From Clostridia bacterium (lineage in GTDB: Bacteria; Bacillota; Clostridia; CAKSNL01; HGM11501), in assembly GCA_045545475.1 (NCBI GenBank), contig JAZQAZ010000023.1:1-64000 (forward strand): a stretch of DNA of 64,000 bases. Direction: 5' to 3'. Below, one piece after another: positions 1-64,000 of this stretch. The notes beneath the pieces were generated by a model that did not search any database, had not been told where the DNA came from, and worked only from the letters and a program-made list of their open reading frames with translations. The position numbers and the translations under genes are program-made. Numbering within the stretch: position 1 is the first letter of the stretch; the number at the start of each line of letters is the position of its first letter.

Positions 1-124
1 TTTTTACAAATCGCCTTCTCTTGAAGGTTTATTTGCCATGCCACAAAATCCACAATTATTTATATATTTTCAATGTACAGTGTTTCGCTAACTAATTTTA
101 AAAAATTCAAAAACTACTTGATTT

Positions 125-2098
125 TTATATAGTTAGCTCCAATGTAATAAGAGCAAATCCGTAAGGCAAAATGTCTTCTTTAAGGATAATTTTATCTCCC
201 GAAAGTTCAGCCTTTATGTTGTAACTGTCTATGTCTTTATATTTCTTATCAAGAACTATTTCGCCATCGAAAATAATATCCTTTGATATATTAAAGAGCG
301 CAACGGACATTTCCTTGTCATCTTTTTTGCACACGGTATAAAGTCCCGGAGCACCAAAAAGCATGGCAGGAAGAGGCCGTCCCTGCATTTTTTCAATGCA
401 ATTTGCAAGCTGTTTTTGTCTGAAATAGTTTCTGAAAAGACCGGGGTGCCAGCCGTTTACGGTGTAAACCGTTATGGGGACAAAGGAATAAATCATAAAT
501 TTATAGCCTTTTTCGTTTTCATAATATATTGCAGAAGGGAATTTTTCCTGCTTGTCAAAGTCATCGTGAGATGTGCCAAGCACCGATGAGCCCCTTACAA
601 AGCTAGACAAAACCTCCGCCCCTTCTTTAAGGGAAAAGTCGTAAAACACGCCTCTTCTTTCAAAGCTTGCGGCGGTATATTGATCTTCTTTGCAAAAATA
701 TTCCGCTACGGGATTTAATTCAAGCTTTGTATAGGAGCTTATTCCCACGTCAATGCCCTTTTCAATTAAGCACTTAGCTCCCACAGCGTCGGTAATTACG
801 CCGTTTTTAAGCATTTTTTCACTTAAATTCAAAACATTTTCTCCAAATGCGATGCTTGCAGAGTCCTCGCATCCGTAGGTGGTGGGAATGGAGTTATCAA
901 CAATCATCCATTGGCTCATGGTGGGAAGATAGTTTCTGCTTCCGTAAAGAGCAAAGGAAAAGTCCTCTCCAATGGTGGTTTTTTTATACATATCCATGTA
1001 TTCCGCCACATTGAGTCCCACCGAGCGTTTTCCCGAAAAGCGTTTTTTAATTTCTTCATAGTGCTTTTCGTTTCTGCTGTGAAGGTCAACATAGCCTTTT
1101 TCATAATCGGCACTTGCGCTATAGTCAAGCATATATTTAAGTATGCCGATTTCGGGATTGTTGGCATAGCTTGCCATATCGTAAATTTCCATTTCCGATG
1201 CAGATACTATCTGACGCTGTCTCGGAAGCCCATCTCCCTCCGACACGCATTCCATACCGTTTGCCCAGAAGCTTTGCAATTTTATGGCTTCGATTGAAGC
1301 ATTGAGGCTTCCCGCATTTTGCCAGTAGGGCGCCCCCGTAAGTCTTAAAAACGGTTCATTTTCACCTGCAATTATTTTGCAAAGCTCCAAAATGTCCACA
1401 CCCTCCATAAGATAGGAGGCTGAATTTGCAGATAACCCTATTCTGACATCGGGATAGTCCTTATGAACTTCTCTTTCAATCTCCGAAGCAAAATCCTTTA
1501 ATGTTTTTCCCATAACATCATCAAAAATGTTACGGTAGCGGTTAGGTTTTCCGCTTATTATATGGTTTTTAAGGATGTCTTCGGTGAATTCTTCTCCCAT
1601 AGCTTCTTTCAATAAAGCCTTATGGCGGGGGCATACGCAGGCTTTTCCTGCCAAAACCTTTCCGCCGGAAAGAGTAAAATCATCCTCAAAGAGAATAAGC
1701 TTAACTCCCGTTTCGCAAATGGTTTTAACGGTATTTATAAAGTCTTTACGAAATGCTTCGTCGGTGGGACAATAGGCAAAAACCTTCGTCCCATCCGCAA
1801 ACGTTATTCTTTCGTAGCAAGAAGGTGCATCATTGTCTTTGGACCCCGGCACGCCCGTTCCTCCGTGACCAATGGAAGGAGCCATCCACGCCCCTACTTC
1901 TATTCCCTCTTTTATAAGTCTTTCTTTTGTTCTTAAAAATAAGTTAAATTCATCAGACAAGCATTTTTCGCTTCTTAAAACTCTCGGAAAAATCAGCATA
2001 GCCATATCGCATTTTGCTTTTTTAAGAGCCGATATAAGAGCAGAAAAATCTCTTTCGTTGAAGTTTCTGTTTAATACGGGAATAAGAACCTTTCTCAT
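125..2098 (-). CDS. Hypothetical protein, putative glycoside hydrolase-like (TIM-barrel-like N-terminus)
   Basis: Start moved to ATG 2098 (SD AAAGGAG overlapping the upstream GH2 stop). Motifs CPTDEAFR, LFEDDF and CVCPRH recall GH42/GHL-type barrels. Last gene of the GH2 operon. Confidence 0.55.
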   Translation of the reverse strand: MRKVLIPVLNRNFNERDFSALISALKKAKCDMAMLIFPRVLRSEKCLSDEFNLFLRTKERLIKEGIEVGAWMAPSIGHGGTGVPGSKDNDAPSCYERITFADGTKVFAYCPTDEAFRKDFINTVKTICETGVKLILFEDDFTLSGGKVLAGKACVCPRHKALLKEAMGEEFTEDILKNHIISGKPNRYRNIFDDVMGKTLKDFASEIEREVHKDYPDVRIGLSANSASYLMEGVDILELCKIIAGENEPFLRLTGAPYWQNAGSLNASIEAIKLQSFWANGMECVSEGDGLPRQRQIVSASEMEIYDMASYANNPEIGILKYMLDYSASADYEKGYVDLHSRNEKHYEEIKKRFSGKRSVGLNVAEYMDMYKKTTIGEDFSFALYGSRNYLPTMSQWMIVDNSIPTTYGCEDSASIAFGENVLNLSEKMLKNGVITDAVGAKCLIEKGIDVGISSYTKLELNPVAEYFCKEDQYTAASFERRGVFYDFSLKEGAEVLSSFVRGSSVLGTSHDDFDKQEKFPSAIYYENEKGYKFMIYSFVPITVYTVNGWHPGLFRNYFRQKQLANCIEKMQGRPLPAMLFGAPGLYTVCKKDDKEMSVALFNISKDIIFDGEIVLDKKYKDIDSYNIKAELSGDKIILKEDILPYGFALITLELTI

Positions 2099-2111
2099 TT
2101 GAAATTCTCCT

Positions 2112-10615
<8,504 letters not shown>

Positions 10616-10647
10616 TCACTCCTTAATGTATAACTATACTTATTTCC

Positions 10648-10676
10648 ATTATAAACCAAACACCTGATTTATGCAA
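10648..10676 (-). promoter_or_regulatory. sigmaA-type promoter of the GH2 operon
   Basis: Minus strand TTGCAT (10676-10671) - 17 nt - TATAAT (10653-10648). Confidence 0.65.
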
Positions 10677-10760
10677 TAGGATTATGTTGCGATTTCTTGC
10701 ACAAAATTGCTATTTTTTATTTTTTTCACTCTGTGATATTAGTTTACCACAAAGGAAGAA

Positions 10761-10787
10761 AAAAAGCAACCGTCAGGTTGCTTTTTC
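10761..10787 (-). terminator. Rho-independent terminator at the end of the glycerate kinase gene
   Basis: AAAAAGCAACC-gtca-GGTTGCTTTTT inverted repeat overlapping the stop codon. Confidence 0.7.
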
Positions 10788-11921
10788 CATAACTTTTATT
10801 AAATTAAATACCTGAACCGCCGTTGCCTTAAGGTTTTTATAGGCAGTTTCTTTATTCATAGCATCGGCAAGAGTACAGGGAGCTTTAACTATCGGGAAAA
10901 AGGCGTCAATTCCGTGTTCGTTGCAAACTGCGGCATCATCTGTCACCGCTCCCGAAAAGGCAATGACCTTCTTTCCGTATTTCTTGGAAAGCTTTGAAAC
11001 GCCTATGGGTGCTTTACCCATGTAAGACTGACCGTCAAGCCTTCCCTCACCTGTTATCACAAAATCCGAATCCTTTATGTGTTCTTCGATTCCGGTTTCC
11101 GCCATTACAAGTTCAATTCCCGACTTGAGTGTTCCCCCAAGGTATGCCATGAAAGCAAAGCCCATTCCGCCTGCTGCACCGCTTCCGGGAAAATTACAGT
11201 CAGATTGGGGATTAACATTCTTTGTTAAAACGGCATAGTTTAAAAGCCATGCGTCCATATCCTTAATCATATCTTCCGTCGCACCCTTTTGAGGACCGTA
11301 GATACGGCTGCAGCCATTATCTCCGCAAAGTGGATTTTTCACGTCACAGGCAATGTAAAATTCACATTCAAAAAGGCGGGAATCTTTTCCCTCATCCGAT
11401 ATGCTGCATATTTTCTCAAGTCCCTTTGCTCCAAAGGGCACATCTTTTCCCTCTTCATCAGTAAATTTAAAACCGAGAGCCTGAAGCATTCCGACGCCGC
11501 CATCGTTTGTGGCACTTCCGCCGATTCCGATTACAAATTTCCGCATACCTTTGGAAAGAGCATCCTTAATCATCTCCCCTACGCCATAGGTCGTAGTGTT
11601 GAGAGGATTTTTATCGTATTCGGAAATAAGGGTAATTCCCGCTGCGGCGGACATTTCCATAACCGCAAGATTACGCTCCTTAATTATGCCGTAGCGTGCC
11701 TTGATTATTTCTCCTATGGGGTTATGCACGAAGGCAGATACATATTCTCCTCCTGCAGATTCGATTACGGCATCCACCGTACCTTCCCCTCCGTCGGCCA
11801 GCGGGCTTATGATAACATTCGCATCCGGGTAAACCTCTTTTATACCTTCCTTTGCAGCATTTCCCGCCTCAAAGGTTGAAAGGCTTCCCTTAAAGGAATC
11901 TATGGCAATTGTAACTTTCAT
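10773..11921 (-). CDS. glxK: Glycerate kinase (GlxK/GarK family)
   Basis: AIDSFKGSL, PLADGGEGT, IGIGGSATNDGG, GAAGG and ITGEGRLDGQS motifs. Confidence 0.93.
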   Translation of the reverse strand: MKVTIAIDSFKGSLSTFEAGNAAKEGIKEVYPDANVIISPLADGGEGTVDAVIESAGGEYVSAFVHNPIGEIIKARYGIIKERNLAVMEMSAAAGITLISEYDKNPLNTTTYGVGEMIKDALSKGMRKFVIGIGGSATNDGGVGMLQALGFKFTDEEGKDVPFGAKGLEKICSISDEGKDSRLFECEFYIACDVKNPLCGDNGCSRIYGPQKGATEDMIKDMDAWLLNYAVLTKNVNPQSDCNFPGSGAAGGMGFAFMAYLGGTLKSGIELVMAETGIEEHIKDSDFVITGEGRLDGQSYMGKAPIGVSKLSKKYGKKVIAFSGAVTDDAAVCNEHGIDAFFPIVKAPCTLADAMNKETAYKNLKATAVQVFNLIKVMEKAT

Positions 11922-11922
11922 A

Positions 11923-12333
11923 TTATTTCTCCTTTTTGGCTAGTGTGTTTTCCTGGTTTTTGTAGATAACGAATTTGCTGAATAAAAATTCCAGCACGAA
12001 ATTGGAAAGCATAGTAACAATAAGTATTATATACTCATTTATATCTGCATTATCCGCAAGATGCCCAAGATAGGTGGAAAGTGGCGTAAATACCGCATAA
12101 AATCCAAAAAGCTTTGCCATAGCTATGGGCACATTTGCGGCAGACTTAAAGGTATATCTTCTGTTGAAGGTGAAATTCCATACTATCGAAAGTATCAGTG
12201 ATACAAGATACGCCGGCCAGTACGGAATGGTAAGTAGTTCATTCATCAAGGTAAACGATGCCACCTGAATAACCCCTGCTGAAATTGAAAACAGCGTAAA
12301 CTTTATCATTTGCATAATATTTGATTTTTCCAT
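11923..12333 (-). CDS. GtrA family small membrane protein
   Basis: About 136 aa with four hydrophobic segments, IKFTLFS and WNFTFNRRYTF motifs; start moved to MEKSN after GAGG. Confidence 0.85.
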   Translation of the reverse strand: MEKSNIMQMIKFTLFSISAGVIQVASFTLMNELLTIPYWPAYLVSLILSIVWNFTFNRRYTFKSAANVPIAMAKLFGFYAVFTPLSTYLGHLADNADINEYIILIVTMLSNFVLEFLFSKFVIYKNQENTLAKKEK

Positions 12334-12349
12334 TTTCTCACCTCTCAAA

Positions 12350-13057
12350 TTATTGCGGCAACACTCTGTAAGGACGCATTCTCTGTGATGCGATCAGTGG
12401 TGTAAAGCCCTCAGCATATTTAACTCCGCACTGAGTTCCCCTTAAGGCGGCAAGCTTTCTTTGCTCTTCCACCACATCAATTCCGTCGTGGTCTTTTAGC
12501 CAGGTAGCCTGACTTTCGTGACACGAGAGCATCTTTTCCTTTAATTCCATTTCATCTGTTATATCCACATATTCCGTTGGAATAAAGTTCATACCGGAGT
12601 CTGTATCAGAATAGTAAATGGGTGTAACTGCCGTTGCCTCCCCAAGGTGCGACATAAAGTGCGGGCAGGATGCATCAAAGGATGCCTTAAACACTAATTT
12701 GGATGTTTCCACGTGGTCGGAGCAATAGTCACTTGGCGAATGAGTGATAATAACATCCGGCTTTGCATAGCGGATAATTGCAATCATTTTACTTAACTGC
12801 TCTTCGCTTCCGCTGTTTACCGTAAGGTCACCGATATCTGCCGAAATGAGGCGAAATCCTGCCATATCGCAGGACTTTTTTGCTTCCTTTGCTCTTATCT
12901 CCCGAAGTTCCTCGGGCATAATTTCCACATGTCCCATATTTCCGTTGGCAACATGGCACACGAAAACCTCATGTCCCTGCTTTTTATATTTAATAAGCGT
13001 CCCTCCGCAGCAAAGCTCCATATCGTCGGGATGACACATAACCGCCAGTATCCTCAT
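12350..13057 (-). CDS. PIG-L/LmbE family N-deacetylase
   Basis: ILAVMCHPDDMEL, THSPSDYCSDH and YAEGF motifs; start moved to MRILAV after SD GAAAGGAAG. Confidence 0.9.
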   Translation of the reverse strand: MRILAVMCHPDDMELCCGGTLIKYKKQGHEVFVCHVANGNMGHVEIMPEELREIRAKEAKKSCDMAGFRLISADIGDLTVNSGSEEQLSKMIAIIRYAKPDVIITHSPSDYCSDHVETSKLVFKASFDASCPHFMSHLGEATAVTPIYYSDTDSGMNFIPTEYVDITDEMELKEKMLSCHESQATWLKDHDGIDVVEEQRKLAALRGTQCGVKYAEGFTPLIASQRMRPYRVLPQ

Positions 13058-13219
13058 CAGAATCTTCCTTTCCATAATCACATTACAAGTGCATTATACC
13101 ATATACTTGAAAAGATAACAACTCAAACCTAAAGAAAATTTCAAAAAGTTAACCCCGTTATTTACAACTTGCTTTTTTTATGATAAAATAGTCTAAAGAA
13201 ATTACGAGGATGTGAAAAA

Positions 13220-14281
13220 ATGCAGGAAAACATAAAGAAGCCAAGACGGCACGAAATATCTTTGCTTAATGTACTTTTTTGCCTGATGGTAATATTTATT
13301 CATATTATTTCTCATGCAGTTTCATCACTTACCCCCGGAAGCTTAAGCTATAACATAGCCATGTTTCCATGGCGAAGCTGTAGTTTTGTTGTACAGGGAT
13401 TTGTGATGCTTGCAGGAATAAAACTTTTTTTAACAAAAAAGGATTCTCTTTCCTATTCAAGCTGGCTGATACTCAGATTTAAAAGCATTATTGTACCATA
13501 CATCTTTTGCTATATAGCATATTACATATTTTATATGGTCGTATATGATTATCCTCTTGATGCAGCCTTTATCCTTAAGCATTTTTTCACAGGAAATCTT
13601 GTATGTCATATGTATTTCATACCCATACTTGTTCAGTTTGACCTTTTAATGCCACTGTGGAAGAAAATTGTAAACAAATGTTCTCCCATTATCGTAATAC
13701 CGTTTTGCATTTTACTTTCGCAGCTTTTTGAAATCGCTCTCCCCTCCATGCTTAAAATACACTTTCCTGATTATACGTTTATTTTTAACGACAGATTATT
13801 TACAACATACCTTTCATTTTACATTATAGGATGTTACATCGGGAAAGATTATGAAAGCTTTTTAGCAATGCTTAAGAGTAACTTCAAAACCATATTTACA
13901 TGTTTTGCTATTACTCTACCTATCTTTTTATGTTATACATATGTAGCTTACAACAATATTGCTCCGGTCACCTTTACCAACCATCTTCACACGCTTTATG
14001 TATATTGTGTAATATTCCTTATCTACTGCATTTCAGTTAAAATTGCACCCTGTATTATGGATAAAGTAAAACTTCTTAAAAAAATAGATATTGCAAGCTA
14101 CGACATCTATTTATGGCACATGCTGTTTTTGTATTTAACAAATCTCTTTCTTGAAAAGTTTGGTATTATATCTCAGCTTTACTCTTTTGCAATAAGAACA
14201 ATAATTGTATATCCGGTTACAATAGCACTAAGCATCCTATTAAGCTATTTAAGAAAAAAACTCAACAAGAAATCCGCATAA
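13220..14281 (+). CDS. Acyltransferase family 3 (OafA/YrhL-like) membrane O-acyltransferase
   Basis: Multi-TM protein with VIFIH, FVVQGFVMLAG, HMYFIPILVQF and SYDIYLWH motifs. Confidence 0.85.
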   Translation: MQENIKKPRRHEISLLNVLFCLMVIFIHIISHAVSSLTPGSLSYNIAMFPWRSCSFVVQGFVMLAGIKLFLTKKDSLSYSSWLILRFKSIIVPYIFCYIAYYIFYMVVYDYPLDAAFILKHFFTGNLVCHMYFIPILVQFDLLMPLWKKIVNKCSPIIVIPFCILLSQLFEIALPSMLKIHFPDYTFIFNDRLFTTYLSFYIIGCYIGKDYESFLAMLKSNFKTIFTCFAITLPIFLCYTYVAYNNIAPVTFTNHLHTLYVYCVIFLIYCISVKIAPCIMDKVKLLKKIDIASYDIYLWHMLFLYLTNLFLEKFGIISQLYSFAIRTIIVYPVTIALSILLSYLRKKLNKKSA

Positions 14282-14282
14282 T

Positions 14283-14316
14283 AAAAAGACAATCTCTTAA
14301 AAGAGATTGTCTTTTT
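14283..14316. terminator. Bidirectional terminator between convergent genes
   Basis: AAAAAGACAATCTCTT-aa-AAGAGATTGTCTTTTT. Confidence 0.8.
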
Positions 14317-14326
14317 ATATTAAATT

Positions 14327-16684
14327 TTACTTTACCGCAGGTAAGCATAATTCTTGACCTATAAGTATATAGTCTGCATTTTTTATACCGTTAACATCCA
14401 TTATTTCCTGAACGTTTTCGTTATAATCTATTCCGTATTTTTCGCATATACCTATAAGAGAATCTCCATCCTTAACAACATAAATTTCAGTTGACTCAAC
14501 ATCATCTTCATTTATTTCAGACTCTGTAACGTCTTCAATCTCTATAGCTTCGTATTTCTGCTTCAGTTCTTCTAACTCTGTTTTAGTTTTATTAAGCTCA
14601 GCTTCAATTTTGTTTTTCTCTGTTCCGAAGTAAACTGATGTAGCAACAGATGCAACCAGTAACACAGACAAAACAATCGTTGCAACGGTATAACGTTTAT
14701 TATTCTTTCCGATACTGTTAGGCGTTTCAACTTGTATTTTATCATCCGCTACCTTATCTGATTTTTTCTGCATCATCTGCATTACCGCCACAGAACCTAC
14801 CAAAGCTACACCGATGCCGTCTGTTACTGCACCGGGATAAATAAGCAAAAGTCCGCCAACAAGGTTTAATATCCTCTGATACCAATGCATATTTGTAATC
14901 ATATAGCCTTCAAGAGATGAAGATACTGCATAGATACCGACAAGGGATGTGATGCAGATAAGCACTACCTCAAAGGCTGTGGTATCAATAAAGAGCATTG
15001 CTGGATTTAAGGCAAATACATAAGGTACAATAAATGCACCGATTGCAAGCTTCGTTGCCGTAAATGCCGTTTTCATAGGATTAGCCTGAGCTATTGCAGC
15101 TCCTGCATATGCCGCCAGAGCAACGGGCGGTGTAAGGTCAGCAACAATTCCGAAATAGAATACAAAGAAGTGGGCCGCAATATCCGGAACACCCATACGA
15201 ACAAGGATGGGTGCACAGGTTGCCGCCATAATGCAATAGTTTGCCGTTGTGGGAACGCCCATACCAAGCACTATACAGCAAAGCATTGTCAAAACAAGAG
15301 CTATAATTACTTTGTCTCCCGCAAGGGCAACGATACCGTTAATCATAATGTTTGCAAGACCTGTCATTGTGATGGTGCCTGCAATGATGCCTGCAACACC
15401 ACAGGCCGCGGCAACAGCAATCATTCCCTGGCCTCCGGCGGCCAATGCCTCGAAAAGCCTCTTAGGTGTAATTCTGTTTTCTTTATTAAATAAGCTTACT
15501 ACTATTGCCACAACAATTGCAATTGCCGCCGCATACTGGATGGAGCGCTGGCTGGTACCAACAAGGTATACCAATATAATAAGAGGCAAAAGAAGATACG
15601 TCTTCTTAAGAAGAGGTAAAAATTTCGGCAACTCCTCACGGCTCAAGCCTTTAAGACCTTCCTTTTTAGCCTCTAAGTGAACCGAAATAAATACTCCGGC
15701 GAAATATAAAACCGCAGGAAGTATTGCTCTTACAACTATGTTACTGTAGGGAACACCTAAGTAGTCCGCCATTAAGAATGCCGCCGCACCCATGATAGGA
15801 GGCATTATCTGACCCCCGGTTGAAGCAGAAGCCTCCGCCGCCGCCGCAAACTCAGGCTTATATCCGGTTTTTTTCATAAGAGGAATTGTAACAGAACCGG
15901 AACCAACAGTATTGGCAACCGAAGAACCTGATACCATACCTTCCATGGCACTTGCCACAACCGCAACCTTGGCAGGGCCACCTGAGAAACCACCAACTAC
16001 CGAATTTGAAATCTTAATAAAGAAATCCGCAATTCCGGTACGCTCCAGAAAGGCACCGAAAATAATGAATACAACGATGAACTTTGAGCATACGTTGATT
16101 GGAGTTGAAAGAATACCCTCTTTTCCGTAGAAAAGGTAGTGCACGGTATAATTAAGCTTTCCTGCAAAGGAAGGATTGGATAATCCAAAGAAAAGTGCAT
16201 ATACAATAAAGCAACCTGCCACTATGATTATAGGCAGACCAACGCTTCGTCTGCAAACTTCACCGAGGGAAATGATTCCAACCAGGCCTATTAAAATCTG
16301 ATACCACTGGAAGTTGCTTCCCTGCTGAATTATTGTATAAGCGTTTGCAGTAAAATATAAAAATGCCGCTGTTCCCGATATCATAAGCACTATATCATAC
16401 CACGGTATATAGTTTACCTTCTGTATACCCTTTTTCGCAGGGTATACAAGATATCCCAGAAACAGAATAAATGCCACAAAGGATGTAAGACGAATCTCTT
16501 CAAGCCATGTGGCAAAAAGGGTTACATATATGCAAAATAGCGAAAAAATTACAAGAATTGCATTTACAAAGATTTTAGGGACGCCTTCCCAGATTCTTAC
16601 GTTTGACTCACGGTCAAACTTTTTCATCACCGCATCCAAGTCCATAGGACCATTCTCTGTCGGTGTTTTCTTTTTGAAAAACAT
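14327..16684 (-). CDS. TAXI-TRAP transporter fused (4TM/12TM) permease with C-terminal TM, coiled coil and LysM domain
   Basis: GGPAKVAVVAS, ASTGGQIMPPIMGAAAF, LGMGVPTTANY and ADLTPPVALAA are TRAP fused-permease motifs; the C-terminus YVVKDGDSLIGI...NGIKNADYILIGQELCLP is a LysM domain. Confidence 0.92.
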   Translation of the reverse strand: MFFKKKTPTENGPMDLDAVMKKFDRESNVRIWEGVPKIFVNAILVIFSLFCIYVTLFATWLEEIRLTSFVAFILFLGYLVYPAKKGIQKVNYIPWYDIVLMISGTAAFLYFTANAYTIIQQGSNFQWYQILIGLVGIISLGEVCRRSVGLPIIIVAGCFIVYALFFGLSNPSFAGKLNYTVHYLFYGKEGILSTPINVCSKFIVVFIIFGAFLERTGIADFFIKISNSVVGGFSGGPAKVAVVASAMEGMVSGSSVANTVGSGSVTIPLMKKTGYKPEFAAAAEASASTGGQIMPPIMGAAAFLMADYLGVPYSNIVVRAILPAVLYFAGVFISVHLEAKKEGLKGLSREELPKFLPLLKKTYLLLPLIILVYLVGTSQRSIQYAAAIAIVVAIVVSLFNKENRITPKRLFEALAAGGQGMIAVAAACGVAGIIAGTITMTGLANIMINGIVALAGDKVIIALVLTMLCCIVLGMGVPTTANYCIMAATCAPILVRMGVPDIAAHFFVFYFGIVADLTPPVALAAYAGAAIAQANPMKTAFTATKLAIGAFIVPYVFALNPAMLFIDTTAFEVVLICITSLVGIYAVSSSLEGYMITNMHWYQRILNLVGGLLLIYPGAVTDGIGVALVGSVAVMQMMQKKSDKVADDKIQVETPNSIGKNNKRYTVATIVLSVLLVASVATSVYFGTEKNKIEAELNKTKTELEELKQKYEAIEIEDVTESEINEDDVESTEIYVVKDGDSLIGICEKYGIDYNENVQEIMDVNGIKNADYILIGQELCLPAVK

Positions 16685-16730
16685 TTTAAAACCTCCCGGG
16701 ATGTATCTTGAGCAAATAAATTACGTCTTG

Positions 16731-16766
16731 ATAAACGGCTGCGACATCCCCGTCGCAGCCGTTTAT
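16731..16766 (-). other. Intergenic stem-loop between binding-protein and permease genes (mRNA stabiliser or attenuator)
   Basis: ATAAACGGCTGCGAC-atcccc-GTCGCAGCCGTTTAT, a perfect 15-bp stem. Confidence 0.65.
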
Positions 16767-16781
16767 ATATTTTTTCAGGGT

Positions 16782-17738
16782 TTATTCTGTAACAACTTCG
16801 ATTCCTTTTTCAGCAAAATACTTTGCAGCACCTGCGTGGAAGGGAACTGTCATACCGCTTGTTGCATTTTCAAGGCTTAATTCTGCACCCTTTGCATTTT
16901 CTGCGGTGATTGCTTCAATATTATTGAAAATTGCAGCTGTAAGGTTATATACATCCTCTTCTGTTGCACTTGCACTTACTATAAGAGTTGCCTTAACTGT
17001 TACTGTTGTAACGTCAGCATCCTGACCTTCGTATGTACCTGCGGGGATTGTGTAGGTCGTGTAGAAGGGGCAGGAAGCCATGAGAGCTTCTGCAATTTCA
17101 CCGTCGATGGGAACAAGGTAAGCATCATTTGTTGTGCAAAGCTCGGTAATTGCGGGAGTAGGTGCACCTGCAACGATGAACGCCGCATCAATCTTACCAT
17201 CCTTTAATGCATCAGCACTGTCAGCGAAAGACTGGTACTGAGCATTGATGTCAGCTTCTGTAAGTCCTGCTGCTGTAAGTACGTCAACTGCGTTGAAGTA
17301 TACACCGGAACCGGGAGCACCGATGGAAACAGACTTACCTGCAAGATCAGCTACGCTCTTGATTTCGGGATCCATTGTTACAAGCTGAACAGATTCTGCA
17401 TAGAGACCTGCAACTGTACGGAAAGAATCAATCTTGCCTTCTGTCTCAAAGGAACGTGTTCCTTCCCATGCATAGGACATAACGTCTGACTGAACTGTAC
17501 CGAGCTGATAGTTTCCTGCTGCGATACCCTGAATGTTAGCCTTGGAACCGTCTGTGGAAACAACTGTTACGCCGATACCTGCATTATTGGTAATATACTG
17601 ACCGAGTACTCCGCCGTAACCGTAATATGTACCTGATGTACCGCCTGTACCCATTGTCATTTTTGTTCCATTTGTGCCGCAAGCTGCAAGAGCAAGAACC
17701 ATTGCAACAGCCATAATGATTGCCATTAACTTTTTCAT
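16782..17738 (-). CDS. TAXI family TRAP solute-binding lipoprotein
   Basis: Lipobox LAAC; MGTGGTSGTYY, STDGSKANI, VQSD, IGAPGSG and PFHAGA TAXI motifs. Confidence 0.93.
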   Translation of the reverse strand: MKKLMAIIMAVAMVLALAACGTNGTKMTMGTGGTSGTYYGYGGVLGQYITNNAGIGVTVVSTDGSKANIQGIAAGNYQLGTVQSDVMSYAWEGTRSFETEGKIDSFRTVAGLYAESVQLVTMDPEIKSVADLAGKSVSIGAPGSGVYFNAVDVLTAAGLTEADINAQYQSFADSADALKDGKIDAAFIVAGAPTPAITELCTTNDAYLVPIDGEIAEALMASCPFYTTYTIPAGTYEGQDADVTTVTVKATLIVSASATEEDVYNLTAAIFNNIEAITAENAKGAELSLENATSGMTVPFHAGAAKYFAEKGIEVVTE

Positions 17739-17769
17739 TTATTATCATCCTTTCAAATTAGATGCTCCT

Positions 17770-17798
17770 ATTTTATCATAAATATGCCCCTCTGTCAA
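17770..17798 (-). promoter_or_regulatory. sigmaA promoter of the TAXI-TRAP operon
   Basis: Minus strand TTGACA-17 nt-TAAAAT with TG extension. Confidence 0.7.
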
Positions 17799-17895
17799 AC
17801 TTAAGACCTCTTTTTTGCTATCTTTAAATATTATCAATATTATAACTTTTATTTATAGGTACATTTAGAGCCATTAAAAACTTTAATGTGTTAAA

Positions 17896-17928
17896 AAAAT
17901 AACAGAAGCAAGCAGCTTCTGTTATTTT
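17896..17928 (-). terminator. Terminator after the ceramidase-like gene
   Basis: AAAATAACAGAAGC-aagca-GCTTCTGTTATTTT. Confidence 0.75.
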
Positions 17929-17932
17929 AATC

Positions 17933-19273
17933 TTAAAGCGATTTTATTAAAGCCTTTCCTTCATCGATTATATGCTCTGCAACGCCTGCACGGAAACGTG
18001 AGCTTCTTGCCTCATAGCCGCCCTCTTCATAGGAATCCTTCATCGGGAAATATCCTTCATAGCCGTTGGCAAGACCTATCGGGATAACCATATCAAAGCC
18101 TTCTGTCTCTTTAAGGGCAAGACCGATATTCGTAAAGCCTTCACCGGGTATTGTCACAAAGGCAACCTTTCCCAAGGACACCGCATTTATGTTCATCGGG
18201 AAGCTTTCGGGGCCGTGCTCTAATGCCACCATTCTTGCCGCCTCGGCAACAACGGTTGTAAGCATCATTCCCGAATAGGGAATTTCATCATCCTTACCTG
18301 CCTTATGAAGCTCGTTTATTCTGTGAGCCTCCGCCATATCGGAAGGCTTTGGCATATTGGATGCAACAAGCATAACCTTTGCCTTTGCACTGATTTTTTC
18401 CACATCCACATAGTTTACTTTGGCAAAGCACTGAAGCACCCCGCCTGTAACCACATTTGCCATATGCTGTGCGTGGCTATAGCCGCGGGCAACATCGTCA
18501 AAATCATTAAACATTCCGTTAAAGTCGCCGCCCTTGGGGTTTACATTAACGTGGTTTACATCGCCCTCTGCCCCGTTTACAACGATGCACAGGGAGTTAT
18601 CAATAACCTTTTCAACGGTCCTTCTTGTAAGGCCGGGCCAGTCAGAAGATATTTTGCTTCCGCCGACAACGTCGGGATGAGTGGTGAAGTTTGTAAAAAT
18701 TAAGGTTTTGCCGTCTGTTCGGTCAAATCTTAATACGCTTACACGCTCATCGACAATGCCGAGAGGTTTTACTATGTCGGGATTATTTACACCGGGATTG
18801 GTTTTTATGCTTCCGTCCTTCATAACGTAGCGTCTTCCGAAGGATATGTTTTTAGCTTCGCCTACCCCGTAGCCCATTTTTGCATCGGTAAGGTCAGAAA
18901 CGGCAAGAAGTGACACTTCTTTAATTCTTTCCTTAAGGAAAGCCATATACTTTTCTGTTTTCTCACACTTATCAACATCTTTGGTAGATGGGCCTGTGTG
19001 AGTATGGGTTGAGCATATTATAATGTTTTCAAAAGGAACGCCGGTCTCATCTGTAATTGCCTTCCTGTAATCGTCAAGTAATTCCATTTTAAGTCCGCAG
19101 TTGTCAACGGCGATAATCAAAACAGTTTCCTTGCCGTCGGAAAGCGAAAGTGCGTTTACCTCAAGGTCATCGAGTATTCCCTCAACGAAACGGGGTTTAT
19201 AATAGCCCGCAATGGGTGTTCCCTCTTCGGGATTTATAACCAGTCTTCCGAATCCTGCTTTTAAGTTATTCAT
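17933..19273 (-). CDS. Neutral/alkaline ceramidase-like metallo-amidase (cytoplasmic, substrate unknown)
   Basis: LKAGFG N-terminus, STHTHTGP, THPD, NGAEGDVN, PGE and GYFP...GGYE motifs; no signal peptide. Confidence 0.75.
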   Translation of the reverse strand: MNNLKAGFGRLVINPEEGTPIAGYYKPRFVEGILDDLEVNALSLSDGKETVLIIAVDNCGLKMELLDDYRKAITDETGVPFENIIICSTHTHTGPSTKDVDKCEKTEKYMAFLKERIKEVSLLAVSDLTDAKMGYGVGEAKNISFGRRYVMKDGSIKTNPGVNNPDIVKPLGIVDERVSVLRFDRTDGKTLIFTNFTTHPDVVGGSKISSDWPGLTRRTVEKVIDNSLCIVVNGAEGDVNHVNVNPKGGDFNGMFNDFDDVARGYSHAQHMANVVTGGVLQCFAKVNYVDVEKISAKAKVMLVASNMPKPSDMAEAHRINELHKAGKDDEIPYSGMMLTTVVAEAARMVALEHGPESFPMNINAVSLGKVAFVTIPGEGFTNIGLALKETEGFDMVIPIGLANGYEGYFPMKDSYEEGGYEARSSRFRAGVAEHIIDEGKALIKSL

Positions 19274-19285
19274 ATTAATACCCCA

Positions 19286-20332
19286 TTAAACTCTTACAAA
19301 ACTCTTTGTTTCGGTGGATTTATATGCCGCTTCTATAATCTTCTGGTCGTAAATTGCACTTTCGATTGATACGGGAGGCAGAGTTCCTTCCGTTATCGCA
19401 TCGCAAAGACCGTCGATTTCCTTGGTGTACATATTACCTAAGGGCACATCGGAAAGGGATACAGGTGTAAGCTCTCCACGTGCTTGACTTGCATCATACT
19501 CAAGAGAATCGTCGCTTATTAAAATATCAACGTTACCAACCTCTGCCTGAGCGAGAGTACCGTGAGCAACTATGCTTCCCTTTGTGCCGTAAATTTCAAG
19601 CTTTGCAACGGATGCGGCATCGGGAATGTTGAAGTTGGAATCAACATAGGCAACAGAGCCGTTATCCATCTTCATAATTACGTTGGAGGAATCGTCAACC
19701 TCATAATTAAATGTCTGTGTCTGGTTGAAGGCAGCAACCTCTACAGCCTTAAGGCCTGTGATATAATGAATAAGGTCGATTACGTGAATGCCCATATCAA
19801 CCAGTGCACCGCCGCCGCTTGTTGCCTTCTTCTGACGCCATGCGCCCTCTATATCGGGATACCAGCAGGTGAACTGACCGCGGATTGAAACGATTTCACC
19901 GATTTTACCTTCCGCTATAATCTCCTTGATTTTCTGATGATAGCCGTGGAAGCGCATAAGGAAGCCGATGCTTACCTTAACGCCATTTTCCTCGCACACC
20001 TTTTTGATTTCTTCGGCATCGGCAACAGTTAATGCAACGGGCTTTTCAAGCAGAATATGTTTTTTTGCCTTTGCCGCCGCAATTGCCTGCTCCTTATGGA
20101 AGAAAACAGGAGAAGCGATATAAACTGCATCTATTTCATCGAGGGATAAAACATCCTCATACTTTGTAAAAGCATATTTTGCCCCGTATTTCTCCTTACA
20201 ATTTTCTGCGGCTTCTATGCTTGTATCCATAACGGCAACAAGCTCCGCCTTATCCGAAAGCATCATACCGGGAAGAGTTCTTCTGTCTGCAATTCCTCCG
20301 CAGGCAATAACGCCCCATTTAACTTTTTTCAT
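19286..20332 (-). CDS. Gfo/Idh/MocA family NAD(P) oxidoreductase
   Basis: WGVIACGGIA, LLEKP and GGGALVDMGIH; start moved to MKKVKW. Confidence 0.93.
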   Translation of the reverse strand: MKKVKWGVIACGGIADRRTLPGMMLSDKAELVAVMDTSIEAAENCKEKYGAKYAFTKYEDVLSLDEIDAVYIASPVFFHKEQAIAAAKAKKHILLEKPVALTVADAEEIKKVCEENGVKVSIGFLMRFHGYHQKIKEIIAEGKIGEIVSIRGQFTCWYPDIEGAWRQKKATSGGGALVDMGIHVIDLIHYITGLKAVEVAAFNQTQTFNYEVDDSSNVIMKMDNGSVAYVDSNFNIPDAASVAKLEIYGTKGSIVAHGTLAQAEVGNVDILISDDSLEYDASQARGELTPVSLSDVPLGNMYTKEIDGLCDAITEGTLPPVSIESAIYDQKIIEAAYKSTETKSFVRV

Positions 20333-20372
20333 ATCTTTCCTTCCTTTCATTTAAGGATTGACCCTTTCGGGC

Positions 20373-20396
20373 GAAGGGTTGCTTTCGCAACCCTTC
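20373..20396 (-). other. Intergenic hairpin after the DegT aminotransferase gene
   Basis: GAAGGGTTGC-tttc-GCAACCCTTC. Confidence 0.6.
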
Positions 20397-20426
20397 AAAG
20401 TTTTGTATTTTAAGGTTCCGGTAGAC

Positions 20427-21701
20427 TTATTTTGTGTGTGCAGCAAGAACTTTCTTGAAGCCTTCTATGCACTTTTCAATGTGAATTTCTTCCCAGGAGG
20501 GATGTAAGAAGAGGCAAACTGTCTGTGCACGAAGAGCGTGTGCATTCTTGCAGAATACCTTATCGTACTGAACAGCAGAAGGATCAGCATATTCCTTGGA
20601 CTCGAAGGGGAACTTAGCTTCGCCGAATCCGCCGTGCTCTCTGTATGCCTTTTCTTCATAAGCTTCGGGCCACTGAATACCGTAGCAGGGAATCTTTGCA
20701 GCACCAAGCTCTTTTACGATCTGGGGAGCGTCGCAGTCAAGAACTGAAAGGTCAACTAAAATGGGATACCACCAGTAAGCGTTCTTTCTTTCCTTTGTGT
20801 TTACGGGAAGCTTCTTGATTCCCTTTAAGCCTGTGAACGCATCGTCGTACATTTTTGCATACTTGAATCTTCTTGCAAGATTCCAGTCATCAAGTCTAGC
20901 AAGCTCGTTGATACCGATAACTGACTGCATTTCTGTCATTCTGTAGTTAAATCCAACTCTTCTGTGGATATAAGGAAGCTTTTCTTCCAGTGCAAGCATA
21001 TTCATTCTTGTCTTTACGTCGTAACCGTGGTCACGGAAGGAACGGCACTCCCAGCCTACTTCTTCGTCGTTTGTTACAACCATACCGCCTTCACCGCCGG
21101 TGGTAAAGTGCTTACTCTGGCAGAAGGAGAAACATCCAACGTCACCAATTAAACCTGCCTTAACGCCGTTATACTCACCGCCGAAGCACTGTGCACAATC
21201 TTCAACAACCTTTAAGTTATGCTTCTTTGCAACAGCCAAAATACCACCCATATCAGCAACAACACCGTAAAGGTGAACAACTAAAATTGCCTTTGTTCTT
21301 TCTGTGATTAAGCCTTCGATGCTTTCAGGATCCAATGTATGATCGTCTGTTACGTCAGCGAATACGGGAATTGCACCTGCCTGAAGAACTGCGAAAGAAG
21401 ACGCAATGAAGGAATAGGATGTAACGATAACTTCATCGCCGGGGCCGATGTTCAATGCCGCAAGTGCGATGTGAAGAGCAGCAGTACCGTTAGTGCAGGA
21501 GATTGCCATCTTGGCACCCATCCACTTTGCCCACTTTTCTTCAAATTCCATACCTTTTTTACCTGTCCAGTAGTTAACCTTACCTGTCTTTAATACCTCT
21601 AAAACCTCGTCGTAGGACTTTTCGTTGAACTGGGGCCACATAGGAAAGCCGATTTCCTCAATGCCCGCTCCGTTCATAACTATTTCTTTTTCCTTTGCCA
21701 T
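20427..21701 (-). CDS. DegT/DnrJ/EryC1/StrS family PLP-dependent sugar aminotransferase
   Basis: NGTAALH, GPGDEVI, VHLYG, EDCAQ, FSFCQSKHFTTGGEGG (PLP Lys) and GFNYRM. Confidence 0.95.
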   Translation of the reverse strand: MAKEKEIVMNGAGIEEIGFPMWPQFNEKSYDEVLEVLKTGKVNYWTGKKGMEFEEKWAKWMGAKMAISCTNGTAALHIALAALNIGPGDEVIVTSYSFIASSFAVLQAGAIPVFADVTDDHTLDPESIEGLITERTKAILVVHLYGVVADMGGILAVAKKHNLKVVEDCAQCFGGEYNGVKAGLIGDVGCFSFCQSKHFTTGGEGGMVVTNDEEVGWECRSFRDHGYDVKTRMNMLALEEKLPYIHRRVGFNYRMTEMQSVIGINELARLDDWNLARRFKYAKMYDDAFTGLKGIKKLPVNTKERKNAYWWYPILVDLSVLDCDAPQIVKELGAAKIPCYGIQWPEAYEEKAYREHGGFGEAKFPFESKEYADPSAVQYDKVFCKNAHALRAQTVCLFLHPSWEEIHIEKCIEGFKKVLAAHTK

Positions 21702-21724
21702 AATAAAACACCCTTTCTTATTCG

Positions 21725-21747
21725 ATTAGTCCAATGACTGGACTAAT
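21725..21747. promoter_or_regulatory. Candidate ROK repressor operator 1 (palindrome)
   Basis: ATTAGTCCA-atgac-TGGACTAAT with perfect 9-bp arms, just upstream of the DegT gene RBS; second copy at 22923. Confidence 0.75.
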
Positions 21748-21755
21748 TATTTTCA

Positions 21756-21800
21756 AAAAAATCCGCTTGAGGCGGTTTTCGCCTCAATTGCGGTTTTTTT
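21756..21800 (-). terminator. Hairpin or terminator after the ROK gene
   Basis: CCGC-TTGAGGCG-gtttt-CGCCTCAA-tt-GCGG flanked by A/T runs. Confidence 0.6.
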
Positions 21801-22905
21801 ATATGCTGAAAAGCTTATCAAAGGAGTATCTCGCTCCGCCTAAGGCAACGGGATTTTCCTTTAATGATGAATATACAATTTTTTTATTTTTTATGAGAGA
21901 AATTTCAGAGAAGCACTCTTTTACAGGATTAAGAAATGCATCCCCCGTCTCCCTTACCGAGCCGCCGATTACGATAAGCTCGGGATCAAGCAGATTTACA
22001 ATATTATTTATTCCAAATGCAAGGGCACGCGCCGCTTTTTTAAGTGCCTCTTTTTCCTTTTCGCCGGAAAGTTTTTTTACTTCCTTTGCAGATTTCACCT
22101 TTGTGGCATCTAAAATTGCCGGCATACTTGAATATAACTCCAGGCAACCGTATGACCCGCATTTACAGTGTTTTCCGTTAAAGTCAACACTGATGTGGCC
22201 AAACTCCCCTGCCATTCCGCTTCCGTCATAAATTTCACCGTCAATTAAAATTCCTGCACCTACACCGTCGTCAATATCCACGGATATTAAGTTTTCGGGA
22301 TGCTCGTGACCGCCGAATTCCTTTTCCGCAAGGGCGATGAGCCCCGAATTGTTTTTAAGGTAAATATCAATGTCGGGCAGTGCTTCATTTAAAGTGGAGT
22401 AAATATCCTTTGCATCCTCCGCCGCCATAACCGTTGATGATATAAGCGTGTTTGTATCAGGATCGATAACTCCGGGAAGCCCGATTGTTATGCCAAGTAT
22501 TCTTCTGTTCCGGGATAATCTCCCTACAGCGTGCATTACTGCCATTGCAAGGTTTTCTCCCTTTATTACGGGATGCTCAATTTTTTCAGCAAGCGTAAAG
22601 TCAAGACCGTAGCAAGATGCTTCAATCCTTGTTTTCTGAACATCAAACCCGATGAAAAAACCACCCTCTGAATTTACTTTAAGCATAACGGCTTTTCTTC
22701 CGCTGCTTTTTGTGTTTTTAATTCCGCATTCTGAAACAAAGCCTTCTGCCATTAATTCCTCAACCAACGTTGAAACGGTTGTTGCTGAAAGGTTAGTTAT
22801 TTTTTTTATATCCGCACGGGAGATTTTTTTGTTTTTATGTATGAGAGAAAACACAAGTTTTAAGTTTGCTTCTTTTATAAGCTGCTGTGATGCCTTGTTA
22901 TCCAT
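21799..22905 (-). CDS. ROK family transcriptional repressor (XylR/NagC-like)
   Basis: N-terminal HTH ISRADI...LSATTVS, SSGRK linker, GLPG, GEFGH and CKCGSYGCLE zinc motif; start moved to MDNKAS. Confidence 0.93.
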   Translation of the reverse strand: MDNKASQQLIKEANLKLVFSLIHKNKKISRADIKKITNLSATTVSTLVEELMAEGFVSECGIKNTKSSGRKAVMLKVNSEGGFFIGFDVQKTRIEASCYGLDFTLAEKIEHPVIKGENLAMAVMHAVGRLSRNRRILGITIGLPGVIDPDTNTLISSTVMAAEDAKDIYSTLNEALPDIDIYLKNNSGLIALAEKEFGGHEHPENLISVDIDDGVGAGILIDGEIYDGSGMAGEFGHISVDFNGKHCKCGSYGCLELYSSMPAILDATKVKSAKEVKKLSGEKEKEALKKAARALAFGINNIVNLLDPELIVIGGSVRETGDAFLNPVKECFSEISLIKNKKIVYSSLKENPVALGGARYSFDKLFSI

Positions 22906-22922
22906 CGTTTCCTCTCCTTCTA

Positions 22923-22945
22923 ATTTGTCCAATGGCTGGATAAAT
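22923..22945. promoter_or_regulatory. Candidate ROK operator 2 (autoregulatory)
   Basis: ATTTGTCCAATGGCTGGATAAAT, 19/23 identical to operator 1, immediately downstream of the -10 box. Confidence 0.7.
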
Positions 22946-22947
22946 AT

Positions 22948-22975
22948 ATTATAGCACAGAATACGGGTTTGTCAA
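22948..22975 (-). promoter_or_regulatory. sigmaA promoter of the ROK gene
   Basis: Minus strand TTGACA-16 nt-TATAAT. Confidence 0.7.
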
Positions 22976-22983
22976 TACCTTTA

Positions 22984-23784
22984 TCAAAGAAAGTCTTTTA
23001 TGAATTCTCCGCCCGAAAGCGTATATACGTACGAAAAGCCTAAATCTTTAAGCATTTTTCTGCTTTCATCAAACTGAAAGTCCAGTGTTTTAACCTCGTG
23101 GCTGTCGGAGGATAAAATAAGTCCTCCACCCTCTTTACGGATGATATGAAGTAAATTTTCATAAGGATAGGGCGTTTTGCGATATCCCCTTGCTATTGCT
23201 CCCGTATTAAGTTCGAAAAGTGAGCCGCTTTTAAGTGCCTCTTTCACATATTTTTCAGAAATTGTGAGGTATTTTTCATTATTTAAAAATCTCACTTCAT
23301 CAATTTCGTCAAACTTGGTGATTAAATCGAAGTGCCCGATAACATCAGGCTTTCTTCTATTTATATATTCGCAGAAATTTTCATAGTAGTTTTCCGTAAG
23401 CTTTATTAAATCTCCGTCAAAAGCTTTAAGTCCTGTCTTGAAATAGTCATAGGATGAGTCGATCGGGTAATACTTACCCTCAACCAGAAAATAGTGGCAG
23501 GAACCTATTATATAGTCAAAATCATTTCTCTTGGCCGGTGCAAAAGCATCCTCTTCAACGCCGAGATATACCTCGATTTTTTCCTTGTACCTTTCCTTTA
23601 AGCGATTAACTTCTACCCTGTATCCTTCTATATCATGCATACAGTAGCGAAGGTCATAGGGTGTATAGCCGTGGGATGAAAATCCGATTGCGGAAAAGCC
23701 TTGATCTATTCCGTATAATACAACTTCTTCAGGAGTGTTTACGCCGTCACAAAAGGTTGAATGTGTGTGAAAATTCGATTTCAT
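22984..23784 (-). CDS. PHP-family phosphatase (HisJ/histidinol-phosphatase-like)
   Basis: NFHTHSTFCDG, GFSSH, IIGSCH, GHFDL and SSDSH. Confidence 0.88.
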   Translation of the reverse strand: MKSNFHTHSTFCDGVNTPEEVVLYGIDQGFSAIGFSSHGYTPYDLRYCMHDIEGYRVEVNRLKERYKEKIEVYLGVEEDAFAPAKRNDFDYIIGSCHYFLVEGKYYPIDSSYDYFKTGLKAFDGDLIKLTENYYENFCEYINRRKPDVIGHFDLITKFDEIDEVRFLNNEKYLTISEKYVKEALKSGSLFELNTGAIARGYRKTPYPYENLLHIIRKEGGGLILSSDSHEVKTLDFQFDESRKMLKDLGFSYVYTLSGGEFIKDFL

Positions 23785-23795
23785 AGTGTCCCCTT

Positions 23796-24584
23796 TTATA
23801 AATTAAGTAATCTCTTTGCATTTAAGGATAAAATCTTTTCCTTGTCGCTATCCTTGATAAGCATATCGTTTACTACTCCGCCGACAAACATAGCGGGATT
23901 ACAGGTAGGATAATCCGTTCCGAAAAGGATTCTGTCCGCCGAGAAAACATCAATGGCACGTTTTAACATTCCGTAGCGGGTTATTCCCGTTCCTGACAAA
24001 TCAAGATAATAGTTATCATATTTTTTTGCAAGGTCAAAATGCAGCATCAATGTAGGATATTCCCCGGGATGCGCCGCAACGAAGACTAAGTCGGGATGTT
24101 CTTTCACCATTTTTTCAATTCCGGTTATATTTTCAGGGATAGTGTGAAAGCTTATAACCATATTATGCTTTCCCGCCTCATTTAAGATTTCATAGAGATT
24201 ATCATCCCCGTAGTCCTTCCAGCCATCCATATAAGGAACTATCTCGCCTATTAATTTTACGCCTTCCTTATTCATACGTTTAATTTCCGAAATTGATTCT
24301 TCCGGAAAATTGGGATGAATGTGAAAACCCGGAACGTAAAAGCCCTTATAATATTCTTTAAGCTTCAGTGCTTCATCATTGTTTTCCTTTATTTTATCAA
24401 AAAGAGTTTCATATTTGTCATTATCACGACTCACAACCGAACCGCATATTTTAGATATACCAAGCCCCTTTAAGACATCCATCGAAAAAGCTTCGTCCAT
24501 CGGGATAAATTCCTTATGGGGGCAGATATTATTCTTTTCATCCGAAAAGGGATGGGTGTGAAAATCTATTATTTCAAAAGACAT
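23796..24584 (-). CDS. Amidohydrolase_2 family TIM-barrel metallohydrolase
   Basis: IIDFHTHP, AAHPG, RILFGTDYP and EKILSLNAKRLL. Confidence 0.88.
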   Translation of the reverse strand: MSFEIIDFHTHPFSDEKNNICPHKEFIPMDEAFSMDVLKGLGISKICGSVVSRDNDKYETLFDKIKENNDEALKLKEYYKGFYVPGFHIHPNFPEESISEIKRMNKEGVKLIGEIVPYMDGWKDYGDDNLYEILNEAGKHNMVISFHTIPENITGIEKMVKEHPDLVFVAAHPGEYPTLMLHFDLAKKYDNYYLDLSGTGITRYGMLKRAIDVFSADRILFGTDYPTCNPAMFVGGVVNDMLIKDSDKEKILSLNAKRLLNL

Positions 24585-24592
24585 AAAAAAAC

Positions 24593-24636
24593 CTCCGTTC
24601 CGTAATTATTATACAAAAATTACGAAACGGAGTCAA
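24593..24636 (-). promoter_or_regulatory. Promoter of the amidohydrolase-PHP pair embedded in an inverted repeat
   Basis: Minus strand TTGACT-17 nt-TATAAT; 15-bp arms at 24593-24607 and 24618-24632 flank the -10 box. Confidence 0.6.
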
Positions 24637-24647
24637 CTTTTATTTGA

Positions 24648-26006
24648 TTAAATTACGTGATTGTTTTTCCACTTTCCGTGGCGAAACCGAAGCTCAAATA
24701 TAACTGTTCTTACAACCCAGTCAGATACCATTGCAACCCAGATGCTTAACACACCTAAATCAAAAGCATTAACAAGGATGTATGCAAGGCCTACCCTGAA
24801 TGCAAACATTGACCCTGCTGCCGCTATCATTACAAAGCGTGTATCCCCTGTTCCCCTTAATGCCGATGCTGTTGCAAAGCTTCTCGGATAGAAGAAAATG
24901 GAGAATACTGTATAAAGAAGCAATATCTGAAGTGCCCAGGCTTCCGATGAAGGTGACACTTTGAAAAAAGATATCAGCGGTTTAAATAGCGGAACGAAAA
25001 TTATTGCGGAAAGCAAAACAAAAAGATGATTCATTTTTATAATATGCTTTTTGTACCTTACCGCTTCATTTATATCCCCTGCACCCATACACTGTCCTGC
25101 AACAGTCATAATAAGTGCATTAAAGCCTGCCGAAATGCCGTGAATTACCGGGCTTATATTTCTTGCCACCTGGTCTGCATTTATGGCATCCTCGCCAAGG
25201 CCTGAAACAAGGCCTGCAAGGATTAATGCACCAAGTTGAAACATTCCCTGCTCAATTCCGTTGGGAACGGAAATTTTAAGGACTCTTAAAGACATTTTAA
25301 GGTCTAATTCAGGTTTAATCATATGCTCAAGGCTTACGGGATTTTTCTTCGATTTAAGCATTATAAGAAGTGCAAAGCCAACTAACGCCATGGCAATAAG
25401 TGTTGAAAGTGCCGCACCTTCTACATTCATGCCGATACGGAAGATAAAAAGATACTTAAATGCCAGATTTATTCCCATCATACAGGCAGAGCTTACAAAT
25501 GTGATTTTGGTTTTGCCCATAACACGAAGAAGCGACGAGCCTGCATAATAAAGTGCCACAAAGGGATAAGACATTGCCGTAACGGAAAGATATTTAAGGC
25601 TTACTTCAATTACTTCCTTTTCAGCTTTTCCGAAAAAGAGGTTTATGCAAAGTGTTTTTCCGAAAACCATGAAAAGCATAAAGAGAATACCGATTCCAAC
25701 CACAATCTGTATGTTGGTTTTCATTGCACCTCGTGCATCCTTTTCATCCTTTGCCCCGATGTACTGAGCAAGCACAACGCTTCCGCCCTGGGCAAGGGCA
25801 AGAAAAAACTGCTTTGCGAAGTTGTCAATCCTGTTTACAAGGGCAACGCCTGCAAGAGCTGTTGTTCCCAGCTTCGAAGAAACCATCCAGGTGTCCGCAA
25901 AACCGAGGCCTGCCAGCATAAGCTGTTCAAAAAATATGGGCAGGAAAAACATAATAAGATATTTATTTGAAAAACGTACGCCCTTCGGTTGAGTAAGTAA
26001 TCCCAA
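24648..26006 (-). CDS. MATE family transporter
   Basis: About 12 TM segments; ADTWMVS, AQYIGA, LRVMGKTK, GAALST, LRGTGDT and RFRHGKW. Confidence 0.92.
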   Translation of the reverse strand: MGLLTQPKGVRFSNKYLIMFFLPIFFEQLMLAGLGFADTWMVSSKLGTTALAGVALVNRIDNFAKQFFLALAQGGSVVLAQYIGAKDEKDARGAMKTNIQIVVGIGILFMLFMVFGKTLCINLFFGKAEKEVIEVSLKYLSVTAMSYPFVALYYAGSSLLRVMGKTKITFVSSACMMGINLAFKYLFIFRIGMNVEGAALSTLIAMALVGFALLIMLKSKKNPVSLEHMIKPELDLKMSLRVLKISVPNGIEQGMFQLGALILAGLVSGLGEDAINADQVARNISPVIHGISAGFNALIMTVAGQCMGAGDINEAVRYKKHIIKMNHLFVLLSAIIFVPLFKPLISFFKVSPSSEAWALQILLLYTVFSIFFYPRSFATASALRGTGDTRFVMIAAAGSMFAFRVGLAYILVNAFDLGVLSIWVAMVSDWVVRTVIFELRFRHGKWKNNHVI

Positions 26007-26044
26007 AACAAAACACCTCTTTGCTAAACTCTGACTGCCTAAAA

Positions 26045-27532
26045 TTATTCAAACATTTTGTTGATTTCACTAACTGTTTTTCTTACAAGCAAATCTCCGC
26101 CCACGTGGCCTGACACACCGCTTGAAACGTATGCCGAATAATGGCTTCCCGATTCTGCTTTTTCTGTGGGAAGGTAGCCCTTGGAGCCACAGCATAGCTG
26201 AATTAAAAATGTCTGCTTTGCCTTGCTTCTCGCCCTCATCTGATTTCCGTAATCAAGGAAAAGCTCATAGGGGTTTGTTGCAAAGGCAATGTTTCCGAGA
26301 CGGATTATATGTACTTCAATTTCATCAACATTTTTTGTTTCCTGGTCTTCAAATCTTGCAAGAGTGCCTGCGTGAATGTGAAGCTTAGCGGTATCATTAA
26401 AGTTGATTGTTCCGGTTTTATTCTGCTCAAAAAATTTCTTTATTGTTTCTTCCGCCTTGTCCTTTTCCTCAATTGTGACACGGCGAACGGGCATATCAAG
26501 CTTAAATGTTTTATGGATAAGCGTTGCCTCATCAACGTAAGAATTTACTTCTTCAAAAGCATATTTTATTTCGTCGGAAATTCTTCTTGCCACTTTTTTG
26601 CACCCCGAAACATCAAACATTGAAGGATCGGTAGTTCTTTCTATTACATAATCTCTTTCGATGTTTGGATCGTTTATGGGAGTTTCAGGTTCAACCCATC
26701 TTATCATATCACGTGGGCACTGGTCGCCTGCGGCAGAGATAAGGCCGAGAACGTATATATCCTTTCCGTATTCAGCACGAAGGTATTCCTTTACCTTGCC
26801 CCAGTAGTCGGCAGAAATGAAGTTTCTGTGCTCCAGTACCTGGGCAGGACAAGCCACGTTTGCAACAACGCCTGTCAGCTTTTTATTTTTGTCATAGGTG
26901 AACAGAATTTCAATACCTGAATCGTTTCCGCCTTCAAGGGCTGTGAAGTTTGCCTTGTTGGTATCGCCCCACATCTTTGCGCTTCCGTCATCATAGCAAA
27001 CTCTTCTGCACATTCCGACAGCTGCTCTTCCGAAGGCTTCTGCATACATTCCCTCGTCCTTTTTGTTCCAGGCTTCAATTACCGCTTCAGCAATTTTGTC
27101 TGCAATGTAGGAATGTGCCTCTTCATCCCTGAATATATCCTCTGCATCGGTTTTTGCAAGTTCTTCATACTTTATGCCTTCGGGAGTAAATCTTTTAAGA
27201 CACTGAAGTCCTCCGCCGAAGGTATCGCTTCTTCTTGCGTAGGAAGGAGCGGTATGGGTGTGGATTGCACCTATAATAATCTTATCAAGAGGAAGGGATA
27301 TTTTACCTTCCACCCTCTCCCTTACCGAGCAAAGAAGCTGATAGCTTGTTGACACAAGATCGCAGGAGCACATAACAAAGGCATCTTCGCCACTCTCAAC
27401 GGCAAATGCCGTTACGGTTAAGGGCGACTCAACCTGATCTGATACTCTTTCATAAAACTGTCCGGCAAGGCTTACCTTTACACCCTCCGGAATTATGCTT
27501 TTTTCGCTCCATCCGATTTTTATCTTACTCAT
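26045..27532 (-). CDS. Ceramidase-like metallo-amidase paralog (hypothetical protein)
   Basis: IKIGWS N-terminus, AIHTHTAP, SAAGDQCP, PYELF and GYLPT; same motif order as 17933-19273; start moved to MSKIK. Confidence 0.65.
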   Translation of the reverse strand: MSKIKIGWSEKSIIPEGVKVSLAGQFYERVSDQVESPLTVTAFAVESGEDAFVMCSCDLVSTSYQLLCSVRERVEGKISLPLDKIIIGAIHTHTAPSYARRSDTFGGGLQCLKRFTPEGIKYEELAKTDAEDIFRDEEAHSYIADKIAEAVIEAWNKKDEGMYAEAFGRAAVGMCRRVCYDDGSAKMWGDTNKANFTALEGGNDSGIEILFTYDKNKKLTGVVANVACPAQVLEHRNFISADYWGKVKEYLRAEYGKDIYVLGLISAAGDQCPRDMIRWVEPETPINDPNIERDYVIERTTDPSMFDVSGCKKVARRISDEIKYAFEEVNSYVDEATLIHKTFKLDMPVRRVTIEEKDKAEETIKKFFEQNKTGTINFNDTAKLHIHAGTLARFEDQETKNVDEIEVHIIRLGNIAFATNPYELFLDYGNQMRARSKAKQTFLIQLCCGSKGYLPTEKAESGSHYSAYVSSGVSGHVGGDLLVRKTVSEINKMFE

Positions 27533-28991
27533 TTTTATTTCCCCCATCCTTTAACGCACACGAAAATTCGTATAAAGCGTTAAATTTTTCATACTTTTCG
27601 TCAAGCACTCTATCGTGTTTTGGAGTATATACCTTTTCAAATTCAATGGCTTTTGCCGCATCATCAAGACTTTTGATTTTGCCGTCGGAAATTGATGCAA
27701 TTATGGCAGCACCTAAGCACGCCGCTTCCTTTTCCTTCGGCACCATAATGGGATAGCCCGTGATATCCGCCTGCAGCTGACACCAGAGGTCGCTCTTTGA
27801 ACCGCCGCCCGTTGCAATTATCGCATCAATCTTGGTTCCGTTTCCCTTTATGTACTGAAGATTTTTCTTAAGAAGGAAGCCTACACCCTCCATTACGGCG
27901 TATGCCATGTCAAAAGCATCGTGCTCCTGACGAAGGCCCCAGAATACGCCTGTTGCACGGCTGTCAAACTCAGGAGAATTTGTGCCCACAAGATAGGGCA
28001 GAAACAAAAGGGAGTTTCTTTTTCTCTTTTTAATTTCCTCGTCAATTTCCTTAAAGGAAGAATCCTTCATACAGGTGTTTTTGAACCATTCAAGGCTTAC
28101 TCCGCCGCTTTCCGCAACGGGAAGCATAATGTGTGTATCCGGAAGAAAGCCGTAGTGCATGGCTATTCCTCTTATGTCATCGCAAGGCTCCTTTGAAAAG
28201 GTTGCCATTGCCATAACGGTACCGGTGGAAAGAGTGATTTTACCCATTTTTATGTTGCCGGTACCAATCATTCCTGCAAAATGGTCAAGTGTGCCCACAT
28301 TTATTTTTGTGTTTTCCGTAATGCCAAGTTTTTCTGCCACATCCGCTTTAAGGCATCCTGCAACGGAACAGGGCTCAACCAATGGCGGAAGCTGTTTTTC
28401 GCTTATTCCGATGGCATCTGTCATTTTCTTCCAGTAGCATTTTTTATAAATGTCAAAATAGAAGGAAAAGGTTGCAATCGACATATCGGAGACCTTTTTG
28501 CCGGTCAATGCAAAAATCACATAGTCCTTAAGGAGCATATAGGTTTTTGCATTGTCGTAAACTTCCCTTTTATTTTTCTTAAGCCACAAAATTTTTGTTG
28601 CCGGCCAGGTGGGAAGCACCGCCTGCTGACCTGTTACACTTTCGCATTCTTCCTTTGAAAAGAGCTTTGAAAGAGCCGCACATTCCTCAACCGAGCGCTC
28701 ATCCATCCAGGAAATGGCGTTCATCAGGGGATTTCCGTCATTACCTACAACAACCAATGACTCCGCCTGACCCGTAAACGCCATTTCGTTTACGGATTTG
28801 ATTTTGTTTTCCTTTAAGATTTCGCTTAAAAGCTTAATGAGATTATTTACATACTCTTTTGCATCAAACTCCACAAAGCCCTGCTCTCTTATATAACTGA
28901 CGGGAAAGCTTTTTCTTGAAACAAGCTTCATTTCCCCGTCATAGAGAGCCGCCTTGATGTTGGTGCTTCCGAGGTCAATTCCTATGTACAT
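27525..28991 (-). CDS. FGGY family carbohydrate kinase (xylulokinase-like)
   Basis: IGIDLGSTNIKA, ISWMDER, STGT, FLPYLVG and TGGGSKSDLWCQ. Confidence 0.92.
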   Translation of the reverse strand: MYIGIDLGSTNIKAALYDGEMKLVSRKSFPVSYIREQGFVEFDAKEYVNNLIKLLSEILKENKIKSVNEMAFTGQAESLVVVGNDGNPLMNAISWMDERSVEECAALSKLFSKEECESVTGQQAVLPTWPATKILWLKKNKREVYDNAKTYMLLKDYVIFALTGKKVSDMSIATFSFYFDIYKKCYWKKMTDAIGISEKQLPPLVEPCSVAGCLKADVAEKLGITENTKINVGTLDHFAGMIGTGNIKMGKITLSTGTVMAMATFSKEPCDDIRGIAMHYGFLPDTHIMLPVAESGGVSLEWFKNTCMKDSSFKEIDEEIKKRKRNSLLFLPYLVGTNSPEFDSRATGVFWGLRQEHDAFDMAYAVMEGVGFLLKKNLQYIKGNGTKIDAIIATGGGSKSDLWCQLQADITGYPIMVPKEKEAACLGAAIIASISDGKIKSLDDAAKAIEFEKVYTPKHDRVLDEKYEKFNALYEFSCALKDGGNKNE

Positions 28992-29007
28992 AATTATCTC
29001 TCCAATG

Positions 29008-30366
29008 TCACATTACAAGTTCAATGTCCATAATTTTGCAAAAGTCCTTAATTTCCTCGGTAAAGTTTCCGTATGCAACCAAAACGTGCTGACCTGCCAC
29101 ATTCTGGGCGAACTCTTCAACTGTGCAGCTGTCGGGGAAAACCTCTAAGCTGGGAAGCTGAGGAGCGGGATCGTCCCATCCGTATTCGTTCCACGCAGGA
29201 GGATTTTTAGCCTCTGCGGTATAAACGTGCATCTTGTATTTTCCGTTTAAGTAGTAAAGTCTTGCACAGGTAACATAACCCGTTTTTACCTTTGATACGT
29301 TAAGAAGAGAAGAATTAAGAAGACCGAATGCCGCAGGAAGAACTGTTACATCGCCGTCTGTCACAGCCTTGGGAACAAAGTCCGGAACGCCGATTAACAT
29401 ACTCTCTTCAAAGAACTCGTAGTATTCAAGATAAGGAACAGTCTGTCCCGATAAATACTTCATTAAAATCTGTGTAACCGCACCCATAATGTCATTTTCG
29501 GGAATCGTTAAAACGCCGTAGTAATGCTCAAGAAGCATAAATACCATTGCAGGAGGGAAGCCTAAAAGTTTCTTCATTCCGTCAACGTCAAGAAGCGTAA
29601 TTGCCTCCCAACCGCGCTCTTTTATCTTCATGCCGATGGCAAGGGCATATTTAACGCCGTTTTCGATAACGGAATCGTCACATTCCTTATTGAATTTCCA
29701 GTTTTCCTTTACAAAGTCAACTCCTGCCTTTATTTCATCTGCCGAAAGCTTTTCAAGGTTCTGTACCATTTCAAGCATTTCAAAGGGCTCAACCTCAACG
29801 CCGATTTTACCACGCATGGAGTTTCCTTCAAACTGTGTGCCGTAGAGAAGCATATCACGGTAGCCCATTGTGCCGACTCTTGCACTCCTTAATTCCTTCT
29901 TTGCACAGGACGCCGTAAGGAAAGCATTTATTTTAGCCAAAGGATAATCCTTGCCGATTACATTGTAAACATACTTAAAGGTGTAGCCAAGTGCTTCAAA
30001 AGCAGGTCTTATTGCAGTTGTCCCTGCCTGCTCTGCAGTTGTGATGATTCTACCGTTTTCCTTCCAGCCGCAAAGCCCCCATAAAAGCATGGGAATGTGT
30101 CTGAAATTGTCTGTTACTCTTATAACGGCGTGAGTGGGAACCCAGCCTGCAACGCAGACAACCAATGCAGAAAAATCCTTATCAAGGATTTTTGCGATTG
30201 CCGCATCTGCTGTTTTATATTCAGGATCGTCAATTACAAGGCCGCCGTCAAAAACCTCATAGCCTAAGTTTTTAATTACGGAAAGTCCCTCATCGTGCTT
30301 CATTTCAAGTCTTTCTATGGGTGTGTTTATTTCACCGAAACAAACAAAAGCAATTTTCTTATTCAT
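29008..30366 (-). CDS. L-fucose/L-arabinose isomerase-like sugar isomerase
   Basis: Overall layout with PENDIMGA (E-x-D), GYVTCARL and QHVLVAYG, typical of FucI-like proteins. Confidence 0.75.
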   Translation of the reverse strand: MNKKIAFVCFGEINTPIERLEMKHDEGLSVIKNLGYEVFDGGLVIDDPEYKTADAAIAKILDKDFSALVVCVAGWVPTHAVIRVTDNFRHIPMLLWGLCGWKENGRIITTAEQAGTTAIRPAFEALGYTFKYVYNVIGKDYPLAKINAFLTASCAKKELRSARVGTMGYRDMLLYGTQFEGNSMRGKIGVEVEPFEMLEMVQNLEKLSADEIKAGVDFVKENWKFNKECDDSVIENGVKYALAIGMKIKERGWEAITLLDVDGMKKLLGFPPAMVFMLLEHYYGVLTIPENDIMGAVTQILMKYLSGQTVPYLEYYEFFEESMLIGVPDFVPKAVTDGDVTVLPAAFGLLNSSLLNVSKVKTGYVTCARLYYLNGKYKMHVYTAEAKNPPAWNEYGWDDPAPQLPSLEVFPDSCTVEEFAQNVAGQHVLVAYGNFTEEIKDFCKIMDIELVM

Positions 30367-30402
30367 ATTTTTATCTCCTTTTTTACCAAGCAGGGTCCTG
30401 CA

Positions 30403-31536
30403 TTAGTCAATAACTTCTACTGTTTTGTTGTAGAAGGATTTAAGAGCCGCTGTTGCCATAGTATGAGAAAGAACGGTTTCTTCGGGAGTAAATAAGCCGA
30501 AGGGTACTTCCTTTCCTTCATATTCCATAATGAATGCGGCAATCTGCTGCTGAATTGCATCTGTAAAGCCGAATTCAAAGATGGGGCCTGTGATTGTGGG
30601 AATCATAGGCTTATAGCCGATTATAATGCGGTTCCAGGACTGCTCCTTACCCCAGGATGAGGTGTAATAGAAAGCGTTTGCATCGTCACTTGAGAAGCGT
30701 GCACTGCAATCCATACCGTAAATTTCAAAGAACCAGCGGTTTGTGGATCCGGGACACATTCTCTTTGTTTCAAAGGTCATAGGAATTTCGTCACCGTCTG
30801 CATTCAATGTGGTTGTGAAAATTGTGCAGTTATCAAAGGTATCGCAAACAACAGTTCCTCCCTTGCCGTCGGGACGCTCCTTAACAATGTTGGAAAAATG
30901 TGCTCTTACGGTCTTTGGCTTAAAGCCAAGGCGGAAAGGAACGTGCTGTGTGTGAATACCAAGGTCACCGAGGCAACCGTATTCGCCGTTGAACTTAACC
31001 ATTCTCTTCCAGTTGATGGGTTTATTTACGTCCATATCACTGCAGTGATTAAAGCCGCAGTGTATTTCAAGAATTTTACCGAATTTACCTTCGTTAAACC
31101 AGTTAATCATAGTCTGCATTGCAGGATAATAGGGGAATTCGCTGCAGCAACGAACGAAGGTTTTGGGATTTTCCTTTATAGCTTCCATAATTTTGTCATT
31201 TGCCGCTTTATCAATACCAAAGGGCTTTTCGCCAAGAAGTGCCTTTCCGCTTTTTATAATGTCAATATAGAACTGCTCGTGAAGGTTGTGAGGAACGGCA
31301 CAGTAAATTGCGTCGATATCCTCTTTATCTAAAAGTTCTTTATAGTCGGATACAGCATATTTGATTTCCGGGAAATTATCCTTGAACCAGTCCATTTCGG
31401 CAGGAACAACGGAGCATATACCAACGATTTCGGGTTTTGCAATATCTTCCTTAAGGTGGCACCATCTTGCCGCCGCAGATGTAAATTCTCTTGCCATAAG
31501 GCCACAGCCGATAAGGCCGAATTTAATTGTTCTCAT
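30403..31536 (-). CDS. Gfo/Idh/MocA family oxidoreductase
   Basis: FGLIGCGLMA, AVPHNLH, LGEKPFG and GCLGDLGIH. Confidence 0.92.
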   Translation of the reverse strand: MRTIKFGLIGCGLMAREFTSAAARWCHLKEDIAKPEIVGICSVVPAEMDWFKDNFPEIKYAVSDYKELLDKEDIDAIYCAVPHNLHEQFYIDIIKSGKALLGEKPFGIDKAANDKIMEAIKENPKTFVRCCSEFPYYPAMQTMINWFNEGKFGKILEIHCGFNHCSDMDVNKPINWKRMVKFNGEYGCLGDLGIHTQHVPFRLGFKPKTVRAHFSNIVKERPDGKGGTVVCDTFDNCTIFTTTLNADGDEIPMTFETKRMCPGSTNRWFFEIYGMDCSARFSSDDANAFYYTSSWGKEQSWNRIIIGYKPMIPTITGPIFEFGFTDAIQQQIAAFIMEYEGKEVPFGLFTPEETVLSHTMATAALKSFYNKTVEVID

Positions 31537-31566
31537 AATTTTACCTCTCTTTATTTAAAGTATTTC

Positions 31567-31606
31567 AAGGGTTATTGCATTAAAAGACTTTAAGCAATAA
31601 CCCTTG
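31567..31606 (-). other. Intergenic hairpin after the class III aminotransferase gene
   Basis: AAGGGTTATTGC...GCAATAACCCTT inverted repeat. Confidence 0.6.
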
Positions 31607-31614
31607 TTTTTTTA

Positions 31615-32985
31615 TTAATATCCGAAATGCTTTTCGGTCTCGGCTACTGCCTCTTCAATTATGTCAAGTCCCTTAAGTGCTGCTTCGTCGTCAAGAATCA
31701 TAGGAGGAGACATACGAAGGATATGACCGGAGGGTACCCACGCAAGACCCTTTTCGAATGCCTTCTGATAAATCATCTGACCTGCTTCTGCGAAGGGCTC
31801 CTTGGTGTCTCTGTCCTTTACGATTTCGATTGCCTGCAGGCATCCCAAAGCACGAACGTCGCCGATGATGGGATGTGCTTCCATCATCTTTTCCATCTTG
31901 GCAAGCATAATCTCACCAAGATGAGCTGAACGCTCATTAAGATTTTCTTCTTCGATAACTCTGATGGATTCAAGAGCTGCAACACAAGCCATGGGGTTTC
32001 CGCCGTAGCTTGAGGATGCGGAAATCTTTTCGATGGCAGGAGCTAAATCCTTGGAAACTGCAAGTGCGGTTACGGGGAAGCCGTTACCGAAGCCCTTACC
32101 AAGGGTTGTAATATCAGCTGTAACATTCCAATGATCCATCGCAAGGTATTTACCTGTTCTTGCCATACAGTTAAGAACTTCGTCGGCAAAAAGAAGTATA
32201 CCGCGTTTGTCGCAAAGAGCACGAAGTGCGGGAATGAAGTCATCGGGAGGAATGATGGAGCCGCCCCAGCCCTGTACGGGCTCTAAAACGATGGCAGCAA
32301 CGTTTTTACCGCCTGATGCACAAGCGTTATCAAGCATACCTTCGATCATATGGATGTAGGGTGTTGAATCCTTCCATGCCTCTTCGGGTGTTCTTCCGAA
32401 AAAGTCACGATAGGGATTGGGACGGGGAACAAGCATAAAGCCGGGTGCTCTCATATGTGTGTCGGGGCCAACAACTGCAAGGGAGTTTGCACCGTAGGTC
32501 TTACCGTGGAAGTCTCTGAAGAATGAAATGAATTCCTGCTTGCCTGTTGCCGCCCTTGCACAGCGAAGACCTGCTTCAACAGCAGTTGTACCTGAATCGT
32601 AGAACTGGAAACCGCCGAAGCGTCCGCCTGTGATTTCGTGAAGCTTTTCGACAAGTTCCATCTTTACCTTTGTTGTAAAGTCATGGCAGTTCATAAGTTT
32701 TTTAGCCTGCTCGGCAACAGCTTCACTGATTTTGGGATGGCAATGACCAAGACCGGTTACATAGATACCGGATGAAAAGTCAAGATATGTATTACCGTCA
32801 ACGTCGGTAAGAGTGTATCCGTAGCCGGATTCAAAGGTTACGGGGAAAAGCTTAACCTGGCTGGAATAGCCTTTCATATACTTTGCACATCTTTCGTGAT
32901 ATTCAACTGATTTAGGTCCGGGAACGGTTTTTGTTACCATATGGGGAACCTTTGTAAGATCCATTTTTGCCCAATCTTTAGCCAT
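31615..32985 (-). CDS. Class III PLP-dependent aminotransferase (GabT-like)
   Basis: DVDGNTYLDFSSG, LGHCHP, FHGKT, EPVQGWGG, ADEV, TLGKGFGNGFP and YGGNPMAC. Confidence 0.95.
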   Translation of the reverse strand: MAKDWAKMDLTKVPHMVTKTVPGPKSVEYHERCAKYMKGYSSQVKLFPVTFESGYGYTLTDVDGNTYLDFSSGIYVTGLGHCHPKISEAVAEQAKKLMNCHDFTTKVKMELVEKLHEITGGRFGGFQFYDSGTTAVEAGLRCARAATGKQEFISFFRDFHGKTYGANSLAVVGPDTHMRAPGFMLVPRPNPYRDFFGRTPEEAWKDSTPYIHMIEGMLDNACASGGKNVAAIVLEPVQGWGGSIIPPDDFIPALRALCDKRGILLFADEVLNCMARTGKYLAMDHWNVTADITTLGKGFGNGFPVTALAVSKDLAPAIEKISASSSYGGNPMACVAALESIRVIEEENLNERSAHLGEIMLAKMEKMMEAHPIIGDVRALGCLQAIEIVKDRDTKEPFAEAGQMIYQKAFEKGLAWVPSGHILRMSPPMILDDEAALKGLDIIEEAVAETEKHFGY

Positions 32986-33004
32986 AATAAATTCTCCTTT
33001 TTAT

Positions 33005-33186
33005 TTTTTTCATTTTTACTTTCTTTTTTCTTTCAAAAGCTATAACTTTATTATATAACAAAGCTTTTACATTGTCAATACTTTTTTTGTTTTTATTTTC
33101 GTTTACTTTCGTTTCAAAAGAACTGAAAGCGATTTTCCCCTTTTTTTCTCCCCTTTGTTGACAAAACGAAAATAAAATAGTATAAT
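33005..33186. promoter_or_regulatory. Divergent consensus sigmaA promoters with TTTC-repeat (DeoR/AgaR-like) operators
   Basis: Minus: TTGACA (33078-33073)-17-TATAAT (33055-33050). Plus: TTGACA (33158)-17-TATAAT (33181). TTTC repeats at 33005-33039 and 33091-33120, inverted copy at 33163-33177. Confidence 0.7.
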
Positions 33187-33217
33187 CAAAGCATAACATA
33201 AAGAGGAAGATGATAAA

Positions 33218-33973
33218 ATGGTAGCAGAAGAAAGAAGAAAAAAAATTCTCGAAATCCTGAATAAGGAAGGCAGCATTCGTGTAACGGAATTAAGCCGTAT
33301 CTTCGAAACCTCCGAAGTAACCATAAGAACAGACCTTGCCGATATGGAATATAAAGGACTACTTACCCGTGTTCACGGCGGTGCGGTGTGTTCCTACAAG
33401 CCTTATTACAGCATGAGCTTAAATCAGAGAATGTCCACAAATCAGGTACAAAAGGAGATTATTGCAAATAAAATTGCAGGAATGATTGAGGATAACGACA
33501 CCATCATGCTTAATTCGGGCACAACCACACTCCTTGTTTTCCGTGCCATTCCGCAAAACTTAAATTTAAGCATTGTGACAAACTCAATTTCCATAGCCCT
33601 TGAAGGAACATCGAATCCCAATTTCAACATAATTCTTTTAGGCGGTCTCATAAATTCCAAGTATCAGTTTACTTTTGGTGACGATGCCATAAGACAGCTT
33701 AAGAGCTATCACGCAGACAAGCTCATTTTGTCAGTTGACGGAATTGACCTTGAACACGGCTTTTCCACCTACTATGATAAAGAAGCAGAAATTGACAGAA
33801 TTATGCTTCAGCAGTCAAACGTAAACATTGTTGCAGCTGACCATTCCAAATTTGACCGCTGTGCTTTCACAAAGATTTCCGACCTTTCCGTTGCCGACTA
33901 CATAGTAACCGACACCGATGCACCGGAAAAAATGAAAGGAAAGTTATCGAAACAATCAATTAAAATATGCTAA
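33218..33973 (+). CDS. DeoR/GlpR family transcriptional regulator (AgaR-like)
   Basis: ERRKKIL, SEVTIRTDL, RVHGGA, NSGTTT, IVTNS and ADHSKF. Confidence 0.95.
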   Translation: MVAEERRKKILEILNKEGSIRVTELSRIFETSEVTIRTDLADMEYKGLLTRVHGGAVCSYKPYYSMSLNQRMSTNQVQKEIIANKIAGMIEDNDTIMLNSGTTTLLVFRAIPQNLNLSIVTNSISIALEGTSNPNFNIILLGGLINSKYQFTFGDDAIRQLKSYHADKLILSVDGIDLEHGFSTYYDKEAEIDRIMLQQSNVNIVAADHSKFDRCAFTKISDLSVADYIVTDTDAPEKMKGKLSKQSIKIC

Positions 33974-33975
33974 AG

Positions 33976-34005
33976 AAAAAGCCTGAACTTTCGTTCAGGC
34001 TTTTT
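33976..34005. terminator. Bidirectional terminator
   Basis: AAAAAGCCTGAAC-tttc-GTTCAGGCTTTTT. Confidence 0.8.
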
Positions 34006-34008
34006 TGT

Positions 34009-34356
34009 TTATTTCAAGAGTACTATTTCTATTCCCAAAACTCCAAATTGTGCCTGCCTTTCAGGGGAATAATACTCTTCCATATCTTTATAGGATGCAT
34101 CCTTTATTTCTTCCGGTAAATATCCGCACTTTTCCAGAGGAAGTGATTTATACAGTTCTTCAAAGGAATCAAAGCTGTGAATCTCTTTTACTAAAGTTTC
34201 AAGTTTTTTCTCGGCTTCTGTTGCTTTACTGAATATTATCCTATCCCCTGTTTTAATTAATTGTCTTTTCTCATCATTCAGACGCAACTCAATAGTTTTC
34301 TGCCCTTTTTGAATCATTTCGAAGGGAGCATCATTAAGTTTCATATTATGTATCAT
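34009..34356 (-). CDS. ASCH domain protein
   Basis: MKL..PFEMIQKGQKTIELRLNDEKRQLIKTGD...FGVLGIEI; start moved to MIHNMK. Confidence 0.85.
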   Translation of the reverse strand: MIHNMKLNDAPFEMIQKGQKTIELRLNDEKRQLIKTGDRIIFSKATEAEKKLETLVKEIHSFDSFEELYKSLPLEKCGYLPEEIKDASYKDMEEYYSPERQAQFGVLGIEIVLLK

Positions 34357-34393
34357 ATCAGTTTTCTTCCCTTTCATACCGATACATTAACTA

Positions 34394-34424
34394 AAAAACA
34401 GACCGCCTATGGCGGCCTGTTTTT
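34394..34424 (-). terminator. Terminator of rpsB-tsf
   Basis: AAAAACAGACCGCC-tat-GGCGGCCTGTTTTT. Confidence 0.75.
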
Positions 34425-34426
34425 AA

Positions 34427-35311
34427 TTACTTAAGCATGGAAGCAATTTCGTCTGCGAAATTATCTTCTCTCTTTTCAATACCTTCGCCCTTTTCGTAAC
34501 GAACGAACTTAAGAACCTTGGCACCTGCTACAGTGCTGTCAATGTACTTAGCAACTGTGATGTCCTCGTCCATAATGTAAGCCTGATCAAGAAGACAAAC
34601 TTCGCTGAAGAACTTACGGATTCTACCCTGAACCATCTTTTCAGCGATGTTTTCGGGCTTACCTTCGTTCATAGCCTGAGTCTTTAATACTTCCTGCTCG
34701 TGAGCTACAACCTCAGCGGGAACATCTGCCTGAGCGATGTACTTGGGAGCATACATAGCGATGTGCATGCAAAGGTTTTTACCCATAGCTGCAACTTCGT
34801 CGTTTGCAGGAGCATCGATCAATGTCATAACACCGATTCTGCCGTTGTCGTGATTGTAAGTAGCAATTGTGCCTTCCATTCTTTCGAAACGACGGATTGT
34901 CATATTTTCGCCGATAACAGCGATTTTGTTTGTAAGAGCATCCTGCACTGTGCCGCCTTCGGGATATGCCTTTGTGAGAAGGTCAGCAACATCAGCGGGG
35001 TTTTCCTTTGCAACAACCTTAGCTACGTTTTCAACGAAAGCCTGGAAGTCAGCATTCTTTGCAACGAAGTCTGTTTCAGCGTTTACTTCAAGGATAACGC
35101 CAACGTTACCGTCAACGTAAAGCTTAACTGTACCTTCTGCAGCAATTCTGGAAGCCTTCTTAGCAGCCTTTGCAAGACCTTTTTCTCTTAAGTACTCAGC
35201 GGCCTTTTCCATGTCGCCGTCGCACTCAACCAAAGCCTTCTTACAGTCCATCATACCGCAGCCTGTGGATTCTCTTAAATCTTTAACGATTTTAGCTGTA
35301 ATTTCTGCCAT
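34427..35311 (-). CDS. tsf: Translation elongation factor Ts
   Basis: LRESTGCGMMDCKKAL, ETDFVAKN and FVRYEKGEGIEK. Confidence 0.98.
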   Translation of the reverse strand: MAEITAKIVKDLRESTGCGMMDCKKALVECDGDMEKAAEYLREKGLAKAAKKASRIAAEGTVKLYVDGNVGVILEVNAETDFVAKNADFQAFVENVAKVVAKENPADVADLLTKAYPEGGTVQDALTNKIAVIGENMTIRRFERMEGTIATYNHDNGRIGVMTLIDAPANDEVAAMGKNLCMHIAMYAPKYIAQADVPAEVVAHEQEVLKTQAMNEGKPENIAEKMVQGRIRKFFSEVCLLDQAYIMDEDITVAKYIDSTVAGAKVLKFVRYEKGEGIEKREDNFADEIASMLK

Positions 35312-35331
35312 TTTCGTATCCTCCTTAAAAA

Positions 35332-36078
35332 TTACTCTGCCTGTTCTTCAGCAGGAGCTTCTTCAACAGCAGCTTCTTCTGCGGGAGCAAAAGATTCGCC
35401 CTGTCTTCCTTCGATAACAGCGTTTGCCATAGCACCTGCGATAAGGCTTACGGCACGGATAGCGTCATCGTTACCGGGGATTACGTAATCAACTTCGTCG
35501 GGATCGCAGTTTGTATCAACGATAGCAACGATGGGAATGTGAAGCTTTCTTGCTTCTGCTACAGCGTTCTTTTCCTTCTTGGGGTCAACAACGAACATAG
35601 CAGCGGGAAGTCTCTTCATTTCCTTGATACCGCCAAGGTTGTCTTCAAGCTTCTTCCATTCGAGACGAAGCTTAATAACTTCCTTCTTGGGGAGAACATC
35701 GAATGTTCCGTCTTCTTCCATCTTCTGAAGCTGGAAGAGTCTTGCAATTCTTGTGGTGATGGTCTTGAAGTTTGTAAGCATACCGCCATACCATCTGGAA
35801 TTTACAAAGTACATACCGCATCTTAAAGCTTCTGCCTTAATAGCTTCCTGAGCCTGCTTCTTTGTACCAACGAAGAGGATGTCTCCGCCTTCAGCTGCAA
35901 TGCTCTTGATGAAGTCATAAGCTTCATTAGCCTTCTTTACGGTCTTTTCAAGGTTGATGATATAGATACCGTTTCTTTCGGTAAATATATACTCAGCCAT
36001 TTTGGGGTTCCAACGTCTGGTCTGATGTCCGAAGTGAACACCTGCTTCCAGAAGCTGTTTCATTGAGATTACTGACAT
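35332..36078 (-). CDS. rpsB: 30S ribosomal protein S2
   Basis: [26 protein letters not shown] and GNDDAIRA. Confidence 0.99.
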
Positions 36079-36099
36079 AGTTAAACACTCCTTTTAGTT

Positions 36100-36175
36100 T
36101 TTTTATACCTCCGCCCTGCACCGTCCGCTACACCCTTTCGGGAACTAATCAGACTCATCAGAACGTGTGTATTTT
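36100..36175 (-). ncRNA. rpsB (S2) autoregulatory leader RNA
   Basis: 5' UTR reads ACACACG...CCCGAAAGGGUG...GGCGGAGGUAUAA, resembling the conserved S2 leader; promoter TTGACA (36221-36216)-17-TATAAT (36198-36193) lies upstream. Confidence 0.65.
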
Positions 36176-36235
36176 AATATTTAACCTATGAGATTATATC
36201 ATAAGGTTTTTTCCTTGTCAAGTATTTTTTTACAT

Positions 36236-37543
36236 TTAAAATAAATCATTTCTTTCCGCTTTCAGTGCCGTTATTTCCTTTACGGCGGCTTCTGCTACGG
36301 CGGCATAGCGTTCCTTTTTCTTTCTTATTTTGTGAAATTCGTGGCTGACTATTCCGAAATTTGCATTCATTGGCTGAAAATGCTCCGCATCACCGTTTGC
36401 CACATAGTAGGAAAGCGCGCCGGTAACAGTCCCCTTACCCGGCACAAAGCTTTCTTTTCCCGTAAGATAAGCATAGGCGTTTATTCCTGCAATGAGACCT
36501 GATACCGCCGATTCCACATAGCCTTCAACGCCGGTAATCTGTCCCGCAAAGAAAATATTTTCTCTGCCTTTGACAGAATAGTTTGCGTTAAGCACCTTAG
36601 GTCCGCAAAGGAAGGTATTTCTGTGCATTACACCATAGCGCAAAAACTCCGCATCGGCAAGACCGCCTATCATAGAAAACACTCTCTTCTGCTCGCCGAA
36701 CTTAAGGTTGGTCTGAAAGCCTACCATATTGTAAACTGTTCCCTCGGTATTATCACGGCGAAGCTGAACAACGGCGTGATAACGCTCCCCCGTTACTGGA
36801 TTTTCAAGTCCCACCGGCTTTAAGGGACCAAAGAGTAATGTTTCACTTCCACGCTTTGCCATAATTTCCACGGGCATACAGCCCTCAAAAACAGAAGGCT
36901 TTTCAATATCCTCGTGAAGAGGTGCCGTTTCAGCATTTATAAGTGCCTCGTAAAAGGCGTCATACTCTTCTTTGGTCATGGGGCAGTTTATGTAATCGGG
37001 AGTTCCCTTATCGTAGCGGCTTTTAAAATACGCCCTTGTCATATCAATGGAGTCAAAGCTGACTAAGGGTGCCGCCGCATCATAAAAGGACATAAAGCCT
37101 CCTGTGAGCTTTCCGATTTTCTCAGCCAATGCTCCGTCTGTCAAAGGCCCTGTTGCAATTATAACGCACTCATCTTCGGGAATGGAGGTTATCTCCTCTT
37201 CGATTACTTCTATGTTTTCGTTTTCCTTAATCTTTTTTGTTACGGTATCGGAAAACTTTTCCCTGTCTACTGCCAGTGCTCCCCCTGCCGGAACCTTTGT
37301 TTCGTCCGCCGAGGAAATTATAACTGAGTCCATTATTCTCATTTCCTCTTTAAGAAGTCCGCAGGCATTATCAAGGCTATCGCCTTTAAGAGAATTACTG
37401 CAGACAAGCTCCGCAAATCCGGAATATTTATGGGCAGGGGAAAACTTTTTAGGCTTCATTTCATAAAGCTTTACCTTTATGCCTCTTTTAGCTATCTGGT
37501 ATGCCGCCTCGCAACCCGCAAGACCTGCACCTATTACTATCAT
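36236..37543 (-). CDS. trmFO: Folate/FAD-dependent tRNA m5U54 methyltransferase TrmFO
   Basis: VIGAGLAGCEAA, ELVCSNS, FEGCMPVE, GVMHRNTF and AGQITGVEGY. Confidence 0.97.
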   Translation of the reverse strand: MIVIGAGLAGCEAAYQIAKRGIKVKLYEMKPKKFSPAHKYSGFAELVCSNSLKGDSLDNACGLLKEEMRIMDSVIISSADETKVPAGGALAVDREKFSDTVTKKIKENENIEVIEEEITSIPEDECVIIATGPLTDGALAEKIGKLTGGFMSFYDAAAPLVSFDSIDMTRAYFKSRYDKGTPDYINCPMTKEEYDAFYEALINAETAPLHEDIEKPSVFEGCMPVEIMAKRGSETLLFGPLKPVGLENPVTGERYHAVVQLRRDNTEGTVYNMVGFQTNLKFGEQKRVFSMIGGLADAEFLRYGVMHRNTFLCGPKVLNANYSVKGRENIFFAGQITGVEGYVESAVSGLIAGINAYAYLTGKESFVPGKGTVTGALSYYVANGDAEHFQPMNANFGIVSHEFHKIRKKKERYAAVAEAAVKEITALKAERNDLF

Positions 37544-37588
37544 AATATTTTTCCTTTCGAAAGATGCACCCGTAAAGGGTGCATCAGC

Positions 37589-39664
37589 TTACTTTTTATC
37601 CTTACCGCAGAATCTGTCGGAGCAGCGAACCACCGTTTCTCCTCTTACGGTTTTTGTTATCATCATCGAACCGCACTTTTCGCACTTTTCTCCCGTGGGC
37701 ATATCCCAGAGAAGGAAGTTACAGTCCTTGTTACGGCAGGGGTAATACTTTTTGCCCTTCTTTGAAAATCTTCCGATAATCATATCTCCGCACTCGGGGC
37801 ACTTCACGTTGGTTTCGTCCACAATCGCCTTAGTAAATGAGCAATCCGGGTAGCCGGGGCAGGCAAGGAATTTTCCGAATCTGCCGTTCTTTATTACCAT
37901 ATTTCTTCCGCAAAGCTCGCACTTCACGTCGGTTTCCTCATCCTGGATTGTAACCTTACTCATTTCTTCCTCGGCGACCTTTAAATCCTTTTCAAAGGGA
38001 GCGTAGAATTCTCCCACAACCTTGGTCCATTTTTCATTGCCTTCGCCAACCTTATCAAGGTCATCCTCCATATTTGCGGTAAACTCAATATCAACGATGC
38101 TCTTGAAATATTCTGTCAGCATATCGGTAATGATTTTTCCAAGCTCTGTGGGCTTTAACGCCTTCTTGTCTCGTTCAACATAACGACGGGCAAGAATGGT
38201 GGAAAGTGTGGGAGCGTAGGTTGAGGGTCTTCCTATTCCTGCTTCTTCCATCGCTTTGATTAATGACGCTTCGTTATAGCGTGCGGGAGGCTCTGTAAAG
38301 TGGCCTGTTGCCTCCAGCTTTTCCTCCGTTAAAACATCACCGGTATTAAGCACAGGAAGATGCTTTACGGTTTCTTCCGTATTGTCTGAATCTGTATAAA
38401 CCGCAAGATAGCCGGGGAACGCAAGCTCCCTTGCTCCTGCCTTGAAGTCTGCCTTATTGCAGGAAATTTCAGCATTTACTGTTTTATATACAGCAGAAGC
38501 CGCCTGGCTTGCGATAAAACGTGAGAAAATAAGCTTATACAGCTTAAACTCGTCGCCCTTAAGAGAGCCTTTGACCTCTTCGGGGGTAAGCATAGTGGTG
38601 GGACGGATTGCTTCATGAGCGTCCTGTGCACCTTTTTTTGTTTTATAGCTTCTTGCAGTTTTGGGTACATAAGCATCGCCGTATTTTGCCTTTATATATT
38701 CCCTTGCATTATCCTTTGCCTCATCAGAAATACGAAGAGAATCTGTTCTCATGTATGTGATAAGACCGAGAGTTCCCATTCCCTCTATGTCAACGCCCTC
38801 GTATAAAATCTGAGCCGCCGCCATGGTACGCTTTGCAGTAAAGCCAAGCTGCTTTGCCGCTTCCTGCTGCATGGAGCTTGTGGTAAAAGGAGGTTTAGGG
38901 GAAAGCTGCTTTTCAGAATACTTAACGTCATTTACGGTGTAAGTGCCGCCATTAATCATTTCCTTTATCTTTTCAGCGTCGCTCTCGGATTTCAAAGCCT
39001 TCTTCTTTCCGTCAACACCATGAAAATGTGCCTGGAAGGTTTCTTCTCCTTCTTTCTTAAGAAGTGCCGTAATGTTCCAGTATTCTTCAGGAACGAAAGC
39101 TTCAATCTCTCTTTCTCTGTCAACAACCATCTTTGTGGTTACAGACTGAACACGTCCTGCAGAAAGACCGGAACCGATTTTCGTCCATAAAAGGGGACTT
39201 AATTTATATCCCAAAAGTCTGTCAACAATTCTTCTTGCCTGCTGTGCATCAACCAGCGAAAGGTCAATGGCACGGGGTTTTTTAACAGCCTCGGATACCG
39301 CAGTTTTCGTTATCTCGTTAAAGGTTACACGGCAGTCAGACTTTTCGTCAATGCCCAGTATTGCCGCAATGTGCCATGCAATAGCCTCTCCTTCACGGTC
39401 AGGGTCTGTTGCGATGAATACTTTTTTGGCACTTTTAGCCGCCTTTTTCATTGCACTTGTAAGGTCGCCCTTACCCCTTATCGTGATATACTTAGGCTCA
39501 AAGTCCTTTTCCGTATCAATACCAAGCTGACTTTTCGGCAAATCCCTTAAGTGTCCCATTGACGCCATTACATTGTAGCCTCTGCCAAGATATTTCTTTA
39601 TTGTCTTCGCCTTTGCCGGAGACTCAACTATTAAAAGATTTGTCTTGCTTTTAGCTTTTTCCAT
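37589..39664 (-). CDS. topA: DNA topoisomerase I
   Basis: IVESPAKAKTI, ATDPDREGEAI, SAGRVQS, ITYMRTDS and C-terminal zinc ribbons. Confidence 0.98.
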   Translation of the reverse strand: MEKAKSKTNLLIVESPAKAKTIKKYLGRGYNVMASMGHLRDLPKSQLGIDTEKDFEPKYITIRGKGDLTSAMKKAAKSAKKVFIATDPDREGEAIAWHIAAILGIDEKSDCRVTFNEITKTAVSEAVKKPRAIDLSLVDAQQARRIVDRLLGYKLSPLLWTKIGSGLSAGRVQSVTTKMVVDREREIEAFVPEEYWNITALLKKEGEETFQAHFHGVDGKKKALKSESDAEKIKEMINGGTYTVNDVKYSEKQLSPKPPFTTSSMQQEAAKQLGFTAKRTMAAAQILYEGVDIEGMGTLGLITYMRTDSLRISDEAKDNAREYIKAKYGDAYVPKTARSYKTKKGAQDAHEAIRPTTMLTPEEVKGSLKGDEFKLYKLIFSRFIASQAASAVYKTVNAEISCNKADFKAGARELAFPGYLAVYTDSDNTEETVKHLPVLNTGDVLTEEKLEATGHFTEPPARYNEASLIKAMEEAGIGRPSTYAPTLSTILARRYVERDKKALKPTELGKIITDMLTEYFKSIVDIEFTANMEDDLDKVGEGNEKWTKVVGEFYAPFEKDLKVAEEEMSKVTIQDEETDVKCELCGRNMVIKNGRFGKFLACPGYPDCSFTKAIVDETNVKCPECGDMIIGRFSKKGKKYYPCRNKDCNFLLWDMPTGEKCEKCGSMMITKTVRGETVVRCSDRFCGKDKK

Positions 39665-39698
39665 TTTTCAATCTTCAACCTTTCTATATATAAACAAC

Positions 39699-40838
39699 TT
39701 AATTTACAGAATATTTTCCGTCCGGCATCATTTTAACCTTTCCCGAAACCTCTAAAATAATGAGAGTGGATGCAACCCACTTAAAAGGTCTTCCGCTTTT
39801 CTCCGAAAGCTCCTGGGATGTAAGCGGTTCTTTTTTCAGAAGTTCTAGGAGTGCAAGCATATTATCGCTTTCGTTTTCGCCCTGACGCACAGCAGTTTTT
39901 CCCGATGTTTTCTTTTCAGGTTTTATTTCGGGGCCTTTTTCTTCCTTTATTTCTTCTTTTTTGGGTACTGATGCTATATATTCCGAAACAAAACCCTCTG
40001 TATCGGTAATCATAGTTGCCCCTTCATTTATTAATGCAAAGCAACCCTTTGATTCCTCAATGTCAATTCTTCCCGGAACGGCTGCAACGCATTTACCGTA
40101 TTCCATGGCAAGATGTGCGGTTATAAGTGCTCCGCTCTTTTCTCCTGCCTGAACCATTACGGTAAGGTCCGAAAGGCCTGCCATAATCCTGTTTCTTACG
40201 GGGAAGTATCCCGAAAGTGCAGGGGTTCCGAATTCAAACTCCGAAATAACAGCTCCGCCGTTTTCTATAATCTTACTTCTGAAATCAGCACTTCCGGAAG
40301 GATAATCCACATCCATACCGCAGCAAAGAACCCCTATTGCCTTTCCTCCTGTGGCAATGGCACCAAGCATGGAAGACTGATCAATCCCCTGTGCCATACC
40401 GGACACTATTGTATATCCTGCCTGAGCAAAAGCAGATGACAAATCACGGCTTATATTCATGCCGTAGCTGTCAGCCTTTCTGCTTCCCACCATAGTGACG
40501 GAAGGTGTATTAAGAACTCGCCTGTCTCCTGCCACATATAAAATGAGCGGAGGCTCCGGGATGGAACGTAAGCTTTCGGGATATGCCTTACTGAAGTAAT
40601 CCACAAGATAAACTCTCGCCCTATTGCAACGTTCAACCTCTGCCGATACAAACGAAGTATCTTTATTGATAAGATATTCAATTTCCTTGTCATTAAACAT
40701 TCCGCATTCTTCGTATGCTTCTTTATCTGCTTTGTATAATTCCTCAGGAGAGGAAAAATATTCAATTGCATCTAAAAACTTAGCATTGGACGAAATACCC
40801 ATATGCTTAAGCCAAAGGAGATATTCCACTCTGTGCAT
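39699..40838 (-). CDS. dprA: DNA-processing protein DprA
   Basis: MVGSR, IVSGMAQGID, FPVRNRIMAGLS, SGALITA and AVPG; start moved to MHRVEY. Confidence 0.95.
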   Translation of the reverse strand: MHRVEYLLWLKHMGISSNAKFLDAIEYFSSPEELYKADKEAYEECGMFNDKEIEYLINKDTSFVSAEVERCNRARVYLVDYFSKAYPESLRSIPEPPLILYVAGDRRVLNTPSVTMVGSRKADSYGMNISRDLSSAFAQAGYTIVSGMAQGIDQSSMLGAIATGGKAIGVLCCGMDVDYPSGSADFRSKIIENGGAVISEFEFGTPALSGYFPVRNRIMAGLSDLTVMVQAGEKSGALITAHLAMEYGKCVAAVPGRIDIEESKGCFALINEGATMITDTEGFVSEYIASVPKKEEIKEEKGPEIKPEKKTSGKTAVRQGENESDNMLALLELLKKEPLTSQELSEKSGRPFKWVASTLIILEVSGKVKMMPDGKYSVN

Positions 40839-40996
40839 TTCTTTCATCCTTTTCATTTTACCTATATATTTTATAAAGTACAACAAAAATTCCGATTTGT
40901 AAAGAAAAATTTTTTTCTTTTTTTGAGAATTTTTAAAAATAAGGCGAATATAATACCATAAAAAACTTGTCTTATCAAGCCTTCCAGGAGTTTTTT

Positions 40997-41668
40997 ATGC
41001 CACTTATTTATTTATCAGAAAATAATTCTTTAAGTAAAAAAGTACTAAAGCTTCCCTTTTCCGGTAAGGATGTAAGCATGTTTGAACTTCCTTTTAAAAA
41101 AATGAGAAAAAGAGCGATAGCTAACTTTCGCGAGAGGTTGATAAGCACTGATGCTCTCTTTTTATCCTCTCCTCGCCTTTCTTCTTTGCTTCCGGAAAGA
41201 AGTGCTGATACTAAAGCTTTCTTTTATTCCGTCATAATAGCCACTTTATGTTCTGTAATAAAAAGGAAGAATATTTTATACGACAGACTGGTTATCATAA
41301 ATCCCACTGAGGAAATTGTACTTTCGGCCATAGATAACTTCCCGGAGATTGCCTTATCTGGAGACAATGCTCTTCTTATAGCAAGTAGAATATATGAAGC
41401 GGCAGGCGTGTCTATACCGATAGTTTCAGGCTATGACTTCAAAAACATCGTATTATGCATGACAAAAGTCCCGGTCTCCACATGTTCATTTGCCGTAGGG
41501 TACGATATAGAAGCAGGAGAAAACTCTCTGTCCGGCCAATCCTTAAAATTCTATCCCGAAAACAAATATTCGCCAATAGTATCTTTGTTGAAGCGACCAC
41601 TCACATTGAAAGAAGCCGCCCTCTTGGCAGAATATGATAAAAAAGCTACATTTAAAACGGTGTTTTAA
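40997..41668 (+). CDS. Hypothetical protein
   Basis: 223-aa ORF with SD GGAG filling the dprA-greA gap; no recognised motif. Confidence 0.6.
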   Translation: MPLIYLSENNSLSKKVLKLPFSGKDVSMFELPFKKMRKRAIANFRERLISTDALFLSSPRLSSLLPERSADTKAFFYSVIIATLCSVIKRKNILYDRLVIINPTEEIVLSAIDNFPEIALSGDNALLIASRIYEAAGVSIPIVSGYDFKNIVLCMTKVPVSTCSFAVGYDIEAGENSLSGQSLKFYPENKYSPIVSLLKRPLTLKEAALLAEYDKKATFKTVF

Positions 41669-41676
41669 AATTAAGG

Positions 41677-41705
41677 TTGACAAATTCATTTTTATAGGGT
41701 ATAAT
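41677..41705 (+). promoter_or_regulatory. sigmaA promoter of greA
   Basis: TTGACA-17 nt-TATAAT. Confidence 0.75.
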
Positions 41706-41749
41706 TCAAGCATTAATGCCTTCGGGCAAAAAAGGAGAATTCACTTAAC

Positions 41750-42220
41750 ATGGCAAAGGAATATGTATTAACCCGCGAAGGTCTCGCGAAACTTAAGGAG
41801 GAGCTTGAATACAAAAGAACCGTAGGCAGAAAAGAAGCTGCAGAACATCTTAAAGAAGCACGTTCCTACGGCGATTTATCCGAAAACAGCGAATACGATG
41901 AAGCTAAAGATTCTCAGGCAAAGCTTGAAGCAAGAATTGCCGAAATAGAAGAAATGCTTAAAAACGTAAAGCTCTTGGAGGATGCCGAAAGAACTGAAGG
42001 TGTTGTAGGTATCGGTTCAACAGTTGTTTGCATTAACAAATCTTATGACACGGAAATCGAATACAGCATAGTAGGCAGTGCAGAGGCAGATCCCCTTAAC
42101 AACAAGATTTCTGATGAATCTCCCATCGGTCAGGCTTTAATCGGTTCAAAAGTCGGAGAAACTATTACGGTTGCTGCTCCAATGGGCGATATTGAGTTTG
42201 AAATCAAAGAAGTAAAATAA
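41750..42220 (+). CDS. greA: Transcription elongation factor GreA
   Basis: ARSYGDLSENSEYDEAK and ISDESPIGQAL. Confidence 0.98.
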   Translation: MAKEYVLTREGLAKLKEELEYKRTVGRKEAAEHLKEARSYGDLSENSEYDEAKDSQAKLEARIAEIEEMLKNVKLLEDAERTEGVVGIGSTVVCINKSYDTEIEYSIVGSAEADPLNNKISDESPIGQALIGSKVGETITVAAPMGDIEFEIKEVK

Positions 42221-42293
42221 CATCTGAGCTTAGACATTCGGGGCGGATTAAAATCCGCCCTATGATTTTTAACAGACAATTTAAGGTGATTTC

Positions 42294-42941
42294 ATGGACA
42301 AAATTGTACCGGAATATATGGAAGAATATTTAAGGTGTCTTCTCCCCGAAAGAGACGCCTTTTTGTCGTCTCTGGAAAAAGAGGCTGCAGACACCGAAAC
42401 CTATGCTCCCATAATTGAGCCTGAGGTTGCCAACCTTCTTACGGTTCTTATAAAAATCACAAAACCAAAAAGAATTTTAGAGCTTGGAACTGCCATAGGT
42501 TATTCGTCAATCGTCATGGCACGGGCCATGGGAGAAGGCGAAATTATTACGGTCGAAAGATATTCGGTTGCTTATGAGAGGGCCATTGCAAATATCAAAA
42601 AAGCCGGTCTCTCACACATAATAAAGCCGGTTCTTGAAGATGCATCAAGTGTATTAAACTGGCTTGATCCCCCCTTTGACATGATTTTCATGGATGCAGC
42701 AAAGGGACAGTATATGGATTTTCTGCCTCAGTGTTTAAGGCTTCTTAAAAATGGCGGAATATTAGTATCCGATGACGTATTATACAAAGGTGAGGTTACC
42801 GAAGCTATATCCACGGAAAAGAGAAAAGTCACACTGGTTAACCGTTTAGGAAAATATTTGGAACATATATCCGACACAGAAGGTCTTTCAACAACAGTTC
42901 TCCCCATAGGAAACGGTGTTGCAATTTCACTAAAGGAGTAA
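42294..42941 (+). CDS. O-methyltransferase (YrrM/TrmR-like, tRNA ho5U methyltransferase)
   Basis: ILELGTAIGYS and FDMIFMDAAKGQY; adjacent to a U32 gene as in B. subtilis yrrM-yrrN-yrrO. Confidence 0.85.
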   Translation: MDKIVPEYMEEYLRCLLPERDAFLSSLEKEAADTETYAPIIEPEVANLLTVLIKITKPKRILELGTAIGYSSIVMARAMGEGEIITVERYSVAYERAIANIKKAGLSHIIKPVLEDASSVLNWLDPPFDMIFMDAAKGQYMDFLPQCLRLLKNGGILVSDDVLYKGEVTEAISTEKRKVTLVNRLGKYLEHISDTEGLSTTVLPIGNGVAISLKE

Positions 42942-42945
42942 AGCA

Positions 42946-44154
42946 ATGAGAAAAATTGAGCTTTTGGCCCCTGCGGGCGATTTGAATCGTTTGAAGGTTG
43001 CCATAGAATATGGTGCAGATGCGGTATATCTTGGCGGAGAACAGTACTCCCTCCGCTCGGCTGCCGTAAACTTCACTCACGATGAACTTAAAGAAGGAAT
43101 AAACTATGCTCACGAACGGGGAAAGAAGGTATATGTTGCCCTGAACATCATTCCCCACAACAGAGACCTTGACCTTATGGAAGACTTCGTAAAAGAAGTA
43201 CATTCCCTTGGAGCGGATGCGGTTATAGTATCTGACCTTGGCGTTATGGAAGTAGTCAAAGCTGCTGCTCCCGGTCTTGAAATCCACATAAGCACTCAGG
43301 CAAGCGTAACCAACTACAGAACCGTTGATATGTATAAAAAGCTTGGGGCATCACGTGTGGTTTTGGCCCGTGAACTGTCTCTTTCAGAAATAAGCGAAAT
43401 CCACGAGAAGACAGATTGTGAGCTGGAAGTTTTCTGTCATGGTGCCATCTGTATGTCCTATTCAGGTCGCTGCCTTTTGAGCAATTATCTTGCGGGCCGT
43501 GACGGTAATATGGGCGAATGTGCTCAGCCCTGTCGCTGGCAATATTATGTAATGGAAGAAAAGCGTGAAGGAATGTATCTTCCCATAATGGAAACAGAGC
43601 GAGGAACCTTCGTCTTTAATTCCAAAGATATGTGCATGATAGAACATATTGACGATTTATTCAAATGTGGTGCCGCAAGCATAAAAATTGAAGGCCGAAT
43701 CAAAACTGCTTACTATGTTGCAACTGTTGTAAAGTCTTATCGAGCAGCAATTGATGCCTACATGGCAAATCCCGATAACTGGTACAAAGAATATTATAAG
43801 ACAGAACTTGAAAAGGTCAGTCACAGAATGTATGATACGGGATTTTTCTATGGTCGCCCCGAAGAAATTTATGCTGACGGCTCATACATCAGAAACTACG
43901 ATGTAATTGCAACCGTGGATTCTTACGATGATAAAACCGGCATTGCAACACTTACAATGCTTAATAAATTTTCTCTCGGAGAAGAACTCGAGGTTATGGA
44001 ACCACAGGGAGATTTCTGGATTCAGAAAATCACATATATGGAAGATATTGACAAAAAATCAATTGAAACCGCAAACCATGCTGAAATGAAGGTACTTCTT
44101 AAAACAGACAAACCCGTTTCCACCTTCGCATTTTTCAGACGCAAACGTGCATAA
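42946..44154 (+). CDS. Peptidase U32 family protein (TrhP-like tRNA hydroxylation protein)
   Basis: ELLAPAG, GADAVY, HGAICMSYSGRC..CAQPCRW and KIEGR. Confidence 0.92.
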   Translation: MRKIELLAPAGDLNRLKVAIEYGADAVYLGGEQYSLRSAAVNFTHDELKEGINYAHERGKKVYVALNIIPHNRDLDLMEDFVKEVHSLGADAVIVSDLGVMEVVKAAAPGLEIHISTQASVTNYRTVDMYKKLGASRVVLARELSLSEISEIHEKTDCELEVFCHGAICMSYSGRCLLSNYLAGRDGNMGECAQPCRWQYYVMEEKREGMYLPIMETERGTFVFNSKDMCMIEHIDDLFKCGAASIKIEGRIKTAYYVATVVKSYRAAIDAYMANPDNWYKEYYKTELEKVSHRMYDTGFFYGRPEEIYADGSYIRNYDVIATVDSYDDKTGIATLTMLNKFSLGEELEVMEPQGDFWIQKITYMEDIDKKSIETANHAEMKVLLKTDKPVSTFAFFRRKRA

Positions 44155-44216
44155 ATTATTATTGACATAACCAATAATATGCTCTATAATATATTTAGCT
44201 AAAGGAGGTGGCTATA

Positions 44217-44420
44217 ATGGCTAAAATTACAAAGGACACAATCATTGCAGACGTATTAAAAATCGATCAGGGCACTGCTCCTTTCTTCCTTGAAATAGGC
44301 ATGCATTGTCTCACCTGCCCCGGTGCAATCGGCGAAACAGTTGAGGAAGCTTGCATGGTTCACGGAGTTGACTGCGACGAGCTCTTAAATAAGCTTAACA
44401 CTTATCTGGAAAGCAAATAA
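44217..44420 (+). CDS. DUF1858 small redox protein (CxxC)
   Basis: ITKDTII..GMHCLTCP..ETVEEAC.VHG; own promoter TTGACA (44162)-17-TATAAT and terminator at 44425-44458. Confidence 0.85.
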   Translation: MAKITKDTIIADVLKIDQGTAPFFLEIGMHCLTCPGAIGETVEEACMVHGVDCDELLNKLNTYLESK

Positions 44421-44533
44421 AACCAAAAGGCGACTGAAAATGTTTCAGTCGCTTTTTTCTTGACCTTTTATCTCGGTAGTGGTATAATATAATGAAGTTA
44501 ATTCTAAAAATACATTTCCGGAGGGATTAATCG

Positions 44534-45268
44534 ATGGAAAAAATTGATATATTCGGTGTAAAAATAGATAATGTAACTATGGACAGTGCCATGGAAAAAG
44601 TGGCATCATGGCTCTCCGGAGATAAGAGAGGATATGCTATATACACTCCAAATTCCGAAATTATCATGGCTGCAAAAAAGGACCATGAATTCAAAGAATT
44701 ATTAAACTCCGCTGATATGACAACTCCAGACGGAATAGGCGTTGTAAAAGCCGCAGGCATATTGGGAACTCCTCTCCCGGAACGAGTGGGAGGTTTCGAT
44801 TTGACCTGCCGTGTAGTTGAATATCTCAACGAAAATAAAATGAGTCTTTTCATTTTAGGCGGTAAACCCGGAGTTGCTGAAACAGCTGCCGAAAATTTAA
44901 AGAAGCAATACCCCGACCTTGTGATCGCAGGAACTAACGACGGATATTTTAAGGAAGACGAACCTATCGTTATGAAGGTTGCTACCTCTGCCCCGGATTA
45001 TCTTATGGTTTGTCTGGGTGCTCCGAAACAGGAAAAATTCATCGCCGCCTATAAGGATAAACTTAATGCTAAGGTTATGATAGGTGCCGGAGGTAGTGCA
45101 GACGTATTCGCCGGAACAATGGCAAGAGCACCTGAATTTTTCATAAAGCATAACTTAGAATGGCTTTACAGAATTGTAAAAGCAAAAAGACTTAAGAGAA
45201 GTTTATCCCTTTTCGCTTTTGCCGGAAGCGTTTTTAAGCACCGTATAGTTCACGGCAAAAACAAATAA
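44534..45268 (+). CDS. tagA: WecB/TagA/CpsF family glycosyltransferase (N-acetylmannosaminyltransferase-like)
   Basis: YTPNSE, PDGIGVV, ERVGGFDL, LGAPKQE and LEWLYR. Confidence 0.9.
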   Translation: MEKIDIFGVKIDNVTMDSAMEKVASWLSGDKRGYAIYTPNSEIIMAAKKDHEFKELLNSADMTTPDGIGVVKAAGILGTPLPERVGGFDLTCRVVEYLNENKMSLFILGGKPGVAETAAENLKKQYPDLVIAGTNDGYFKEDEPIVMKVATSAPDYLMVCLGAPKQEKFIAAYKDKLNAKVMIGAGGSADVFAGTMARAPEFFIKHNLEWLYRIVKAKRLKRSLSLFAFAGSVFKHRIVHGKNK

Positions 45269-45289
45269 AAGTTGAAAGGAGAATTCCCC

Positions 45290-46078
45290 GTGAAAAAATT
45301 TTTTGCAATATTTTTTGTTCTTGTGGCTCTGTCAGCCTTTACCGCATGCAAAGACGAGAATTCTTCTAATTTTGACGGAGAAAAGCTTTCATATACAGAA
45401 ATGCTAAAGGGTGACGGAACCATTGATAAGCGTTGGTATTACAAATATTATCCTGACGGAGAAATATCAACTTCCATGCGCTGTCTTGAAGACGGGACGT
45501 GTGTCCAAAGAAATGAATATACATATACCGAAGATAACTTAAAGGAAACAGAAACCATATATGTTCTTGGCAAAAAGACATCCGTTACCGAATATTCTTA
45601 CAGCGAAGATAAAAAACTTTACTCCGAAAAGAATTATCTTCCCACAGAAATAACAGAAACATTGTATTATTATAATGCAGACGGAACGCTGGACTATACC
45701 GAAAAAAGAAAAGCCAACGGAGATCTTATAAGCAGTCATCGTTACATCTACATGGCAGATAAACTCACAGAAGAAAGCTTTTTTGACGCATCGGATAACA
45801 AAATCGGCGGCATATTATACACTTATTCAAAAGATCATATCAAAACCGTTGAATATTCGGGAATTGCTGCAACGGATTATGCCAAAGAGGACAGAACCTA
45901 TGATGGTGAAAACCTTATAAAAACGCTGTTTTACAATGCAGAAGGGCAATTGCTCTATACAGATACCGCAGAATATGACGGTGACAGATGTATGCACAGA
46001 CTTCGTGTAGACAGCAACAACTCCATTGTATATACATGGGATGCTTATTATGACAGCTTTGTATCATTAATCGGATAA
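45290..46078 (+). CDS. Hypothetical lipoprotein with Tyr-rich YD-like beta repeats
   Basis: GTG start after AAGGAG, lipobox FTAC, repeated Y-x-Y-x-x-D-G units. Confidence 0.7.
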   Translation: MKKFFAIFFVLVALSAFTACKDENSSNFDGEKLSYTEMLKGDGTIDKRWYYKYYPDGEISTSMRCLEDGTCVQRNEYTYTEDNLKETETIYVLGKKTSVTEYSYSEDKKLYSEKNYLPTEITETLYYYNADGTLDYTEKRKANGDLISSHRYIYMADKLTEESFFDASDNKIGGILYTYSKDHIKTVEYSGIAATDYAKEDRTYDGENLIKTLFYNAEGQLLYTDTAEYDGDRCMHRLRVDSNNSIVYTWDAYYDSFVSLIG

Positions 46079-46091
46079 AGGAGAATTTCAT

Positions 46092-46763
46092 ATGCCACTT
46101 ATTGTAATAGAAGGTGTTGACGCTTCAGGAAAGGCCACGCAAACTAAAAAGCTTTGCGAACGTCTTTTATCGGAAGGTAAAAAACTCATGCAAATAACCT
46201 TTCCTGACTATGACTCTCCCTCTTCTGCTCCGGTTAAAATGTATCTTTCCGGAGAACTCGGAGACACAGCAGACAGCGTAAATGCCTATGCTGCAAGCGC
46301 ACTTTTTGCAGTCGACAGATTTTGCAGTTACAGAAAAAACTGGAAGACATTTTTAGACGATGGCGGAATTATTATAGCAGATCGCTATGTTACATCAAAT
46401 TTTATTCATCAGGCATCTAAAATCAGTGACATTGCTGAACGTGATAAATATCTTGATTTCCAGTCTGATTTTGAATATGAAAAAATTGGACTTCCCAAAC
46501 CTGATGCAGTATTGTTTTTAGATGTCCCTCCCGAGGTTTCTTTGGAACTTATTGCAAAAAGAGAAAACAAGTTTGATTCCTCATCTTCTCATGACATTCA
46601 CGAACGTGATTCAAATCATCTTTTCAAGGCCTACGAAAGTGCAGTTTATGTTGCAGATAAGTTTGGATTTATAAAAATCCAATGTACAGAAGAAAAAAAG
46701 CTTAAAACCATTGATGAAATTGCAGGTATGGTCTATAACTCAATCGAAAATATTATAGAATAA
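46092..46763 (+). CDS. tmk: Thymidylate kinase
   Basis: IVIEGVDASGKATQ P-loop, FPDY, ADRY and PKPDAVLFLDVP. Confidence 0.9.
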   Translation: MPLIVIEGVDASGKATQTKKLCERLLSEGKKLMQITFPDYDSPSSAPVKMYLSGELGDTADSVNAYAASALFAVDRFCSYRKNWKTFLDDGGIIIADRYVTSNFIHQASKISDIAERDKYLDFQSDFEYEKIGLPKPDAVLFLDVPPEVSLELIAKRENKFDSSSSHDIHERDSNHLFKAYESAVYVADKFGFIKIQCTEEKKLKTIDEIAGMVYNSIENIIE

Positions 46764-46799
46764 AAAAAATAAAAGGTGTGATGCACCTTTTATTTTTTT
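46762..46799. terminator. Terminator after tmk
   Basis: AAAAAAATAAAAGGTG-tgatg-CACCTTTTATTTTTTT. Confidence 0.7.
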
Positions 46800-46935
46800 C
46801 TGTATCAGATGAGTATTAGTCTGCATGAATGACCTTTTTATTCATTTTAAAAAACAAAAGCAAGGTTTAGTTTCAGCCTTGCTCCTGTTAGAATATCTCT
46901 ACTATATTTAGTTCAATAAACTGGAATATTTTAGT

Positions 46936-47364
46936 TTAAAAATCTGCTTCATAATAATAGAAATTATTGCCAAGAGCTTCCACATAATACCGATTGTCTC
47001 CACCGTTTTCTTGGTATAAGTATCCATCTCCACTTTCAACAAGTTCGTCCTCTGGTCCAGCTACATCTATAGCACACATATCGCCATCAGCGGAATAAAA
47101 GATTCCATAATAATGAGTACTAGGACCAAAACCTGCACCACCACATGAAATATCTACATACTTTTCAGATATATACACTGACTGAACACCTCTTATATTT
47201 TCTACGGTACTATAATCTCCGCTGTTCGCAGCCTGTAGGAAGGTCTCTTCGTTATTTTGATATAGTGATATTATATCACTTTTCTCAGTAAGATTTTTGG
47301 AACATGCAGTAAATATAAAAACAAAACATACTAACACCCCAAGTAATGATATTAACTTTTTCAT
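46936..47364 (-). CDS. Hypothetical lipoprotein
   Basis: MKKLISLLG...FTAC lipobox; start moved to ATG 47364 after AAAGGGG. Confidence 0.7.
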   Translation of the reverse strand: MKKLISLLGVLVCFVFIFTACSKNLTEKSDIISLYQNNEETFLQAANSGDYSTVENIRGVQSVYISEKYVDISCGGAGFGPSTHYYGIFYSADGDMCAIDVAGPEDELVESGDGYLYQENGGDNRYYVEALGNNFYYYEADF

Positions 47365-47389
47365 ACAATTAATCCCCTTTATTAAACTC

Positions 47390-47974
47390 TTATTTTTTTG
47401 CATTTTCCTCCTTACCAAGTATATCATAACGTAAAATTCCAACCAAAATTGATATAATACATATTATGTCCGAAACGTTAAGTATCCAGAGGCTGTTATG
47501 GGCATTGTATATGAGCCAGCTTACCATCCCCGGAAGGCTTAAAAATCTTACTGTCCTCGGATTTTTAACCCACATGGCAATTGTGGCAAAGGCCATACCG
47601 GAAACGCTCAGAAACGCCCATGCTCCTTCTTTATTGACCACTCCGGAATAAATCCCCGCTCCCACGAAAAAGGCCATAAAACCTAACAGAATCCACTTCG
47701 AAGCAAGCCACTTTACTCCTGCATCTTTTCTGTCAAAAACAAGCGATCTCACAATGGAAAGAATGTTCATGATTCCGCCCGCTACAGTTCCTTTAAGGAA
47801 ATAATAAATACTGACAACGCTCATTGCCGCAACCACCGTCATAAGTATTCCACGCTTGGTCTTTTGCTGATATGCCAGAGCGTTAAGAAGTACTGCTGCA
47901 AATGCAAACACGACCACCCAGCCATCTGCTTTTACATCTTTTAATACGTTCTGAATAAATTCCACCTTGCTCAT
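47390..47974 (-). CDS. YgjV-like inner membrane protein
   Basis: Multi-TM protein with AYQQK.KR, MNILSIVR and WLIYN motifs. Confidence 0.75.
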   Translation of the reverse strand: MSKVEFIQNVLKDVKADGWVVVFAFAAVLLNALAYQQKTKRGILMTVVAAMSVVSIYYFLKGTVAGGIMNILSIVRSLVFDRKDAGVKWLASKWILLGFMAFFVGAGIYSGVVNKEGAWAFLSVSGMAFATIAMWVKNPRTVRFLSLPGMVSWLIYNAHNSLWILNVSDIICIISILVGILRYDILGKEENAKK

Positions 47975-48040
47975 CGCCCTCCCTTTTCAACTCACTAATT
48001 ATACATCAGCCTACTGCAAAATGCAACATTTATTTAAAAT

Positions 48041-48069
48041 AAAAATGACGGGCAAAGCCCGTCATTTTT
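48041..48069 (-). terminator. Terminator after the SLH protein gene
   Basis: AAAAATGACGGGC-aaa-GCCCGTCATTTTT. Confidence 0.8.
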
Positions 48070-48072
48070 TAC

Positions 48073-51000
48073 TTATTGCATAACCTCTAAGATGAGATAA
48101 ATCATCTGGAATGCCTGAGCTCTTGTAGCACCTGCTGCGGGAGCAAATGTGCCGTCGCCCATACCGGAGATAACGCCTGCAGCTGCTAACTTGTTAACAG
48201 CTTCTACTGCATCAGCATCAATATTTTCAGCATCTGTGAAAGCTACAATCTTATCAGAAGGAAGTGTTGCCTTCTTCATTAATACAGCCTTGTATATCAT
48301 CAAAGCCATATCCTGTCTTGTAATTCTTACGTTGGATCCGAATGAACCGCCGTCAGTGCCACACAAAATATTTGCTTCATGAGCTGCCGCAATGTAGGGT
48401 ACCTGCCATCCGTCTGCAGGAACGTCTTCCCAGAAGTAGTTATATGCATCAGCCTTTATATCAAGGTCAAACGCTACAACCAAAAGCTTAACAAACTCGT
48501 CTCTGGTAATAATACCGTTGGGACGGATTGTACCGTCTTCATAGCCGTTGATTATTCCCTTATGTATAAGAGTTCCGATAGCATGCTTTGCCCAAGCAGC
48601 ATCCTCTACGTCAGAGAACTTAGCTACTGCTGTATTAATCTGCTCTTCTGTGATAACTTCCTTAGCAGGTTCAGCGGGTTTTGTAGTAACCGGTGCAGCC
48701 GGGAATGTTGTATTACCATTGTTCTTATCGGTTGTGATGGTGATACTACCCTTACCGGATCCGCCGCCTTCACTTACAGATTTAAGAATTGTCTCAAAGC
48801 TTTCTGCTATTCCCTGAGCGGTAAGATCAGTACCCTTCTTCGCAAGCTGTGTAAAGAGTCTTGTCATTAATCTTGATGCCTTTGTATTTGTAAGAGCATC
48901 ATACTTTCTCCAGTTCTTATCGCTGATATCAAGATCTTCATAAATGCCGTCTTCTCCGAAGAGTAAGTCTGCAAGATCATCCGAAGTTGTATCTTCGCTG
49001 TTTACAACTTCATAAACCTTTCTCACTGCCTTAGCATTGGTATTAGCCTTAGCTATAATTTCAGCATTTGTAAGCTCGTCGTCTTCGTCTGCCTCATCTA
49101 CAGCAACGATAGCAGCCATAAGCAATTCGGCGTCAAGGTCATCTTCATAGGAAACAGCAATTTCGTTTGCTATAGCTGCATCGATAACAGCCTTCTTCTC
49201 TTCTAATGTAAGAGAATCATCATATGCTGCATCGATAAGGTCCATAGCAGCAACAGTTGCACCTGCACCAAGTGTAGCTTCGCCTTCAGCTGCTACCTCT
49301 ACATTAGCCTTAGAAGACTCAATGGGCTCTGTAGAAAGAGTCATATAAACCTCAGCAAAGAGCTTTGTATAACCTTCAGCCTTTGCAACATAAGCACCTT
49401 TTGCCTCATCGTATGCCATTATATCGTTATCTTCAGAGAAGTACTTAACATAGCAATCTGCAGGAAGAATGCCTGTCTCGCCGTTGGGATATTCGTATTC
49501 TATTACAGGAACGATTTCTGTTCCTACTTCTACGCTCTTAAATACATTTGCATTTGCAAATGTTGCTGCAACGATTCTGCCTTCAAAAGCATCATCTTCT
49601 GTAGGAGCAGTATACTCATCGCCTGTAACTGTTATTAACTTCTTATCCGTAATGGTAGTTCCGTCTTCAAGAGTATATGTCGCAGTGATGATTTCTGTAC
49701 CTCTGGAAACAGCTGTAATTGTTCCTGCAGCAGCATCAACAGCTACAACTGCATCACCAAGTGTTGTGGATACAGTAACAGCAGGAGCACTCTTTACATC
49801 AATGTTTCCGGGTTTGTATTCGTCTTTGCCTGCAACTTTGAGAGACTCAAATTCAGCATTAACGGCAAATGTTGTTTCGCCATCTAAATCAATAACATCT
49901 TCTTCTATATCAAGAGCCAAAGATGTAGGATCTGTAGTTCCGTCATATACAAGAGTTTCTTCGGAAGGAAGAATGTTTGTATTAATCTGGAAATCCTTTA
50001 CGAAATATCTTCCGCTACGGCTGGAGAATGTTATATAGGATTTCTCGGGAAGCTGTACAGCCATTCCAGTGAAGGGAACTACTTCGTCTGTTACGAGGTT
50101 ATAAAGTGTACCTGAACTGTAGCCGTCATAGCTTGTTCCTCTGGCTGTTACCTTTGTAACAATCGCATCAAATACAATTTTAGCAAGAGGTACATTTTCG
50201 CCCTGATCGTCAACTGCATAGATTTCAATTAATTCACCAAAGTCCTTGATTAAAGGAGTGAATGTCTTCTGATCTGCAGAAAGTACGCCAGGAAGAGATG
50301 TAAGGTCAATCTCTGTATAAACTCTTGAGTCTTCAACTCCGGAAGTCTTATACTGACCGTCTCTTATAACAATATAAATTGTTGCAAAGTTGTTTGCAAG
50401 AGCGTCTTCCTGAATGGAAACGCCCTGGTAACCAAGCATTGCAGGAGTTACATTGTACTGCTGTTCATAGCAGTCAGAACCTAATGTCTGACGTACACCG
50501 AACATCATTCTACCCTGTGCTTCTCTCGTAAGAGTAGCCTGAACGCTGTATACAGGATAAGAAGTTCTGAAATGCATCTGATATCTGGTACCTGTCTGAC
50601 CTGCCATAGCACCCCAAAGGTTAATCGGAATACCCTTTTCAGTTGTTACGGGAACCTCCGATAAAGCAGAGTTTCCGAAATTATACCATTCAGATTCAAA
50701 CTGGCTTAAAGAATAGCTTCCTGTAAAGGACTGGGTATATGTAGGAATACCGTCTTCGGTATATACTCCTAATTTACTGATTGCACTTGCAATGCTATTG
50801 AATTCTGCATCAAGCTTTGCATTGGTGATACCATCTTCTTCAACAGCTTCCTTTGCAGACTCAATGCTGTCAAGTATTGACTGAAGCTCTTCTTCGGAAT
50901 ATTCGCTGTCGGGATCATTAAGAAGTTCTTCTATAACTGCTTCAAATCCCGCAAATCTTCCGGGATAGCTTTCAGCTGTTGCAACTGTTACTGCACCGGA

Positions 51001-52182
51001 AAGAACATCGTCAAGACTTGAAAGAACTTCCTGAGCGTCATCTTCCAAAAGGTCTTCTGTTGCAACTGTTACATCTATTAAAGTAATTGCATCTTCAATA
51101 GCATTTATATCTAAGCTGTTTGAGATATAAACATCATCAGCAGTATCTTCAGACTCATATGCTTCAATAATCTCTAAAAATTCCGCCTTTTTTGCTTCAA
51201 GCTCAGCAAGTGTTTCTTCTGTAACAAGAAGATCGTTGTAGAGAAGCACATATAAATTGTCAACAGTAACTACCGCTGCTTCTTCTGCAAACAATTCGAC
51301 TTCTTCTGCTGCCAACATTTCAGTATCTTCAATGATACCGCCGTCACCGGGATCTTCGGGGTCTGTAGGTTCTTCGGGTTCTACAGGTTCTTCGGGTTCT
51401 GTAGGTTCTTCAGGCTCTATAGGCTCTTCGGGATCTTCGGAAGGAAGATAATCTTCCGGATCCTGGGGAGCAAGGGGATCGTCCTCTACACTTGCAGTTA
51501 CTCCGTTATAAACAGAGAAGAATCTGTAAGCCTGTGTATCAGCAAAAGTAATTGTAGATGTAAGAGAGTTTTCGCCTGATGTGAGCACCGCATAATCTTC
51601 TACCATTGCGAAAGATGCAATGAGAGTTTCGTTAGCATAGAGCTCAACTGCATCGCCTTCATAAATTACCTGATATGAAGCCTCTGTTAAGTCAACAGGA
51701 GCATCTACAACAAGGTAATCGGTTCCTTCTACGCCTTCACCCCATTTGGAAAGTCTGTGAGAGAACCATAAAATAATTTTATCAGCAGTGATACCAACCC
51801 AGGAACCATAGCTTTCACCAGAAGGCTTTATCTTCGCCTTATTAAGACGGATACCGATAAAGGTTGCTGTCCAGGGATCTGTATATTCCTTAGTTGTTGT
51901 CATATCGAAAGTAATGATATGCTGCTTATTGTTCTTTGTGTCTAAACCTTCGTTCACAGCCATATAAGACTCTGAAGAAAGTTCAAAATTAAGTACGCCG
52001 TCCTCAACGCTTCCGTTAAATACGGTGAGCTTGTCGCTTACTTTTTTATCAAAATTCTCTTCAACTAATACTGTTTCAGCATAACCTGTAACAGGTTCTA
52101 ACGCCAAAACAGGAGTTGTGATTACGAGACCGACAAGCATACTGAGGGCAATAAGGAAAGCGAGTAATCTTCTTAATTTCAT
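48073..52182 (-). CDS. Large secreted multidomain cell-surface protein with three C-terminal SLH domains
   Basis: Signal peptide MKLRRLLAF..VLA; Pro/Glu linker; Ig-like segments; SLH motifs FSDV..W, GIINGYEDGTIRP..ITRDEF, ITRQDMA and ATRAQA. Confidence 0.88.
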   Translation of the reverse strand: MKLRRLLAFLIALSMLVGLVITTPVLALEPVTGYAETVLVEENFDKKVSDKLTVFNGSVEDGVLNFELSSESYMAVNEGLDTKNNKQHIITFDMTTTKEYTDPWTATFIGIRLNKAKIKPSGESYGSWVGITADKIILWFSHRLSKWGEGVEGTDYLVVDAPVDLTEASYQVIYEGDAVELYANETLIASFAMVEDYAVLTSGENSLTSTITFADTQAYRFFSVYNGVTASVEDDPLAPQDPEDYLPSEDPEEPIEPEEPTEPEEPVEPEEPTDPEDPGDGGIIEDTEMLAAEEVELFAEEAAVVTVDNLYVLLYNDLLVTEETLAELEAKKAEFLEIIEAYESEDTADDVYISNSLDINAIEDAITLIDVTVATEDLLEDDAQEVLSSLDDVLSGAVTVATAESYPGRFAGFEAVIEELLNDPDSEYSEEELQSILDSIESAKEAVEEDGITNAKLDAEFNSIASAISKLGVYTEDGIPTYTQSFTGSYSLSQFESEWYNFGNSALSEVPVTTEKGIPINLWGAMAGQTGTRYQMHFRTSYPVYSVQATLTREAQGRMMFGVRQTLGSDCYEQQYNVTPAMLGYQGVSIQEDALANNFATIYIVIRDGQYKTSGVEDSRVYTEIDLTSLPGVLSADQKTFTPLIKDFGELIEIYAVDDQGENVPLAKIVFDAIVTKVTARGTSYDGYSSGTLYNLVTDEVVPFTGMAVQLPEKSYITFSSRSGRYFVKDFQINTNILPSEETLVYDGTTDPTSLALDIEEDVIDLDGETTFAVNAEFESLKVAGKDEYKPGNIDVKSAPAVTVSTTLGDAVVAVDAAAGTITAVSRGTEIITATYTLEDGTTITDKKLITVTGDEYTAPTEDDAFEGRIVAATFANANVFKSVEVGTEIVPVIEYEYPNGETGILPADCYVKYFSEDNDIMAYDEAKGAYVAKAEGYTKLFAEVYMTLSTEPIESSKANVEVAAEGEATLGAGATVAAMDLIDAAYDDSLTLEEKKAVIDAAIANEIAVSYEDDLDAELLMAAIVAVDEADEDDELTNAEIIAKANTNAKAVRKVYEVVNSEDTTSDDLADLLFGEDGIYEDLDISDKNWRKYDALTNTKASRLMTRLFTQLAKKGTDLTAQGIAESFETILKSVSEGGGSGKGSITITTDKNNGNTTFPAAPVTTKPAEPAKEVITEEQINTAVAKFSDVEDAAWAKHAIGTLIHKGIINGYEDGTIRPNGIITRDEFVKLLVVAFDLDIKADAYNYFWEDVPADGWQVPYIAAAHEANILCGTDGGSFGSNVRITRQDMALMIYKAVLMKKATLPSDKIVAFTDAENIDADAVEAVNKLAAAGVISGMGDGTFAPAAGATRAQAFQMIYLILEVMQ
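51353..51432. repeat. 18-bp coding tandem repeat (~4.5 copies) encoding an (EPEEPT)-like linker
   Basis: TCTTCGGGTTCTGTAGGT-like units; protein reads DPEEPIEPEEPTEPEEPVEPEEPTDPED. Confidence 0.8.
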
Positions 52183-52230
52183 TCTATTGCCATTCCTTTC
52201 TTTCATTTAAGGCCTTTTGCCTTATCTTAG

Positions 52231-52264
52231 GGTAGGCAAAGCCGCTATATGCGGCTCCGCCTAC
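52231..52264 (-). other. Intergenic stem-loop between the two S-layer genes
   Basis: GTAGGCAAAGCCGC-tatat-GCGGCTCCGCCTAC, an imperfect stem. Confidence 0.55.
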
Positions 52265-52283
52265 TACTTACTATGCCTGACTA

Positions 52284-55200
52284 TTAGTCTCTTTCGTTTT
52301 CGTACTTCTGGATATTGTCAAGATCTGCTGCTTCTACATTTGTGTAAATAGCCATAGACTTGAACGCCTTGTTTTCCATCTGAAGAAGTACCCAGTCGCC
52401 TTCAGCAACTTCTGTGGAGGCAACAGCCTTTACATAACCTGTTTCACAGTCATAGCTTGCAGACTTCTTACCGGAAACTGCACATACGATAGCTTCAGAA
52501 GCACCGTCACCATATTCTACGATAACCTTACCGTTAGCAACAGTTCTTACCTTACCGAATACAACTTCTCTTTCCCATTTACCCCAGGATACGCTTCCGT
52601 CTGTAGCATAGAGATACATATCGGAAGTACCGTCGATAATTCTGGAAAGAACAGCCTTAATGGGGAAGTAACCCATCTTGAAGGTTGCGTCAGCGTTGCC
52701 GTCGATTGTAAGAGAACCCTTGTGGAATTCATCAAATGTGATTGTGTAGTTACCATACCAGTAACCGCCCGTGGACCATGTGTAGGGATTTACTACGTCA
52801 CCGATGTTATAATCGGTGTCTGCTCCGAGGTAACCGTATTCATAGGTATTGTCTTCAATAGCATACTTTGTCTGATATGCACCGTTGTTGATAAAGCCGA
52901 TTTCATAGCCGAATTCTGCTTCGCCTTCGAAATCAAGAACTGTATCCTGCATATATTCAACCATGATGTATGCACCAAATTCGCTTGCACTCCTACTTCC
53001 GGATCCGCCGTCGTTACCGGAGAGAACAACTGCAACTGTTCCGTCTTCAGCAACGTCGAAGAGAACGTGACCGTGACCACCGTCTCTTGCACCTGTACCC
53101 CACTTTGTTACGTTGTACTTATCGTCGGTAGCAGGATTTGTCTTGGATGCTCTGAACATTACTGTTCCGTTGAATGTGTAAGGTGTTCCGTACATACCGC
53201 CACCGTTGATGTGGTAAGGAGAACCACTTACGTTTACGTCTTCGAATGTGAAGTAAGAACTCTTATCTTCATCTTCAGGAACCTGAGAAGAAGGCATTGC
53301 TGTAACGATTTCCTTTATAGCTCCGTTTGAGTCAAGAGCATATTTTATAATCTGCTCGTAAGGACGGCTGGCAGATGCTGTTGCATAGCTTGTTCCGTTC
53401 TGTAAGCTTGCATATTTAGCAGACTTCTTAAGAAGAGTGAATAACTCGTCAGCTGTGATGGATGATGCCTTACCTTCATCGTTAAGACGATATGTAGTTG
53501 TTCCCATATCGGTGAACTTCATATTATCAGCTAAGGAATAAGTAGCTTTCTTGCCGGAAGCATCCATGAGCTTAACCATTACGGTTTCGCCGAATACCTG
53601 AGTTTCATCATCAATTGCAACGTCCATAAGGAGACCATAACTTAATGCAGCAAGACCTGTCTGTGCTTCAGCATAGAATACATAACCATCCTTATTTATA
53701 CCGAGCTTAAGGCTTGCACCGTTCTTATATCCGGAAAGGACATCGCTGCCTTCGATTTCTTCATACTTGGTATCGCCGATTACAACATATCCGGAACCCT
53801 TTCTTGCAACAGTTCCATTTACTAATTTTCCGCCAAGATTTACTGTGTAGTGGTTAGCCCACATTCTGATATATACAACAGTACCTGCCTTGATGTCAGA
53901 GAACTCACCCTTTGTACCATCAGCCTTGATGATATCAACTGTGATTTCCTTATCGTCATCAAATTCTTCATCTTCATCAAGCATTACGCTGTATTCTTCG
54001 TGAACAGCTCCGCCATAATAGCTTGTTCCGATAATTGTCTTGCTGGAAGACTTAACTGTCTCAACATACATAGGAATGTATTCGTTGATGTAAATAAGGT
54101 CATAAACCTTTGTTCCGGTTGTGGATATAAGAGTAATATCGCCGGACTCAAGATCAAATGTAGAATCTGTAAGATTTCTTGCATAAGCAACACCGTTGTA
54201 AATAACGTCGGGTTCATCAGCAAGTTCAAGTTCCATTTCATCTTCTTCTACATATATTTCAAGAAGGTTACCGTCTACATCAGCATCGATAACGTCTTCG
54301 CTCTTGAATGTGATAGTCTTTGTCTTTTCATAGGGGAACATGCAATAGAGTTCGCCCTTCTTGTCATCATACTCGTCATACTTAACATAAGCCTTAACTC
54401 TGTAACCCAAATAATCCTTATATGAATCATTATAAATTTCAAACTCTGTTCCGCCAAGATCGCTCTCTTCGCCGATTTCGATTACACCGGGTTCTGTTGC
54501 ATGATAAACAGAATCAACACCGGAATTTTCGGTTGCTACAACATAGCACTTTTCAATTATATCAAGACCGAACACATTATTGAGTATGTTCTTTCCTGTT
54601 TCATATACATTGTAATTGCCGTCAATCTTGTCAAGTACAAGATAATCAGCTGTAAGAGAATTGAAAAGAAGAACCATAACCTGCTGTCTTGTAACAGCAA
54701 CACCGCTCTGGCCGTTAACGTTCTTTAATATCTTAAGCTGTTCAGCTGTCTTTATGTAGCCTGCAGGATATCCGCCGTATGTTACAGCCATGAAGTCATA
54801 TCCAAGTGCAGATACAACAAACTTTACAGCCTCTTCGTAAAGAATGTTGTTATCAGGCTTAAATGTGCCGTCTGTATAACCGCTTACAATACCCTGGCCT
54901 CTTAAATATTCAACGTCATTATAAGCCCAATGGAGCTCAGAGATGTCGCTGAAAGAAGGGTCAGCAAGGTCAGAAGAATCAATGTCGGTGTGGTAATTTT
55001 TTGCACCAACATTAACGCTTGAAGCACCTGCGAAAGCTGTTTCTGCTTCCTGTGCAGCTTTTACAGCAGCAATGTTTTCAGGTGTTTCGCTTAACTTTGT
55101 GTTGATGATTGCGCCTGCGTTTAAGTTGAGTTCATCGGTTCCCTGGAGCATTCTTGCGAGCATAGACGCAAATTCAGCTCTGGTGATGTTCTTCTCAAGA

Positions 55201-55382
55201 CCGAGTGAACCGTCCTCATAGCCCTGAACGATATTCAGAGTCATAAGAAGTTCAGCTGCCTCAAGGACAACATCCTTTCCGACTGTTTCAACACCCGCTG
55301 CCGCAACTGTTGCGGGGGTCATGGCAACTAAGCCGATTGCCATTGTGAGTGCCAGGATCAATGCAAGTAATTTGTTTCTCAT
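52284..55382 (-). CDS. S-layer protein with N-terminal SLH domains (probably the major S-layer protein)
   Basis: Signal peptide; GYEDGSL..NITRAEF, FSDI..HWAY..GIVSGYTDGTFKPD and VTRQQV; acidic composition, biased codons, consensus-like promoter and long leader. Confidence 0.88.
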   Translation of the reverse strand: MRNKLLALILALTMAIGLVAMTPATVAAAGVETVGKDVVLEAAELLMTLNIVQGYEDGSLGLEKNITRAEFASMLARMLQGTDELNLNAGAIINTKLSETPENIAAVKAAQEAETAFAGASSVNVGAKNYHTDIDSSDLADPSFSDISELHWAYNDVEYLRGQGIVSGYTDGTFKPDNNILYEEAVKFVVSALGYDFMAVTYGGYPAGYIKTAEQLKILKNVNGQSGVAVTRQQVMVLLFNSLTADYLVLDKIDGNYNVYETGKNILNNVFGLDIIEKCYVVATENSGVDSVYHATEPGVIEIGEESDLGGTEFEIYNDSYKDYLGYRVKAYVKYDEYDDKKGELYCMFPYEKTKTITFKSEDVIDADVDGNLLEIYVEEDEMELELADEPDVIYNGVAYARNLTDSTFDLESGDITLISTTGTKVYDLIYINEYIPMYVETVKSSSKTIIGTSYYGGAVHEEYSVMLDEDEEFDDDKEITVDIIKADGTKGEFSDIKAGTVVYIRMWANHYTVNLGGKLVNGTVARKGSGYVVIGDTKYEEIEGSDVLSGYKNGASLKLGINKDGYVFYAEAQTGLAALSYGLLMDVAIDDETQVFGETVMVKLMDASGKKATYSLADNMKFTDMGTTTYRLNDEGKASSITADELFTLLKKSAKYASLQNGTSYATASASRPYEQIIKYALDSNGAIKEIVTAMPSSQVPEDEDKSSYFTFEDVNVSGSPYHINGGGMYGTPYTFNGTVMFRASKTNPATDDKYNVTKWGTGARDGGHGHVLFDVAEDGTVAVVLSGNDGGSGSRSASEFGAYIMVEYMQDTVLDFEGEAEFGYEIGFINNGAYQTKYAIEDNTYEYGYLGADTDYNIGDVVNPYTWSTGGYWYGNYTITFDEFHKGSLTIDGNADATFKMGYFPIKAVLSRIIDGTSDMYLYATDGSVSWGKWEREVVFGKVRTVANGKVIVEYGDGASEAIVCAVSGKKSASYDCETGYVKAVASTEVAEGDWVLLQMENKAFKSMAIYTNVEAADLDNIQKYENERD

Positions 55383-55509
55383 GTTGTTACTCCTCCCTGA
55401 TTTTTAATTACTTTTATTATGTTTATATATTCATTGTTCCGCCTGAAATTCACCTTCGGAACAAGTAAATAAGGACATAATCATACCACTTGCATGATAT
55501 AGTATTTTA

Positions 55510-55538
55510 ATTATAACACACTCTTGTCATTTTAGCAA
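55510..55538 (-). promoter_or_regulatory. sigmaA promoter of the S-layer gene
   Basis: Minus strand TTGCTA-17 nt-TATAAT with TG extension and upstream A/T tracts. Confidence 0.65.
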
Positions 55539-55731
55539 GAAAAAAGTTAATTTTTTTTAATTTTTTTTATTTTTAACTAAATTCCATAATAATTCCTCAC
55601 ATACGGAACAAATCCGGATGTAAAAATTATATACTTCGGGTATATAATCACACATTTCTTTTTAATATATATTTAAAAGGAAGCTTTTCGTTATTTTTTC
55701 TATATACAGATAAAATAAATTAAAATTACTA

Positions 55732-55760
55732 TTGATAAATTGTTTTTTTTGGTGTATAAT
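55732..55760 (+). promoter_or_regulatory. sigmaA promoter of the SRP RNA gene
   Basis: TTGATA-17 nt-TATAAT. Confidence 0.75.
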
Positions 55761-55766
55761 AAAAAA

Positions 55767-56036
55767 GTCGTACCGGTCGGGGTGGTAGCGGTGCCCTGTA
55801 GCCCTCAATCCGCTATAGTGGGGACGATCTCCTTTAGGAGGGAACTTCGGTGTATGGCAGGCTTATATCAAGGGCTGTGACGGCCTGGTCCTGCGCAATG
55901 ACGAGCCGTGAACCTTGTCAGGTGGGGAACCAAGCAGCAATAAGCGGTGTCCGTCATGTGCCGCGGGGGCGCCTGGCCTGAGCTTTTTGATATAAATACC
56001 GCATGCATTAAAGTTTCCGACTAAAGGATGTACGAC
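55767..56036 (+). ncRNA. ffs: Large bacterial signal recognition particle RNA (scRNA with Alu domain)
   Basis: GGGGTGGTAGCGGTGCCCTGTA...AATCCGCTATAG (Alu domain), GTCCTGCGCAATG, GAACC.TGTCAGGT..GGAA..AAGCAGCA (helix 8), CATGTGCCGC; ends GTCGTAC/GTACGAC pair; canonical position upstream of dnaX. Confidence 0.95.
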
Positions 56037-56109
56037 TTTTTTAGTATCCAAATTTCAATAAAGAAATTTGGATACGGACATTTCGAAAAAACAAAAAGGA
56101 GGCATTACC

Positions 56110-57816
56110 GTGAGTGAACACATCGCTTTATACAGAAAGTGGAGACCTTTAACATTTTCAGACGTTATCGGCCAGGAGCATATTACCCGCACACTTCAAA
56201 ACGAAGTCACATCGGGCAAAACCGGTCATGCCTTTTTATTCTGCGGAGGACGAGGAACAGGCAAAACCTCCACGGCAAGAATTTTATCCAGGGCACTTAA
56301 CTGTCTTTCACCGGTTAACGGAGACCCATGCAACGAATGTAGTGCCTGCAAGGGAATTTTATCCGGAGAAATAATGGACATTATAGAAATCGATGCTGCC
56401 AGTAACAACGGCGTAGATAATATAAGAGACTTGCGAAGCGAAGCCAGATTCGCTGCTGCAGAAGCTAAGTATAAGGTTTATATAATCGACGAGGTACATA
56501 TGCTTTCAGGCGGTGCATTCAACGCCCTATTAAAGCTCCTCGAAGAGCCTCCCGAAGGAGTAATCTTCATATTGGCAACCACAGAAACCCATAAAGTTCC
56601 AGCCACTATACTCTCCCGTTGTCAGAGATTTGACTTCAGAAGAATAACGGCAGATGATATCGCCTCCCGAATAGCATACGTTGCCCGTGAGGAGAACATT
56701 TCCGTGGACGAAGGTGCAGTACACTTAATCGCAAGATGTGCAGATGGTGCTCTTCGTGACGCCCTGAGCCTTCTTGACCAATGCAGTGCAATCTCGGACA
56801 GCGTTACAGAAGAAGGAGTATATTCCCTACTCGGCCTTACAGAAAAGAATTTTCTGTACAGGACCGTGCGTTCCATAGCGACAAACGACGCCAAAAGAAC
56901 ACTATCCATGGTTGACGATTTCATAGCATCCGGAAAAAGTGCTTCAAAATTTATAGATTCTCTGACAGATTACTTCACAACACTTTTACGATTTGCGGTT
57001 TCCGAAACGGTATTTTCAGACTATACAGATGAAGAAAAGGAAGAATTTCGCCTTGCCTCTACAGAGATGACGAAAGAACGAATGATGTTTTGCATCGACA
57101 CTCTCCTTAAGGCATCTTCCGATTTGCGGTTTATGACAAACGACAGAATTATGCTGGATATCGCTGTTATAAAAATGTGCAATCCCATATATGCTTCCGG
57201 CGAAGATGCGGTAATTTTAAGGCTGTCTGAACTGGAAAGAAAGATAGCATCAGGAATTGCCTTTGCTCCGGAAGAGACTTCGACACCTTCACCCGCGGAC
57301 GCTCCTACCCCTGCAAAAAAGCAAAAGATTATAAGAAAAACAGAGCCGACAAGCGAGGAAATAAAGGCAATAAGCGACAAATGGAAAGACATTTGTAAAG
57401 ACACACGTAATATCAAGCTCTTAATTGCCCTTGAGCGTTCAAGTGTGCGTGAAGACGAAGGAAACCTCGTTCTCCTTTTTGATGATACGGATAAGATAAT
57501 GCTTGACATTTTAGCTCAGGAGGACACCAAAACGGCTCTTTCCGAGCTCATAGTGAAGCATACAGGACTTTCTCCCAAAATCATAGCACGGCTTGCAAGC
57601 TATTACGAAGACGAAGCTGGTATAGCGGAGGAAGACCCTCTTAATCTTATAGAAGCAGACGGTGAAGAAAATACCGAAGAAGTCCAAAGCGAGGCTTCAA
57701 CATCACCTGATGCACCTCCCCCTCCTGCAGTAGAGGAGGAGGAAGACGAGGACGACAGCGAAGAAGAGTTTTCATTTGAAGAGAATGATGACGATGATGA
57801 ACACGAAGAATTTTGA
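56110..57816 (+). CDS. dnaX: DNA polymerase III subunit gamma/tau
   Basis: [32 protein letters not shown] and SRCQRFDF; GTG start after GGAGG. Confidence 0.97.
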
Positions 57817-57836
57817 TTTTTGAAAGGATGATTATT

Positions 57837-58196
57837 ATGGCAAAAGGCGGATTTCCCGGCGGTGGAAGATACGGTGCAATGGGCGGAGGAAACATGAATC
57901 AGATGCTTAAGCAGGCACAAAAAATGCAGGCCGAAATGATGAAAGCACAGGAAGAAATGGAAGTAACCGAATACAGTGCAACTGTTGGCGGAGGAGTTGT
58001 TACGGCAACAGTTTCCGGAAAAAAGACCCTCCTTTCGCTCACGATAGCCCCCGAAGCAGTTGATCCGGATGATGTTGAAATGCTTCAGGATTTGGTTATT
58101 TCCGCAGTTAACGAAGCAATGAAAAAGGCGGACGATGCTGCCATGAGTTCAATGAGCAAATTAACCGGCGGCATGAATATTCCCGGTCTTTTCTAA
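57837..58196 (+). CDS. ybaB: YbaB/EbfC nucleoid-associated protein
   Basis: KQAQKMQ, GGGVV and [16 protein letters not shown]; dnaX-ybaB-recR synteny. Confidence 0.93.
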
Positions 58197-58204
58197 GGTG
58201 AATT

Positions 58205-58798
58205 ATGTATATAGCACCACTTGCCGCATTGATTGAGCATTTTGAAAGGCTCCCCGGAATAGGCCACAAAACGGCTGTTCGTTTAAGTTTCAGCGTTTTG
58301 TCCTCCACCGATGAAGAAGCAAAAAGCTTTGCCGATGCCATACTTAATGCAAAAAGTTCCATACATTATTGCAGCATATGCCAGGATTTAACCGATGGAG
58401 ATACCTGCAGAATATGTCAAAGCCCGAAACGTGATAAGAGCATAATCTGTGTGGTAGAAGGTCCGAAAGATGTTCTGGCTATGGAAAAAACAGGCGAATT
58501 CAACGGCCTTTACCATGTACTTCACGGAGTTATTTCCCCGATGGACGGAATAGGCCCTGAGGATATTAAGGCAAAAGAGCTTGTTGCCCGTCTTTCATCC
58601 GACGAGGTTAAAGAAGTAATCATGGCCACAAACTTGACTGTTGAAGGCGAAGCCACTGCAACATACCTTGCACGACTTATAAAACCCACAGGCGTAAAGG
58701 TAACAAGAATTGCCAGAGGAGTTCCCGTAGGAGGGGACCTTGAATATGTGGACGAGGTAACCCTTACCATGGCCCTCGAAGGCAGAAGAGAGATATAA
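58205..58798 (+). CDS. recR: Recombination mediator RecR
   Basis: [10 protein letters not shown]4 zinc finger, YHVLHG, EGEATA and [16 protein letters not shown]. Confidence 0.98.
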
Positions 58799-58831
58799 AA
58801 AATACGGTGTGAATTTCACACCGTATTTTTT
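58797..58831. terminator. Bidirectional terminator between recR and htpX
   Basis: AAAAAATACGGTGTGAA-t-TTCACACCGTATTTTTT. Confidence 0.8.
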
Positions 58832-59706
58832 TATTTCATACTCATTAATGCTTCTACTCTTTTTTCTATCGGCGGGTGCGTAGAAAAAAGATTTGAAAGT
58901 TTTTTCATGGGATCGGAAATATACATTCCTTCAGTCGCCTTATTTGCTCGCATAACAGGCGTCGGATTACCGCTTATCTTAAGAAGTGCCGAAGCAAGAG
59001 CCTCCGGTCTTCCGGTAAGGTCAGCCGCCGTGGCATCTGCAAGGTATTCCCTGTTTCTGGACAAGCACATCCTAAGGAGCTGTCCGGCAATAGGTGCAAA
59101 TATCATAAGAACAAGTCCGATTATAGCAAGAATTCCGTTTCCGGAATTTCTGTCCGACCTTCTTCTTCCCCCGCCCCATAAAAGACTACGGGAGAAAATA
59201 TCCGAAATTATTATAATAGCACCAACCATTATGGATGCAACCGTCTGAAGCAGGATATCATAATTCTTTATGTGCCCCACTTCATGAGCCAGCACGCCTC
59301 TAAGCTCATCCTGATCCAATGTGTTAAGCAGTCCTCTCGTAACAGCGACAGCAGAATGTGAAGGATTTCTTCCGGTTGCAAAGGCATTGGGTGAATTATC
59401 CTCTATCACATAAAGTTCGGGCATAGGAAGTCCTGCCTCTGTGCATATACCCGAAACAACGCTTCTCAAATATACCTCGTCATTCCCCGTAGCTTTTTTA
59501 GCTCCATTTGAAGCAAGAGCGATTTTAGCCGAATTCCAATAGGACAAGAGCGATGTTCCGATTGATATTACACCGGCTATCACGATGGCATAGTTGCCAT
59601 ACCCCATGCTATCCGCCACAAAATATACCAGAAGATATAAAAGCACAGCGATAACGCCGACAATAATTCCTGTTTTTATTTTATTTTTAGCTATTGCAAA
59701 ACCCAT
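58831..59706 (-). CDS. htpX: M48 family zinc metalloprotease HtpX
   Basis: PNAFATGR, VLAHEVGH, SRNREYLAD and FSTHPP. Confidence 0.93.
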   Translation of the reverse strand: MGFAIAKNKIKTGIIVGVIAVLLYLLVYFVADSMGYGNYAIVIAGVISIGTSLLSYWNSAKIALASNGAKKATGNDEVYLRSVVSGICTEAGLPMPELYVIEDNSPNAFATGRNPSHSAVAVTRGLLNTLDQDELRGVLAHEVGHIKNYDILLQTVASIMVGAIIIISDIFSRSLLWGGGRRRSDRNSGNGILAIIGLVLMIFAPIAGQLLRMCLSRNREYLADATAADLTGRPEALASALLKISGNPTPVMRANKATEGMYISDPMKKLSNLFSTHPPIEKRVEALMSMK

Positions 59707-59717
59707 TTTATACTCCT

Positions 59718-61901
59718 TTATACATACTGAATAAACATATATTCGCCGGCAGGAACTATTTTTGTTTCATCGCTGATGATAATTTCCGTTTCAACGGGTG
59801 TTTCAATTTCATAGCGGATGAATCCTTCATCTTCATAAGTCCACTTGGATCGAACTTTTCCCTTTCTTGTTTCGATGGATGCCTCCAAGTAGCCGAGTCT
59901 CTTATCGGGAGTAGGCTTAATTAATATCTTTTCAAACCCGGGAGCTTCTTCGCATCTGTTAATACCTGCGGCAACCATATATACCCAGTCAGCCACTGCA
60001 CCGTATGCATAATGATTGAATGAGTTCATATTTGTACTCCAGAATGTGCCGTCTGCTTTCTTTCCGTCCCAGTGCTCCCATATGGTGGTTGCACCCATGT
60101 TAACAGAGAAGAGCCAGGAAGGATATTCCTCCTGAAGAAGGATGCTGTATGCCACATCCGCATAGCCGTTCTGTGAAAGAGCGTGAAGAAGATAAGGTGT
60201 TCCCACAAAGCCTGTTGTAAGCTTGTTTCCGTTTGCCTTAACCAAACAAGCTAAGCTCTTTGCGGTTTTCTTCATATCCTTTGCAAGCTTGAAGTAAAGG
60301 GCGATTGCATGCTCAGTCTGAGTTTTGTAATCATCATTCCATACTTCCCGGAATTTCTTTACAATGTTCTTGTAAAGCTTTTCGTACTTTTCAACATCCT
60401 TGCCCAGGATTTTACCGGCTTTGATAACCAGAGATGTGGAATAAGCATAATAACCCTGTGCGATTAAGTCTTCACGGCTTGAACCCTTGTAGCTTCCCTC
60501 GGGAGCGTCGATTCCCAGCCAGTCACCATACTGATGATGCCCCTTAAACATATACTTTTCCGTGGTTACGCTTGTCATATAGTCAACATACTTGTGCATT
60601 GATTCGAACTGGTCGGAAAGTATCTTCTTGTTTCCGTAGGTAAGATATACCTCCCAGGGGCAGATTGTCGCCGCATCGCCCCAGGCTGCACCTGAGGAAC
60701 GGAGAGACTTCTTGTTTGCTTCGGGAAGTCCCTTGAAATAGAAGGGGACCATCTTGGGAACTCCGCCGTCTTCACCGGATGCCGCCTCCAAGTCGTGAAG
60801 CCACTTTGTAAAGAACTTTTCAACGTCATAGTTAAATGTTGCTGTACGGCAGAACACCTGAGTATCACCCGTCCATCCCATACGCTCATTTCTCTGGGGG
60901 CAATCCGTGGGAACATCAAGATAGTTATCCTTCTGACCCCAGAAAATGTTATCAAAAAGTCTGTTAAGCTTTTTGTTGGAGCTGTTTAAGTAACCGGTTT
61001 TCTTCATGTCTGAGTATACACAGATACCTGTGAAGTTGTCAGGATTTACTTTTCTTCCCGGATGCTTTATGAGTCTTATATATCTGAATGCCTGGAAGGA
61101 GAACTTTGGCTTATATGTGTTAAGCCCTTCCCTGCAGGTGTAGTCAGTAAGCGTTTTTGCCGTACGGTAGTTTTCACGGTAAAAGTTTCCGTCTTTATCA
61201 AGAATTTCACCGCAGTCAAAGATAAGCTTTTCGCCTTCCTTTGCCTCAACGGAAAATTCCACATAACCTGTCATATTCTGACCGAAGTCCAGAATTTTTT
61301 CGCCGTTGGGTGCTTTTATAAGGGTGGGCTTTATTATCTCGTGCTCTGTTATTTTCTCACCTTCCTGGGGAATCAATACCTTTTTGCTCCATTTGGTGAA
61401 TTTTGCATTTACGCCTTTTTTGTCGTTAAAACGGGCATCGATTGTTTCACCATGGTAGATGTCGGTATAGAGAATAGTGCTTCTCTTTGTCTTCCATGTT
61501 TCATCGGTTTCGATTTTTTCTTCCGTTCCGTCTTCATATGTAATATCAATATCTCCGATTATTGCGATGGGCGGTGTAATCTGATAGCCTTTCTCGATTC
61601 TTGCAATTGAACCACTCATCCATCCCGGACCGACTTCTACTTCAACAAGACTCTTTTTACGAATCATAGACGTTACATCGTATGTCTGATACTGAATTCT
61701 CTTTTCATACTGTGTCCAGCCTGGAGCAAGAACAAAATCTCCCACTCTTTCCCCGTCAATTCTGGCCTCATACACGCCGAGTGCAGTAAGGGTAAAGCTT
61801 GCTTTCTTTACTTTTTTGGCTAAATCCAACTTTTTATAAAATATAACTGCAGTACCTTGTTCATATTCTGCCGCATGTGTTATCCAGTTCGCTTTTATCA
61901 T
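59718..61901 (-). CDS. GH78 alpha-L-rhamnosidase-like glycoside hydrolase
   Basis: TALGVYE, DFGQN, PTDCPQRNERMGWTGD, GATTIWEHWD and SFNHYAYG. Confidence 0.93.
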   Translation of the reverse strand: MIKANWITHAAEYEQGTAVIFYKKLDLAKKVKKASFTLTALGVYEARIDGERVGDFVLAPGWTQYEKRIQYQTYDVTSMIRKKSLVEVEVGPGWMSGSIARIEKGYQITPPIAIIGDIDITYEDGTEEKIETDETWKTKRSTILYTDIYHGETIDARFNDKKGVNAKFTKWSKKVLIPQEGEKITEHEIIKPTLIKAPNGEKILDFGQNMTGYVEFSVEAKEGEKLIFDCGEILDKDGNFYRENYRTAKTLTDYTCREGLNTYKPKFSFQAFRYIRLIKHPGRKVNPDNFTGICVYSDMKKTGYLNSSNKKLNRLFDNIFWGQKDNYLDVPTDCPQRNERMGWTGDTQVFCRTATFNYDVEKFFTKWLHDLEAASGEDGGVPKMVPFYFKGLPEANKKSLRSSGAAWGDAATICPWEVYLTYGNKKILSDQFESMHKYVDYMTSVTTEKYMFKGHHQYGDWLGIDAPEGSYKGSSREDLIAQGYYAYSTSLVIKAGKILGKDVEKYEKLYKNIVKKFREVWNDDYKTQTEHAIALYFKLAKDMKKTAKSLACLVKANGNKLTTGFVGTPYLLHALSQNGYADVAYSILLQEEYPSWLFSVNMGATTIWEHWDGKKADGTFWSTNMNSFNHYAYGAVADWVYMVAAGINRCEEAPGFEKILIKPTPDKRLGYLEASIETRKGKVRSKWTYEDEGFIRYEIETPVETEIIISDETKIVPAGEYMFIQYV

Positions 61902-61931
61902 AAACGTCTCCTCCTTTAATAAGTTACCTTG

Positions 61932-61982
61932 ATTATACTCTTTTATTTACCTCTTGTCAATCAAAAGGCTTTATGTTAGAAT
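61932..61982. promoter_or_regulatory. Overlapping divergent sigmaA promoters (GH78 and MBL hydrolase)
   Basis: Minus: TTGACA (61960-61955)-17-TATAAT (61937-61932). Plus: TTGTCA (61954)-17-TAGAAT (61977) with TG extension. Confidence 0.6.
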
Positions 61983-62013
61983 AAATTTAATATATAATAA
62001 AGGATGTTTTTCT

Positions 62014-62817
62014 ATGACAGAATTTTATTTACTAAAAAACAACTCAAACGGTCAGATGATGGGGCTTTTGTTCCGTGACGATGAAAACATAATAATTTTC
62101 GACGGTGGCACAGGCGGTGACTCTATCGGAATTTTATCCCTGCTCGAAGACTTGGGCGTATCACATATAGATGCCTGGTTTTTCACCCATCCTCATCCCG
62201 ACCATACTTTTGCATTCCGTGACATTTTATTAAACCACAAGGAAATTTCCGTTGGGAAAGTTTTAAGGAAATTTCCATCTCCCGAATTTATAAAGGAGCA
62301 CACCAAAAGAGGAGAATATGAATACAACGCCCTTGTGGAATTCAACAAGCTTGAAGACAAGCGTTTCGCATCTTTTAAAAAAGGTAATGTTTTCCACATC
62401 GGAAAATTCAAAATTGAAATAATGAGGGTTTTCAATCCTGAAATAACAAGCGATGTGGCAAATAACTCCTCTGCCGTTTTTAAGGTGACGGGCGAAAACA
62501 AAACTGTTCTTATCCTCGGTGACTTAGGAATTGAGGCAGGGCACGAAGTTATGGAAATGTATGGGCCCGAAAGCCTTGAAGCCGACTACACCCAAATGGC
62601 ACACCACGGGCAAAACGGAGTTGACAAATCATTTTATGAAAAATTCACTCCGAAGGCTTGTTTATGGGCTTCTCCCTCCTGGCTTTGGGACAACGACCAG
62701 GGAAACGGCTTTGACACAGGAATTTACAACACTGTAAGGACAAGGGAATGGATGGCAGAACTCGGCGTAACAGAGCATTATGTCGAAAAAGACGGCCCTA
62801 TCAGACTGGAAATATAA
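62014..62817 (+). CDS. MBL-fold metallo-hydrolase (ComEC C-terminal-like)
   Basis: FDGG, THPHPDH, NNSS, LGD and QMAHHG; start moved to MTEFYL after AAAGGA. Confidence 0.85.
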   Translation: MTEFYLLKNNSNGQMMGLLFRDDENIIIFDGGTGGDSIGILSLLEDLGVSHIDAWFFTHPHPDHTFAFRDILLNHKEISVGKVLRKFPSPEFIKEHTKRGEYEYNALVEFNKLEDKRFASFKKGNVFHIGKFKIEIMRVFNPEITSDVANNSSAVFKVTGENKTVLILGDLGIEAGHEVMEMYGPESLEADYTQMAHHGQNGVDKSFYEKFTPKACLWASPSWLWDNDQGNGFDTGIYNTVRTREWMAELGVTEHYVEKDGPIRLEI

Positions 62818-62851
62818 AAAGCTTTGCAGCCAAAGGCTGCAAAGCTTTTTT
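62816..62851. terminator. Bidirectional terminator
   Basis: AAAAGCTTTGCAGCC-aaa-GGCTGCAAAGCTTTT. Confidence 0.8.
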
Positions 62852-62853
62852 TG

Positions 62854-64000
62854 TTATTCATTTGATATAGTAATTGTCTGTGTTGCACCGTCCCATGCCA
62901 CCTTGTATCCCATATTTTCTGATACAAAACGCAGAGGAATAAAAGTTCTTCCTTCCTTTATTATAGGGGCAACCTGTGCATTATAGCGAGTATCGTTGAT
63001 ATACACTCTGTCATCCTCAATCTGGAAGAGCATAAGGTCTTCTCTTTCGGTTATAACCTCAATCTTCTGGTCGTATTCGATCCAGTTGATGGAAGCACCC
63101 ATCTGCTCTAAAAGTCCTCTTAAGGGAATCATGGTGTAATTGTTATAGATAAACGGAGCTACATCAGTTGTAACAATCTTCTTTTCTCCATCCTTGTTTA
63201 CTATAATGTCTTTAGAACCAATCTGAAGCACATAGCTTACATCGTCTTCCAGAGCCTCTCTCTTATAATCGCCCTCGGTCTGATAGAACTTGAATTCGCC
63301 GCAGGTTGCATAGTTTCCTCTACCCTTTAATACGATGACTCTTATATACTTTGCCTTTATAGGCTCATCAAACATAAAAGTCTTGGGGTCGGTACTATCA
63401 CTTTCCATAACGTAGCTATCATAGAATTCATAATTCTTTCCGTCAAGGGAATATTCTATTTCAATATCCTCAAAATGTCCCGTCAGGTTTCCGTCAAGCC
63501 TTGGCTGATAGCCGAAACCGCTCAACGTATAAGCATAACCTAGGTTGAAATCAATTGTTATGGGAAGTCTGTCGGAGTTATTTGTGATTTCGGAGTGATA
63601 GTAGCTTTCGCTGTTACCGTCTATCATAAGGGAAGAAGGCTGATTTTCAATCTTATCTGTCTTAACACTTATACCGGGGAACTGCACTGCAACATAGGAA
63701 TATTCGTCGGATTTTTCAATCAAATCCTTGGCCGTAATGGTCTTAAGAGAAGGATTTTCCTTTATAAGGCGTATCTCACCTGCACTTCCGTAAGCGTCAC
63801 GGGCGTGTACGAGTACAAGCTTAACTGCCTTTGCCTTGATATTGGTGTTGAAGTAAACAGTTTTCGCCTTTTCATTGTATGCCCAGGCTCCTTCTGCCAC
63901 TTTCTTGAAGCTTTCTCCATCGGGAGAAACGTGTATTTCATACTCTGTGCAAACGCCTGCACCCAGGCCCTTTCTGGGATAGTAGCGGTATCCTGAAACA
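62854..64000 (-). CDS. Cell-surface protein with F5/8 type C (CBM32-like) domains and C-terminal copper amine oxidase N-terminal-like (stalk) domain; 5' part outside the window
   Basis: Frame stays open to the window edge (VSGYRYYPRKG...EYEIHVSPDG); second repeat MIDGN..YYHS..GFGYQPR..YSLDG..AKYIRV; C-terminal APFI..TMIPLR and GRTFIPLRFVSE. Confidence 0.85.
   Translation of the reverse strand, partial: VSGYRYYPRKGLGAGVCTEYEIHVSPDGESFKKVAEGAWAYNEKAKTVYFNTNIKAKAVKLVLVHARDAYGSAGEIRLIKENPSLKTITAKDLIEKSDEYSYVAVQFPGISVKTDKIENQPSSLMIDGNSESYYHSEITNNSDRLPITIDFNLGYAYTLSGFGYQPRLDGNLTGHFEDIEIEYSLDGKNYEFYDSYVMESDSTDPKTFMFDEPIKAKYIRVIVLKGRGNYATCGEFKFYQTEGDYKREALEDDVSYVLQIGSKDIIVNKDGEKKIVTTDVAPFIYNNYTMIPLRGLLEQMGASINWIEYDQKIEVITEREDLMLFQIEDDRVYINDTRYNAQVAPIIKEGRTFIPLRFVSENMGYKVAWDGATQTITISNE

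Follow-up and report, generated by a model that had tools for sequence, protein, structure and literature searches.

The window analysed here is a stretch of 64,000 nucleotides from an uncultured Clostridium of the herbivore gut. Positions 17933-33973 hold an island of 13 ORFs, 12 on the minus strand and the DeoR gene alone on the plus strand, in agreement with the gene positions given in the preliminary description. Families were assigned by Pfam and NCBIfam profile searches in which scores were compared with cut-offs, and promoter and terminator-like sites were found by a motif scan of the sequence. Three neighbouring genes overlooked in that description, for a TAXI protein, a fused TRAP permease and a PIG-L deacetylase lying beyond its span, are included in the list.

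12350-13081 (-): PIG-L family N-deacetylase, BshB1-like (Pfam PIG-L 93.1 bits; NCBIfam BshB1 113.6 bits, cut-off 182.5)
14327-16684 (-): fused TRAP permease with C-terminal LysM domain, directly downstream of module A (Pfam DctM and LysM; TIGR02123 TRAP_fused 663 bits, cut-off 320.65)
16782-17738 (-): TAXI-family TRAP solute-binding protein (TIGR02122 318.8 bits, cut-off 84.35)
17798-17770 (-): promoter-like site for the TAXI gene, 11/12 match
17933-19273 (-): CerA, ceramidase-fold zinc hydrolase, putative N-deacylase (Ceramidase_alk weak, 25.3 bits, cut-off 32.1)
19286-20350 (-): GfoA, Gfo/Idh/MocA oxidoreductase, putative keto-sugar reductase (Pfam)
20373-20396 (-): DegT-GfoA hairpin, GC-rich, 10-bp stem, without U-tract (MFE -25.5 kcal/mol, z -4.4)
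20427-21701 (-): DegT, DegT/DnrJ/EryC1-family PLP aminotransferase (Pfam 311.9 bits)
21767-21787 (-): terminator-like hairpin right past the ROK stop codon, 8 pairs then GCGGATTTTT
21799-22932 (-): ROK-family regulator, wHTH and ROK, NagC/Mlc-like (Pfam ROK 147 bits and HTH_24; NCBIfam NagC 137 bits, Mlc 129 bits, each under its cut-off)
22975-22948 (-): ROK promoter-like site, perfect 12/12 with TG
22984-23784 (-): PHP-domain phosphatase, HisJ family (TIGR01856 126.6 bits, cut-off 90.2)
23796-24584 (-): Amidohydro_2 metal hydrolase (Pfam 114.2 bits)
24636-24608 (-): promoter-like site before the Amidohydro_2 gene, 11/12
24648-26006 (-): MATE efflux-type transporter (Pfam MatE; TIGR00797 181.7 bits, cut-off 147.4)
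26045-27547 (-): CerB, ceramidase-fold hydrolase (AF2 and Foldseek)
27525-28991 (-): FGGY sugar kinase, xylulokinase-like (TIGR01312 XylB 342.3 bits, cut-off 380.25)
29008-30366 (-): aldose-ketose isomerase, AraA/FucI fold (Fucose_iso_C weak, 26.2 bits, cut-off 29.3)
30403-31536 (-): GfoB, divergent Gfo/Idh/MocA oxidoreductase (Pfam 52.5 bits)
31566-31606 (-): AT3-GfoB hairpin, 18-bp (MFE -23.8 kcal/mol, z -6.7)
31615-32985 (-): AT3, class III PLP aminotransferase, GABA/ornithine-aminotransferase subgroup (Pfam 306.6 bits)
33050-33186: divergent AT3/DeoR control region (promoter scan)
33078-33050 (-): predicted AT3 promoter, perfect -35/-10 match
33097, 33107, 33164: three TTTCGTTT/AAACGAAA copies, candidate DeoR operator
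33158-33186 (+): predicted DeoR promoter, perfect -35/-10 match
33218-33973 (+): DeoR-family repressor, AgaR-like, divergent from AT3 (Pfam DeoRC and HTH_DeoR; AgaR 204.1 bits, cut-off 260)

None of the island's enzymes, AT3 included, reaches an NCBIfam equivalog cut-off. Pfam found no nucleotidyltransferase, dehydratase or glycosyltransferase family among the 13 proteins, as had been stated before. All matches of the Amidohydro_2 protein to solved structures were weak and partial; its family includes lactonases and decarboxylases.

The Cer hydrolases

CerB matches no family in Pfam or NCBIfam. Its AF2 model (pLDDT 90.4) was matched by Foldseek exclusively to neutral ceramidases (E 3e-23), and a CerB profile run against the PDB found ceramidases at E 3.3e-22. 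The start of CerB is likely to be 27532, because its database relatives are 495 aa long. CerA and CerB, both labelled "ceramidase-like" earlier, are distantly related along their whole length (21% identity, E 1e-13), and an N-deacylase role is putative. Scoring of 8000 candidates gave 4054 CerB homologues at E <= 0.001; among the 120 listed, every source name shown is "hypothetical protein".

With the neutral ceramidases (human ASAH2, PDB 4wgk; Pseudomonas aeruginosa, PDB 2zws/2zxc; Pfam PF04734) CerB shares the fold of the catalytic domain (TMq 0.66-0.68), and the Cer proteins share the THTH(T/S)GP motif as well as an invariant Arg, Glu and two Tyr 12 residues apart; their H-x-H lines up with the THTHSGP of both solved ceramidases. 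The columns D58, H91, H93, R176, N225, D242, E423, Y453 and Y465 are invariant in 45/45 aligned sequences, and at invariant or near-invariant columns CerA has the H-x-H motif together with an Arg, a His, a Glu and a pair of Tyr. In the CerB clade (23 of the 45) the H-P motif lacks its His and there is an invariant Cys one residue earlier. The Cer proteins differ from the neutral ceramidases in that identity is just 13-15%, in their length (CerA 446 aa and CerB 495 aa, without the C-terminal domain, versus 646-688 aa), in falling below (CerA) or outside (CerB) the Pfam model, and in lying in sugar operons rather than in a lipid context. Sequence inspection found no signal-like hydrophobic N-terminus in CerA or CerB, and we propose that both are cytoplasmic.

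Two aminotransferase-oxidoreductase cassettes

The best solved relative of DegT is 7l7x (E 9.9e-78, 265 bits), the UDP-4-keto-6-deoxy-GlcNAc 4-aminotransferase of the bacillosamine pathway, in which Gln183 contacts the 2-acetamido group and Lys215 and Tyr229 contact the phosphates and uracil (PMC8040287). Perosamine synthetase is also among the best solved matches, the list includes inosose aminotransferases, and the top NCBIfam models are PseC and LegC. DegT resembles the C4 aminotransferases Pcryo_0638/PglE/PseC/LegC in family and in keeping the catalytic Lys, Asp and Ser together with Gln183. Lys215 and Tyr229 are not kept; they align with Tyr and Leu, but the alignment has a gap around this loop, which makes this a weak argument against a nucleotide handle. 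In contrast to those systems the island has a Gfo/Idh/MocA gene instead of a 4,6-dehydratase or N-acetyltransferase partner, and its context is one of regulated uptake and catabolism. The nearest solved relatives of GfoA, 1,5-anhydro-D-fructose reductase (E 1.4e-34) and DgpA, are both free-sugar enzymes, with no WbpB-type enzyme among its solved-structure matches at E <= 1e-25.

In module B the isomerase had been called "FucI-like". "AraA/FucI-fold" is more exact, because L-arabinose isomerase is the best Foldseek match of the AF2 model (pLDDT 85.3; E 1.7e-27, TMq 0.82) and D-arabinose and L-fucose isomerases come next (E 4e-20 to 5e-16). The three-site TTTCGTTT/AAACGAAA cluster is unique in the 2.74-Mb genome, and at least two copies are found in 15/19 orthologous DeoR-AT3 spacers; a DeoR gene lies near AT3 in 29/80 loci.

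Both hairpins noted earlier between aminotransferase and Gfo genes are real, since 0/200 shuffles fold as well as either. Among spacers of at least 40 nt, 18/22 between DegT and GfoA have a hairpin at or below -15 kcal/mol and 47/54 orthologous AT3-GfoB spacers a strong one, the sequences of the latter being unrelated.

Neighbourhoods were counted at 80 AT3, 80 DegT, 42 CerA and 18 CerB loci, with Cer-family and PIG-L genes counted within 8 kb of the aminotransferase gene. The preliminary description expected the genes of a single two-module island to co-occur. This is so for the aminotransferase-Gfo pairs: GfoB follows AT3 immediately in all but one of the 73 loci with room (72/73), and the DegT-GfoA pair is kept in 40/69. 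It is not so for the union, as the whole arrangement was seen on just one other contig and the cassettes are on separate contigs in at least three MAGs; the island is two independent cassettes which lie side by side here. Nor does the amidase have to be there as a third member. Genes of the Cer family are near 21/80 AT3 and 18/80 DegT loci, and seen from the other side DegT is near CerA in 4/42 and AT3 near CerB in 2/18; the amidases are optional add-ons to the pairs. Around CerB it is the isomerase (11/18) and the kinase (12/18) that are conserved. It counts against amino-sugar breakdown that the majority of Cer-family genes lie away from any aminotransferase, and that many adjoin M20 peptidases, PGA_cap proteins, SNF-type/MFS transporters and AraC regulators.

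AT3 is 89-99% identical in amino acids across 80 other species-level genomes, in one genome 94% though RpsB is 75%, and despite this high identity its distribution is patchy. The distribution of DegT (72-99% identity inside the genus, yet 91% in another family) is likewise patchy and at odds with taxonomy.

Relatives of both pairs recur with sugar genes. DegT-PIGL-NagB-like-GfoA-(Cer)-PfkB-ROK operons occur at L086, L089, L097, L098 and L116; a PIG-L homologue is near DegT in 14/80 loci, in other genomes between DegT and GfoA. AT3-GfoB is found with NagA-like (194 bits vs nagA), Cer and NagB-like genes at L154, L158, L160, L163, L184 and L204, and at L145 with Cer and NagB-like genes and the NagA-like gene missing. 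At L069-L071, L099 and L166 a glutamate dehydrogenase gene adjoins DegT or AT3. Only 2/80 loci combine a NanA-like lyase with DegT and Cer, and tblastn with the two NanA-like lyases of L082 and L123 as queries found none in this genome; this counts against the amino-sugar reading. The amidase, aminotransferase and oxidoreductase logic recurs at two other places in the genome: contig C9 has Cer-DegT adjoining Gfo-MATE-PHP, with EutH in the same module, and on C39 the neighbours of a CerB paralogue are an M20 peptidase, a class I/II aminotransferase, Ldh_2 and an AsnC regulator.

Proposed amino-sugar catabolism and its alternatives

Full-text literature searches returned no described pathway that matches the island. 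One possibility, which we consider unlikely, is that non-sugar amide conjugates are degraded (peptidoglycan or pseudomurein stem peptides, N-acyl amino acids, acyl-polyamines or acyl-amino-alcohols). Cer would cut the amide, the aminotransferase act on the amino acid or amine set free by it and the oxidoreductase on the oxo compound formed, and the sugar enzymes would process a separate sugar moiety. This would account for the M20 peptidases and PGA_cap proteins adjoining CerB relatives (L048, L051, L052, L147), the neighbours of the C39 paralogue, the SNF-family transporters near CerA relatives (L033, L041), the LysM domain on the TRAP permease, the EutH and PHP genes on C9, and the nearest AT3 relatives, GABA/ornithine aminotransferases and amino-acid racemases, whose known substrates are amino acids and which count against sugar catabolism. 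It sits badly with the tight sugar partners of CerB, with DegT-family enzymes being sugar/cyclitol aminotransferases, with the recurrent NagA-like, NagB-like, PIG-L, PfkB and ROK partners, and with DeoR and ROK regulators, which sugar operons typically carry.

Biosynthesis and export of an amino sugar, aminocyclitol or iminosugar-type metabolite, in the direction of kanosamine or deoxynojirimycin, we hold to be quite unlikely. Gfo would oxidise a sugar phosphate, the aminotransferase aminate it, PHP dephosphorylate it and MATE export it. Kanosamine/neotrehalosadiamine synthesis, by NtdA, the phosphatase NtdB and the Gfo/Idh/MocA enzyme NtdC, is a biosynthetic route, as is the rhizopine-type conversion of inosamines by inositol dehydrogenase and MosB, and the Bacillus deoxynojirimycin route uses GabT1, a phosphatase and a dehydrogenase. 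The island's set of aminotransferase, Gfo dehydrogenase and phosphatase parallels NtdA/NtdC/NtdB. The island resembles the Ntd and MosB systems in coupling a DegT-family aminotransferase with a Gfo/Idh/MocA dehydrogenase, by which C-OH, C=O and C-NH2 are interconverted on a non-nucleotide sugar or cyclitol. NtdA does match DegT (E 3.8e-36), but far more weakly than 7l7x, and the island phosphatase is PHP whereas that of Ntd is HAD. Module B lacks its own importer and ends in MATE, and MATE and PHP, which lie between the modules and are paired again beside Cer-DegT on C9, better suit export or biosynthesis; these points count against catabolism. However, MATE is near AT3 in only 5/80 and PHP near DegT in 1/80 loci, biosynthesis gives the amidases, isomerase and kinase no role, and the amidases, both repressors, the TAXI-TRAP uptake system and the NagA/NagB-like partners elsewhere point in the catabolic direction. 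That DegT-GfoA is a WbpB/WbpE- or GnnA/GnnB-like pair making an NDP-amino sugar for the cell's own surface glycan, with the PIG-L, GtrA and acyltransferase genes close by serving to modify that glycan, we regard as very improbable. The best DegT matches are indeed NDP-sugar aminotransferases, DegT is strongly conserved, and the window has GtrA, PIG-L and Acyl_transf_3 genes (11923-14281) as well as a gene for a WecG/TagA transferase (44534-45268). Against it stand the absence of glycosyltransferase, dehydratase and nucleotidyltransferase from the island, the ROK repressor and TRAP importer of the module, the free-sugar relatives of GfoA, the nucleotide contacts not kept in the gapped alignment, and the patchy distribution of DegT.

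The catabolic reading of the preliminary description, in which free amino sugars are degraded, is supported, without its fixed two-module island and obligate amidase. It fits the two repressors, the isomerase and kinase, the TAXI-TRAP importer, the recurrent sugar partners, the relatives of GfoA and the modules on C9 and C39. As in GlcNAc/GalNAc catabolism (NagA, NagB/AgaS, NagC, AgaR) there are NagC-like ROK and AgaR-like DeoR regulators, deacylation would precede deamination, and related loci have NagA-like and NagB-like partners; as in the araBAD/fucIK aldose routes an isomerase is followed by an FGGY kinase. It should be noted that all curated cut-offs for these systems are missed, that there is no PTS, and that, unlike NagA-type deacylation and NagB-type deamination, the acyl group is proposed to be removed by a ceramidase-fold enzyme and the amino group by transamination and reduction.

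Gene families, folds, conserved residues of the metal site, linkage of the genes, hairpins and the promoter and operator motifs are observations, and from here on we infer all catalytic activities, direction of flux, order of steps and substrates. The cytoplasmic zinc hydrolase Cer would first strip the N-acyl group to give a free amine, the PLP aminotransferase would move the amino group of the sugar onto a 2-oxo acid, and the adjacent Gfo/Idh/MocA enzyme would reduce the keto sugar to an ordinary hydroxyl. Transcription of module A would start at the promoter ahead of the ROK gene. The TAXI-TRAP system is likely to be its importer and suggests an anionic substrate; because DegT is closest to the bacillosamine, pseudaminic and legionaminic C4 aminotransferases, a sugar of the 2-acetamido-4-acylamino-deoxyhexose type is favoured. 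The product may pass to the many NagA and NagB paralogues of the genome. Module B would be controlled by DeoR through the TTTCGTTT repeats, and here transamination and reduction would be followed by conversion of aldose to ketose by the AraA-fold isomerase and of ketose to ketose phosphate by the xylulokinase-like kinase. On balance we lean towards two accessory cassettes, inherited independently and each transcribed from its own promoters, with which this Clostridium would degrade N-acylated amino sugars or amino-polyols of a closely related kind.

Gene content of the modules and their surroundings

The genes named in the preliminary description are all there: 13 ORFs occupy 17933-33973, 12 on the minus strand and the DeoR gene on the plus strand. 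They make up module A (a ROK protein with an N-terminal HTH, the DegT aminotransferase, the oxidoreductase GfoA and the ceramidase-like CerA), module B (DeoR, the class III aminotransferase AT3, the oxidoreductase GfoB, an isomerase, an FGGY kinase, the ceramidase-like CerB and a MATE transporter) and an Amidohydro_2-PHP pair. The family assignments ROK, DegT, Gfo/Idh/MocA (twice), PHP (a phosphatase of the HisJ family), Amidohydro_2, MATE, FGGY, class III aminotransferase and DeoR are borne out by Pfam and NCBIfam. DegT scores 311.9 bits on the DegT/DnrJ/EryC1/StrS model and AT3 306.6 bits on the class III aminotransferase model; GfoA, GfoB and the kinase likewise pass the Pfam models of their families.

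More specific models are not reached. DeoR has 204 bits on the AgaR model (cut-off 260) and the kinase 342.3 bits on XylB (TIGR01312, cut-off 380.25). The best equivalog for AT3, PRK05769, gives 363.7 with a cut-off of 552, and the GABA-aminotransferase models give 227-288 with cut-offs of 507-725. GfoA (160.2) and GfoB (47.6) remain below the cut-off of 355 for inositol 2-dehydrogenase IolG. For the isomerase, which had been called FucI-like, the model (pLDDT 85.3) has the fold of the L-arabinose/L-fucose isomerase superfamily and matches L-arabinose isomerases best (E 1.7e-27, TMq 0.82), with D-arabinose/L-fucose isomerases coming after; on sequence models it stays below cut-off (Fucose_iso_C 26.2 vs 29.3, SftI 40.1 vs 700, AraA 23.3 vs 622). 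The Amidohydro_2 protein gave only weak partial matches to solved structures. A 459-aa "conserved" ORF opposite DegT was rejected as an antisense artefact.

Three neighbouring genes had been overlooked, those for a TAXI protein, a TRAP permease and a PIG-L deacetylase; they are included below.

Further features of the window
125-2131: 668-aa ORF after the GH2 trio, no Pfam match
2112-10609: three tandem GH2 beta-galactosidase paralogues (936, 950 and 948 aa)
12350-13081: PIG-L deacetylase
14327-16684: fused TRAP permease with C-terminal LysM, directly downstream of module A with TAXI (TIGR02123 663.1 vs 320.65)
3' of CerA: TAXI solute-binding protein (TIGR02122 318.8 vs cut-off 84.35)
48073-55382: two very large surface proteins (1377 aa, 1032 aa) with SLH domains, no other recognisable domain

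LysM is a peptidoglycan- or chitin-binding module and an odd fusion partner for a transporter. The two modules are flanked by rpsB-tsf-trmFO-topA housekeeping genes on one side and by GtrA, glycerate kinase and the three GH2 genes on the other. The GH2 genes are syntenic with the modules in close relatives too (loci L003 and L005; L-numbers denote the loci compared).

The same genome, G000, holds two further modules on other contigs. At C9:26000-45900 (L239) a ceramidase-like (Cer) gene is followed by a second DegT, beside ADH-Gfo-ADH-MATE-PHP-EutH and ThuA-Gfo. At C39:6000-18127 (L238) there are AsnC, a CerB paralogue (54% identical), an M20 peptidase, a class I/II aminotransferase and Ldh_2, together with Fe-ADH, a metallo-beta-lactamase-fold protein and GH39. 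One 2.7-Mb genome thus carries four amidase-aminotransferase-oxidoreductase sets with three aminotransferase fold types.

The ceramidase-fold hydrolases

CerA and CerB, the two proteins labelled as amidases, can be aligned from end to end as homologues (21% identity, E 1e-13), and the CerB model has the catalytic-domain fold of a neutral ceramidase. CerA scores 25.3 bits on Ceramidase_alk (PF04734), under the gathering threshold of 32.1, and CerB has no match in Pfam or NCBIfam. The Cer paralogue on C9 does clear the Ceramidase_alk cut-off with 36.3 bits. An AlphaFold model of CerB built from 45 sequences (pLDDT 90.4) matches only the neutral ceramidases from human (4wgk) and Pseudomonas aeruginosa (2zws/2zxc), with E 3e-23 to 2e-21, TMq 0.66-0.68 and probability 1.00, and a profile of the Cer family retrieves the human and Pseudomonas enzymes at E 3e-22 and 1e-18. 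Among 8000 candidates scored, 4054 were CerB homologues at E <= 0.001; for the 120 homologues listed, all source names shown are "hypothetical protein" and none has a Pfam domain.

Nine positions (D58, H91, H93, R176, N225, D242, E423, Y453 and Y465) are invariant in all 45 aligned CerA- and CerB-type sequences, and H91-x-H93 aligns with THTHSGP in both solved ceramidases. A third His, belonging to an H-P motif, is retained by 22 of the 45, CerA among them; all 23 CerB-type sequences are without it and have an invariant Cys one position earlier. The zinc and catalytic residues of the solved ceramidases are H-x-H, a third His, Arg, Glu and two Tyr, to which H91, H93, R176, E423, Y453 and Y465 would correspond. 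CerA (446 aa) and CerB (495 aa) are shorter than the solved neutral ceramidases (646-688 aa); the C-terminal domain of the latter is absent, the profile matches reaching only to about residue 504 in 4wgk and 469 in 2zws, and the N-termini are not hydrophobic, in contrast to the secreted neutral ceramidases. We read CerA and CerB from their sequences as putative cytoplasmic metal-dependent amidases for small soluble substrates. In some Clostridia MAGs (L021, L027, L037, L041, L042) three or four ceramidase-fold paralogues stand in tandem; the array in L041 adjoins genes for a PocR-AraC regulator and for two transporters, one of the SNF family and one MATE.

Linkage, regulation and conservation of the cassettes

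Loci were fetched around relatives of CerA (42), CerB (19), DegT (80) and AT3 (80), and their ORFs were compared to the window proteins and then clustered. One CerB locus, L061, was left out as a partial match, giving n = 18. For DegT and AT3 only the 80 best matches out of a much larger number were taken, a biased sample which is therefore skewed to close relatives. Within it GfoB is the gene right after AT3 in 72 of 73 loci whose sequence extends far enough downstream, and the 80 AT3 loci have DeoR nearby in 29 cases, FGGY kinase in 28, a Cer-family gene in 21, the AraA-fold isomerase in 15 and MATE in 5. GfoA follows DegT in 40/69 loci; near DegT (n = 80) we find ROK 31 times, Cer-family genes 18 times and PIG-L 14 times. 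Seen from the hydrolases, DegT is near 4 of 42 CerA loci and AT3 near 2 of 18 CerB loci. The steady partners of CerB are the kinase (12/18) and the isomerase (11/18), often together with MFS transporters, M20 peptidases, PGA_cap proteins and LacI regulators. Around relatives of CerA no gene is a constant neighbour; one meets AraC regulators, SNF-family transporters, Amidohydro_1, M20 peptidases and tandem Cer arrays. In L050 two tandem CerB genes lie in an operon with TIM, SIS, UPF0047 (YjbQ), FGGY, the AraA-fold isomerase, a transaldolase/FSA-type aldolase, a polysaccharide deacetylase and two MFS transporters, an extended form of the CerB-isomerase-kinase core.

In these loci the two modules rarely go together. 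The full arrangement was found on one other contig only (L002 = L043 = L062 = L142), and in at least three MAGs the two cassettes are on separate contigs (L082/L159, L112/L213, L075/L175); the "island" thus consists of two independent cassettes that lie next to each other locally. Its close relatives come from uncultured Clostridia MAGs from goat, sheep, deer and like guts.

Each cassette has relatives in larger operons. One type reads DegT, PIG-L, NagB-like, GfoA, (Cer), PfkB kinase, ROK (L086, L089, L097, L098, L116) and another AT3, GfoB, (FGGY), NagA-like, Cer, NagB-like (L154, L158, L160, L163, L184, L204), while in the AT3 locus L145 Cer and NagB-like genes are present and the NagA-like gene is missing. 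The NagA-like partner scores 194 bits on the nagA model and one NagB-like cluster 50 bits on nagB; glutamate dehydrogenase genes adjoin several loci. At L154:2134-3003 an Antibiotic_NAT gene (aminoglycoside 3-N-acetyltransferase family) lies just 5' of a DeoR-FGGY-AT3-GfoB-aldolase-Cer-NagA-like-NagB-like operon.

TTGACA/TATAAT matches of 12/12 were found upstream of AT3, ROK and DeoR, and of 11/12 upstream of the Amidohydro_2 and TAXI genes; the total of promoter-like sites, 47 vs 41.8 in shuffles, is not higher than expected. The DeoR-AT3 spacer contains three copies of TTTCGTTT/AAACGAAA, one of them within the spacer of the DeoR promoter, and this triple is unique within the genome. Of 19 orthologous spacers, 15 have at least two copies, some of them at loci where DeoR is just 59-63% identical, and the repeats are taken as a candidate DeoR operator. 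A wider DeoR regulon was rejected: both other paired TTTCGTTT sites in the genome are inside coding regions.

The hairpins noted downstream of the two aminotransferases are genuine, with z-scores of -6.7 and -4.4 and 0/200 shuffles as stable. Of the spacers of at least 40 nt after AT3, 47 of 54 have a hairpin, with unrelated sequences, as do 18 of 22 after DegT; a clear U-tract is missing from most of them. They may be partial terminators or 3'-end stabilisers setting the ratio of aminotransferase to downstream enzyme. Contigs from three RNA runs of one study and from one run of uncertain type covered 20-28 of 30 bins at at least 90% likeness, and single metatranscriptome contigs bridge the AT3-GfoB hairpin. 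Contigs are uninformative on expression level and DNA carry-over is possible, and the metatranscriptome coverage was therefore set aside as evidence.

AT3-GfoB also stands out by itself, being conserved above RpsB and yet patchy. In 80 species-level genomes, whose labels include Lachnospiraceae, Oscillospiraceae and Acutalibacteraceae, AT3 is 89-99% and GfoB 82-98% identical. At AT3 loci which include housekeeping genes the identities are 74% for RpsB, 56% for Tsf and 56% for TopA; AT3 vs RpsB is 92% vs 74% in L188 and L193 and 94% vs 75% in the sampled comparison genome G144. Recent horizontal transfer as the cause of 90-96% identity is ruled out by the third-codon-position identity of 0.47-0.62, with synonymous sites near saturation; the proteins are therefore old and strongly constrained. 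Their conservation and the frequent neighbours class II aldolase, aro genes and Hsp33 had raised the idea of housekeeping genes, which the patchy distribution rules out: an AT3 orthologue (at least 67% identity) is found in 4 of 199 other genomes of the class sampled, the next best match being 37%, and in none of six congeners sampled. The class II aldolase orthologue in G000 (85% identical) is unlinked, and the kinase adjoining the aldolase in some loci is a rhamnulokinase that probably belongs to a neighbouring operon.

DegT orthologues (at least 70%) occur in 16 of the 199 genomes. Their identities are discordant with taxonomy, 72-99% inside the genus and 91% and 85% in another family, which points to older transfers. 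Four genomes have an AT3 orthologue and three of these carry DegT as well, weak evidence for co-occurrence because two of the three are congeners.

Hexosamine synthesis was considered as well. No glmS above cut-off was found in the 95%-complete G000, where a NagB gene lies directly 3' of glmM (C8:42382-45176) and four nagA and several nagB-like paralogues are present. This suggests that hexosamine is made via NagB in reverse. A role of AT3-GfoB as a GlmS bypass for hexosamine phosphate was rejected in view of NagB beside GlmM, the nagA/nagB-like genes and the failure to find AT3 in any of the six congeners.

Substrate, alternative readings and meaning

The nearest solved relative of DegT is by a wide margin 7l7x, the structure of Pcryo_0638 (265 bits, runner-up 212), and among NCBIfam models it scores highest on PseC and LegC, enzymes that share the substrate scaffold of Pcryo_0638. 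Pcryo_0638 carries out the C4 amination of UDP-4-keto-6-deoxy-GlcNAc, a step leading to 2,4-diacetamido-2,4,6-trideoxyglucose (PMC8040287). With the numbering calibrated on the catalytic Lys185, the SFCQSK motif of DegT aligns with Ser180, Gln183 and Lys185, and ED with Asp156, so that the catalytic Lys, Asp and Ser are all matched. Gln183, which binds the 2-acetamido group, is conserved. Lys215 and Tyr229, which contact the phosphates and uracil, align with Tyr and Leu of DegT, and Phe335, another residue holding the nucleotide, aligns with Tyr; the loop alignment is gapped, and these substitutions therefore do no more than tilt the balance slightly against a nucleotide handle. The solved enzymes closest to GfoA are 1,5-anhydrofructose reductase, DgpA and aldose-aldose oxidoreductase, all acting on free sugars; GfoB has distant relatives only among solved structures. 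The TRAP importer suggests an anionic substrate. Two of the 80 DegT loci have a NanA-like lyase, which points towards nonulosonic acids: L082 (two BNR_2 proteins and the lyase, then GlyK-ROK-DegT-CerA) and L123 (the lyase with DegT, Cer, Gfo, PIG-L and PfkB). The remaining DHDPS matches at DegT loci are DapA genes beside dapB. A lyase route in G000 was rejected; tblastn with the L082 and L123 lyases and BNR_2 found DapA-type genes only and left BNR_2 unmatched.

Amino-sugar catabolism is the best reading, because related loci add NagA-like, NagB-like, PIG-L, PfkB and glutamate dehydrogenase genes and G000 repeats the logic twice. Against it stand that no enzyme reaches an equivalog cut-off, that aminotransferase neighbours are missing from most Cer genes and that the relatives of AT3 are amino-acid enzymes and racemases. 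A breakdown of non-sugar amides, to be weighed between these relatives of AT3 and the NagA-like and NagB-like genes of the larger operons, appears unlikely to us. Also against catabolism, module B has no importer and a MATE transporter at its end, and the joint recurrence of PHP phosphatase and MATE on C9 would suit export. We consider biosynthesis of an amino sugar plus its export distinctly unlikely, with the TRAP importer next to module A on the other side of the balance. The NtdABC-type kanosamine pathway, which starts from glucose 6-phosphate with a DegT aminotransferase, a Gfo dehydrogenase and a HAD phosphatase, has an aminotransferase and a Gfo enzyme in common with the window, but the phosphatase here is PHP and not HAD, and NtdA is a distant match to DegT (128 bits vs 265 for 7l7x). 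Synthesis of an NDP-sugar for the cell's own glycan, with PseC and LegC as the best models for DegT but the substituted nucleotide contacts leaning the other way, is very improbable.

Within amino-sugar catabolism we tentatively propose, as an idea that is more likely wrong than right, a widespread undescribed catabolism in gut Clostridia of di-N-acyl diamino sugars (hexoses of the bacillosamine type and those that form half of legionaminic or pseudaminic acid). Zinc amidases of a new family, cytoplasmic and with a truncated ceramidase fold, would remove the second N-acyl group, and a DegT or class III aminotransferase with a Gfo/Idh/MocA reductase would reverse the biosynthetic amination. The sugars would be "bacterial-only", coming from surface glycans of other microbes. 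A full-text literature search found no publication of a pathway of this kind, and to our knowledge textbook amino-sugar catabolism does not remove the amino group by transamination plus reduction.

If this route for di-N-acyl diamino sugars is true, it would give a first physiological function to a ceramidase-fold family of more than 4,000 members and would account for an aminotransferase-reductase cassette more conserved than a ribosomal protein. The catabolic reading in general, if true, would mean a new way for gut anaerobes to gain carbon and nitrogen from rare amino sugars and a first function for the large unnamed ceramidase-fold family that recurs in Clostridia sugar operons. Such enzymes might serve to analyse or remodel bacterial glycans.
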